Source: Catajapyx aquilonaris
Taxonomy: Eukaryota
Assembly (NCBI GenBank): GCA_000934665.2
Contig: KZ538188.1
Span: forward strand, 1-64,000
DNA: 64,000 nt
Reading direction: 5' to 3'
Shown here piece after piece: positions 1-64,000 of this stretch. A program made the position numbers and the translations under genes. The first letter of the stretch is position 1. Each line of letters opens with the position of its first letter. Below the pieces are notes generated by a model that saw only the letters and a program-made list of their open reading frames with translations, had not been told where the DNA came from and made no database searches.

Positions 1-177
1 AATTTTCAAATTTTAGTGCGAGGATCGGGCCCCAATGAAAAGTTCCCAAATTGAATAAGGTGCTACAGTCTAACGAGCATGTTAGACGCTGATTTTTTGG
101 GGGATTTCACCTGTTTATTTATGCGGATTTTTTTCCCTACTATAAAAAATATGGGTACACTGCTCACATCATATGTA

Positions 178-321
178 CTATCGGGTTCAAATACTTTTGG
201 CCACTTTATCCTGGTATTGAAGCAACCCTTCGCACACGCACACACCTCCTTAACGTGGGGTCTGTGCGAAGGGTTGTTTCAAGGCCAGGATAAAGTGGCC
301 AAAACAATTTGAGCCCCATAG
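178..321. mobile_element. Palindromic MITE, TA|CTATCGG-type ends
   Basis: Imperfect hairpin CTATCGGGTTCAAA..TTTGAGCCCCATAG flanked by TA; its left half recurs at 6719-6815. Confidence 0.75.
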
Positions 322-1021
322 TACATCGACCTCATTAAATTTATTTTGCTGTTTTTCGCTTCCATATAACGTGTGCCAACATTAATATTCAGACTTTTTT
401 TTCTCCAAAAGATCATTAATTTTTCTCCCCCCTCACATGTCTGCAATATAATAATATATTGTGTGGGGAAAAAAATAACCTTCCGTGCCAGCGAGCGGAG
501 CAATATCTGCCTCAGAAGACAAACAATGTCGAGACGAATGTAAGGAGCAATCATAAGATGTTGATGGTTTCTGGAAGGAAAGAAAGGGTCGGAAATGACC
601 TGTGTGTGAGGAAGAAGCTGGAGGTTCTCTACCTCCCCCCCTAATAACATTAAGCTAGGGAGAGAGAAGAGAAGCTGCCGGAAGCAGAGAATTGATACTT
701 AGATCCCCTTTGGCAGGCGGGCCGTGGAATTTTGGTCGGATTCAGTTTTTTCCCGAGGGGAGAGAACCTTGGCGGCGACTAATCCCAGCCGCCATTGAAC
801 ATTGCATGCCGCGAATACCGCCGAGGATATACGCTCTCTCCCTGGCGGAAGACGAAAAAAAAAAGTCTTAAAAAGGAGGGGGGGACCCTGTACCCTTCCC
901 GAAAAAAAAAGAGAAGTAAGACTTGCCTTTGTTGCCTCTCCAACGAATCCAATTCGCTGAAAAGTGGGCTGGCTGGCTGTCTCTTCACGTACTTTCTTCT
1001 CCGCAAGAAAAAAAATGGGGG

Positions 1022-1072
1022 NNNNNNNNNNNNNNNNNNNNNNNNNNNNNNNNNNNNNNNNNNNNNNNNNNN
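1022..1072. other. Assembly gap (N run)
   Basis: 51 N, with G runs on both sides. Confidence 0.99.
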
Positions 1073-2348
1073 GGGTGGGGGGGGGAAGAAAGAAAGGAGA
1101 AGAAAAAAAAGTGCTCACTGGCACTTTAATTCGGGAAACTCTGATCACATTATCCGACCCCATGGATTCGGTTTCATCACCCCCACAGACCACTAAAGAC
1201 AGTGGGGGAAAAAAGAGTGTAGAGTCAAGTTCACACGGGCGTTGTTGGTCGTTCGGCATCCACCAAAATATGCCAGGGAGCGAAAATTCCTGAAAGGCCT
1301 TTAAACATAGCCCGCTTTAATTTTATTTAACCCGCGCTTTATTTTCAAACGTATTCTTTTTAGGGCTCATTTGGCCAGCGTTTGTTTTTTTCTCGGGCGT
1401 TCCTACAAATTTTGGGAGCTAATTTGAAAAGGCTGGGTAGTAGGCAGCAAGAGACTAAATCATGACTTAGTGACACAGTATCCGGATTCCCCGATGTTTA
1501 TAGGCTTAGCTCCAGAGCGGAAAAGGAGATTACTGCATATTTGATGCGATTTTCAGGAGTTGGTTTTGGTTGGGGTAGAGGGGGAGGGGGAGGGGGGGGG
1601 GGTTTGAATCTGCCAGGTGCAATGCGCAAGTGTCATTGAATAGCGAAACAATGCACGCTGGCTGGTATAGCCTTCCCTGCCACAGTATGCCCGATATTAA
1701 AGTCGGCCTCGTTATCATTAAAGGAGCGCAATCTGGATTGGAGCTGGGGAAAACGAGGCTACAAATTGAAGGTGTGTTGACTCATTCAAAAAAATAGCCT
1801 TGGATTAAATTAAATTGCCTGCTCTATCCGCATAGTCATCTTTTTACATATTATATACAGGTATGCGTCGATTCCGCTAACCGAGGCGTGATTGGCCACC
1901 TCATATGAGCAGCATGTGCCATCTACTGATTTTCTTACCAACTTGTTACAACGTGCATTGATGACTTGTTTAATACCCTACTGTGATGGCTATTTCTCTC
2001 GCTATGTACGGCCTACGGCATTGGAAGTGATGTCATAATTTAGCCCGCGTGTCCTATACTTGCAATAAACTTTTGTTTTTTGGAAATAGTGCCCAGGGAA
2101 TTTACAAAACGCAAAGAAACGCCGCCTTTAAAAAACCAACCACCACGGAGTTCCCATAAACGCCGTTCCGGCCGCGGGCGCTACCTCCGCACCGTCTTAC
2201 TTCGGTACTTCGCCGTCGGATGTCGCTGCCTGATCCGCGTCTCTCTCCCTCTTTACTTTCACAATTTTGCCAAAGAAATTGCCAATTTTTTTACAAGTTG
2301 GTGCCTATAGTTAATATATTATGTGACCACCACCATTTATGTTTCCAG

Positions 2349-3282
2349 GGGCAGAATGCAACTTGCCGCCGTCTTTCCAAAAGGACATGAGCAACCACGT
2401 GATATCGGAGAACACCCCAGTGGGCCAAGAGGTGTACCGGCTGGAAGGTACCGATCCGGAAGGTTCACCAGTGCGGTACGGACTCAGAGGAACAGACAAG
2501 CTGGTTGTCGACAGGTTCACTGGAGCTGTCACAGTCTCCAAAGCTATCGACAGAGAGGTACGTATATACCAATGGCACTAGTTGCCTCGGTCCAATTTTT
2601 TCCGCCTCTAAATTACACTCGTAAAAAATAAAGCGGAATCAGATTAGCACCGGCTTATGCACACATAGATGAGCGTATTAAGTCTGAGATTAGTGGCTCC
2701 CTCTTATCGACTTGGTCAGCATGGTAGTGCTGGAAGGGCTGCAGCTACAAAATGGAAACTGGTGGCGACGGGCAGCACAAAATGATTAAAGATGCAAAAG
2801 AGGATTAGTTCTCCCAGAGAAAGTTTGGGGGGGCCGCAGTCTAGAAGCATTAGGTCCCCCCCATCTAGAAAATCCTACTTTTTTTTGGAGAAGGTTTTTC
2901 CTCTCTATCTCCGGGAACGTTACAGAGGACGCTTTTCTTCTCCTGGCTCTTCACCGATGAAGTGGAATCAATAAGCGAAGACGCGTTTCATGAGATCGTG
3001 GAAGGAAGAAGAAGAAGAAGGGCGGACCTTACAAAGCACACCTCGCAATTTTATAGGAAAAGTATTTGGAAAGAGTCCGCTTTTTTTCTCTTTCGGAGTG
3101 TTGGTGCATAAAAAGGCTGGAGTGCTCGGGCCTTGCTTATTGCTACTACTGTAAGGGAAGGATCAACCCACTTCAAGGGAGATGCAGCCCCTTATTGGTT
3201 CTTGGGGGGGAGTCTCATTATTATTCCAGTGCTGGAGGTAATTTCTGGTGGAATATGCAAAAGATCCCCTGAAAGTCAACTG

Positions 3283-3319
<37 letters not shown>

Positions 3320-3958
3320 GAAATGTGTGGTAGCAAAATATTTGGTTTGGACTTATCGCACACCCTGTACTTTAAACGAAGACCAGAGCATCCAAGATGA
3401 TTGATGAGACTTCACCAGTCTCCTGGAAGCCCATCTGGAGCCACCTACTGCCCCTGGAGGGTACATGGCTCCGGACAACCGAGGAAACAAAACCCGCCTT
3501 GCAAGTGACACGACTATAGCCATCGCCTCCAATTTATATCACACCCTCCCCCTAAAAAAAATAAAAATGGAGCAGCAGTAAATTGAACCTGAGCTGAGAA
3601 GCAACATCAATCAGCACGCCATCATGTGTGGCGCAAATTGGTTCCTTGGAGAGAGAGAGAAAAAAATCTTATTATTATAATTAGAGAACTTGGCTTTAAA
3701 GACTATTTTAGATATAGTGCGATAGGAGGAATGAAATGCTGCGGGGGGTGCTCTGGGAAGCATTCCACCGGCTTTAATAAACTAGATATAATTTTCTGGC
3801 TGGCTTAATTCCATCTAGCTGCTACCCCGGGCTTTTCGCACAGGCCTCGGACTGTCTTCTTCATTCCCTCGGAACAAGTGTTCCTTTCCGAAGCCAAATT
3901 AACAGCCTGCGAGATTTAATAAACTTGGCGTCCAGGCCACACCCTCAGCCCTCTAATT

Positions 3959-4010
<52 letters not shown>

Positions 4011-7000
4011 CACACACACAACTACTATCCCTGCAGCTCTTTCAATTTTTCACTCATTGGACTATACTCGCAAGAAAACGGAAGATGTTTCATATACGAT
4101 ATGGGTGATTCTCCAAAAACTTAACATTTTCAAAGCAATCAATGAATTTCAAAAATTGTTTTAAAAATGACAGTTCACACTTATATTGTACATGAGGTCA
4201 CAAACAAGACTCTCATAACACTAGTAGTTCACTCTTAACCATTTACCTTCTCTAGAAAGGGTAAGAAAGGGGCCATTTTTTTACCTTACATTGTAGGGTA
4301 AATATTCTTGGGTAAATTGATTCTAATGTAAATTTTGCATGTATTACCTTAGAAAATAGAGGGTAAGAAAGTGCCTCTTTTTTACCCTCTATTTTCTAAG
4401 GTAATACATGCAAAATTTACCTTTGAATCAATTTACCCAAGAATATTTACCAGCTACAATGTAAGGTAAAAAATTGCCACTTTCTTACCCTCTCTAGAGA
4501 AGGTAAATGTTGATGATGGTCAAATTTTTTTAAGTAACATCTTGTTCAAGAGCGATAATTTTTGTTAAAATATTAATATTAATAATTAATAATTTAACAT
4601 CCAAGGGAATAACATGAAAACTGAGGGACACGCTTTGGAGTAAAGGCAGAAAGGTCTTTGGTGTCTCATGTGCGGCAATTGCGGAACAGATTTCTTTTTT
4701 ATTTATCAATCACAGTGCATTTACGCGTACTTATTTATATTTATACAGTGCAGTGGTGGGAACAACAGTAATTTTTATCAACAAATAATAAATTGGTCCT
4801 TCAATATTTAAAGCAATGTGGACATGTCAGCTACATATTGTTTTACACCAGAATAAGCCATGTTCAATAATTTATGGTCTGACTTGGCTAATGATCTCGC
4901 CAGTATAAGTTTGCCAGTAGCATTATGACACACCTTGTACCATCTTGAGCCGGATTATGTTGCGTCGGGGGGTTTTACGAAGGCGGCTTCTTGAATTTAT
5001 AAACATGGCTGGATTGCATCAGGGGGGAGAGGAAGAGGGGCACTTGGGGTCGTCGGAGAGGCATGAGGGACAACAATGGATAATAGTCGGATGAGAGTGG
5101 CTCTTGGCATGCCCCCTTGGAAAGGGAGGGGGACCTTAATGAAGATGTTGTACTCTTGTAACTCGATGCCGGCTTTTCCTCCTGCTGGTGTAATTTAATA
5201 ATAATGCGTTTACCAGAACTTATACTTGGGGCCAAACGTACCCAGCAGCCAAGGCAGGAGGGGGCTCTCTTAATTATTGCAGAGCAGTGTCGATTAAGCT
5301 GCTTGTTTTACACGCTGACTCGGTGCTGGACTAATTTGCAACGAAATGCAACTCGGTGCTCTGTAGATGAATACGAGCGCAACCGAGTGCACGCACCACA
5401 GTTTGCGCAACTTGCAGTGTTAGGATTATCAATGATATCTGCACTTATTTCCAACGCTACGCTTGGGGGGAACTAAATGGCCAGCGTTTGCGACGTTACC
5501 AAGATTCTGGAACGAACCTCAGAGGCTACGATGCTCCTTGGAAGTAACTCTGGCAACGTTGTCAGAACAGCTGCGCGAGTGTGGGTGCGCACTCGGTTGT
5601 CCGCGTTAAAAAAATCATCGTTTTATAGAAAAGACTAGGAAAACTCTCGCAAACCACTCGCTTCGCTCGCTCTTTTCTAGGCCTACGGCCTGGGGTACCT
5701 ATTCGGCGCACCATATCGCCGGGGAATGGACAGTTTCCCCGGCAACCCAACAGGAGTTGTTTACACCAAATTGCGCATGAGTAGAACGCGGGCCAATGGG
5801 GAGGTGGCGGTAACAATATGCGGCGGACCAATCAGAGGGCCCGGCCAACTCCCGCAAGGATTTTAATATTATAGATTACATACGTAATTTTCGTAGAGAT
5901 ACCTTATTTATACAGGTTACAAGTAGGGAAGAAGACACATTTTATTATAGGTTCATGGAACTTGTTTTTTGGTGATTTTTTTTTTTTTTTGCGTCCGACA
6001 TAGCTCCAGGCATTTTCCAGGCGGAAAAATGAGGCCATGCAAATTTGGGTTCCACCATCGCCTCCTGGGTTTGAAGCCTTCCGGAGAGAGAAAGAGAGAG
6101 GAAAAAAAAAAAATTGCGAGCCAAACATCGCACATTATTTAAATCTGTCAACCCTGCTTTCCCAAAATTAAACCCCGCTCGCTAAGTAAGTGAAATCGTC
6201 GTCTTTCTTTTCCCTTGAATTAAGACGTATATATTTTTATGGGAGTCGGAAAGAAAAAAACAACTTGCAAATATGAACTCTTCACTTGAGAGCTTGACTC
6301 TTCTTAATGAACCCGCTGAAACATTAAGAGCGCAAAGAGAAGGCAGGCGTTAATTAAGAACAGCCCCGGCTCTGTAATATGCTAATTACACTCTTCCTCA
6401 GGGGGGCGGAACTTGGTGGTGTACTAGTTTAGGCCATAATCTTCAACCTCTGAGGTCACCAGTTCGATCCTCGAGGATGGGTTCGTATTATTCGCTATAG
6501 GGTTCTCCCATAAACAAAGTACCGTCAATTGGGGTGAGATTGTGCCAGCTCTTTTTTTTTTAAACAAGTGCACCCTAGCGCGAATTTTACTCATCATTGC
6601 CATCCCTCTGTGTAGTGAAACATGCCTTAATTAGCTAGTTTACACCTGCTGCCACTGTTGTTCAAAAATCCGCTGGCACAATCTCACCCCATCCGTCACA
6701 ATCTCACCCCCAATTGTACTATCGGGTTCAAATACTTTTGGCCACTTTATCCTGGTCTTGAAGCAACCCTTCACACACACACGCCTCCTTATAACGTGAG
6801 GTCTGTGAGAAGGGCTCGACTGATCTTTACTACACGACGAAGTGGCGGGAAACGAACGTTATTGTGGCTTTTCTACTGACTCCAGCCGCGTACACTCTAA
6901 GAAATGTCCGGGTTAAATGTATTTATCCCGGAAAAAAGATCACTTTTGTCATGGCTATTTAACCCTGACATTTCTTAGAGTGTATACACTCTAACAAATG

Positions 7001-10000
7001 TCCGGGTTAAATAACCATGACTAAAAATGTCCGGGTTAAATAACCATGACTAAGAAATGTCCGGGTTAAATAACCATGACTAAGAAATGTCCGGGTTAAA
7101 TAACCATGACTAAGAAATGTCCGGGTTAAATAACCATGACAAGTGATCTTTTTTCCGGGATAAATACATTTAACCAGGACATTTCTTAGAGTGTAACGTG
7201 GGGTCTGTGCAAAGGGCTCGGCTGATCTTTACTACACGACGAAGTGGCGGGAAACGAACGTTATTGTGGCTTTGCTGCTGACTCCAGCCGCGTAGTCTTC
7301 CGTAAATTTTAATTAACCTTACACCATTCTACTTTCTGATTCCTCGTGAAGGAACAAGAGACAATCCGGCTGGTGGTGACCTTAGAGGACGAGGTCGGAG
7401 GAGGTCAAGAGAACAACCTGGTTGCCCTTCCCATCTCAGTGATCGTGCTGGACGAGAACGACAATCCTCCAGTGTTCCAGCAGGTGACATACGAGACTCT
7501 GGTGTCAGAGAACACCCCGATTGGGACAGCCATAATCAGCGACATACTGGTGACCGATGCTGACCTGGTCGGGGAGATTCTAGAGGTCAGATGCAGCTCG
7601 GCAGTGCTTCTTCCGGATGCATGTGACAAGTTTGAGATCCGGGCTAAGGAGGCCACTCCGGAGAGGTACGCAGCGGTACTGGTCCTCAGGCAGCCTCTGG
7701 TTTACTCTGAAAGGCAACTCTACCAGGTCAACCTCACAGCGATGGTAAGAGGGTCAAATCTGGGGGGCGTACTGTATACACGGGAACATTTAAACCTTTT
7801 TTTTTCCAACAATTTTTTCCCGCAGGACGGCGAGCACAATACGTCAGTGTCTGTTGTGATAAAAGTGGGTGACGTCCAGAATACCCCTCCGGTGTTTTCT
7901 GGGTCCCTGACTGGAGTGGTGAACGAGGATGACCCCATAGGGACACTAGTGATGCAAATCAAGGCTTGGGACGGAGACAGGGGCAATCCCAGGAGGGTCA
8001 TTTACGAGCTGGTCACAAGTGAGTTAAAAATAAAAAATAAAAAACTCTCTGTCTTTCTATAGACTTTTTTTTCACTAAAAGTTTGTTTGTTTGTTTCAGA
8101 TCCAAACGACTACTTCTTACTGGATCCTGAGACCGGAGAGCTTAGGACAGCCAAACCTTTGGACAGAGAAGGTCTTGGTGATGCCACTGGAGTGCTCACA
8201 CTTACTGTGCGGGTAAGTTGGGTTTGGTGTCTATTATATTGCTAACATATAGGGCCTATTGCTGCTATAGAGTATAACTATAAACATTTAGGCTATATAG
8301 ACTACTAGCAAGCAAACTTTGCCTTTATACAATGGGTATAAAATTGGTATGAAATGGGTTTGACATGGGCATACAATGGGTATAAAATCGTCAAGAAATT
8401 GGTATTCCTATCAAATTGGTATAAAACTATTGCAATGGGTATGAAAATTGGCATGAAATTGATATTAAATTGTCATGAAATAATTGTATCACATCAGTGT
8501 ATAACTATCATGAAAATAGGGTTTAAATGAGTATAATACGGATATAAAATTTGCATAAATGGGTATGAAATTGGCATGAAATGAACAAACAAACTGTTCC
8601 TTTTTATTATAATAGAGATATTATATTGCTATAATACATTTTCAGGCACGTGAGTTGGTCAATGGCACACCGGGTGATGACCCGTTGACTACCACAACAG
8701 CGTATGTGACTGTGACCATCCGGGATGTGAACGATGAGGCGCCCAAGTTCAACCAGAAGGAATACATGGCTGAGATAACGGAGAACATACCTGATGGGAC
8801 ACCTCTTCCAAACCTGGACATATTCGTGGAGGACACCGACATGGGGTCCAACTCTGTGTTTGGTCTGAGGCTGGAGGATGATTCGGGGATATTCAGCGTG
8901 GAGCCTGAAGTGGCGACTGGATCCACGTCGGTCAGCATCAGGGTGGCACATGGACCATTGGATTATGAGAACCCGAACCAGAGGAAGTTCATACTGCTGG
9001 TTGTGGCTGAGGAAACTGAAACTAACCCAAAGTTGTCCTCGACTGCGACTGTGACTGTGACTGTGTCAGATGCCAACGACAATGCACCGGTGTTCTCTCA
9101 GGAGGCATATTCAGCATCGGTGCCTGAGACTGCCTCATGGGGAACGCTGGTCACAACAGTGGTGGCTAGGGACAGGGACACAGGGTCATTCGGAGAGACC
9201 GGAGTGACCTATGAGTTGTTTGGAAATGGAGCGGACAGGTTTGCACTCAACCCGGTCACCGGAGTCATCACTGTTGCAGACTGCGATGGATCACCTGGAG
9301 TCACACCATGCCTAGATTACGAGGCACGCAACACATACTTCCTGTCATACAAGGCAACAGATGACAATGGAAATGGTCACAGCACTGTGGTACCCCTCAA
9401 GATAATGCTGATCGACAGCAATGACAATCCGCCTGAATTCTCAGAAAGGATGTACCGCACTGTTATAGACGAGGGAACATCTCAGTTTGAGTCGCCTCTT
9501 GTTGTGCACGTAAGGATCTTTTTTTGGCTTGTATGGTCATTAATTTTAGTGTGCAATGTGTAATTGATATGTACCACACTTCAGGCCAAGGATGCTGATG
9601 AAACTTCAGACATCACCTACACAATGGTTGGTGGTAACCAGCAGGAGCTGTTCTCAATAGACATGACCTCGGGGGAGATTACTGTCAATAGCGAGGAAGG
9701 ACTAAATGTCAGCAGTGCGTCTTCCAGGTCATTCACTCTCACCATCCAGGTACGTTTAGTATCACCATAGTTGGTGTAACATTAGACTAAACCCTTACTT
9801 CCATTCCAGGCACATGATGGTATTTTTAGCGATGTGGCCACAGTTCGCATTGGTGTGAGGGACATCAACAATCATCATCCCGAGTTTGACAAAGACAGCT
9901 ACGTGGCCACAATTCAGGAAGGAGCTCCGTTAGGCATGGCCGTCGAGCAGGTGTCGGCATGGGACAGCGACTTGGATGAAAATGCACGGATCAAGTACAG

Positions 10001-13000
10001 GATACAGAAGGGGGCACATGACGACTTCGCAGTGGATGAAAACACCGGAGTGGTGTCAGTGTCTGGTCAGCTGGATTACGACAAGAGGAGTGAGTACAAG
10101 GTGCAGCTGGTGGCAGTGGATGGAGGGATTCCTGCCATGACAGGCACTACCACTCTGACTGTCAGCGTGCTCAACGTTAACGACAAGACACCATACTTCA
10201 CTCCTTCCACGCAGAAAGCTCAGGTAAGCGTGACCCATGTTTTTGATTGAACTGCAAATTAATTCAATGCATTTTGAAGGTCTCGGAGGATGCGGAGGTT
10301 GGTGAAATATTTTACACCCTGGAAGCGGAAGATCCAGATGCGCAGGGAAATTTCTCTCTGCAGTTTGCCATAGTTGAGCCCATCACTGCAATCGCTAAAG
10401 ATGGGAAGGAGGTTACGGACAATGCCAGCTTCAAGGTGTGGATTTGAATTATACTGTCGTACCGCATTGGTGTTACTTTGAGCTTGTTTATTTGCAGGAC
10501 TTTTTCAAAGTGGAGGGCAACACTGGAATGGTGTCGGTGGCAACAGGGCTAATACGGGAGGTGGCTGCTATCGTTAGACTGACAGTGTCTGTGACGGATT
10601 CTAGTGCAGTTCCGCCACAGGAAGGGAAAGGTACGTAACATTTTAATTGTTGCCTGCTGCGTATTTCAATCGAGTGATTCTTGCAGGGATGTTGGTGGTT
10701 ACGATCATTGATGTGAATGACTTCCCTCCTCGATTTGCTCCACCGTGGAGTCTGGAAGAGCCTTTCATCCAGTTTGAAGTGCTGGAGGAGCAACCGGTGG
10801 GAACAATAGTTGCCACCCTGGAGGCCACTGATGAGGACTCGACAATTGCAGCCTACATGATTGACCCTGAAAACGAATACTTCTCAGTAGACAATGTGAC
10901 AGGTGTTGTTAGGACCAAGAGCAGGATAGACTTCGAGGAACATGAGGAGCTCAACTTTGTGGTGATTGCTTTCGATTCAGGGATCCCACAGCTCTCGGCG
11001 ATGGCCAATGTCACTGCCAAAATCGTCAACGTCAATGATGTAGACCCGGTATTTTCTGAGGTGAATAATTTTTTGTGATTATTAATAGGCAGCATGTTTA
11101 ACCCCCTTTTTAAAATATTCCAGCCAATTTATCAGGCATCGGTGTTGGAAAACGCACCAGCCGGAACTCCAGTGGTGACAGTTCATGCAACTGATGGTGA
11201 CAAAGGAAGATTTGGAATGGTTCACTATGTCTTATTGGGTGAGTCTGCTTATGGAATTTTGCAATATGTGTGTCTGCAATATTTTCCTGTTTTATATTCC
11301 AGGCGAACAAAGTGAAAATTTTGGGATAGACAGCGAAGGTACAATCACTGTGAGCAACCCAGCTGCTCTTGACCGAGAAAAAGTTCCAGAACTTGTGATT
11401 CAACTGGCTGCATTTGACGGAGCTCCGAAAGACTCCCAACGCTCTACGACTGTCCCAGTACATGTCCATTTGGACGATGTGAACGACAACGCTCCCAAGT
11501 TCTCCAAGAAAGAGTACAGGGTATCCATAGTGGAGAACATTCCTCTGAAGCCACCGTCCCCGATCCAGCAAGTGGTGGTGACCGATGATGATCTTGGAGA
11601 AAACGCAAGGGTTCGATATTCGATCGTTGCTGGAAATGAGGATGGTGAGTAAATTGGCAATGTGTAAATGTATTAATCTGCTAATATTAATTTCTGCACA
11701 GGTGCGTTCACTATTGACCCCAAAAGCGGCATAATATACCCAGCTCGGTCTCTGAAGGGCAAGTCGAGGTTGTTCCACCTGAAGGTGGATGCCAGGGACG
11801 GAAACGGGACGGGTCTCCACCATGACCAAGCCACAGTCACTGTGACTGTCCAAGATGTGAACCTTCACAAGCCTAACTTTGTCATGCCTGCACTCACCAA
11901 CGCAACCGTTGAAGTTCCAGAGGTCAGTGCAATTATTTACAACAATGCCGGACAGTGTGACAATGTTGAAATTTCTGCAGAACGCTGGAATGGCAAACTA
12001 CTTGGTGATGACAGTCAAGGCCCATGACCTGGACTCTGGTGACAACGGCCGTGTGACATACCACCTGAAGAAGGGCAACGAAGCAAATATACAATCAACG
12101 GAGGAATTTTCAGTGGATCCCGAGAGCGGGGAGCTTCGAACCAGGATCATCCTTGACCGGGAAGTGCGGTCCAAGTATGAGCTGGTACTGGTGGCTCGAG
12201 ATCATGGCAGTCCTGTGTCATACGAGACCCTTCGGTTCCTCACCATCCTTTTGGTGGACACGGACGACAACAGGCCCGAGTTTCCAAGAGGCGGCGGATA
12301 CAGGTTTTCAATCAAGGAGAACCAAAGATCTGGAATGGCTGTGGGAAGGGTGGAAGCCACGGACAAGGATGAAGGAAAGCACGCCAGGGTCTTCTACCAT
12401 CTCATCTCTGGAATTGGCGGAGGCTGGGGAGCTGCTGCAGGGAGATTTGTGATCGACAAAACACATGGAACCCTCTATGCAAATGCTACTTTCGACAGGG
12501 AATTCAGAGACCAGTATGATCTCTACGCTAAGGCAACCAACAATCCTAATTATAGCATCGAAAAGGTAGTTGCAGGGTTTTATTTTATTTTTTTGCAGAT
12601 TACCAACTACAATGGCATCACTTTAAGGCAATGCAAATTTTAAATCTTGCAGGCGAAGAAAGAGTATGCTTCAGTAGCAGACATGCAGGAAGATCCGAGT
12701 GTAGCTCACATTCATGTGTCCGTTTTGGACGAAAATGACAACCCGCCAATATTTGAGCAAGAGGAATACTATGCAGGTAGTACTAATTTGTTCAAATAGT
12801 ACGGTACCGGTATACACTCCACATTCAAGATTTGATACGCATTGACACGTAATAGAAAGTGAGCCCGAGTCATGCCCTATATCATTGCGACTACATCTTG
12901 AGTGTCTCTAATGTAACGGCACCTCTTTCCAGGTTAAGAAAATGTGTTTCTTTCTTGTAACGAGTAGTACAAGTAATAGTGCGAGTAACGAGCTGTAACG

Positions 13001-15052
13001 AGCCAACATTTTAAATAGCAACATATTTTAATATAATTTTTAAAGAATTTTTACATATTCTTCCTTCCGTACAGGAATATCGACTGCAGCAGATGCAGGC
13101 GAACTACTGGTGAAAGTGACTGCAACTGACCTTGACCTGGGTGCAAATGGCACGATCTCATACACAATATACGCATCATATCTGTACAAAGACGGGTCCA
13201 ACTACACGTCGGGATCAGTGGTGCCATCTCCCTTCAACGTGAGCTCCGACGGACGTCTGGTGACTGCATCACTCATGGCCGAGTTTGAGCAGGACAGGTT
13301 CATCGTGGAGGTCATTGCCAGGGAGCAGGCTCTTCCGTTCAGAGAGTCTAGAACTAGAGTTCATGTAAGTTGGCTTTCAACAATGTCACAATCTTTTTGC
13401 AGCTTACTTATAGGGCCAAACATGCTGAAAATATAGTTTCAATAATTTCCTTGACCGTAGCGGAAAGTGTGTTTTTTTTCTTACCATCTTTTGATATAAT
13501 AACACTTAGTAAAAGCTTTGGACTGTAAAATAAATTTAAGGACTTGTAAATTAATTCTTGGCAGGTGTGGGTGTACGAGCCGCAACAGCTAATAAGGATC
13601 ATACTGGCAAATCCTCCCGAAGACGTCCACCAGCAGAGGGATGATATCGCGCTGGAACTGTCCAACGTTACTCAAAGCCTTGTCATAGTCGATGACATTC
13701 GATATCATGTGGACTCAGACGGAAGAATACAACGAGAATGGTGGGTTTACCATGCAATTTAGACATGTAATAACACCTAATGCAGTAAAACCTGTCTGTA
13801 GAAAAATAATTAGCTACTTTTGGCTTTAATAAATGTATACGATTTTCTCTTTCAGGTCAGACATGTACATTCATGCTGTCCACAGGGAACTTCAGACAAT
13901 CCTGCCTGTCTCGGAAGTGCTACAAGCAATAGACACTCACTATGACTTTCTGAAGGACTACTACGGGGAGTTTGCCATTGAAAACGTTGTGGTACGTTGC
14001 TTTTTGAGACGCAATTAATTGAACTGGTTTGGAATTATTGGCTTTTCTTTCTAGCCTGCTTATGTTGGGGTTAAGGATGACCAGTTTGACCCTGCCTTGG
14101 CTGCCCTCGTAGCACTCCTCATCGTCCTGTTCATTGGAAGCGTCACTTTTCTCGTCGTCTGCTGCTGCCTCAGGCATTGGTTAGTTTCTTCCACTTCTAT
14201 TACACATGTAAGGTATATCATTGTTTTGGTTTGCATCGCAGGATAGTGTCGCCAGCGCAAAACCTGAAAAGAAAGGAGATGCTCATCAAAAAGGAGTTTG
14301 TGGATGAGTTAGCCACAACGGACAATCCTCTGTGGATAGAACAGTACGTTGGTCAAATGTTAGATTCAACCAACACAATTAAATCGTGCAATTAATCTGC
14401 TCACAGTAAACTGAAAATTTACGAAGAGCAGGAGCTCAGCATGCAAGTCTTCAGCGAGCCGGACCAGATGACCAACCTACATGAGGATCCAAATGCGCCT
14501 TCGGAAGCAAGGCCCAGTGCCATTGACTTTATTCAGGTATGCAGACAATTACTGCAGGAATAATGTAACTCACTTTGGTTAATGGCTCGTTGCGCAATAA
14601 AAGGCTTATTGTTTGATTGCAGGTGGATCCTCAGAGCCACGCATATGCCACAATCCAGAGGCCGCTGGAGAGGGATCCAGGAGGGGCACTCCACTTAGGG
14701 GAGGAGATTGGCGAGTCAAACGACTATGCCACGCTCGACAGGGACTACCACAGTGGGGAAGTTCATGGTCCAGGAGCAGGCTCAACTGAACACCACATCA
14801 TTGGGCAGGTATGTCCAGTCATTAGCGTCGATAACTTACAATTAATAATCCGCAACAACTTGTCGAAGCGATACATTCAAAAATAATGCTATGAATCTTT
14901 TTTAGCTGTACAGTGAGTTGCAGAATCATCCGTCGTCTGGCTTCCAAGGTTCCACCTTCCAAGTGCCTGGCACAGAGACTATGGCGAGAACGCAGTCTTC
15001 CTTGACAGTGAATCAGGACGGAGAGCCGCAATTGGTAGCCGAGTTGTTGTAA
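2349..15052 (+). CDS. Cad87A: Cadherin-87A-like non-classical cadherin (many EC repeats, one TM helix, cytoplasmic tail); 5' signal-peptide exon not located
   Basis: GT-AG exons: 2349-2557, 7352-7744, 7826-8018, 8100-8212, 8646-9509, 9585-9749, 9810-10223, 10280-10435, 10498-10630, 10687-11060, 11124-11238, 11303-11644, 11702-11922, 11981-12565, 12653-12776, 13075-13364, 13565-13740, 13856-13991, 14055-14179, 14242-14343, 14407-14536, 14623-14808, 14906-15052. They sum to 5693 nt (2 nt + 1897 codons) in frame to TAA. Repeated DxNDNxPxF and LDRE/LDYE motifs; TM segment ALAALVALLIVLFIGSVTFLVVCCCL. The N-terminus (NLPPSF..YRLEGTDPEGSPV) and tail (TTDNPLWIEHKLKIYEEQELSMQVFSEPD) match my recollection of insect Cad87A. 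Confidence 0.85.
3286..3313. repeat. (CT)n microsatellite
   Basis: Direct reading. Confidence 0.95.
3965..4020. repeat. Compound (CT)n(AC)n microsatellite
   Basis: Direct reading. Confidence 0.95.
4240..4509. mobile_element. About 270-bp fold-back element (MITE-like)
   Basis: CATTTACCTTCTCTAGA..TCTAGAGAAGGTAAATG arms pair almost to the centre near 4370-4378; preceded by CACTCTTAAC. Confidence 0.8.
5380..5600. repeat. Degenerate inverted repeat (old MITE?)
   Basis: CAACCGAGTGCACGCACCACA versus TGTGGGTGCGCACTCGGTTG. Confidence 0.5.
6522..6716. mobile_element. MITE with TA|CCGTCAATTGGGGTGAGATTGTG end; right end clipped by the next element
   Basis: CAATTGGGGTGAGATTGTGCCAGC pairs with GCTGGCACAATCTCACCCC and CACAATCTCACCCCAATTG. 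Confidence 0.7.
6893..7193. mobile_element. Two adjacent, oppositely oriented CAC-ended MITE copies (animal CACTA/EnSpm-like); the second has five 30-bp tandem units
   Basis: Copies 6893-6982 and 6987-7193; TIR CACTCTAAGAAATGTCCGGGTTAAA; TA flanks; tandem unit TAAGAAATGTCCGGGTTAAATAACCATGAC. Confidence 0.8.
8330..8585. repeat. Degenerate short tandem repeats in a cadherin intron
   Basis: Recurring AATGGGTAT(G/A)AAA and ATTGG(C/T)ATGAAA units. Confidence 0.65.
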
Positions 15053-15476
15053 CCAGAGTGCAGTGCTATTCGTGTGTCGACTGCAGGGGACACCGTTGTC
15101 AGTTTTTTTTAAAAATAACATATAGGAAACGAGACTTTGTGATTGTGCAGCATGTGAATCTGTGGACGTTTGGTGCAAGCATTTTTTTTTTTTTTTTCTA
15201 ACCGACTCGACACTTGTTACTGTAAAGAACACTGATATTTATAGTGTAAATGACTACGTATGCATGCAGGTGTATATCTACCTAGATCGGTATGTCACCA
15301 CCCATGAACTCTCCCAAAATGTAAAGTGGCTCAAGATGTTTTTTCCCAGATAAAAAAACAAATGCACTGACAAGAAAAATTAATCCTCAAAGGCATATTT
15401 TGAGACTATATATTGCAGATGCTAATGGTATTACCCAGTACGAATGTAAAAAGGAGATATTAATGTTGAGACAATC

Positions 15477-15482
15477 AATAAA
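15477..15482 (+). terminator. Probable polyadenylation signal of the cadherin gene
   Basis: AATAAA about 425 nt after the stop codon, followed by T-rich sequence. Confidence 0.45.
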
Positions 15483-17499
15483 TTTTATATTGAGAGGCAA
15501 TTACTTACATTCAGATTTGTACTTGCAAAAAAAAAAATGTGTACGTCCTATTTTTTTTCCAGATGTAGTTAGGTACCTGTGCGTTTTAAACGTAATTTTA
15601 ATGAACTTTTTAGTGTGTGTATTTTTTTAAAAGTAATAACAGCAGGCCCGTAATTATTTTGAATCAGTGCCCCTTTTCATTAGTCGTTAGGGTAATTAGT
15701 GGTTATTATGAGCAAAAATTTTGGTGCATTAATATATTATTTATGTCACGGACATTCCCTTCACTATTGAAGAGCTTAGGATGATCTAATTAAATTGGTG
15801 ATAAAATGACACTTCTGCAGCAGAGAATGGTTGGCCTATTATTACAAAGAACCATATGTTTTATGAGTTAAACTGTGACAGCTGATGTATGAAATATGCT
15901 GGGTTGTTCACCCAGGCATTTGACCATCAAGGTCATAACCAGCATGCAATATTTTCTGGAGGTGGGTGGACCCCTCCTGGCCCTGCTGGCTTTGCTGGCA
16001 GCTCTCTCACTCTCTTTGCATCCAGATCTCCAAGGCAAGCAGACGTGCCTCTCTCAGTACTAGTCAATATGCCGCAAACAGCAGGACAAGTACAGGTATG
16101 TGACATTATTTTTAGATGGGGGTGCTTGCTGCATTACACATATTACAGCTTGGCCATTCATTTTGTGATGGTCAAGCTGGGGTTGGCTGGCATTCATTAA
16201 ATTACAACATGTACTTTAATCATCCCTGTAGGGAGTAATGGGGCAGCAGCGATGCGATTCATCACGTCGAGGACTGATGGTTCGCCTTCAAGTGGGGTCA
16301 AGTTGGTCGTCAGGTTACGCCACACTCATTTTGAACTTGACGGCCTTGAATAAATGGTGAGTACATGCCAATATTAATAAAAATTCTGCAATTACAGGAT
16401 GGCCACAGTTTTATACCAGCTAGGGCCAGTTGCGACAGGTCAGAAACATTATTTTCAGATTCTACCCTGCTCAAATCCATTATTTGATATACCGTATTTA
16501 AAAAACAGCTGTCCGTATGTCAAATAGAGACTTGGCCAGGTAGTAATCAGGTATTCCGACCTGGTGCAATGGGGGCATTAGGGAAAAGAAGTCAAGTGCT
16601 ATGATTGAATTTTGTTGGACCAGTCCCATTAAACTATAGTCCGTTGCATAATCAAATGTGGAGCTAAGCAAAAACTGACCTTGGCCCATTGCAGGTACTT
16701 CAGTGTAGCCAATGAACGGCATGTGTCAGCTGCCCCTTTCTAGAAGCCAGGAAGGCGTTGCATTGTCATTTTGCAGGTCATTGCATAGTAATCTGGGCTT
16801 TTAACTGCCATAGTTTATTAGTGACTTGTTTGCCTGACGTTTTGATCTCATACACTCCGCCCTTTGCAGAAGCAGCCTCCAACATCTGCATTGCTCAGGA
16901 GATGCGACTGCTGCGATGGACAACTCATTTCGCTGCAACAGACATGGTCATCTCATTTCATCGGCGGCCACCAGCGCAATCATGGTTCCTCGAGTGACTT
17001 CAGATGCCAACACTGCCGCACTTATTGGTGAGTCCTATTCTCATGCTTTCATTTATTGGTGCCTCGTCGTGTCTCGATGGGATCATCCACGCACAGTTTG
17101 AGTTGAAGGCAGCTTAGGAGTAGGACATAATGTCAGGTTCATTCCCAAACATATGCCTGCAGTCTGATTAGTCTTTGTGGCTGCATCATTAGGAATCGCT
17201 GTTGAAAATTCGCCCTGGACAATCAGAGCACTGATGTGAGGCTCGTCTAGTGGGCTGCAGAGCCATTTGACTTGACAAGATAACGAGCAATGACAAGGGC
17301 ATTGCGACATTGATGGTTTTATGTTTGACTGCAAGGCTTAATTTGGCGATGAAAATGCACGTACTGTGCATTAGTCTTTCAGTGAAGTACTTCAATGGCA
17401 TTTTTGTCGTAACTAATCTGCTTATTATTTAGCAGTGTCTTTTTAGTGGCTATTTAAATCGCTTCGCAATATAATCAGGGCACCACTGTACGCTTTCCT

Positions 17500-18010
17500 T
17501 ACGCAAGTGAAGTTCATCTAGCATTAAAATCCTCTGCATGTCCATCTTACAAACATTAATTAATAGAGAATGATTCATGTTTAAATAACACCCATCATCT
17601 CTTCCATATGCCTCATTAGAATATAAATACATTTGTATTAGAATTAAAGTATAGATTAGGACATTATAATACAAGTGTCGTATGATTATAGCATTTCATT
17701 AGAATTAAGTATAGATAACGAGAGAACGCTCTGACGTCATCGTTTCTTACATTGTTGACGCTGTTTACTCATATTCTGCTGTGAGAATATTTCAATGGAA
17801 ATTGTGATGTCAGATCGTTCTCTCATTTTCCGTACATTGGACTATAAGTGGTATAATATTGTAACATTAGTTATAATACAATTTATATTCTAATGAGGCA
17901 TATGGAAGAGATGTTGGGGCCTACAGGTGTTATTAAAACATTAATTTTTATATTAATTCATATTTGTGACACACATGCAGGTGATTGTTGTACTCAGTGA
18001 ACCTCACTGG
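17500..18010. repeat. Older degenerate fold-back, about 500 bp
   Basis: CATCTCTTCCATATGCCTCATTAGAATATAAAT (about 17597) inverted at about 17881-17913; inner pair GAGAGAACGCTCTGACGTCA / TGATGTCAGATCGTTCTCTC. Confidence 0.7.
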
Positions 18011-18121
18011 CATTGGTACCCTGCCTCATGACAACACCTGGACATAACATGCCAGGGTGGTGTGTGACTTAAAAGACTTTCATGTTGCTATCACATGACT
18101 TTTGGCACTTGAGTGTATATA

Positions 18122-18483
18122 CAGGGTGATCAAACTTTTGTCAATTTAGATATTGACAAATTCGGCATAAGCTGCTTATATTTAGCCCGTTACCTGGCAA
18201 CCCCGTCCGGCGGGCCAATTCAAACATCAGCCCATGGAGAGCGCTTCCATTGTTGCCACTGTTTACAAATCGAGTGAGTGACGCGGACGACCCAGCGACG
18301 GGTCTCTTCTGCCTGCGCACTCACTCACTCGATTTGTAAACAGTGGCAACAATGGAAGTGCTCTCCATGTGCCGATGTTTTAATTGGCCCGCCGGACGGG
18401 GTTGCCAGGTAACGGGCTACAATATAAGCAGCTTAGGCCGAATTTGACAATAACTAAAACGACAAAAAAGTTTGATCACCCTG
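18122..18483. mobile_element. Tc1/mariner-type fold-back MITE
   Basis: TA|CAGGGTGATCAAACTTTT ... AAAAGTTTGATCACCCTG|TA; arms about 160 bp, loop about 37 nt. Confidence 0.88.
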
Positions 18484-20337
18484 TATTTTGTCTTGCACAT
18501 GTTAGCCGTTTCACCTGATTTACATTCTTGCATCTCTGTTGCTTTCAGATTTCTTTCACCCAAAGGAAGAGCAGCAGTGATTTCCAGGACTGTTATTACC
18601 AGAGGATGATGCCGTAGGTCAGTATCATTAAGATCTCAATGCAGTTGCGTGGATTTGAGTGTTGGCTCCTGTGCAATGTTGGCCAGTGAGAGTATTACCT
18701 GACAGCAATAAAATGACATTATTCTGAACGTATCTGCTTTCTGTTGGGAAATGAGGGGAAACCTTTTGTGCTGGGCTCCCAAGTCTTTGCAGGTGGAATT
18801 GCTCATTGCCTTTACATCATTTCCACTTAATCAGTTTTGGCATTGCTTGATGAAAACTGACCGGATGTCAATGTCAGGGTGCTCAAATTTGCTTGATTTG
18901 TGTGCAGGAAGCAATAACTTCAATTTCCATTCAATTGCATTCACCCTTTTCTATTATGTTTTCGTATTAAAAATTATTTTCTTTTCAGTAATGTGCTGCA
19001 TCAGTCGTCTTGTATCCCTATTTTGGTGCCCCTTTGTTTTTTTTCCAGCCATTTGCAGCCCAGGTGGTGCCAGTCATCAGCAGCATCCTTTCCCTCCCTC
19101 CTACAAATCATCCAATTGTTTGGCATCATGTGCTAATACTTCTTGGCACATGATGTTGAAGAGAGGAAGATTGACCACCTGCATTTAGGCTTCCCCTCTT
19201 CGACGTCATGTGCGTGATGTTGAAGGGGGGGAAACTTGCAGGCTGAAAAATCGTGGTTTTTAGTCGTCGAAAAAGAAGGCCGGGGTCGTCCGGGCGTAAT
19301 TTTGGGCGGCCCCGGCCGCCCCTGCATTCGCAAAGTTCAAAGTTCGCTGGCGCGGAGCCTATCTTGTTGACTCCTCCCTTTTTTCCTGTAAACTTTTTCT
19401 TCTCCTGTAAACTTTTTCTTCAGAGTCCAGTGAGTCTCTCTGATTGGTTGACTCAGTCCCTTGCCCCTCTGCCTGCTGATGGGTGAGGCTTTGATGGAGG
19501 GGGGTGCATGTGTGGACGACGTAGGTTACGTTGTCCACATGTGCCCCCTTCCTTTGAAGGTGAGGCTTTGATTGATGGGGGTTCACGTGTGGACAATGTA
19601 AGTTACGTTGCCCTCCTGCCCCTATCCCCCCAGGGCTTGCCCTGGGAGGATAGGGGAAGGGGAGGCAATGCAGCTTACATTGCCCATGGGCCCCCATCCA
19701 TCAAAGCCTCTCCCTGGCCATCAGTAGGCAGAGAGGCAATGACACTTTATTTCTTACACTGTACAAAAATAGCAATAAAGATGTTCACAATAATCTGTTC
19801 TTCTGACTGCTGCTCTTTTCCAGGATCTTCCAAGTAACTTGTGTGTTAGGCTGTTTCCTCCTTGCATACTTTCCAGGACGATTGACATAATCTAGAAAGA
19901 AAAAAAGCACTACTTTTCACCTGCAAACACTTAGAATAATTTCAACCACAAGGCCTGCTGAACTAATGACTTGCAGATTTATTTCATAAATAGAGGAATC
20001 GTATAAATCTGCTGAGTCAAAAGTATTGGCCAATTAGTCACATGGCTAAATGATGATTTCAGTCATCAAGGCTTGGGACACTATTGGTAAATGACTTCAA
20101 CTGTTATAATATTGCAGCTACATCAAGTTTTGAAATTTAATTGCAGCCTGATATGACACATTTATTAATGAAAATTACCATTTGGATATCTAATTAATCT
20201 GATCAGTTTCTTGCAACACTTGTCTGCCTTTTTCATGTCTCAAAATGCAATTCAACCTATCGGAAAACCCATTTTACCATCTGACATGAAAGGGCAGGTT
20301 ATGCGCTTACAAAAATTAAATTAATGCCTTCCCATAT

Positions 20338-21790
20338 TTTATTAAACTAACATTAACCCATGGATGTGAGTGCTCACCATGTGTGTTGAGTTGCAAAAAC
20401 ATAGTTGAAGAACAACCAAGATGAGTTTGACGGATCTCATTGGAGACGTGGATTGGGATGAAAATCAGCTGTCCGTGGAACCAAGCGGGATTTCCACATT
20501 GTGCCTCCAAAGACTGGTCCAAAGCATCCTCCGTGAAGTAGTGGATGTTGCATCACTCACATCTGCACTACCCCAAGGCCGATTCTCGATGATGAAATGA
20601 GCTGTCCCAAAACTTACATCCTGTGAAAAAACCAGAAAAAATTATGAACAACCGCAAATCTTAATTATGACGACCTTTCAGAACAATCAGTCATATTGGA
20701 ATGATTTTGTCATAAATGATGTAGAATTGAAGACTGAATGATTCCATTTCAAACATTACGGTGGTAGCAGAAACTTGATCAATAGCCTACTACAGGCCAA
20801 AACTAGGATCATGTGTTAGCACACACTGGGAAATAATAGTGCAATGCAGCTGATTTCACTTGCAGATACATGACGTCAACAAAGGGGGTGGCTAGGCCCA
20901 TGTCAAATTACTCCCACTCGCTCCCACTCAGCAGACAATAACTCAGATAAATGTGACGTCACAGGAAGAGAATATGCATTTCGGACAAATACAGTAATGA
21001 CCACCTACCAAAAATGGCCCCAACAAGCACCTCATGTTGTATGGTGTTAATGCAATACTTAATTCTTTCTTTAAACTCCTCATAATAATGGTTAGCTGCA
21101 GGCTTCAAAATGGATGGCCAATTGACATTTCCTTCTAAAAGCTACAGTTCTCACTGACCAAGTACTAGCTTCCAATATTCACTGGCTTCCATTTTCATTG
21201 CCTAATCCCTAATGTATGGACAGCCTCAGCACTTCAACACATGAGGTGTACAATAATTGTAATAATGCTTACCATGTCTGGTGTTCCAGGATAGTAGATG
21301 CCAAATGAAGGGTTGAGGCCTCGGATGATGACAGCACCTCCCATCGCTTGATTCCAGAAGTTGATTAGGATGCGGCCAAAGTGGTTGTTGGTTTGGCAGG
21401 ATCAGGCAGGCGATGTCCAGAGATCAATCATTCTGCAATTATATATAACAATGATAAATGATAACCAAATATTTGAGCCGCACATTGTTCACTAAAACTA
21501 ATATTTAATCAGATTCAGTGGCGATATCTCAAATGATCTGATTACATTTGGTAAATCATGCACGTACACGCATAATAAATTAAAACCATTGTCACCAAAC
21601 ACGTGACAAAGAATTTAGCCATCAGCAACACGCCACTTACTCTAAATTGAAATTGTGCGTAGGCTTAAGAGCATTACGAACATCATACAGTAATTAGGAA
21701 TACTTACTAGTTTTAAAGATTGGTGCAATCAGGTCGATGGGTGCAATAATCCAATCCTGCTCAACAGACGCCATTTTCTTGCCAAATCAT
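20338..21790 (-). other. Candidate three-exon small gene (75-aa ORF or spliced lncRNA)
   Basis: Donor CTA|GTAAGT at 21708; exon 21432-21273 (ttgcag| ... ATG|GTAAGC); acceptor ttttttcacag| at 20620; AATAAA at 20343-20338; AAAATGGCG motif at 21777-21769. No recognisable homology. Confidence 0.4.
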
Positions 21791-22457
21791 CAAGGTGCAG
21801 TTGAGATATTGCTCCCCCCAAAAAAGGCAGGCGCAAGGTCACATCTTTCTGAAAAATATGTATGCATTAATGGCCAAAATAAATAAATGCAATGGTGACA
21901 CCCTCGTGCTTTTAACCATAGCCATAGAGCAACAAACCTTCCAGTCATGAAGCAAGAATTGCACGTCCACTCAGTCCGACTGTTCACTGCCTACTGCTTG
22001 TCAAGGTCGTGTTGGGTAAGTGATTCTAAAAGGGCCAGTCAAAAGGACACATCAGGAGGGCAGGAAAAAAAAATATGCCGCACTAACCATGGAAAAATAT
22101 TCCTGCCTGGCCATGAAGGTTGCTGCAACTATAAAAATTGGACAAAACGCTACTATTTCAATAGGCGGCCAGTTAACACCATTGCGAAGAATTCAGCATG
22201 CCTTCTGTCGTGTTTTAACATTATTTTTCGGGGTGACTCAGCAATCCCAAAAATGGTACACCATATTTATCACGTTTGTGAAAAACAACAATGTTACCAG
22301 ATATCATGATGCTTTATTCGTTCTCGTATACATTTTTGGTCATTACCTTTGGCAGGAGGCAGAGCATTTATTTGAAGCTCAGCCAACCGCCTCTCATTGG
22401 ACACAGTATTTTATGTCTGCTGGACGGAGCAAGAGAACAACAGCAGGTGACACTGTA

Positions 22458-22641
22458 CGGAGGTGCCTCGTGCTTCGAACTTAATTCGTTCCAGGAGGCC
22501 TTTCTAACTCTTCTCAATCAATATTTAACATAAGAAATAACGCAAAATGAATTAATCCATTCCCAGCCCCTACTCATTTTGAAAAACTTAAAAAAACAGC
22601 AAATACACACAATTTAAAGTTCGAAGTTGGAGGTTCCACTC
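22458..22641. mobile_element. pogo/Tigger-like MITE just 3' of paralog A
   Basis: TA|CGGAGGTGCCTCGTGCTTCGAACTT ... AAGTTCGAAGTTGGAGGTTCCACTC|TA; related right-end remnants near 29320-29405 and 38165-38234. Confidence 0.6.
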
Positions 22642-22703
22642 TAGTGGTTAATGTTTTCTGCCCTAATAACATGCCCATAAATACAAAATATAGTGGGACT
22701 GCC

Positions 22704-25700
22704 TCAAGGAAGAATATATTCAACCTTACAATCTTCAAGGGTTATTTCGTCACTTTCAGCCTGGCATATCCGCAAATGACCTACAAGAATGTGACGTGTC
22801 TTGAATACCTTACCACACCAATTGCATTCGTATTGTTTCTCATCTGATTGTTCGCATTTATGATTTTTCAAATTCGCAGGAGAAGTAAACCTTTTGAAAC
22901 AAATGCTGCACTCGGAAAAGCTCCCTTTTGCATGTGTCAACATATGTTTATGCAAATGATGAGGAGAAATGAAACCTTCACTGCATTCAGTGCATCTGTA
23001 TGGTCTCTCTCCTGTGCGATGTCGTAACATGTGACTTTCCAACTTCATCTTAGACAAAAGGACAAAATGGCAAATGGGACATTCATATTTCTTACTCTCG
23101 TAACCATGTAACCTTCGCATATGGCACAGTAGCTTTGATCTGTCAGCATATTTATGTGAACAATATGAGCAACTGTACGGCAATGTATGCTCATGAGTGT
23201 GATTAGTAAGATGCCTACGGGAAATGAAACCTTCGCAACATACAGTGCACCTGAAGGGTCTCTCCCCAGTGTGAAGTCGCATATGGATTTCAAACTTGAT
23301 CTTAGAATCGAACACAAGAAGGCAAACAGGACATTTATGTTCCTCATATCCACTTGTTTTGTAGCCATGAAACTTTCGTCTGTGACGAAATAGGTTCTGT
23401 CTGCTTGTACATTTATGTGAGCAATCAGGGCAACTGTACTTGGACATTTCTGCCCCATGATACCTTCTCATGTGATCCTGCAAATTGTGCGTACTAGCTA
23501 AGACTTTATGGCAGTGTTTGCAAGCACGCTGCTCCACGTCTACTTGATGCATGCTCCTTTCATGTCTTTTCAGACACATCGGCAGTTTGAATCCCTTTCC
23601 ACATTTATCACATAGGAAAGGAGTCTCATCAGAATGCATTGAAAGCTTGTGCTGCACCAATACTTTGCTTTCCTTGAAGCTCTTTGAACACTGGCTACAC
23701 TTGAATGGCTTCTCACCCGTGTGACGACGCTCATGTCTAGCAAGAGCAGATTTTCTAAGGCAAACTTTACCACAATATTTGCACACATGCAGTTTGCCAA
23801 CGTTATGGGCTCGCATCTTGTGCACACTCAAACGATATGAAGAATAGAATGTCTCGGAACATAGTTCGCAAGTGAACACCTTGTCATGAACATGGCATAA
23901 CCTTACATGATTAATGAGGCTAGTCTTGGACATCAGAATTTTGGAACAATACGGACAGCAGAAAGATACATTTGTGCTGCTGCTAGACTGGAGAGAATTT
24001 TTGCACGCATCAATAGTATGACCTCCAAGTAATTTACTGAGTGCTTCCTTCAAACCTTCCCTTTTATGTTCCTTCTGATGTCGTTTAAAACTGTAACAAG
24101 AACTGAAGGAATTATTGCACTTGTCACAATTGAAGGAGGGCTTGTCAACGGAGTGAACTGCCATATGTCTAGACAGCTTCCACTGGTCGCCAAATGATTT
24201 GCTGCACTGATCACAAGTTAATGACTTTTGACATGTCTGTGCCCGAACATGAATACTGAGATGGGCCCTGCTTGAAAATGCTTTCCCACACTGTTCACAC
24301 TTGAGAGGTTCCTCCTTGGCGTGCTCTTTCCTGTGAAGCTTTAAATCCTTCTGCTTGCTAAAGGTTTTCCCACAGTCAGCACAACATAGGGACTGTTGTT
24401 CTTCCTTCATCTTCCTTCGCAATGCAGGATTCTGGGGGGGGAGGGGGAAAATCAGAACAATCTGAACTACTGCAGCAGACTGTCACATATCCGAAGCAAT
24501 CAGTAATAATCACCCTAAATTTGTTGCGTCCAGGCTCCTGGTCCGAAGACTCTCCTTCAGAGTCCATCCACTCGCCATTGGAGTAACTGGCCCTGCCATC
24601 CTCCTGGTCAGTCATGTCCTTCAACTTCTGCAGGGCCTTCCTCTTGGACTGTCTCCCTCCTACAGCATGTGCCATGCTGGCCTGGAGTGGAAGTGGAAGT
24701 GGTTAAGAGTCATTACCATATGAGGATTGCGGTTATCACTTATCACACATTGCTTGGTAAATTGGTCCTCACCTTCTCATTCATTCCCAAGTGCTCTTCT
24801 CTTTCATGCTCCTCCAATGGAGAACGCTGAGAACTTTCACCCTCACCACCAGCTTGACCTGTTCCATCTCCAAGTATTTCATTGAGGGTTTCATTCAAAT
24901 CTTCCCCTGCATGCTTCTGATGATGATGTTTCAAAGCGTAAGGAGTCTTGAAGGACTTATCACACATGTCACACTTGAAGGGCCTGTCATCCGAGTGAAC
25001 TACCATGTGCATAAGTAGGTGCTGGTGATAATTAAATGATTTGCTGCACTGATCACAAGTTAATGCCTTGTGACATATCCGTGCCTGAACATGTCTACTG
25101 AGAAACCGCCTGCTTGAAAACACTCTCCCACAGTTTTCGCATTTGACAGATTCCTTCTTGGTGTGCTTTCCTCCGTGATGCTTTAAATGCTGAAGATTGC
25201 TAAATGTTTTCCCACAGTCAGCCGAGTCCAGCAACTGTTGCACTTCCTCCTCAACCTCCTTGCTTGGCAATGCACCATCCTGAAAAAAATATATATACAA
25301 ATAATATCAGCATATTCTGAGCATGAATACTATGATTGTGAGTGGCAAATTCTACTTTTTAAACCCTTGGTGCTGCCCTCCTCCACAGAGCAAAACTTTG
25401 ACGTCACGTTTGGATCATGTTTGGGTGGCTGTCTCTGCTACTTTCCCTCCTGACCCAACTGGATTGGAAAGAATGGTTCAGGTTGGTTCAGACAAGCGTC
25501 TGCCCAAACTTGACGTCAAAGTTGATCTACGCCTGTGCCATAGAAATATTCGAGCCTAGCGATGGTTTTTTAAAAGTGTAATCAGTATTTTATTAAATAT
25601 TTTAAGCATTGAAAAGCAGAATAGATTGCTTCAGGAGTCATTATTATCACACATGTTTGAAAAGTAGCCCTCCTATACTATTCATCCCTAAATGGGTTAC

Positions 25701-26786
25701 CCAAGATTGGGCCCAAATTCATTCCTAATCCCAGCCATGTTTTGTCAATTGATCCTCACCTTCTCCAGTTCATTGCTTCCTGAATGCTCTTCTCTCTCAT
25801 GCTCCTTCAATTCCCGCTTTGTCACAAACGGCTTGGAGCATTTTAGGCAAAATACAATGGGATCCGCCACAATCGAAAAATGCCTCAATTCTACCTGCAA
25901 TTTAAATTAAATTGTTAATTACTGAATAAAATCATGGGACCATTTCACTGCATCACAAAGTGGACTCACCCCTTCCTCAAAGTAGTGTGATGAAGAAATT
26001 TCATTTTTGACGACAAGAAACAGTTGATGTTGCTCCTAAAAAATGATGCTGTTAGTCTTATTGCATGGTTTAGGTTAAATTTTACATTTATGAGTATTAC
26101 AGCACATCCTTCAGCACTGTACCAGGTAAAGTGGACTCATTTTAGCCACGTGCAAGTGCTCCTCCATACATCACAAAAATTGATCCATACCATGGTGCAA
26201 TTTTCAATTCACCCACCATTGCTCTAAAGCCCTTTACTTACTGCAGGTGGTTCGTCCTTCACCTTGTCCTCTGACTGCGAGTTGAAACTCTGCAGTGGTG
26301 AATCCACTAGCGTCTGAAGTTCTTCCCTGTCAAGTGGTCCATCCCCAGGTTCAGTTGCCCCATCCTCATCCTCTTCACCTTTTATGCGGTGTGGCCACAG
26401 AGCTGGGCCTTCCTCCTGAAAACAATTCGAATAATTAGAGTCCATTATTACCACTCTGTTTTGCCTCCAATGCACAACTATGGTCAATCCAAGTGGGGGC
26501 CAACCTCCACTTTGATGTCCACCTCCAGTCCCCCTCCATCCTCCAGACCTTCTTCTTCCTCCTTCACTTGTACTGCGGTTCCCCCATCAACCTCTCCTGG
26601 TCCATGGCCAGGCTCATCCTTCTCTTTCTCCTTTTCCTTCTCTTCTGCATTCCTCCTGACCAGGTCCCACCTGCTGTGTGTGAAGCTGTGCACCAGGAGC
26701 TCCAGGTGCGTGGGGAATGTCTGGAGGCAGCAGCGACACTCGTGCAGGGTGCAGCTGGAGGTCGGATCCTCCTCCCGGGTGGACAT
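22704..26786 (-). CDS. Zinc-finger paralog A, 7 exons, about 1019 aa, apparently intact
   Basis: Exons 26786-26505, 26415-26242, 26035-25970, 25894-25760, 25279-24773, 24681-24514, 24431-22704; all phase 0 with GT-AG introns. Tandem C2H2 fingers with HTGEKPF/HTGERPF linkers in the last exon. Confidence 0.88.
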
Positions 26787-27004
26787 GGCCTGTTGTTCTT
26801 CCTCCAGCCCTTTTGGCCTCCCCAGATCTAACAAAAAGGGGAAGGATCCGATCGAAATCTCTAACCAAGAAAAGAACAGTCTGACAAAAGAAGAAGGCTT
26901 CAGTTTTCGGCCATGTTCGATTCGTGACGTCACGTAACGTGTTCACTGGTCGCGTCCGAAGCTCCGAAATATGCGTCCGAATATGCATCGTCTCAGTTCC
27001 TTTT

Positions 27005-27060
27005 CCTGCCAACAGATGGCGAGAGAGTGGCCCGGGTGGTGGCTGCCACCTGCCGGCAAC
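27005..27060. promoter_or_regulatory. Conserved upstream block with a convergent pair of CTCF-like motifs (paralog A)
   Basis: CCAACAGATGGCG on + and CCGGCAGGTGGCAGC on -; same block at 42189-42244 and 57778-57830. Confidence 0.5.
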
Positions 27061-27287
27061 AGTCGGAACTTGTTGTAACTTGTGGAGGAGGCGGCAATGT
27101 TCGAATTTGTGGTCGGCAAAAGGTCAGTTGCGTTTTATTATTCTCCTCTAATTGTACTAATTGGCTCTAATTGCACTTTTGACAACAACTGTGTGTGTGC
27201 GTGGACATGACTTTTCATCACAGCAAAAATCTGAGAAGGTAGAGCCAACAACACCGCAACCTTTTTAACGACATATTATCCAACCAT

Positions 27288-27994
27288 TCAAGTAACGGCA
27301 TTTTCCTCTTCATTTTCAACCTGGCATTTTCGCAAATGATGCACAAGATTCTTACGTGTCATGAGTACCTTACCACACTAGTTACATTCAAATTGGTTTT
27401 CATCTGATTATCCACATTTTATGATTGTTCAAATTAGCAGGAGAACTAAAACTCTTGGAGCATGTGCTGCACTTGCTAAAGTTTCCTTGTGCACCATGTG
27501 TTTATGCAAATGAGGTGAAATGAAACCTTTACCACATTCTGTGCACCAGAAGGGTCTCGCTCCTGTGTGACATCGCAAGTGAATGTCAAACCTTCTCCTA
27601 GATAAGAGTACATGATGGCAAATTGGAACATGTATATTTCGTATTCTTGCAACCATGTAACCTTCACATATGGTTCTGTAGATTTGATATGTTGGCACTT
27701 TTACGTGAACAATCTGGGCAACTATGTTGTGTCGTATGCAAAAGCATGTGTCTAGTAAGATGCTTATTGGGGGGAAAAAACCTTTTCCACATACAGAATG
27801 GTCTCTCTCCAGTGTGATGTCTCATATGAATTTCACACTTGATCTTAGAACAGAAGACAAGAAGGCAAACAAGACATTTACGTTCCTCACATCCACTTCT
27901 TTTGTAACCATGATATTTTTGTCTGTGATCAAGTAGAGGAGATCTGCTTGCACATTTATATGAGCAATCAGGGCAACTGAGCTGGGATAGATGT
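27288..27994 (-). pseudogene. Decayed terminal zinc-finger exon of paralog C
   Basis: Homologous to the 3' half of the family terminal exon (CPDCSYKCASR.., HTGERPF, HTGARPFWCTECGK) but broken across frames with stops; 5' half missing. Confidence 0.8.
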
Positions 27995-28923
27995 TTGTAG
28001 TTTATATATTCATGAGTATTTACGGTACCCACATTATATTTTTAATGGCATGACATCATAGGCTAAGGTCTTGCTCATTAAAAACAAACACTTACTGCAC
28101 GAATTTTAGTAGATGTATCTCCCTGCCGCATATTTCTGGGTACATGGTAGTGCAGTGGAAAATCATTTAAAATTCCCCGAAATTCTGCGATTTACTTTAC
28201 ATGCATGAAAAAATCTGAATGATCCATGAAGGGTGGGCAAATTCCCCCAGCGTCATAGTGGCCGTAAAGTGGCTTCGCTCCTAACTGTCCAGGCCAACTA
28301 CTCCGAGATCTAGGCAATGGCTGCTTGCCACCTGAGCCACCTTCTTTTGCACCTGGTGGATCACATTATCTCCTTTTAAACTGGCCCTTTAAAAAAATTA
28401 AAATAGGAGCTTAATGTTTTCATAATTCATTCAAGGTACTGGGCAATCATAAAGAGGGATGGAAGCCACCTACAAAAAATGTAAATGTCGCAATAGGATG
28501 ACGTCGCCATCTCGTGCATAGCATATAAGGCGGTTGATGCACTCTCTCGAAATACCGTGTAGGTTGGTAGGTCTTAGATGCTTCAGCCCCATCTTGTGCA
28601 TGAATCGAGAGCAAAACTAATGGTGCCAGATCCAGTGATTTACACCTAGGGCACTATTTTTAAACCACCCACCCAAAGAGTGCAGAATGGAGCAGTAAAC
28701 ATAGGGTTCAACAACGAACATTCACAAATCATAAGATATCTACTACAGGTATGATAAACCCTATCGTTGCATAACGAGCATATTCCAGAAGTGTCCAATC
28801 TTAAGCGAAAGAAGCAAAAACATTCCCTTCAGTCTGATGAAAAGAACTACTGCAGCCTTGACACACATCGGTTCTCAACAGACTGTTACATATCCGAAGA
28901 AATCAGTAATAATCACCCTAGGT

Positions 28924-29035
28924 CAAGGGGTTAGCAACTCCTCAAAAAAGTGTACACCAGATCCTGGAACCAGAAGGTTCCACCTGGTTCCTTGGCAAGT
29001 GTGTACACCGGTTCCAGGGAGTTGCTAACCTATTG
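28924..29035. mobile_element. hAT-type MITE with 8-bp TSD
   Basis: TIR CAAGGGGTTAGCAACTCC / GGAGTTGCTAACCTATTG; TSD CCCTAGGT at 28916-28923 and 29036-29043; single-copy empty site in the paralogous exon near 31515. Confidence 0.9.
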
Positions 29036-29141
29036 CCCTAGGTTTGTTGCATCAAGGCACCTCGTCTGAAGATTCTCCTTCGGTGTGCATCCACTCGTCA
29101 CTGGAGTATCTGGCCCTGCCATTCTCCTGGTCAATCACGTC

Positions 29142-32100
29142 CTACACCTTCTGCAGGGCCTTCCTCTTAGACTGTCTCCCTCCAACAGCAAGTGCCATGC
29201 TGGCCTGGAGTGGAAGGAAACACTGGTGTTAGTCACATTGTCAGCGGGTCACATTCACCATCACTGTGTTTCTATGTGTAAAACTAATTGGGCACACACC
29301 AAACAAGTGTTTACGCAGCAAGCAGTATCATTCAAACTCTGGATCGAATTTAGGATTCAAAGTCTGGAACGTTTAAAGTTAGAGTCGTTCAAAGTACGAG
29401 GTACCTAAGTAATAACATGAAGTGTTGCTAAGCCAGGAAAGGCCTGCAATCATCACTAATCACACCTTGCTTGGTAATTGGTCCTCACCTCATTAATTCC
29501 CAAGTGCTGTTCTTTTTCATGCTGCTTCAACAGAGAATGGAGAGAACTTTCACCCTCACCACCAGCTTGACCTATTCCATCTCCAAGTATTTCATTGAGT
29601 GTTTCATTCAAACTTCCATCTTTATGGTTCTTCTGATGATATTTCAAATAGTACGGAGACTTGAAGGACTTGGCGCACCTGTCGCACTTGAAGGCCTTGA
29701 CATCCGAGTGGACTCTCATATGTGTAAGAAGATGCGGGTGATAACTAAATGATTTGTTACACTGATCACAAGTTAATGACGTTTGGCATGTCTGTGCACG
29801 AACATGTCTAATGAAATTGATCCTCATTGAAAACACTCTCCCACAGTGTTCGCATGTATCGTCCTTCCATTTGTATGTATTGTCCTTCCGTTTGTATGTA
29901 TTGTCCTTCCGTTTGTATGTATTGTCCTTCCGTTTGCATGTATTCTTCTTCCGTTTGCATGTATTGTCCTTCTGATGATATTTCAAAGAGTAAGGAGACT
30001 TGAAGGATGTATTGCACCTGTCACACTTGAAGGGCCTGACATCAGAGTGAACTCTCATATGTCTAAGGAGGTGCAAGTGATGTCTGAATGATATGTTGCA
30101 TAGATCACAAGTTAATGGCTTTTGGCATGTCTGTGCACGAACATGTATATTTAAATTGAATTTTCTTGAAAATACTCTCCTACAGTGTTCGCATGTATGG
30201 TCCTTCTGTTCGCATGTTGGGTCCTTCTGATGATATTTCAAAGTCTTACGTTGCTTGAAGGACTTATTGCACCTGCCACACTTGAAGGGCCTGACATCAG
30301 AGTGAACTGTCATATGTGCACGGAGGTGCTTATGATTTCTGAATGATTTGTTGCATAGATCACAAGTCAATGACGTTTGGCATGTCTGTGCACGAACATG
30401 TCTAATGAAACTGATCCTCCTTGAAAACACTCTCCCACAGTGTTCGCATGTATTGTCCTTCTGTTTGCATGTATTGTCCTTCAGATGATATTTCAAAGTG
30501 TGAGGATATTTGAAGGACTTATTGCACCTGTCGCACTTGAAGGCCTTGACATCCGAGTGGACTCTCATATGTGTAAGAAGATGCGGGTGATAACTAAATG
30601 ATTTGTTACACTGATCACAAGTTAATGACATTTGGCATGTCTGTGCACGAACATGTCTAATGAAATTGATCCTCATTGAAAATACTCTCCCACAGTGTTC
30701 ACACTTGAGAGATTCATTGTTGGTGTGCTCTTTCCTGTGAAGTTTTAAATGTTTCAACTCGCTAAAGGTTTCCCCACAGTCAGCACAGGATAGTGATTGT
30801 TGTTCTTCCTCCCTGATCTTCTCCCTTGGCGATGCAGGATTCTGAAATTAAATAAAATCATATCAGGATATTTTCAGTAGGAATACTTCGATTGTGAGTG
30901 CCAGATTCTACTTTTTAAATAGCAGATATCATGGTTGTTCCACACACACTATAATGTGTTGAACGAAATTAATACTTGGAAAAAAATAAAAAGGACATGT
31001 CAGTATGAATTAATTAATTAATTAATAATTTTACTTACACACAATGCTATTTGCATTATTAGAAAAAAACTCCCACGACAGCTTACTATAAGATGATGTT
31101 GCACCATTGCAGTTTGTTAATTGCTAAGCAAAAAAAAATTGTACAATGCAAACAATATATTTTGCTGAAGGCATTTGGATTAGTCAAGTGTGAGATGCGT
31201 CTATTGGGACTTTTGGGAAACTCTACACAGCTTGGTTTCTAACTCGTTTAAACAACGAATATTCATAAATCATAAGATATCTAGTACTGGTGTTATAAAC
31301 ACTGTCTTTGCATGACGAGAATGTTTCAGCAATGGTTATGAAGCATTAAGAGCGAAAACACTCCATGCAAATTGTTTTAAAATGTTGTAAGACCTCTGTG
31401 GCAGAATAAAGGTACTGAAGCAAGCCAAGTGCATGTAAGACCTTCACCAAAGTGTGTCTGTGGACACTTTGGTTCCCAACACAGTCACGCATGCGTAGTA
31501 ATCAGTAATGATCACCCTAGGTTTGTTGCATCCAGGCTCCTGGTCCGAAGACTCTCCTTCAGAGTCCATCCACTCGTCATTGGAGTAACTGCTCCTGCCA
31601 TCCTCCTGGTCGCTTGTGTCCTGCAACTTCTCCAGGGCCTTCCTATTGGACTGTCTCCCTCCAACAGCAGGTGCCATGTTGGCCTGGAGTTGAAGGAAAC
31701 GCTGGTGTTAATCACAGTCTCAGCTGGTCACATTTACCATTGCATATCAGCATATTCTGAGTAGGAATACTATGATTGTGAGTGGCAAATTCGACGTTTT
31801 AAACACAGGATTTCATCACTGTCCCACAGAGAGACAATAATGCTTCTTGTTGACACGAGAGAAAATATCATCATGTGGTGTGGCTTTGACTGTTGCAGAG
31901 CTGGATGTACCGTGTGTGGTTATGAGGCTCACCAATATTATTATACAGTATAGTACATGGTGTACCAACGGAATAAAAATTTCATGATAGTCATCAAAGA
32001 TTTTTTATTTTTTTTTAATGCACGTGTAATAGGTGGGGAAGAGTCAATTATTAGTGAAATCCTCATTAACTGGCATTTACCTTTTCAGAATTCATGACTG

Positions 32101-34620
32101 CAGCCTTTGTGGCAACCCTTGAGTCATAATGTCCTCATATGAGGACTTTGTCATTGTTTTGGTCAATATTTTAGAAGTGTAATTTTTTCCTGTTCATTAT
32201 TGGCAAAAATATTCAGAAAATGCAACAGGAACTGACATTGTGATACCAATTACCAAATATTTCCCGGGTCGCTAGATGATATTGCATTACCTGAAGCTCG
32301 GGAGTGATGTGCTCCTTCAGCATGTGCCTCTCCAGGTCCTTCTTCGTGGCAAATGCGCCATCACAATGGGCACAGTAGAGAAGCTGGTACATCAGGATGA
32401 AGGGTTCCAATACCTGCAAGGAGTAGATGAGAAATACTGGAGGAGCTCGAAAGCAAAAGCAGCTAAGGGCCGGTTTCACCGAACTCAGTATATGATAAAA
32501 CCAGGTTTCTTTAGGAAAATCCATACAAATATGTAGGGATTTTCCGAAATAACCCTGGTTTTATCATATACCGAGCTCGGTGAAACCGGCCCTAAGTCCA
32601 TATTAAGAAATTGTACAGGAGGAGAAAAACCTGGCATTTGGAAATGGTTGCAAATTGAAAGTAGCTGATACTAGGGGGAGTCATGAGATGGCATTTTTAT
32701 GCATTTTTAAATGTAAGTTATGCAAATCGTGGATTGGTAGTTTAGCCACAAATTTGGAGGTCAGTTATTAGGATAATAGCTGGTTTTGCTTGAAAAATAA
32801 CCAAACCTACTCCAGCCCTGGAAGCGTAAAGACGTGCGTTTGACATTTGTGCGGCTCCGTTTTCCCCCTTTACCTGAGCGCTGTGTACATACAAGGTCAT
32901 GTGGGGACAACCTTGGCGGCTTAGCACGCCCTAAATAGCCGAAAAACGTAACTTCCTGGTCAAATGTGAAACCAGGATAAGCCACACAGAGGACATAACA
33001 GAACTCCTTTTCTGAGGAAAAATGATCATACTACCACAATGGAGGACTCCCCTCTTTGGAAGTCATAAATATGGCCTACCCTCAAGGAACCGGCACGCGG
33101 CGTGTGCCTATGAACAGAGGACCATCCCGCAAGATGTTTTGGCTGTCCATGATGATTCGCTCAACTTCCTGCCCTTCACCTCGTAGCGGTTTCAGTCCCA
33201 GTCCCGTGATGGACATTGGGGACAATTATAGCAGTAAACATCAAAAAGTCTACTCTAATCACGCTCACATGATTTGCCAATCTTGTTTTTAAAATGGAAA
33301 GGACCACTGTGCCCCGCTCTCCCTTACTGTAGCAGTACATGCTGGGAATTAAATGTGAATTTCCAATTTTGAAAACTTTTAACTGTCCAAAGTAAAATAC
33401 ACAAACATTTTATTACTGTTTTGTGAAGTTCCCAAAATTAGCTTTCCAATGGTACTATATTTGTTACTGTATGAACTCCGCAACTTTTTTAATTCCCCTG
33501 CCAAGTTTCGACGTTATTGCATGTTTGGACATATGTAAAATTTATTTTCCTATTGCAAATACCCACTGATCATGTAGAGATAATTGTAATCTGTTGGAAG
33601 TTTTGAAATCAGAAGGTTTTTAACCATAAGTGTAGCAATTTGTAGGTTTGTGGTGCAAGTAATGAATGCATAGTAAAATAAATCCCAAGACCTTTCCCAA
33701 CAATTTGGTGAGCATTTACCCCATACATAACCAATATTTTGAAGAAAAAAAAATCATAACTTTTGATCTAACCAAGATATTGACCTGAAATTTTGAGGAT
33801 ATTCCATTTTTAACATGTTCAACAAATTTCCATCAAATTCTGAGATGGTCGTGTACATGGTCTGGACGATCTGACGTGGAGTGACCCAGCAAACACTGGG
33901 CAATTTTAAGGTTGGCATTGATTAGTAGAGACGTTGAGCAACCGATTGACATGAGAAAACCCGGGATTCAACAACAACAACAAAATAGTTACTTCTTGTC
34001 TGCTCTATCACAAAAATCCCCCTTTATAACTGATATATTTGTCATAATTTTGTGTTATGTACAGGCACATGTAATGATGCCAGTCACGTTATGTGAGCAA
34101 TGAAAAACCTTTTGCATTTTGGAGGTTTTCGGATGTTGGAATTTCTGATAAGGGACTCTCAGCCTTCACTTTATTTAGCACATATAAACCCGCACAGCAT
34201 CTCTACGCTAGAGGCTATTATTATTATCACCATATAACTATGTGCCTTTTATCAGGGATCCAAGTTACATACAAATACGACTGTGATATTCTCAGGAACA
34301 TTACCCCATTCGTAAACTGAGGACTTCCTGCATTACAAACCACTTCCATTGAACATTTCAATGCAACTCATGAGAGTCAAGCTGTGTTTACATGTGAGAG
34401 ATTCATTCAGCAATAAAACCAATATTGTTTATTGGAGCAAAAGTAACAATGGCCTCACAATTGATTTCATTGCTGCACATGACTGATCTCACCTGGTTCT
34501 GCCTTCCTCCATCTCCTGCCTCCTCCTCCTCCTCCTCCCTGTCTGGATGAGCCTTGTCACTTTCCTGGCTGCTGTTGCCCTCCTCCCCTGGCTCCACTTT
34601 GACGGGATATGACCCAGTGG
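29142..34620 (-). CDS. Zinc-finger paralog C (divergent 5' exons, internally amplified finger exon, early stop); start codon not identified
   Basis: Candidate exons 34620-34493, 32413-32291 (single finger CAHCDGAFATKKDLERHMLKEH), 31683-31516, 30841-29489 (451 codons of fingers) and 29204-29142 (ends at an in-frame TAG). These join in phase 0. Confidence 0.65.
29855..29975. repeat. Coding 21-bp minisatellite (KRKDNTY/C)
   Basis: About six units of CCGTTTG(T/C)ATGTATTGTCCTT inside the finger exon of paralog C. Confidence 0.9.
32467..32592. mobile_element. PIF/Harbinger-type MITE
   Basis: TAA|GGGCCGGTTTCACCGA ... TCGGTGAAACCGGCCC|TAA; near-complete hairpin. Confidence 0.88.
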
Positions 34621-34947
34621 CTACAACACATTAATTTTTTGGTTCATCTCATTTCGTGAGAAACAACAATCATCAGGTGTCAAGAGTGAAAAAAGTCTTT
34701 ATTCTTCTACTAGGCCAATGACAGACATTTTTGGTCATAATCTACTTGGGCAGGACGCACAGCACTGCATTGGAGCTGAGCCACTGCCATCGTTAGGCAC
34801 GTTGTTTTAAAAGTCTGCTGGACAGAGCAGAGCAACAGCAGGTGATATTGTGACAGCTAACGTTGGCTGCATTCTTATCAACGTCACCAAAAAAATAAAA
34901 TACAGCAAAGGCACATCTTGAAGTGACAACATATATTATCCAACCAT

Positions 34948-35550
34948 TCAAGTAACGACATTTCCCTCTCCATTTTCAACCTGGCATAGCTGCAAATGAA
35001 GTGGAAGACCACTACGTGTCATGAGTACCTTACCACACCAATTACATTCATATTGCTTCTCATCCCAGTGTTCACATTTATGACTTTCCAAATTTGCAGA
35101 ACTAAAACTCTTGGAACAAAATAATGCTGCACTCGGAAAAGCTACCTTTTGCATGCGTCAACGTGTGTTTATGCCAATTATGAGGAGAAATAAAACCTTC
35201 ACTGCATTCAGTGCACCTGAAGGGTCTCTCTTGTGCGATGTAGTAACATGTGAATGTCAAACTTGCTCTTACATAAAATGGGACATTCATATTTCTTACT
35301 CTTGTAACCATGTAACGTTAGCATATGGCATTGTAGCTTTGATCTGTTGGCACTTTTATGCGAACATGTGGGCAACATACTGTGTCGTGAAGTATGCTCA
35401 TAAGTGTGTGTAGTAAGACGCTTATGGGAAATAAAACCTCTATTACATACAGTGCACCTGAAGGGTCTCTCCCCTGTGTGAAGTCGCATATTAATTACAA
35501 ACTTGCTCTCATAATCGAACACAAGAAGGCAAACAGGACATGTATGCTAC
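34948..35550 (-). pseudogene. Decayed finger-coding tail of paralog B beyond the new stop
   Basis: HTGERPFRCTVC, ERPFRCTECSEGFIS and YECNWCGKV fragments in three different frames plus an extra TAG. Confidence 0.8.
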
Positions 35551-38500
35551 TCATATCCACTCGTTTTGTGTACCATGAAACTTTTTCCTGTGATAAGATA
35601 GGGTCTGTCTGTTTGCACATGTATGTTCGCAATCAGGGCAACTGTACTTTTCTGCCCCATGAAAACTTCTCATGTGATCCCGCAAACCGTATGTGGTAGC
35701 TAAGACTTTAGGGCAGTGCTGGCAAGGATGCTGCTCCCTGTCTTCTTGATGCATTCGCCTTTCATGTGCTTGCAGACACAACAACAGTTTGAATCCCTTT
35801 CCACATTTATCACATAGGAAAGGAGTTTCATCAGAATGCATCGAAAGCTTGTGAAGCTGCAATGATCTACCTAAACTGAAGCTCTTTGAACACTGGTTAC
35901 ACTTGAATGGCTTCTCACCCGTGTGACGACGCTCATGTGGAGCAACAGCAGATTTTCTAAGGAAAACTTTGCCACAATATTTGCACATGTGCAGTTTGCC
36001 AAAGTTATGGGCTCTCATCTTGTGCACACTCAAACGATATGAAGAATAGAATGTCTCGGAACATAGTTCACAAGTGAATACCTTGTCATGAACATGGTAT
36101 AACCTTACATGATTAATGAGGCTACTCTTGGACATCAGAATTTTGGAACAATACGGACAGCAGAAAGATACATTTGTGCTGCTGCTAGACTGGAGAGAAT
36201 TTTTGCCTTCACCAATAGTATCGCCTATTTCATTTCCAAGTAATTGACTGCATGTTTCTTTCAACCCTTCCCCTGCATGGGCTTTCTGATGAAATTTCAA
36301 ATAGTAAGGAGACTTGAAGGACTTATGGCACATGCCACACTTGAAGGGCCTGTCTTTCAAACCTTCCCTCGTATGGGCCTTCTGATGATATTTCAAATTG
36401 GAAGGCTTCTTGAAGGACTTACTGCATATGTCACACTTGAAGGGCCTGTCTTTAGAGTGAGATACCATATGTGCAGACAGGTCAGAGGGATACTTAAAAG
36501 ATTTGTTGCAAAGATCACAAGTGAATGACTTTTGACATGTCTGTGCACGAACATGAATACCGAGATTGCCCTTGTGTGAAAATCCTCTCCCACAAAGTCC
36601 ACATTTGAGAGATTCCTCCTTGGTGTGCTCTTTCCTGTGAAGCTTCAAATGCTTCTGCTTGCTAAAGGTTTTCCCACAGGCAGCACAACATAGTGACTGT
36701 AGTTCATTCTTCTCGATCTTCCTTGGCAATGCATGATCCTGGAAAAAAAACAAAACAAAACAAAAAAAATCAGGATATATTCAGTATAGGAATACTACTC
36801 CGATTGTGAGTGCCGGATTCTACTTTTTAAACAGCAGGTATCATGGTTGTTCCACACACATGATAATGTGTGGAAAGAAATTGAGGCTTGGAAAAAATAA
36901 AAATGGACAAGTATGAATGAATGAATAATTTGCTAAAGCAAAAAAGTATTATACAATGAAAACGATTACTTCTGAACGATTTTTGTCCTTTCAGGAGTAC
37001 AAAAAAAATCTTCCGGGGAAAAAAAACTAACACACCTCTGAAGGAATAGTTCCAGAACAGGCCCGAAAAGTCCCAAAATTGCTTCAAACAGTTCAAAAAC
37101 TATTCCAATAAAGGCCAAATAGGCATGAAAAGGCGTACACTCAGTAATAATCACCTTAGGTTCTCGTCCAGGCTCCTCGTCCGAAGACTCTCCTTCGGTG
37201 TCCATCCACTCGTCGCTGGAGTAACTGCCCCTGCCATCCTCCTGGTCACTTGTGTCCTTCAACTTCTGCAGAGCCTTCCTCTTGGACTGTCTCCCTCCAA
37301 CAGCAGGTGACATGTTGCCCTGGAGTTGAAGCAAATGCTGGTGTTAATCACATTCTCAGCTGGTCACATTCACCATTCTGTGGCTCAATTACATTATGTG
37401 TTTGAAATAAGAGTCGAGTCCAAATGCTGTGTACCGTACACCTGATAATGCAGTGCCATTGACATCTGGTTCCTTATCAAGCTCTGTCCAATGTACAGTA
37501 TTTGGTTCGCCAGTATATTGTGATTCGCTTGGAGATGCAGTTGCTTGTATTTTCCTAACTTGAACGACCATGATGCACCACAATAAAACCAAAGTGCCTA
37601 TAGCATGTTTGGACTCGGAAATGTTGCACTAATTTGTTAAAATACCTGCCCATAACGGACCCCGGATATAGCCGAAACCTATCCATTACGGAATTTTTTC
37701 TGGGAACGGGCATATGCATGCAATGTTATTTTTTGATGCATATAACGGAACCTGCCCAACGCAGAAACGGAAGGGATATTCGGCTCCCTTCAGAGAAAAT
37801 TCCTGTTCCTAAGGGAAATCAAAAGGTTTGCACTATCTCCTGCGAGTCACAAAAATAGAAACTACTCGACAAGTGGCCTCTGAGTAACCCTTTTTGGACC
37901 ACGTGTGTCTAGTAATTTCTGGAAATGCGATTGGCTGTGGCCTTGAAAGATATTTTTGAGGAGAGGGGGACTATTTTTCTGGCTGGAAAACTGGCTTGTT
38001 GTGGGCAAAGATTGTGACTCATTTGAAATAACATAGGTGCCCTCCTGCCTTCGTGGTCCAGTCCAGAGTTTAAAATGTCCAGGAAGAGGAAGGGGTTCTT
38101 AGCTCATAGGATTGTTCAAAGTCCAAATCAGATGACATGGACACACAACAGAGGGTGATTAGGCAGCGAGCAGTATCATTCAAACTCTGGAACGTTCAAA
38201 GTTAGGGTCATTCGAAGTACGAGGTACCACTGTAATCACATAAATAGTTGCTAAACCTGAAGAGGATTGCAGTCATCACTAATCACACCTTTTCACCTTT
38301 TCATTTCTTCTCAAATGCTCTTCTCTCTCATGCTCCTCCAATGGAGAACGCTGAGAACTTTCACCCTCACCACCAGCTTGACCTGTTCCATCTCCAAGTA
38401 TTTCATTGAGTGTTTCATTCAAATCTTCCCCTGCATGCTTCTGATGATGATGTTTCAAAGCGTAAGGAGTCTTGAAGGACTTATCACACATGTCGCACTT

Positions 38501-41500
38501 GAAGGGCCTGTCATCCGAGTGAACTGCCATGTGCATAAGTAGGTGCTGGTGATAACTAAATGATTTGTTGCAAATATCACAAGTTAATGACTTGTAACAT
38601 ATCCGTGCCTGAACATGTCTACTGAGAAACCGCCTGCTTGAAAATACTCTCCGACAGTTCTCGCATTTGAGAGATTCCTTCTTGGTGTGCTCGTCTCTGT
38701 GATGCTTTAAATGCTTAACATTGCTAAATGTTTTCCCACAGTCAGTCGAGGCCAGCAACTGTTGCACTTCCTCCTCAACCTTCTTCCTTGGCAATGCACC
38801 ATCCTGAAAAAAAATTTATACAAATAATATCATCATATTGTGAGTATGAATACTCTGATTGTGAGTGACAAATTCTACTTCTTAAGGCTGGGATAAAGAA
38901 AATCAGGACCTTCTTCGAGTTCCAACTCTGGCCGAAAGAGGAGACAGTGGATCCCACCCTCTCTACACAAAAGAAAGGACGCGTTTGCGGTTGACCATTC
39001 CCTCGAGGCACAATAAAAACCGTGAAAATTAGGGTTCCCCCAACTTCTAGTAGTTCTCAAATCAGTCAAATTTTAACAAAATTATTATTTGCGGAAAGGT
39101 TATAGCTAATTATAAAAATCGGCTTTGTTGGTCCGGAGCACCTCATTTTTCCGCATTTTTGGGTGCTTGTTACGACATAACTTTAAATTTTACGACTGCG
39201 TAAATTACTCCCGAATGCAAATGACTTTTTATAATACTACATTAAGAATATGGGAAAAGTACAGTGTACATGTGCAAGAGAGAGGTCAGTTACACTTACA
39301 CAAAAAAAAGATCGGTTCTGCTGCTGTTAGTTAGCGAGAACTTTACTCCCAAATTCTCTTTATCCCCCCCTTAAACCCTAAATTTCATCACTGTCCCACA
39401 GAGAGACAATAATGCTTTGAAAGAAATCAACACTCTGTGAAAATTAAAATGACAAGTATGAATGAATAACTTTCTTTCAAAACAAAGCTATTTGCATTAT
39501 TGGGAGACATTCCCAATAATGCAAGTAGCATTGCATTCACTTATAAAAATGAAATCAATACATGTAGCTTTCCTGTAAATACAGCTTGTATTTCTGGGAA
39601 AATATAGTTAAGGTGGAAATGAAGCTAGAGTCACTCAATGAGAATTTTATGAAAAAAACATGTTACGCAGTTTTGTGCCCTCTTATCAATGGTGCAAAGA
39701 AAAATACACGTCACCGTGCAAATTAGCGAACTGGAGGGCTCAGAAGATCGCGATTTAACATGGGCCCTTATGGCAGAATTTTCAATAGTCCACAAAAAAA
39801 TGATAAGCAAATGAGAATTTTAAAATTTAATGTGGAATATGTCGGGAATTATATACTGATCATAACCGCAAAAGGAAAAACCTACCTCGCCGTGCTCATT
39901 CAATTTGTATTGCTGAAAAACGATCCGAAAATGATCCAGTGACGTCACATTGCTCCACTCGAGTGAGGGAGTGGCAACACAGCATTGTTTACGGTAGCGA
40001 GATACGGTTGCATACGACCGCCAAATATGAGTGCAAGTTAGTATGATGGTTTTTACAATGGCTCACACAGGATTTTCGTTTGGCGGGGGTGTTTGCCAGA
40101 CGTCAGAACCGTTATATTAGTTTATATAGTTATAATTATAATATAATAATCGAATGATTCGTATCCACCTGGCAATGACGTCACATACTGCTACACGATA
40201 ATTGGCCCGGATCTTTGCTGCGTTGCCGCTTCTATCTGTCACACGCGTACCAACTGAACGTGTTCCAAATCCGGCACAAATGAAGAGCTACAAGCTCCCC
40301 TTTCGGAACTAAACTTTTAAAAATGCCATGACAAATTGGGACCTCGTAATTACGACCGAATAAAATAGATTTCCATCAAAAATAAAAAATATTAAGCACA
40401 CCTCCAAATACCATGTTTAAGTTGGCAGTCGTGAAAAGTGGGCCTGCGCACAAGAACTTGCAGCCGGTAATAGGCCCATATTAAATCGAGTTTAAAACGC
40501 AGATTCGAATGGAATGCACAGGATTGAACAGCATTTACTGCTGCATCGGTTGCGTATGTGTCCCTGATTTTAGCCCTTCTTGCTAACATTCCAATTCTAG
40601 ACTCTCATTTGATTAGCAAGTCGCTTCATTTCCACCTTAAGTTCTGTCAATTTTGATAATCAATTCACCAGAAAAAAATAGCTTGAGAGGATGATTAAAT
40701 AATGCAATTATTGGTCAGTAGTTTTGTGGGTCTTGTGCCTCTCTTGAAAATTGGTAGTGATCATATCTGGGTCCAAATAACTGGCATTATGCCATGTAAT
40801 AAGTATTTTCTTAAATATTTTAAGCATTGAAGATCAGAATAGATTGTGTCAGGAGTCATTATCATCGTACATGTTTGAAACGTAGCTATCCTATACTATT
40901 CATTCCTAATAATAGCAATAAGTAATGGGTTATCCATGATTGGCTTAAATTCATTCCTACTCCCAGCCATGATTGGTAATCCATCCTCACCTCTTCTGGT
41001 TCATTTCCTCCCGTATGCTCTTCTCTCTCATGCTCCTTCAATTCCTGCTGTGTCATAAATGGCTTGGAGCATTTTCGGCAAAATATAATTCGATCAACCA
41101 CAATAGAAAAGCGCCTCAATTCTACCTGCAATTTAAATTACTTTGTTAATTACTCCATAAAATCATGGGACCATTTCACTGCATCACAAAGTGGACTCAC
41201 CCCTTGCTCAAAGTAGTGTGACGAAGAAACTTCATTTTTGATGACAAGATAAAGTTGATGTTGCTCCTAAAAAATGATGCTGTTAGTCTTATTGCATGGT
41301 TTAGGTTAAATTTGACATTTATTAGTATTACGGCAAATCCTGCAGCACCGTACCAGGTAAAGAGGACTCATTTTAGCCATGCGCAAGTGCCCCTCCATAA
41401 ATCACAAAAATTGAACCATACCACGGTGTAATTTTCATTTCACCCACCATTGCTCTAAAACCCTTTACTTACTGCAGGTGGTTCGTCCTTCACCTTGTCC

Positions 41501-41969
41501 TCTGACTGCGAGTTGAAACTCTGCAATGGTGAATCCACTAGCGTCTGAAGGCCTCCCCTGTCCAGTGGTCCACCACCAGCTTCATTTGCCCCATCCTGAT
41601 CCTCTTCGCATTTGATCCGGTGTGGCCACAGAGCTGGGCCTTCCTCCTGGAGACAATTCGAATAATTAGAGTACATTAATACCGCTCAGTTTTGCCTCCA
41701 ATGCACAACTGTCGTCTATCCAAGTGGGGGTCAACCTCCACTTTGATGTCCATCTCCAGTCCTCCTCCTTCTTCCTCCTTCACCTGGCCACCATCTCCTG
41801 GTCCATCCTCCTCCTTCTCTTCTGCGTTCCTCCTGACCAGGTCCCACCTGCTGTGTGTGAAGCTGTGCACCAGGAGCTCCAGGTGCGTGGGGAATGTCTG
41901 GAGGCAGCAGCGACACTCGTGCAGGGTGCAGCTGGAGGTCGGATCCTCCTCCTCCTCCCGAGTGGACAT
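35551..41969 (-). CDS. Zinc-finger paralog B, 7 exons, closest to A; C-terminally truncated by a frameshift
   Basis: Exons 41969-41736, 41646-41473, 41266-41201, 41125-40991, 38803-38297, 37319-37155, 36738-35551; all phase 0. Ends KFHGTQNEWI* where A reads KFHGYKTSGYEEHKC. Confidence 0.82.
38886..39370. mobile_element. TTAA-specific non-autonomous DNA transposon (Kolobok-like, GG termini)
   Basis: TTAA|GGCTGGGATAAAGAAAAT ... ATTCTCTTTATCCCCCCC|TTAA; the paralogous intron near 31799 has a single TTAA. Confidence 0.75.
39612..40636. mobile_element. About 1-kb TTAA-specific non-autonomous DNA transposon (Kolobok-like)
   Basis: TTAA|GGTGGAAATGAAGC ... GCTTCATTTCCACC|TTAA; subterminal inverted pair CGATTTAACATGGGCCCTTA / TAATAGGCCCATATTAAATCG; no transposase ORF seen. 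Confidence 0.8.
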
Positions 41970-42188
41970 GGCCTGTTGTTCCTCCTCCAGCCCTGGCCTC
42001 CCCACCAGATCCCAAAAGAGGGAAGGAGGATCCGAGACCCCCTTCTTCTTCCTTTTCCCAACCAGAGGAGACGAGGACGAGGAGAAGAAGAGAAGGCTTC
42101 TTCTCATGAGGACATGTTGGGCCAGTCCGAATAGAGCAACGGCTTCCCCTGGCCTCGTCCGAATGTGCCCAATGTGGCAGTTCACATT

Positions 42189-42244
42189 CCTGCCAACAGA
42201 TGGCGAGAGAGTGGCCCGGGTGGTGGCTGCCACCTGCCGGCAAA
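42189..42244. promoter_or_regulatory. Same CTCF-like motif pair upstream of paralog B
   Basis: Essentially identical to 27005-27060. Confidence 0.5.
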
Positions 42245-42654
42245 CATCGGAACCTGTTGGAACTTTTGATTACCTTGCTTGCTTGGTACAGTACTGTACC
42301 TTGCTCGTACTTCAAGGATAGCCTACTATTTCGCGTGATCTACCCAAAAAATGACCATTTATTCTCTTCGTCTTCTCTTTTTGACCCTCCAAAAAAATTT
42401 CATTATTTGTGACCTGCAAGATGCAATCTAAATACCCTACCATACTCTTGCCGCGGTCTAGTCTAATTGTCATCTATCTTCCTTATAAATGTGGTAAACA
42501 ATCATTTATTTCTGTTACATGTAGCCTATAAATTATAAAGTGTTACAAAATACGGTAGCATTTGTGTTTAAAATGATGACACTCATGGAATATATAATCA
42601 GCAGGGGCAACCACCCCTTCAGGGGAATACATTAATATTAATACTTCCAACCAT

Positions 42655-45600
42655 TCAAGTAATGACATTTTCTTCTTCATTTTCCACCTGGCATACCTCC
42701 AAATGACGTACAAGACCATAACGTGTCTCGAATACCTTACCACACCAATTACATTCATATTGCTGCTTATCTGATTGTCCACATTTATGGTTTTTCAAAT
42801 TTGCAGGAGAACTAAAACTCTTGGAGCAAATGCTGCATTTGCTAAAGCTGCCCTGCCCATGCGTCATCATGTGTTGATGCAAATGATGACGAGATACAAA
42901 ACCTTTACAACATTCAGTGCACCTGAATGGCCTCTCTCCTGTATGATGTCTCATATGAATGTCAAACATAAGCTTAGAAGAGAAGACAAGAAGGCGAACA
43001 GAACATTTATGTTCATTGTATCTCATTGTTTTGTAACCATGAACTTTTCGTCTGTGATAATATAGACTATGTCTGTTTGCACATTTATACGAGCAATCAG
43101 GGCAACTATACTTGGACATGTCTGCCCCATGAAAACTTCTCATATGATCCTGCAAACTGTATTTACTAGCTAAGACTTTAGGGCAGTGTTTGCAAGCATG
43201 CCGCTCTATGGCTTTGTAATGTACACCACTTTCGTGTGCTTTCAACTGTGCCCTCAGTTTGAATCCTTTTCCACATTTATCGCAAATGAAAGGAGTTCCA
43301 TCAGAATGTACCAATACCATGTGCTTCTGCAATGACCAATTTCTACTCAAGCTCATTGAACACAGGCTGCACTTGAATGGCTTCTCACCCGTGTGACGAC
43401 GCTCATGTCTAGCAAGCGAGGTTTTGCTAAGGCATTCTTCACCACAATGTTTGCAGGGGTACATTTTCCCAATGTTATGGTCTCTCTTCTTGTGCACACC
43501 AAATAGCCATCTAGAATAAAATTTCTCGGGACATAATTCACATGCATATACCTTGCCATGGACATGGCAAAACTTTATATGATTAGTGAAGCTGCTGTTG
43601 GTTTTCAGAATCTTGGAACAACATGGACAGCAGAGAGATGCACCTTTACTGCTGCTAGAATGGAGAGTACCTTCAGCAACAGTATGACCTATTCCATCTT
43701 CAAGTAATTTTTTTGGTGATACATTCAAACCTTCCCTTGAATGGCCCCTCTGATGTTGTTTCAAATCGTGACGATACTTGAAGGACTTACTGCACTTGTC
43801 ACACTTGAAGGGCCTGTCATCAGAGTGAACTGCCATATGCCTAGACAGACAGCGGCGAGTACGAAATGATTTGTTGCACTGATCGCAAGTGAATGACTTA
43901 AGACAGGTCTGCGCACGAACATGCATACTGAGAAACCCCCTGCTTGAAAATACTCTCCCACAGTGTTCACACTTGAGAAATTCCTCTTTGGAATGCTCTT
44001 TCTTGTGAAGCTTTAAATCCTTCACCTTGCTAAAGGATTTCCCACACGCAGCACAAGCATGCGACAGTAGCTCTTCCTTCTTGACCTTCTGGCTTGGCGA
44101 TGCATGATCCTGAAAAAATACATCATTCATATGAGCATGATGTCAGTAGAAATACTATGATTGTGAATGCCAGATTCTACTTTTCATACCTCAGGTATCA
44201 CGACACTCCCAAAACAATTTTTTTTAAACTAGACAACGTCACAAAATTGTAGATTATTAATTCCTAATCAGAAAAATACACGGACTACCTGCACTACTCT
44301 TGGACTACCAAAGAAGGTGTACTATCGGCGCGGAAATGATACGGACACTTGTCAATGTTCAGCTTACTCCCAAGTGTCCGTACCATTTCCGTGCCGATAG
44401 TACCCTTAGTGAATAACTCCTTGACGAGCATTCATAAGTCAAAATATATCTAGTGATACATAAACCATATCGTTGCAAAAGGAGATATTTCATTGGTGTC
44501 GAACCTTACGCAATAACCTGGAACCGACAACACTCTCGAACTATTTCTCAGATATGTCACTAGACAAGTCATTTTTTAGGGTAACCTTGGTGCAAGTATT
44601 TTTCTTATCCATTCCACGTGTCATAATAAAAAGTACAGGTTGTGCAATTGTCAAGGGCTAAGCCAGGATAGGCCTGCAATCATCACTAATCACAGCCGTT
44701 ACAGCCCTACTTGAAATTGAACCTCACCTTTTCATTTCCTCCCGTATGCTCTTCTCTCTCATGCTCCTTCAATTCCTGCTTTGCCACAAATGGCTGGGAG
44801 CATTTTTGGCAGAACACAATGGGATCCACAACAATTGAGAAGCGTCTCAGTTCTATCTGCAATTTAAATTACATTGTTAGTTGCTGCATAACTCATGACA
44901 AAATTTCCCTGCAACCAAAAGTGCGACTCACCCCCTTCACAAAGTAGTACGAAGAAGGAATTTCCTTTTTGATGACAAGAGAAAGTTGACGTTGCTCCTA
45001 AAAAAAAAAAATAAGGGCCTGTTAGTCCTTCTGTATGATTGAGGTTACAATTTCATATTTTCCTTCATCACCCTGCCAGGTAAAGTCCACTGATTTTTGC
45101 TAGGTACAGTACAAGTGCTCACCTATATGTGACAAAAATGGACCAAACCACGGTGCAGTTTTCATCCCAGGTACCTCTTATTCAACCGCAATTTACTTAC
45201 TGCAGGCGGTTCTTCCTTGACCTCTTCTTCCAAGTTGCTACTCTGCAATGGTGAGTCGAGAGGCGTTTCAAGGCCTCCCCTGTCAAGTGGTCCATCGCCA
45301 GGTTCATTTGCCCAATCCTGACCTCCTCCTTCTCCTCCTCTGACGTGGTATGGCCACAGAGCTGGCCCTTCCTCCTAAGAACAAGAGTCCATTAATAGAT
45401 AGGAACCATTCACGTCTCCTCCAATGCTCAACCATGCCAAGTGGGGGCCAACCTCCACTTTGATGTCCGTCTCCAGTCCTCCTTCTTCCTCCTTCACTTG
45501 TACTGCAGTTCCCCCATCAACCTCCCCTGGTCCATGGCCAGGCCCATCCTTCTCTTTCTCCTTCTCTTCTGCGTTCCTCCTGACCAGGTCCCACCTGCTG

Positions 45601-45683
45601 TGTGTGAAGCTGTGCACCAGGAGCTCCAGGTGCGTGGGGAATGTCTGGAGGCAGCAGCGACACTCGTGCAGGCTAGGATCCAT
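42655..45683 (-). CDS. Zinc-finger paralog D, 5 exons, about 684 aa
   Basis: Exons 45683-45453, 45374-45201, 44997-44932, 44856-44728, 44109-42655; phase 0, GT-AG; one finger has lost a Cys (CSVRLL). Confidence 0.88.
44321..44400. mobile_element. 80-bp hairpin MITE, TA|CTATCGG ends
   Basis: CTATCGGCGCGGAAATGATACGGACACTTG / CAAGTGTCCGTACCATTTCCGTGCCGATAG. Confidence 0.8.
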
Positions 45684-46516
45684 CGTGGTCAGGAGCGTTC
45701 TCTTCTCGAGTCGCTTCTCATTCGGCCATGTTCGATATCGTATTGGTGCATGGATATTTGGAGGCGCCGATATAATTTTTTTTATAAAAATCGATTCATC
45801 ATGCAAAGTGTCACATTTTTGCTACAACCATCTTCATAATATTGATCACATTATTTTGTGAGGAGGCATGCAGATACTCTCCGTACTGTGTGGACCTATA
45901 ATATCAGCCTCACAAATAACTAATGCGAAATGGCTAGTAAAAAAAAAACTACTGCAACAACTTACTATAGTACAGCAGTAAGCAGAGTTTTATTAATTTT
46001 TTAAACATCAACACATCCTCACAGACTGTGTAATGTCACTGTTTAAATGCCGAGTCCCATAAAAAAGGACCCTCAACAAATTCACAAGATTACCTCTATA
46101 TCGGTGAAAAAAAAAAAATCAAACACAAGAGTAAAAATCAGCACCTAAAAGATATGATGATTGTGCATTAATGCATGATGGGCAGAAGTTTCTCACCAAT
46201 CATGCAGAAATTAAATATACTCAATAGTGACGTTCCTAATTTCAGAAAATACACTTACAGGGAATGGCTCATGAAACTCCTTTCAGAAATGATACTTTAC
46301 GAACGTTAATTTGGGATTTGCTGTGGCACAGGTTAAATTAATCGAGGAGGATCTTACGTGCACCTGCCTTGTTCCAGTACTTTTATTCCTCCACGGGGGG
46401 GGGGGGACTTATTACCATTTTTACTGAGAGTTATGTTTTTGTTCTCACTCATATTGCATTGCATCTGACAAGTGTAACCTGTGTATATGAACAGCACAGT
46501 CGGCACTTACAAACGG

Positions 46517-49500
46517 TCAATTCGGGCAACTGCGTGGCAAATGATGCAAATTCATGTGTACAGTACGACCTTGATGGGAAATAAAACCTTTGCCACATTC
46601 AGTGCACCTGAATGGTCTCTCTCCTGTGTGATGTCTCATATGAATATCAAACTTTCCCTTAGAGGAGAGCACAAGAAGGCAAACGGAACATTTATGCGCC
46701 TCATATCCACTTGTTTTATAACCGTGAAACTTTTTCCTGTGACAATATAGAGCAGTTCTGCTTGCACATTTACATGAGCAATCAGGACAACTGAACTGGG
46801 ATATGTGTGCCCCGTGAAAACTTCTCTTATGATCCTGCAAACCACCTTTACTAGTTAAAACTTTAGGGCAATGTTTGCAAGCATACACCTTATCTTTGTC
46901 ATGTTTTTTCATGTGAACTTTCAACCGTTCCCTCAGTTTGAATCCCCTTCCACATTTCTCACAAATGAATGAAGTCTCAGCAGAATGTATGGCTAACTTG
47001 TGACGCTGCAGGGATTGATTATGTCTGAAGCTCGTTGAACACAGGCTACACTTGAATGGCTTCTCACCCGTGTGGATAAGCTCATGTGTAGCAAGTTCAG
47101 ATTCTTTAAGGCAAACTCTACCACAATATTTGCAGGGGTGCATTTCCCCAATGTTATGGGTTTTCTTCCTGTGCACACCCAAACGATACTTAGAATTAAA
47201 TTTCTCAGAGCATAATCCGCATGCGTATGCCTTGTCATGGACATGGTATAACCTTACATGATGAAGTAAGTCACTCCTGGATTTGAAATTTTTTGCACAT
47301 GACGGACAGCAAGGAGGTGCTGCATGTGTACCCCTGCTATGCGGAAGAGAATCGTCAATAAAATTAAGGATTCCATTTCCAGATAATGTTTTGTGCCCTT
47401 CATTCAACCCTACCCGCATATGGTCCTTCTCATGTTGTGCCAATGAGTCAGCAGACTTGAAGGACTTGGTGCACATGTCACACTTGAAGGGCCTGTCATC
47501 CAAGTGAACTGTCATATGCCTAGACAGGTTCCACTGGTCACGAAATGATTTGTTGCACTGATCACAAGTTAATGACCTCTGACATATCTGTGCATGAAGA
47601 TGCCTACTGAGATGGCCCCTGTCTGTAAATACTCTCCCACAGTGTTCACACTTGTAATATTCCTTCTGGGTGTGCGATAACCTGTGAAGCTTTAAATTCT
47701 TCATCTCAGTGAAGGCTTTCCCACAGTCAGCACAAGCTAGTGACTGTTGCTCTTCCTTCTTGACCTTCTTGCTTGGCAATGCACAATCCTGAAAGAAAAC
47801 AAAAATGGAAATCATATCAAGATATCGTCAGTAGATTATAGTTTTTTGCATATCTGGGGAAACTAAATGGAAGGCTGTGCATTGCAGTTCGGTGAAAGCC
47901 AAATTAGTTTGATTGCTTATTACCCCCAGAGTACTGGGAAAAAGAATGAACAGGCCAAGTGCTCAAAACATCCCGGGAATGGTGAGATAGTCTACTTTGA
48001 CATTGTCATAACCAACAAGCAATTGCAATGCACAACCAGGGTAGACAGTGAGACAGAAAATGCACTTTGAGTGCCTAAAGTTTATAGTAATTTAATGCTA
48101 AATCAAGACTTTAGAGTCTTTCAAGACTTTACATGTGAGCGATTTGACAAGCGAAGAGGAGCGAAGTCATCCCCGAGCGAAGTAACCAATATTGTTAGAG
48201 GTGAAAGTAACAATCGATTTTCGCCTCCAACAATACTAGTTACTTGGGTTACTCAGCGTTGTTATCACCGGAGATGACATCACGCGATCAAATCGCTCAC
48301 CTTAATGTACACTAGCCCATTAAAATGCGTGCTGCACTGTGAACAGCGATGACTTGTATCCATACTTAAGTGGTACAGACTACTGGTTGAAGTACAAGTT
48401 ATTAATAATGGGCATTTGACCATGCTCAGTACGAAATACATCCCAGAGTGTCAGAAGGAAACAAGACTACGTTCACAAATGTAGGATACGCTGACAAGCA
48501 CCTGGTTCTTATTCGGCTTACACTGAGCTTCAATACCCCATCTTGCATTTAGTTTGCCCAGATATGCATTCATTTCAGTCTGTGTGGCGTGACTAATGGG
48601 ATCTGGTTAAGGTCATCTCTTTTTATAGCCACAAATATCAGGATCGCATCTTAACACTGAACCACGGCATGTAAGGGAGTACAGTGGTGTGCTGCCTTCC
48701 CCACAGAAAAGCTGTTGGGCGAGTTCAGCATTTGTATCAAGAGCAAGCAAATCTCCACTGTCATCTACGTCATGAACAGTTGAGAGCTCTCTTGACAGTT
48801 GATACCTCTCCCCCCACACATACAATTTCGACTTGTTTTGAGCCAAGAAATATTCACACTGCTACTTGACCTACTAGTAAGAAACACCCTGTATATTTAA
48901 ATACTACTACAGGTGAACTTTTTCCTGAACGCAACCGATTGCACACCACAGTTCATGCAACTTCCATGTTTGAAATAATTAGCAATGATAGCTGTGAAGC
49001 TCTGTGCATAGTGGGGGTGTTACGCTAAACATGTGTTGTCCCATTACCAACACAAAGCTTGAGTTGGTAACAACATGGCCTACATTTGTGATGTTGCCAA
49101 GGCTTTGGAACGAAAAGAGAAGAATCGACTGTGGTATTGAGTCATTACCAAATAAATCTGAAAATTAAGTCCTCCCATATTATTCATTCCTAATAATAAA
49201 AAGTTACCCTTAAGTTACCCTCAATGGGCCTAAATTAATCTACAATCCAATCGAAGCTCGGTTATTGATCCTCACCTCTTCCAGTCCATTTCCTCCCGTA
49301 TGCTCTTCTCTCTCATGCTCCTTCAATTCCTGCTTTGTCAAAAATTGCTTGGAGCATTTTGGGCACAATATAATGGGATCCACCACAATAGAGAAGTGCC
49401 TCAGTTCCACCTGCAATTTAAATTACAATATTTAATAACGGGGAGGCGGAATGGCGCTGCAGTAATGTGTGCGCCCAAGGATGAAAGGGTCCCGGGTTCG

Positions 49501-51254
49501 ATCCCAGCCCAGGGTCTCCCCCCTTCAACTCATGCAGAGTTGGGTCGTCTCTGGCTTCGTCTCGGGTGGAATCTCCGCTAGATTAATCCACCCGGGGAGT
49601 TCACAAAATGTACCGTTTGAAACATTACACTGCATATTGCACATCCCCTACCAGTCATCCTGCCCGTGGGCCCGGGTGCTTCGTTCAAGGTTCCAGTGTG
49701 TATCGTACTACAACTGTATAAATAAAGGTCCATGCCACGTACCTCTTAAGATGGTCAAGCACTACCTCAATTATTATTATTATTACGTTGTTACTGATTC
49801 TTCCAGGGGAGATTTCTTAAGTACCGCGTTGCATAGTCGTGTAATATTTATATTATAGTTATAGTTGACTTCAGCTACAATAGCCTCGCCTATAACAGAC
49901 CTCAGTTACAACACACTTGTTCTGCTGTCACTTGAAGTCTGTTATATCCAGAGTCAACTTGATCTTGACAACATTTCATTGCATCAAATCACACTGCAAA
50001 CCAAAGTGTAACTCACCCCTTGCACCAAGTAGTATGATGAAGGACCTTCCTTTTTGATGGCGGAATAGAACGAATGTTGTGCCTATGAAAGAAAAAAAAT
50101 ATAATGTGCCAATAGCTTATAATTATGTACAGTAACACTTCTATAAGTCGAATCTCTATGGGACCGGGAAAAAACTTCGAGTTATAGAAGATTCGAGTTA
50201 CAGAAGTTTGGATTTTTTTAAAGCACAGAACTCTATAAGGAAGCCTACATTTGTATCCAGTGACGAAAGGTGTTCAAAACTTAAAAATAACTGTCACAAT
50301 CATACTTACAATGTTCCTCGTTGTTGTGTCATTAAAAAATCTCCGTTATGGACATTTGCCTACTCTTAGATTCGAGGATTCAATTGTCACAATGGAGTCA
50401 AACACTTCTTTAGGTACGTCTGATAGACGGAGATCAGGAAATTGAGCCTTTCTGTACATGTGGCCTACTCTCGACCCTTCGGCTGGGAAATGAGAAAATT
50501 TTCCGTACTCGCCAACATGAACTTGGACTTAAGGAGACTGAAAATGCATTGATATCCCATCGTATAAGGCCCTGCCTGCACTTCGAGTTATGGAGAACTT
50601 CAAGTTACAGAAATTCGAGTTAGGGAAGTTTATTTCCAATTACTTTACATTGCGACCAACCAAGCTCATCATTTTCTTCGACTTATAGAGAACTTCGACT
50701 TAGGGAAGTTCGACCATAATTTTCCATCCCTCCTTCCTCCTGCTCAAACCCAATATACTCACTGCAGGTGGTTCGTCCTTGTCCTCTTGTTCCGAGTTGC
50801 CACTCTCCTGTGGTGAATCCACAGGCGTTTCAAGGCTTCCCCTGTCAACATCACCAGCTTCATCGTCCGCTGCCCCATCCTGACCTCCTTCCCCTTTGAC
50901 GTGGTATGGCCACAGAGCTGGGCCTTCCTCCTGAAGACATAAAGAGTCCATTAATAGATAGGAACCATTCATGTCTCCTCCAATGCGCAACCATGCCAAG
51001 TGGGGGCCAACCTCCACTTTGATGTCCACCTCCAGTCCCTCTCCATCCTCCAGACCTTCCTCCTTCACTTGTACTGCAGTTCCATCAACCTCTCCTGGTC
51101 CATGGTCAGCCTCATCCTCTTTCTCCTTCTCTTCTGCATCTCTCTTGACCTGATCCCACCTGCTGTGAGTGAAGCTGTGCACCAGGAGCTCCTGATGTGT
51201 GGGGAATGTCTGGAGGCAGCAGCGACACTCGTGCAGGGCGCTGGTTGGATCCAT
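46517..51254 (-). CDS. Zinc-finger paralog E, 5 exons, shortened C-terminus
   Basis: Exons 51254-51012, 50930-50763, 50082-50017, 49410-49276, 47788-46517; the final finger degenerates (ISHQGRTVHMNLHHLPRSCPN*). Confidence 0.85.
47847..48568. mobile_element. TIR element containing a nested hairpin of about 165 bp (48135-48300)
   Basis: TGCATATCTGGGGAAACTAAATGGAAG / CTTGCATTTAGTTTGCCCAGATATGCA; inner GTGAGCGATTTGA .. TCAAATCGCTCAC. Confidence 0.65.
49440..49786 (+). mobile_element. tRNA-derived SINE
   Basis: A-box-like TGGCGCTGCAGT (49452), B-box GGTTCGATCCC (49495-49505), (TTA)n tail at 49770-49785; absent from the same intron position of the paralogs. Confidence 0.8.
50130..50716. mobile_element. 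pogo/Tigger-like non-autonomous element
   Basis: TA|CAGTAACACTTCTATAAGTCGAA start; repeated TTCGAGTTA/TTCGACTTA subterminal motifs; inverted TTCGACTTATAGAG near 50680. Confidence 0.65.
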
Positions 51255-51339
51255 CGCTTGGAATATATTGGGAAAATGGAAGGAGCTGTTCTCTTCTCGA
51301 GTCTCTTCTCATTCGGCCATGTTTGATATCGTATCGGTG

Positions 51340-51380
51340 TATCGATATTTGGAAATGTCGATTTATCGCCGCTATCGATA
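51340..51380. promoter_or_regulatory. Two DRE-type palindromes upstream of paralog E
   Basis: TATCGATA at 51340-51347 and 51373-51380, about 85-125 bp upstream of the ATG. Confidence 0.55.
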
Positions 51381-51815
51381 CTTCAAAAGTATAATTATGA
51401 ATAAACTGTATTTGGTAAGCAAACAAAATTACAATACAATATGCGACAATATGTTATAAATCAAAGGAATAATTATCCTACATGTCAGCATGTCGGGGGA
51501 AACATCTTCCGTGCTCCTGCTATCCAATACCTAAAAGGCAGTAGCAGCACTGGAATATCCCAAATCAAACAACACTGTTTTAGATCAATTTAATATTTAT
51601 GGGTGAGCTTCTTTTCAGATAATTTCATTAATTTATTAGTGTGCATTATAAGCAGGTGGAAAGCAGAAAACTCAGCGTTTTCATTGCAAAAGTTGTCGAT
51701 TTGGCTATAACAGATCTCGGTTGTGACATACTTTTTCAACGGTCCCTTGAAGTGTTATTTCCAGATTCAACTGTATATGGCGGTACAATCATGAAGTGAC
51801 AACATATCCAACCAT

Positions 51816-54800
51816 TCAAGAAACAATGTTTTTTTCACCATTCTCAACCTGGCACACCTGGCGCAAATGACGTACAAGTACCGAACGATTCTTGAATACT
51901 TTACCGCACCAATTACATTCAAATTCCCGCTCATCTGATTGTCCACATTTATGACTTTTCAATTTTGCAAGAGAAGTAAAACTCTTGGAGCAAAGGTTGC
52001 ACTTGCAAGAGCTCCCTTGTGCATGTGTCAACATGTGTTTATGCAAATGAAGAAGAGAAATAAAACCTTTACTACATTCAGAGCACCCGAATGGTCTCTC
52101 TCCTGTGCGATGGCGTAACATGTGAGTGTGAAACATTCCCTTAGACAGGAGCACCGAATGACAAATGGAACATTTATATTCCTTACTCTCGTAACCATGT
52201 AACCTTTGCCTATGGAGTTGTAGAGATGATCTGTGGACACTTTTATGTGAACAATCTGGGCAACTGTGCAGTGAAGTGTGCACACGCATGTGTGTTCCAA
52301 GACGGGCACCGGAAATGAAACCTTTACCACATTCAGTGCACCTGAATGGTCTCTCTCCTGTGTGACGTCTCACATGAATATCAAACTCGCTCTTAGAAAA
52401 CAGCACTTCACTGCAAGTGGGGCATTTATGTTCCCTATGTCGCATGGTTTTGTAACCGTGAAACTTTCGTCTGTGACGAGTTAGAGTCGATGCACAAGGA
52501 CATTTATATGAGCAATCGGGGCAACTGTGCTTGGACATATCTCCCCCATGAGAAGTTCTCATATGATCCTGCAAACTGTATTTACTAGCCAAGACTTTAG
52601 GGCAGTGTTTGCAAGCATGCCGATTCTTGTCCTTGTGAGTTATTGAGCCACTTTCGTGTATTTTCATATGATTTTTCAGACCTTGCCCCAATTTGAACCC
52701 CTTTCCACATTTATCACACATGAAAGGAGTCTCATCAGAATGTGCCGCTAGATTGTGACGGCCCAGTGACTTTTTGCTACTCATACTCCTTGAACACAAG
52801 CTGCACTTGAATGGCTTCTCACCAGTGTGAGTACGCTCATGTTCAGCAAGTGAGTCCTTGCGAAGGCAAATTTTACTGCAATATTTGCAGGGGTACATTT
52901 TCACAATTTTATGGGCTCGCTTCTTGTGCACACTCAAATGTTGTGGATAATAAAATTTCTCAGAACATAGTTCACAAGCAAATGCAGGGTCGCTGATGTG
53001 GTATGATCTTACGTGTCTAATTAAACCATGACTGGTTGCCATAAATTTTTCACAAAGTGGACAGCGGAGGCATGCCTCTGCACTGCTACTAGAATGGAGA
53101 GAATTTGCACCTTCACCATAATTATCACCTATTCTATCTCCAAGCAATTTTTTGAGTGCTTCCTTCAAACCTTCCCCTGTATGGTCCTTCTGATGTTGTT
53201 TCAAATTGTCATGATTCTTGAAGGATTTATTGCACACACCACATTTGAATGGCCTGTCATCAGAGTGAACCGCCATATGCCTAGCTAGGTACCACCATTT
53301 AGTAAATGATTTGTTGCACTGATCACATGTTAATGACTTTTGACATGTCTGTGAATGAACATGAACACTGAGACCGTTCTTGTATGAAAATACTCTCCCA
53401 CAGTGTTCACACCGGTAAGATCCCTTCTGGGCATGCACTCTCCTGTGAAGCTTTAAACTCCTCATCTTAGTGAAGGCTTTCCCGCAGTCAGAACAAGCAA
53501 GTAACTGTTTCCCTTTCTTCTTCATCCTTTTTCTTGGCAATGCACGATCCTGAAAAAGATGGAAACAACATCAGGATATTGTCAGCATTTTTCACCTTTT
53601 CAGTCACAGAGTTTCATGGTTGTTCCACAGAGAGAGAAGAACATTTTGAAAGAAATCAACACTTGCAAAAATTTTAAAAAAAGACGAGTACAACAGCCAG
53701 CAAGTACAGGTTTTATAACATTGTAAGATTCATGCAAGAGAGGGTCGCAAACTGAAAATTGTGATGTTCCCATTTCTATATCTGTAGAACCTTCCCGCAA
53801 TGCACCACACAAAAAAACGATGGGCCCCTGCAGTGTGTTTGGACTCAACACATGTCGGTGGAATGTGCTAATGTTTTGACGTTTTCGTTCTTTGCATAAT
53901 TTTTCTTTTTGAATTTCAAATTTCAAGGAAATTGGTTAAATTTCATACCGTAACAGGGCTTCTGAAAGCAGCCTCTACCCATAATTTTAGTATTTTAAAA
54001 AAAGGGCAGGCAGGCCTTGCTGATGCAAATGGGCAGAATATATAGTGCTGTGAGTCATTATCAAACAAGCGTAAAAAGTAGGGTCTCCTATATTATTCGT
54101 GAATATTTGGTAACTCCTGATAAGCCTAAATTTCATTCCTTATCCAATCAATGCTAGATAATATCAATCCTCACCTTTTCCAGTTCATTTCTTCCCGTAT
54201 GCTCCTCTTTCTCATGCTCCTTCAATTCCTGCTTTGTCGCAAATGTCTTGGAGCATTTTGTGCAGAATATAATTCGATCGACGACAACAGAAAAGTGCCT
54301 CAATTCCACCTGAAATTTAAATTGCGATGTTATTTACTGCATGTCACTGCATCAACTGCAACCCAATGTCTGACTCACCCCCTGCACAAAGTAGTGTGAC
54401 GAAGGAATTTCCTTTTTGATGTCATGAGTCCGGAGGTGTTGCTCCTAAAAAAAGGGGGAGAAAGAAAGGTGGGTCATTCCATGTAAATTCAGTTAAATTT
54501 TCAGAAAATTTGTGGCTCGACCCCTTTCAATTAAAAAAAAATAATTAATGAGTATGTAGCCATGCAGAACTTAATTCCAACTCCAAAATTGTACACACCT
54601 GGAGTTATATTTCACCGAGATACAAGCATGACAATCTCAACAATGTACGCACACCGCCATATATTCCATTGTTAAACCATTACATTGTATTCCTACATGA
54701 TACATATCAAATGAAAGGTCATGAACAGGAGAATTTTATGGTGAAATAAAATTTCATCGAATGTTTTATTTGAAATTATAAACAAATGAAACACACAATC

Positions 54801-57358
54801 TCAATTTACTCTGTACCAGAAATAAGGGCGGTTGTGAATATCCGAAGTAGAGAGAGGTCGGCCTGGCCTTGCCATGTCCGACGTGCCTTGTCAACCACTG
54901 CGGAAATGGCGTACCCAGTCCTTCACTGTCGAGTACGCCACGTAAGTGTCTCCATACACAGCCCTCATGCGTGTATGAATCTCCTTCGGTCCCGCTCCCC
55001 CTGCACACAGGAACTGAATTACTGCCCGTTCGTCCGCCTTCGACGCGCCTGATATGGTGAATGGTAAATATGGTAAATGTGAGGTAAGACTTTGCAATAC
55101 CTCTATGCCTGATTTGACCTCACCGGACCTCGCATAGCATTAACCAGTATCAGATATAAGTTTCAAGGTATCATACAATCTAGCCTACACATACGAGAGA
55201 AGTTCTAATCAAATGTACCGTACATGATGCTATGAGTCGTGGGACTGGGTCGGTGGGCTCCATGGAGAGCGCCGGAAACGAGTAAAGGCCGCTTCACAAA
55301 CTCGGCAATGCGAAAGCGGGGCGAAATGCCCGTTTTACAAACCCGGATTTGCGCGAGCGGGGCGTGCGGAGAGCGGAAAATTTGCGCAGGGCTGTTCACA
55401 AATGCTGCGTGCGATGACCGAGCGCGGGCGTTGCGCTGGCATCCAATCGCGGGTGGACTTTTTGCGTGCGATGAGCGGAAGGCCCACACGCCACGATTTC
55501 GCAACACCGAGTTTGTGAAGCGGCCTTAAGTAATAAAATTCAAATCGGGATCATAAGCCTGGGGGGGAGAGAAATTTTTGCACTGGTGTGTGGCTCAGAT
55601 GTTCCTCTGCCCAGAAATAAATAGGTGTTCAATTATCTCGTGGTGTTTTTGAGAAAATTATTTCCTTCCAAACCATGTTTTGCGAAGTTGACAATGTTCA
55701 ACAATGGGTCCAGTGTTAACCTTTGACTTCAAAGCTTAACAAAGCTGATAAGTAGAGAGGGTATGAGTTGTACTCAAAGTCTACATGTTTCATTTGCCCA
55801 CAAATGTTTTTTTTTTTTTGCAAAGAAAAAAATTCGCGAAAACTGCTAAAATGTCGTAAAACAGCATTTTTGCCAATTTTTTGCGCGGTTGCTAATTATA
55901 CATTCGCAATTTATTTCATATCGAAAATTCAGACCTAGGTAGGCAGTTGCTCCATTCCAAATTTTGTTTTTCTGTAATGCATAGGAAAATTGGTACACGC
56001 GTCCAAAGTTGAGAAAAAATGAACTTGGAGAAATAGCAGATTTGGTACCCCAGCGGTTATGATTTTTTTTCATGGCAAATAAAAAATGACACTGGAAAAT
56101 AGCCAGTGTCATTCGCCATCATTTCCACAGAGGTACTTCGTGTAATTTTTCCGTAATAATCGGACACCAAGCCCTGACCAACTTTTCTGGATCTGGCCTG
56201 ATTTGAAATGGAACCACCCTGCAATTTTCATTCTAGCTACCTCTTGCTCAGACCCTATACAGGGTGGTCGGTAAATGGCGCACAAGCTTCAGGTAGCGAG
56301 ATTCGTTGTGAAAAACCAGTACATGGAAGTGAAGGTCATATTGCTCTACGAGGCCTGGTTAGGGCTCACGAGGCCTCCAAAGTTTGGGCCAAATCATGGC
56401 GTCACATCCGCCCGCGAAATTCAAACACTACCGTATCGCTACTGTCTGTGATTTCGTTGCCAGGGATTGCCATGTTGACATCCCCCACATCTCCACCCTA
56501 CAATGGAACCGTATAAACTCATATGGACGTTGCCAGGCATTGCCATACCTTCGTCGCCGCGTGCCTGGCAACGTCCATATGAGTTTATACGGTTCCATTG
56601 TAGGGTGGAAATGTGGGGGATGTCAACATGGCAATCCCTGGCAACGAAATCACAGACAGTAGCGATACGGTAGTGTTTGAATTTCGCGGGCGGATGTGAC
56701 GTCATGATTTGGCCCAAACTTTGGAGGCCTCGTGAGCCCTAACCAGGCCTCGTAGAGCAATATGACCTTCACTTCCATATACTGGTTTTTCACAACGGAT
56801 CTCGCTACCTGAAGCTTGTCCGCCATTTACCGACCACCCTGTATTTACTTACTGCAGGTGCTTCTACCATAACATTTTCTTCTGCCTCTGACTTGACACG
56901 CCGCAGTGGTGAATGGAATGTCGTTTCAAGGGCCTCCCTGCCAACAGGGCCATCTTCATTTGCCCCATCCCGACCTCCTCCCTCTCCTTTGACGTGGCAC
57001 GGCCACAGAGCTGGTCCTTCCTCCTGAAGAAGACAACAATTATTCGAATGATCAGAAGGGTGTCCATGGCCACCATTTCCAATGCCCCCAATCCCCCTCC
57101 CCAAACAACCCATGCCAAGTGGGGGCCAACCTCCACTTTGATGTCCATCTCCAGTCCTCCTCCTTCTTCCTCCTTCACCTGGCCACCATCTCCTGGTCCG
57201 TCCTCTTCCTCTTCTGCGTTCCTCCTGACCAGGTCCCACCTGCTGTGGGTGAAGCTGTGCACCAGGAGCTCCAGGTGCGTGGGGAATGTCTGGAGGCAGC
57301 AGCGACACTCGTGCAGGGCGCTGGAGGTCGGACCCTCCTCCTCCTCCCGAGTGGACAT
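51816..57358 (-). CDS. Zinc-finger paralog F, 5 exons, apparently intact
   Basis: Exons 57358-57131, 57023-56853, 54444-54379, 54309-54175, 53549-51816; phase 0, GT-AG. Confidence 0.88.
54845..55050 (-). pseudogene. Mariner transposase N-terminal HTH fragment
   Basis: ERAVIQFLCAGGAGPKEIHTRMRAVYGDTYVAYSTVKDWVRHFRSG*..DMARPGRP resembles the mariner N-terminal DNA-binding region; in-frame stop, truncated. Confidence 0.85.
55286..55526. mobile_element. PIF/Harbinger-type MITE, GC-rich
   Basis: TAA|AGGCCGCTTCACAAACTCGG ... CCGAGTTTGTGAAGCGGCCT|TAA. Confidence 0.88.
56260..56841. mobile_element. 582-bp near-perfect fold-back Tc1/mariner-type element
   Basis: TA|CAGGGTGGTCGG..CCGACCACCCTG|TA; 280-bp arms (56260-56539, 56562-56841), 22-nt loop, about five mismatches. 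Confidence 0.93.
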
Positions 57359-57534
57359 GGCCTGTTGTTCCTCCTCCAGCCCTGGCCTCACCAGATCCCC
57401 CAAAAGGGAATAGGATCCGAGGCCCCCTTCTTCTTCTTCCTTTTCCCGACCAGAGGAGAAGAGGACGATAAGAAGAAGAGAAGGCTTCTCATTCGGCCAT
57501 GTTGGGCGAGTCCGAATAGCAACGGGCTTCCCTG

Positions 57535-57736
57535 CAGTGTTGCCAACATGACCCGTAGAAACTACCGTACCCGTGACCGTACCACAAGAGTCAAAATTAC
57601 CGGATGTCGCCTAAAATTACCGTACATTTTGAAACATCGCATTTTGCGAATGAAACATTCGGGGGAAAATATTAGATAGGGTAAATATGTAACTTACCCC
57701 TACCCCCCACAATCACCGCACCTGTTGGCGACGCTG
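57535..57736. mobile_element. hAT-like MITE in the upstream region of paralog F
   Basis: CAGTGTTGCCAACA / TGTTGGCGACGCTG; degenerate TSD (ttccctg / ttctctg); paralog B shows the empty site near 42145. Confidence 0.75.
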
Positions 57737-57777
57737 TTCTCTGGCCTCGTCCGAATATGCCGTTGGCAGTTCTAATT

Positions 57778-57830
57778 CCTGCCAACAGATGGCGAGAGTG
57801 GTGCGGGTGGTGGCCGCCATCTCGTGACAA
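57778..57830. promoter_or_regulatory. Same CTCF-like motif pair upstream of paralog F
   Basis: CCAACAGATGGCG on + and CACGAGATGGCGG on -. Confidence 0.5.
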
Positions 57831-58229
57831 ATTCGGTAACTACTCAGATATGTGGCTGGACATTTTTTGAAACTCTGGCGGCAAATCTTTACTATTTACT
57901 TTATTATTATTATTCAGTAAAAATACAACACAATAACTTCGAACCCGTCATTTTTACATGAGACTCGAAGAGACATGATCAACTGGAGCCACTAAACTTG
58001 AGTCAAAAATGTGACATAAAAAAAAATGGGTCCGACATCAAAACGTGACATTTACAGTACGCCATGTATCGTGGGTGCTTGGAAATGTCATATTCTCCCA
58101 CCATGAAAACATGCTGCATACGCTGGAGTAAATCCATCGGTTTTTCTGCCCTTCCCCTGTTGCGTTGGTATGTTGGACCTAACCAAGCTCTGAACTACTC
58201 CGAACCCGCTCCAGAACCAGGTTCAACTG

Positions 58230-58320
58230 ATAACGAAATGATTTGTTGCATATATCACAAGTGAAGGACATTTGACATGCCTGTGCACGAACATGATTGG
58301 TGAGACAGCCCCTGTTTGTA
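58230..58320 (-). pseudogene. Orphan zinc-finger exon fragment
   Basis: Matches the family segment encoding HVRAQ.CQ.S.TCD.CNKSF; isolated, about 90 bp. Confidence 0.6.
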
Positions 58321-59233
58321 TAATTATGCAGATTTATTCACACAAAAAGGATAAATGTCTGTTGGATGTTTGCCACGTTAAGAGCCTCAATCTTGATGAA
58401 TGACCCACTGTGCATTATTTTTGAAATGCCCCTTGCATTTACACACTTGACTCATCACATTTGTGAAGGTGAAAAATCTTTATTCGTCCTAGCATACAGT
58501 TTTTTTCACTTGCAGAACACTGTGCTCAAGCCACTGCCTCACTCGACCCAGCATTTTAAAGGTCGGCTGCACAGAGGGAGTGGTCAACAGCAGGTGACAT
58601 TATTGTAACATGTTTTTACTCTGTATGAATAATAATGTGCACAAAAATATAATACAGTTGAATCCGGATATAACAGCTTCAGCTGTAACAGACTTGAAAA
58701 GCCAGTCCCGGCATACTTCCATAACGCCCTGTGCATTTTTACTCCTGATATAATATACTCATTTTTCACCTCACAGCTCACGTCAGCTATAATAGACATT
58801 TGAAGTTACATCCCGTACAAAATTCTGCAGATATTTTGTCCCCAACGCACAGTACCCATCAGGATGACCCCAAGGAAATTATCTAAAATAGGGCATAGTG
58901 ACACAGTATAATCAATCAAGAACTATGCTATCCAATACCTCATAGGTAGTAGCAGCACTGGAGTATCCCAAATCAAACAACACTATTTTAGATTAATTTA
59001 ATTTATGGATGAGATTCTTTGCGCCTTTTCGTGGATAATTTAATTAATTGATTAGTGTGCATTATAAGTATGTGGAAAGTAGAAAACTTTGTGTTTTTGT
59101 TGTAAAAGTGGCAACATGGCTATACCAGACCTCGGTTGTTGTAACATACTTTTTCAACAGTCCCTTGAAATGGTACATCCAGATTCAACTGTATATGGCG
59201 GTACAATCGTGAAGTGACAACATATCCAACCAT

Positions 59234-62200
59234 TCAAGAGACAATGTTTTTTTCACCATTTTCAACCTGGCATTTGCGCAAATGACGTACAAGAACCGAA
59301 CGATTCTTGAATACTTTGCAACACCAATTACATTGAAATTGCCGCTCATCTGATTGTCCACATTGATGACTTTCCAATTTTGCAAGAGAAGTAAAACTCT
59401 TGGAGCAAATGTTGCACTTGCAAAAGCTCCCTTGCGCATGTGTCAACATGTGTTTATGCAAATGAAGATGAGAAATAAAACCTTTGCCACATTTAGTGCA
59501 CCTGAATGGTCTCTCTCCTGTGTGACGTCTCATATGAATTTCAAACTTGCTCTTGGAAAGTAGCACTTGATTACAAATAGAGCATTTATATTCCCCATAT
59601 CTTCTTGTTTTGTAACCATGATACATTTGTCTGTGACGAAATAGAGCCATTCGGCTGGGACATTTATATGAGCAATCAGGGCAACTGAACTGGGACATGT
59701 CTGCCCCATGAAAACTTCTCATGTGATCCTGCAAACCCTTATTACTAGCTAAGACTTTATGGCACTGTTTGCAAGGATGCTGCCCCCTGGTTTTGCAACG
59801 TATGCCACTTTCGTGTGCTTTCATGTGATATTTCAGATCTTGCCTCAGTTTGAATCCCTTTCCACATTTATCACAAATGAAACGAGTCACATCAGAATGT
59901 AGCAATTGTTCGTGGCGCTGCATCGACACTTTAAAACTGAAGCTCTTTGAACAGAAACTACACTTGTATGGCTTCTCACCTGTGTGACTCCGCTCATGTG
60001 TAATAAGTGTAGATTTGTAAAGGCACTCTTTACCACAATATTTGCACAGGTACTTTTCCCCAACATTATGGGCGCTCCTCTTGTGCACAAGCAAGTGATG
60101 CCCAGATTTAAATTCTTCAGAACATAAATTGCAAGCATACGACTTGTCATGGGCATGGTAAATCTTTACATGGTTAATTAAACCCCTCCTGGATGCCAGA
60201 TTTTTTTCACAAAACGGACAGCCGAGCGGTGCATCTGTACTGCTGCTACATTGGAGGGAATTTTCATTTTCACCAATAGTATCACCCATTCCATCTCCAA
60301 GTATTTCATTGAGTGCTTCCTTCACACCTTCCCGTGTATGGACCTTCTGATGATACTTCAAATTGTAAGGAGACTTGAAGGACTTATTGCACCTGTCACA
60401 ATTGAAGGAGGGCCTGTCATCCGAGTGAACAACCATGTGATTTGACAGGTACTTGTGAGAAAGAAATAATTTGTTGCACTGATAACAAGTTAATGATGTT
60501 TGACATGTCTGTGCACGAACATGTCTAATGAAATTGATCCTCCTTGAAAATACTCTCCCGCAGTGTTCACACTTGAGAGATTCCTCCTTGGCGTGCTCTT
60601 TCCTGTGATCCCGTAAATGCTTCACCTTGCAAGAGATTTTTCCGGGGTCAGGACAAGCTAGTAACTGTACCTCTTTCCTCTTGACTTCCCTGCTTGGCGA
60701 TGTACGATCCTGAAAAAGATGTAAATCATATCAGGATAATTTCAGAATATTACATGTTTTCAACCCAAGATTATGTGTTTGTTCCACTGACAACCAAAGT
60801 AATTCTTTTTACCCTCCTAAATTTTGAAATTTTTTGAAAAATTTTGGATTTTCCAATTCTGCTTGCCCTATAGTGTTTTGCAAACATCACCTCTCCTGCT
60901 ATTTGTCACGTTAGCAGGGTCAAAATAACAAACCAAAAGGCGATATTCCGAAGCCACAACACGTGCACCCGGTCGCTTGTTGCATGTCCACCGGTCCCGG
61001 CTGACCGGTCGCAAGTTGTCACGACTGATATCAGTGATATGTAAATGATTGATTAAACTTGATTCATAAATTGCTACATTAAATTGATTTCGAAGCATGT
61101 GAGGTGATATTCTACTCATTCGCGCCACCCTAGAGCAAGCTACAGTCTGGGCGATTGGGACCTGGGACCGGCTGCTAGTGTTGTGGCTTCGGAATATCGC
61201 CTTTTGCCTTGTATTTTGACGTGAAAATTAGCAGCAGAGGTGATGTTTGCACAACACTATATAGGCCAAGCAACAACAACAACAACAACATCACGACATT
61301 TCCCTATGAAGGGTAGTTTAGCAGAATTAGAAAATCCAAAAATTTACCAAATTTGGGAGGGCAAGAAGAGTTACTTTGGTTGCGAGTGACACGAATGTTT
61401 TCAAGAAAATCAACACTCTTTTAAAATAAAAATGACCAGTATCATCACCAGTAGTAGGTGTTGCAGGAATGTGGCAAAGTTTCGATTTTCTGTTAATTTG
61501 CCTTTTTTTGTAAAAAAGTCTTCATTTTTAAGACAATTTTGATAGGGCAAGTTAATGTAAAATGGAGCTTCTTAAAACAGCCTTACTGTAGTTTTAGCAC
61601 TGGGGAATGAAAAGCAGTCGCTGTTGGTGCAAAAGAGCAGAATATATCATGGTTATGAGTCATTACTAGAGTCGGTTCAAAAACTATCCCAAAAAATAGG
61701 CATGAAAAGTTGCAAAAAGGCAGAATAGGCAAAATAGTTTCCAAAACCACGAAATAGGCAATTTTAGGCACTATAAAAACCTGCATTTTCCACATCCTGC
61801 ACTTATGAAACAGTTAGATCTCTTCACAAAACCATCCAAACTGCAAAGGAACTAATTAGGCATTTGCCTAAAAATCTGGACTCTTAGTCATTACCTACCA
61901 AGTTTGAAAAGTGTAGGAGCTCCTGGATTATTCATCCCCACTAATAATAATAAGAAGAAGTCGTAACCTGGGACGTTGACCAAGGATAGGCCCAAACGCA
62001 TTCCTAATCATAAGCCATGCTTGGTAAATTGGTTCTCACCTCGTCCAGTTCATTTCCTCCCGTATGCTCTTCTCTCTCATGCTCCTTCAATTCCTCCTTT
62101 GTCAAAAATGGCTCGGAGCATTTTGGGCAGAACACAACGGGACCCACCACAATCGAAAAGTGCCTCAGTTCTACCTGCAATTTAAATTACGTTGTAAATT

Positions 62201-62332
62201 AATTGCGTAATATCATGGCACCATTTCCCAGCATCCAATCACATTGTAACTCAATGGCTTACTCACCCCTTGCACAAAGTAGTGTGATGAAGTAATTGCC
62301 ATTTTGATGGCAGGATAGGGAAGATGTTGCTC
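59234..62332 (-). CDS. Zinc-finger paralog G, exons 3-5 (exons 1-2 presumably beyond the window end)
   Basis: Exons 62332-62267, 62174-62040, 60709-59234; 3' flank 58925-59233 closely resembles the 3' flank of F (51520-51815). Confidence 0.85.
60785..61388. mobile_element. CACT-ended element with long imperfect inverted arms
   Basis: CAACCAAAGTAA/TTACTTTGGTTG, AAACATCACCTCT/AGAGGTGATGTTT and AAAAGGCGATATTCCGAAGCCACAACAC/GTGTTGTGGCTTCGGAATATCGCCTTTT pairs. Confidence 0.8.
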
Positions 62333-62852
62333 CTAAAAAATAAAATAAAATAAAAACATGCGAACATGTTACCTTGCGAATGTTAAATATGAACTGCAAC
62401 TACAACTGCCTCTTCCGTCTCACAAAGGGAGGCACTACCAGTGTGCTCACAAATTTTCAGATGTGGTCACAGGGAGAAAGCCAATATAATTATCTTGCTC
62501 TATTCATCTGTGCAAATTTCATTCAAGCTATCATAAAATGTCTCCAAATATTTCAACACACCTGTTCTTTTGGATTTGTGAACACACTTTTAGGAGCGTA
62601 ACTTCACACTAATGATTTACAAAGAAGCACAATATATAACAGGCTTTCCAAGTTCTTGTGTCATTTTTTGGTTATCATTAATATTGCCCAAATGCAGTTA
62701 TTTTTGTACAGCTGCTTGTATCAAGGTGCCCTATTACTCCAAGATGGTCGCAGAGAGCAGTTTCTATTATCACCTGGTCAAGGACTTGCAACAAGCTACT
62801 AGAATAACAGTTTAGTGTGAAATTTCCTTTAACTGAAAGTATTAATATGTTA

Positions 62853-63252
62853 GGTGCAGTCAATAAAAAAACGAGCCGTATTTATTGTAGAAAACCTATG
62901 GGACAGACGACGTGGAGGAAGGATTGCGGATATGGTTCCAGGAACAACCCAAGAACTTCTATGAGCAGACCATTGTATGCCTTGTGGCTCAGTGGGATAA
63001 TATTGTCTAAATCATCATGGGCAATACTTTTTTAAAATTATTAAATATTACATTGATATTGCCTTCCGCTTGGTTTTATTGACTGGACAGCTCTTTTGGC
63101 TGATTGCTTCCCTTTCAATCCCTCTAGCCGCACAGATACATACGCATAATTTTCTTTACGGTTGGAGCATTATCCCACCCATTCGGATTTATTGTTGGTC
63201 CCATATTTTTCCGAAAATATATATATACGGCTCGTTATTTATTGACTGAACC
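62853..63252 (+). mobile_element. Mariner-derived non-autonomous element carrying the transposase C-terminus
   Basis: TA|GGTGCAGTCAATAAAAAAACGAGCCG ... CGGCTCGTTATTTATTGACTGAACC|TA; 62910-63032 reads VEEGLRIWFQEQPKNFYEQTIVCLVAQWD/CLNHHGQYF. Confidence 0.8.
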
Positions 63253-63270
63253 TATTACTTGGAACATGTA

Positions 63271-64000
63271 CAGGGTGGGGCAAAAGTCATTGGCGGATTA
63301 AAAAGACGCAGCATGGCGTAAGTAACGAACAATTATATTTTTTTTAAATTACACTACACAGAGAAAGATATGCCATTTATGGATCGAGGTCCAAAAAAGT
63401 CATTTTTTGACAACAACACCGGATGGATGTCCACCTCTGCGGGCAACACATTATTTTCATAACGCGCTCCAGAATGTCCAGGGGAATGCTTCTCATGGCG
63501 TGTCTTATCTGATGCTCAATCTGATCTTATCTGATCAGCCAATGACTGAGGACATGAGGCGAACACCAAGCAAATTAAAAGTCAAGTGTTTCCTGGGTAG
63601 GTCATTTCGAGATTTGGGGCCATTTCATGGCAGCTGCGGTCGCCGGATTCGACCACCCCCGACTTATTATGGGTACCTGAAGAGCTTGGTGTTCGCCACA
63701 TGTCCTCAGTCATTGGCTGATCAGATCAGATCAGATTGAGGATCAGATAAGACACGCCATGAGAAACATTCCCCTGGACATGCTGGAGCGCGTTATGAAG
63801 GGTTTTGTCCGGCCCTTGGAGGAATAATGTGTTGCCCGCAGAGGTGGACATCCATCCGGTGTTGTTTTCAAAAAGTCACTTTTTTGGACCTCGATCCATA
63901 AATGGCATATCTTTCTCTGTGTAGTGTAATTTTTTTTAAATATAATTGTTCGTTACTTACGCCATGCTGCGTCTTTTAAATCCGCCAATGACTTTTGCCC
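63271..64000. mobile_element. Fold-back Tc1/mariner derivative built from two copies of a transposase 3' end; cut by the window edge
   Basis: TA|CAGGGTGGGGCAAAAGTCATTGGCGG start; window ends ..CCGCCAATGACTTTTGCCC; centre reads FPG*VISRFGAISWQLRSPD../WGYLKSLVF../IPLDMLERVMKGF..CVARRGGH. Confidence 0.9.

What the first reader, a model, noticed from the sequence alone, without database searches (positions are those of the whole stretch)
22704..62332. Tandem zinc-finger family with an invariant, unrecognised N-terminal module: a possible KRAB/ZAD analogue
Seen: seven co-oriented paralogs. Five begin with LHECRCCLQTFPTHLELLVHSFTHSRWDLVRRNAEE, an isolated atypical finger plus a conserved SRWDLV extension; it is identical in A, B, D and F and differs at a few residues in E. 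Homologous recognition helices differ in every copy: for the first H-x5-C finger, SSRAHLSIH (A), SHKGNLGIH (B), SSRGFLSMH (D), TDRGHLSRH (E), SYKNGLSVH (F), SRRINFIRH (G). Known: a constant effector domain on fast-evolving finger arrays in clusters defines tetrapod KRAB-ZNFs and insect ZAD-ZNFs. Inference: this may be a lineage-specific effector domain, possibly for transposon repression. I do not recognise it as KRAB, SCAN, BTB or ZAD.
Basis: partly seen in the sequence, partly recalled or inferred. Interest (0 to 1): 0.82.

Follow-up and report, generated by a model that had tools for sequence, protein, structure and literature searches.

The report
Arthropod zinc-finger cluster, shared finger head
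This is a tandem cluster of arthropod zinc-finger genes whose DNA-reading residues differ between copies while a shared N-terminal head stays constant; that head is an ordinary-type zinc finger, and copying between the gene copies accounts for much of its sameness.

Summary
Five minus-strand copies of the 36-residue string exist: identical in A, B, D and F, with four changes in E. All six quoted helix strings are correct.

The interpretation needs three corrections.
1. The module is not atypical. It has classical C-x2-C-x12-H-x3-H spacing, and the SRWDLV extension is predicted to continue the finger helix.
3. The invariance extends to the DNA. A, B, D and F show 0-2 synonymous differences where about 7 are expected. 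GC3 is 0.83-0.89, against 0.39-0.45 in the arrays. The flanks are recombinant mosaics. This indicates short-tract, GC-biased gene conversion on top of purifying selection (omega about 0.2 against E).

Base-contact positions do carry excess change: 2.1-fold, omega about 1.6. No KRAB, SCAN, BTB or ZAD match was found, and no relative turned up in the protein searches. The flanking cadherin-87A gene shows the host is a poorly sampled arthropod. Effector function is untested, and no transcript data were available.

The parts
26505..26786 (-). Unit A exon 1: ATG, lone C2H2 finger (core 26643-26750), acidic tail ending ..DIKVE, donor GAG|GTTGGC
26242..26415 (-). Unit A exon 2: acidic linker, EEGPALWP..DEPPA; phase 0 at both ends
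25760..25894 (-). Unit A exon X: second lone C2H2 finger (C-x2-C-x12-H-x4-H)
24773..25279 (-). Unit A short array exon: one degenerate and three intact fingers, a linker, and a tail like that of exon X with an AAG|GTGAGG donor
24514..24681 (-). Unit A 'exon 3' (MAHAVGGRQSKRK..). Both ends are phase 0, and it carries both a good acceptor and an ATG, so it could be an internal exon or an alternative first exon
22704..24431 (-). Array A: 575 codons, 17 fingers, no stop
27307..29216 (-). Degenerate unit: exon-3-like piece (about 29216-28878) plus broken remnants of a long array (about 28041-27307)
29489..30841 (-). Array C: 13 fingers, an internal 255-nt tandem repeat, a tail like that of exon X with a donor. 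Preceded by exon 3 at 31683-31516; no exon 1 found
41736..41969 (-). Unit B exon 1 (core 41820-41927)
41473..41646 (-). Unit B exon 2
40991..41125 (-). Unit B exon X
38297..38803 (-). Unit B short array exon (94% identical in DNA to that of A)
37155..37319 (-). Unit B exon 3
34971..36738 (-). Array B: open for 395 codons (to 35554). It then changes frame twice relative to A, near 35585 and 35230
45453..45683 (-). Unit D exon 1 (core 45567-45674)
45201..45374 (-). Unit D exon 2
44728..44856 (-). Unit D exon X
42655..44109 (-). Array D: 484 codons, 13 fingers
51012..51254 (-). Unit E exon 1 (core 51132-51239). This is the one diverged copy: 4 residue changes and 5 synonymous changes
50763..50930 (-). 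Unit E exon 2
49276..49410 (-). Unit E exon X
46517..47788 (-). Array E: 423 codons, 13 fingers, shorter at the 3' end than the others
57131..57358 (-). Unit F exon 1 (core 57212-57319)
56853..57023 (-). Unit F exon 2
54175..54309 (-). Unit F exon X. It is reached across a 2.5-kb intron that carries repeat insertions
51816..53549 (-). Array F: 577 codons, 17 fingers
62040..62174 (-). Unit G exon X. Exons 1 and 2 were not found in the 1.8 kb of window upstream of it
59234..60709 (-). Array G: 491 codons, 13 fingers

Best explanation
The region holds a tandem, co-oriented cluster of a lineage-specific arthropod family of poly-C2H2 zinc-finger genes.

Gene structure. A full unit reads:
- exon 1: a lone classical C2H2 finger whose helix is predicted to run on through SRWDLVRRNAEE, followed by a disordered acidic tail;
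- exon 2: an acidic linker;
- exon X: a second lone classical finger;
- one large exon with 13-17 fingers.

What is shown. The arrays diversify at their base-contacting positions while the N-terminal head stays constant. The near-perfect identity of the 36-residue core in A, B, D and F is concerted evolution. Repeated short-tract, GC-biased gene conversion among paralogs is layered on protein-level purifying selection. Copy E has escaped conversion and is drifting toward A/T.

What is inferred. The head most likely serves as a constant protein-interaction and regulatory platform on variable DNA-binding arrays. The exon-1 finger presents hydrophobic residues (T, L, E, V at helix positions -1, 2, 3, 6) that are unsuited to base reading. 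The acidic tail and linker carry 3-4 conserved psi-K-x-E/D sites, the SUMO-acceptor consensus. The proposed mechanism is therefore SUMO-dependent or finger-mediated recruitment of a co-regulator, probably a repressor, or self-association.
For: Structure of the family
- Five exon-1 copies.
- Self-comparison defines a repeating unit of exon 1, exon 2, exon X and array, with GT..AG boundaries and phase-0 junctions in every copy.

Finger identity
- Canonical ligand spacing.
- PDB sequence matches to ZNF268 (E 0.015) and SALL3 (E 0.018) fingers.
- Atlas neighbours are C2H2 clusters.
- AF2 gives one helix over residues 18-44 at pLDDT about 70-82 and a disordered tail.
- Exon X is a confident beta-beta-alpha finger (pLDDT 74; PDB profile hit to HKR3 fingers, 1.7e-9).

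Gene conversion
- Core pS is 0-0.08 among A, B, D and F, against mean pS of 0.26-0.32 in the exon-1 tail, exon 2, exon X and the arrays.
- P(<=1 synonymous difference on 24 sites at pS 0.30) = 0.002; P(<=2 events on four lineages) = 7e-5.
- The sliding-identity profile peaks at 94-100% over the core, against 30-75% around it.
- Mosaic flanks: B is 93-96% like F upstream and in the exon-1 tail, but 89-93% like A from intron 1 onward. The A tail is 94% like D.
- Core GC3 is 0.83-0.89 and GC4 0.79-0.87, against array GC3 0.39-0.45 and GC4 0.29-0.36. In E the core GC3 is 0.72, with 4 of 5 synonymous changes going G/C to A/T.

Purifying selection
- E against the others gives omega 0.15-0.24, Fisher P 0.006-0.034.
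- Zn ligands in the arrays have pN 0.016 against pS 0.56.

Diversifying arrays
- Contact positions have pN 0.439 against 0.205 elsewhere (ratio 2.14, bootstrap 1.76-2.65).
- Omega is 1.59 (1.24-2.05).
- Only 6 of 2000 random four-position sets reach the observed value.

SUMO-type sites
- 3-4 psi-K-x-[ED] sites per head, against about 0.5 in shuffles (1-15 of 2000 shuffles reach the observed count). Two of them are fixed in position in all five copies.
Against: - No transcript evidence. No RNA run was listed, so exon joins, start codons, and the one-gene or two-gene status of A and B are inferred from paralog conservation alone.
- The exon-1 donor is weak (GTTGGC).
- The exon-1 finger does not reach Pfam's C2H2 threshold (best E 0.92, in 1 of 5 copies).
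- AF2 confidence is modest (mean pLDDT 59.9) and no beta-hairpin is called.
- Selection on the core rests on a single diverged copy (E) and about 10 substitutions.
- The pairwise counts among 5-6 paralogs are not independent, and conversion itself distorts dS.
- psi-K-x-E sites arise easily in K/E-rich sequence, and the five copies are related, so their enrichment counts as one observation.
- No binding, repression or DNA-target data exist.
Confidence: 0.55

Rival explanations
1. The exon-1 finger is simply one more nucleic-acid-binding finger of the protein, like exon X. It is separated from the array by introns and acidic linkers, and has no dedicated effector role. Its sameness is a by-product of gene conversion in a GC-rich patch.
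For: - Both lone fingers have classical spacing. Exon X even ends in an HTGG linker-like motif.
- Conversion signals are strong.
- No named effector domain is found.
Against: - Helix positions -1, 2, 3 and 6 of the exon-1 finger are T, L, E and V, with no typical base-contacting side chain (read from the sequence).
- The finger sits about 150 residues and two acidic stretches away from the array.
- E still shows omega about 0.2.
- The core is identical even between copies whose flanks are only 43-78% alike.
Confidence: 0.22
2. The module is a true autonomous effector or oligomerisation domain: a functional analogue of KRAB, ZAD or FiNZ. Strong protein-level selection is the main reason for its constancy.
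For: - Constant head on diversifying arrays in a tandem cluster.
- No match to known effector domains.
- A long amphipathic helix is predicted.
- The acidic, Glu-rich composition resembles what Wells et al. 2023 describe for FiNZ and KRAB (PMC10547256, passages read).
Against: - Protein-level selection does not explain the identical synonymous sites or the GC3 spike.
- Only five copies in one window were seen.
- No relative was found elsewhere.
- There is no functional test.
Confidence: 0.15
3. The 108-nt block is conserved for a nucleotide-level reason, not for its protein product. Examples would be a shared small-RNA target or a regulatory DNA or RNA element in the first coding exon that co-regulates the family.
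For: - Synonymous sites are invariant in four copies.
- A second 95% island covers the exon-1 3' end and the first 16 intron bases.
Against: - The RNA fold is no more stable than shuffles (z +0.49; 130 of 200 shuffles fold at least as well).
- E has changed 10-11 of the 108 bases and still keeps an open frame.
- The mosaic and GC3 patterns are what conversion predicts.
Confidence: 0.05
4. The cluster is mostly decaying duplicates, and the open frames reflect recent duplication only.
For: - Array B has two frame changes.
- One unit is fragmented (27.3-29.2 kb).
- Array E is shortened.
Against: - Paralogs differ by pS about 0.32, yet Zn ligands show pN 0.016.
- Six long arrays of 395-577 codons carry no stop.
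- Splice sites and phases are kept in all units.
Confidence: 0.03

Closest known systems
ZAD-C2H2 zinc-finger genes of arthropods
   Same: - Same phylum.
- An N-terminal zinc-binding module on tandem C2H2 arrays.
- Clustered, lineage-specific expansion (background from the abstracts of PMC7913770 and PMC10547256, seen in the search listing and the passages).
   Different: - ZAD binds zinc through four cysteines (C-x2-C ... C-x2-C; recalled) and forms homodimers.
- Here the ligands are C2H2 in classical finger spacing.
- No zf-AD (PF07776) match was listed at E<=1.
- Dimerisation was not testable here.
KRAB zinc-finger gene clusters of tetrapods
   Same: - Constant N-terminal exons and one large array exon.
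- Tandem clusters.
- Excess non-synonymous change at positions -1, 2, 3 and 6.
   Different: - No KRAB match.
- The host is an arthropod.
- The head is built from fingers and acidic linkers.
- The cofactor is unknown.
FiNZ zinc-finger genes of cyprinid fish (Wells et al. 2023, PMC10547256; passages read)
   Same: - A short, Glu-rich N-terminal sequence with no similarity to known domains.
- It is encoded on its own exon upstream of the array exon.
- Large tandem family under positive selection.
   Different: - FiNZ is a 28-residue non-finger motif confined to cyprinids.
- Here the core is a zinc finger and the host is an arthropod.
- No FiNZ sequence was on hand, so no direct comparison was made.
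Protein-binding lone C2H2/C2HC fingers (N-terminal finger of BCL11A, Ikaros-family C-terminal fingers; recalled, not tested)
   Same: A single finger set apart from the DNA-binding array, with side chains unsuited to base contacts. In those proteins it is used for self-association.
   Different: - No sequence relationship was shown.
- The analogy is functional and rests on recall plus the residue pattern.

Membership tests
Classical C2H2 zinc finger (exon-1 core) | Ligand spacing C-x2-4-C-x12-H-x3-5-H | tested here: met
   C-x2-C-x12-H-x3-H in all 5 copies.
Classical C2H2 zinc finger (exon-1 core) | Conserved hydrophobic core: an aromatic residue 4 positions after the second Cys and Leu 10 positions after it | tested here: met
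   F and L sit at those positions in all 5 copies (read from the alignment).
Classical C2H2 zinc finger (exon-1 core) | Profile match (Pfam PF00096 / PF13894) | tested here: inconclusive
   - Only 1 of 5 copies lists zf-C2H2_4, at E 0.92 and 10.8 bits against a cut-off of 27.
- The PDB phmmer search gives ZNF268 finger E 0.015 and SALL3 E 0.018.
Classical C2H2 zinc finger (exon-1 core) | Beta-beta-alpha fold | tested here: inconclusive
   - AF2 gives a helix at residues 18-44 and calls no hairpin; mean pLDDT 59.9.
- Foldseek found 0 matches.
- VIA-align best Z was 3.3.
Classical C2H2 zinc finger (exon X) | Ligand spacing, profile match and fold | tested here: met
   - C-x2-C-x12-H-x4-H in 6 of 6 copies.
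- Pfam E 5e-4 to 6e-4, below the whole-protein cut-off.
- PDB profile hit to HKR3 fingers, 1.7e-9.
- AF2 gives beta-beta-alpha, pLDDT 74.
ZAD (zf-AD, PF07776) | Four zinc-binding cysteines in two C-x2-C pairs about 50 residues apart; Pfam match | tested here: not met
   - Exon 1 has three Cys, all within four residues, plus His ligands.
- No PF07776 row at E<=1 for the 5 exon-1 frames.
KRAB (PF01352), SCAN, BTB | Pfam profile match in the N-terminal exons | tested here: not met
   None is listed at E<=1 for the exon 1, exon 2 and exon 3 frames, or at E<=0.1 for exon X.
FiNZ | Similarity to the 28-residue cyprinid FiNZ consensus | not tested
- The host here is an arthropod.
- Only the Glu-rich composition is shared.
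KZNF-like evolutionary mode (tandem family, constant head, adaptive fingers) | Excess non-synonymous change at base-contact positions relative to the rest of the finger | tested here: met
   Ratio 2.14 (1.76-2.65) and omega 1.59 (1.24-2.05), from 14 aligned fingers in 6 paralogs.
KZNF-like evolutionary mode (tandem family, constant head, adaptive fingers) | Repression of transposable elements | not testable with these tools
   No genome, expression or binding data were held for this organism.

The most novel reading that the evidence does not exclude
The lone finger with its helix extension, together with the acidic SUMO-site tail, is a previously undescribed zinc-finger-associated effector or self-association module of a poorly sampled arthropod lineage. 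It would be a C2H2-based counterpart of ZAD, KRAB and FiNZ. It would be kept uniform across the family by gene conversion so that all members plug into one cofactor, while their arrays chase changing targets such as transposons.
Probability: 0.25. Interest if true: 0.65.

Novelty: new variant of a known kind. Interest (0 to 1): 0.42.

Why it matters
Fast-evolving zinc-finger families with a constant head are known from tetrapods (KRAB), insects (ZAD) and cyprinids (FiNZ). How widespread this design is in other animals, and how the head is kept uniform, remain open questions.

This cluster offers a compact arthropod example in which the head is built from ordinary fingers. The constancy here can be traced to a sharply bounded, GC-biased conversion tract of about 108 nt. 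If the head proves to recruit a cofactor, it would add an independent origin of the "constant effector, variable reader" design.

The cluster also carries a caution for sequence-only reading. Perfect amino-acid identity among tandem paralogs can reflect concerted evolution and need not mean exceptional functional constraint.

Tried and rejected
- Whole-genome search: no genome is held for this window.
- Expression: no RNA holder was listed for 42600-45800.
- Relatives of exon 1:
  - The search for homologous proteins with 'longer' lengths scored 27 candidates, none at E<=0.01.
  - The exhaustive phmmer search over 1.84 billion representatives gave 2 hits at E<=0.001. One is a repeat protein with no aligned stretch and was discarded as compositional. 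The other is a reedfish ZFP2-like protein that matches only as a generic finger.
  - The metagenome scan gave 88 pattern matches, none confirmed.
  - Earlier-findings look-ups returned nothing.
- Relatives of the array: the best hits to residues 1-200 of array D are 24-40% identical generic zinc-finger proteins. A BLASTP of exons 1, 2, X and 3 against those 24 proteins found only generic finger matches, none in their N-terminal regions before the first finger.
- Fold searches with the exon-1 model: Foldseek against the PDB gave 0 matches. VIA-align wide gave a best Z of 3.3, all single helices.
- RNA structure in the core: z +0.49.
- Early working idea that the host was a fish: dropped after the flanking gene proved to be cadherin-87A.
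Full report
WHAT IS THERE

The window is eukaryotic. No genome is held for it. The plus-strand gene at about 7.3-13.4 kb is an ortholog of cadherin-87A. A 315-residue exon is 54-69% identical to the listed crustacean, insect and chelicerate proteins (the best 120 of 1204 hits), and nothing closer was found. The host is therefore an arthropod from a lineage that is poorly represented in the protein collection.

From 22.7 to 62.3 kb the minus strand carries a co-oriented series of C2H2 zinc-finger coding stretches.

CHECK OF THE OBSERVATION

- The residues from LHECRCC to NAE are identical in A, B, D and F. E has four replacements.
- The six quoted recognition-helix strings of the first H-x5-C finger are all correct.
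- The finger is not atypical. Its spacing is C-x2-C-x12-H-x3-H, with the usual Phe and Leu core positions.

ANATOMY

- Exon 1: ATG, 4-14 residues, the finger, then an acidic tail ending in DIKVE.
- A short intron of 78-107 nt follows.
- Exon 2: EEGPALWP..., acidic, ending in PPA.
- A third small exon, here called exon X. It encodes a second lone finger (C-x2-C-x12-H-x4-H) and is present in six units, including G at 62174-62040.
- One large array exon follows.
- All junctions have GT..AG and phase 0 in every copy.
- Units D, E and F have exactly this structure.
- In A and B, exon X is followed by a short array exon with one degenerate and three intact fingers. Its tail and donor derive from exon X. 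Next comes a further small exon ("exon 3", MAHAVGGRQSKRK...) and only then the long array.
- Exon 3 has both a good acceptor and an ATG. A and B may therefore each be one long gene or two genes.
- C follows an exon 3 and has no exon 1.
- A broken unit lies at 27.3-29.2 kb.
- The B long array changes frame twice relative to A.
- None of this could be checked against transcripts. No RNA run was listed.

IDENTITY OF THE N-TERMINAL MODULE

- Pfam lists no KRAB, SCAN, BTB or ZAD at E<=1 for the exon 1, 2 and 3 frames. The only finger row is zf-C2H2_4 at E 0.92, in one of five copies.
- Against PDB sequences, exon 1 matches single fingers of ZNF268 (E 0.015) and SALL3 (E 0.018).
- Its language-model neighbours are C2H2 clusters.
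- AF2 on the five-sequence alignment gives a single helix from residue 18 to 44. The finger helix thus runs on through SRWDLVRRNAEEKEKE, at pLDDT about 70-82, with a disordered acidic tail. Mean pLDDT is 59.9.
- Fold searches with this small model gave nothing useful.
- Exon X is a confident classical finger: AF2 pLDDT 74 with beta-beta-alpha, and a PDB profile hit to HKR3 fingers at 1.7e-9.
- No relative of exon 1 was found (details under Tried and rejected).
- The array itself has no close relative either; the best hits are 24-40% identical.
- Because the nearest annotated species is distant, these blanks show only that the family is not in sampled lineages.

WHY THE CORE IS INVARIANT

The DNA alignment shows that the 108-nt core is identical in A, B, D and F apart from two synonymous changes and the first codon. 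Sequence on either side diverges at once. Sliding identity is 94-100% over the core and 30-75% around it, with a second 95% island at the exon-1 3' end and donor.

Nei-Gojobori counts, mean values:

| Region | pS | pN |
|---|---|---|
| Core, among A, B, D, F (range) | 0-0.08 | 0-0.024 |
| Exon-1 tail | 0.32 | 0.05 |
| Exon 2 | 0.31 | 0.20 |
| Exon X | 0.26 | 0.11 |
| Arrays | 0.32 | 0.22 |

At pS 0.30, one or fewer synonymous differences on 24 sites has P = 0.002. Two or fewer events on four lineages has P = 7e-5.

Three further signs point to gene conversion:

1. The flanks are mosaics. B is 93% like F upstream and 96% like F in the exon-1 tail, but 89-93% like A from intron 1 onward. The A tail is 94% like D, although its upstream region is only 44% like D.
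2. Core GC3 is 0.83-0.89 and fourfold-site GC is 0.79-0.87. The arrays have GC3 0.39-0.45 and fourfold GC 0.29-0.36; the other head exons have GC3 0.40-0.57.
3. E, the one copy that differs, has GC3 0.72. Four of its five synonymous changes run G/C to A/T. This is what is expected once a copy drops out of GC-biased conversion.

An RNA-structure explanation is not supported (z +0.49).

Protein-level constraint is still visible. E against the others gives omega 0.15-0.24, with Fisher P 0.006-0.034. The core is identical even between copies whose flanks are 43-78% alike. The best reading is concerted evolution on a constrained segment, where conserved residues keep the homology that seeds further conversion.

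THE ARRAYS

The six long arrays align position for position at 59-73% identity. Results over 14 aligned fingers:

| Site class | pN | Other measures |
|---|---|---|
| Zn ligands | 0.016 | pS 0.56 |
| Contact positions -1, 2, 3, 6 | 0.439 | omega 1.59 on pooled dS (bootstrap 1.24-2.05) |
| Other non-ligand in-finger positions | 0.205 | contact/other ratio 2.14 (bootstrap 1.76-2.65) |

Only 6 of 2000 random four-position sets reach the observed contact pN. The caveats are that pairs among six paralogs are not independent and that pS at the contact codons themselves is 0.41.

HOW IT PROBABLY WORKS

Shown: a constant three-exon head on diversifying arrays, in a tandem family that exchanges sequence.

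Inferred:
- The exon-1 finger has T, L, E and V at helix positions -1, 2, 3 and 6, and a hydrophobic stripe (L, L/V, F, W, L/V) along a long helix. This suits protein contact and is poorly suited to base reading.
- The acidic tail and linker hold 3-4 psi-K-x-[ED] sites per head, against about 0.5 in shuffles. VKEE and IKVE are fixed in all five copies. This motif is the SUMO-acceptor consensus (established knowledge, recalled).
- I therefore favour a constant protein-interaction and regulatory head that recruits a co-regulator or self-associates. A homodimer prediction could not be run.

COMPARISON WITH KNOWN SYSTEMS

The evolutionary mode matches KRAB, ZAD and FiNZ families (PMC10547256, passages read; PMC11603059, passages read; PMC7913770, abstract in the search listing). 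The Parhyale genome paper reports 699 C2H2 genes in an amphipod, which shows that large expansions occur in crustaceans (PMC5111886, passage read).

Membership in KRAB, SCAN, BTB or ZAD is not met. FiNZ could not be compared directly. Three literature searches surfaced no description of a finger-based head of this kind. These were keyword searches, not sequence searches, so this is weak evidence of absence.

VERDICT

The "unrecognised domain" is an ordinary-type finger within a larger shared head. Its perfection owes much to gene conversion. The effector role remains a reasonable but untested idea.

Noticed in passing
window 7340-13436 (+): Exons of a cadherin-87A ortholog. A 315-residue exon is 54-69% identical to the listed arthropod proteins, which places the window in an arthropod that lacks close annotated relatives.
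   Followed up: partly
window 56257-56844: A 283-nt inverted repeat, 98% complementary, with a 22-nt spacer. It lies in intron 2 of unit F and ends 9 nt from the exon-2 donor. It looks like a foldback or MITE-type insertion.
   Followed up: no
window 54891-55139 (-): A fragment with a Mos1-type transposase HTH_48 domain (E 3e-8), inside the enlarged 2.5-kb intron of unit F. A 39-nt inverted repeat pair lies nearby at 55285-55527.
   Followed up: no
window 24514-24681, 37155-37319, 31516-31683, about 28878-29216 (-): Four copies of a small acidic exon (MAHAVGGRQSKRK...EWMDSEGESSD...). It is found only upstream of arrays A, B and C and of the broken unit. Pfam finds no match. It could be an alternative first exon or an internal cassette.
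   Followed up: partly
window 24773-25279 and 38297-38803 (-): Two short array exons, 94% identical in DNA. Their 3' ends, including the donor, derive from exon X. This points to an old unequal exchange between exon X and the linker of an array exon.
   Followed up: partly
window 29489-30841 (-): Array C contains an internal tandem repeat with a 255-nt period (copies 83-94% identical), which multiplies a block of fingers.
   Followed up: no
window 34971-35585 (-): The 3' third of array B is still 65-81% identical to A at protein level but lies in two other frames. The cause could be a decaying gene or assembly errors.
   Followed up: partly
window 32213-32560 (-): An isolated open frame with one C2H2 finger (Pfam E 1.4e-4) between units B and C. 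It resembles the exon X finger in pattern and may be a diverged head exon for unit C.
   Followed up: no
window 1022-1072: A run of 51 N, probably an assembly gap.
   Followed up: no
window 58188-58412 (-): A short finger-coding fragment between exon 1 of unit F and array G.
   Followed up: no
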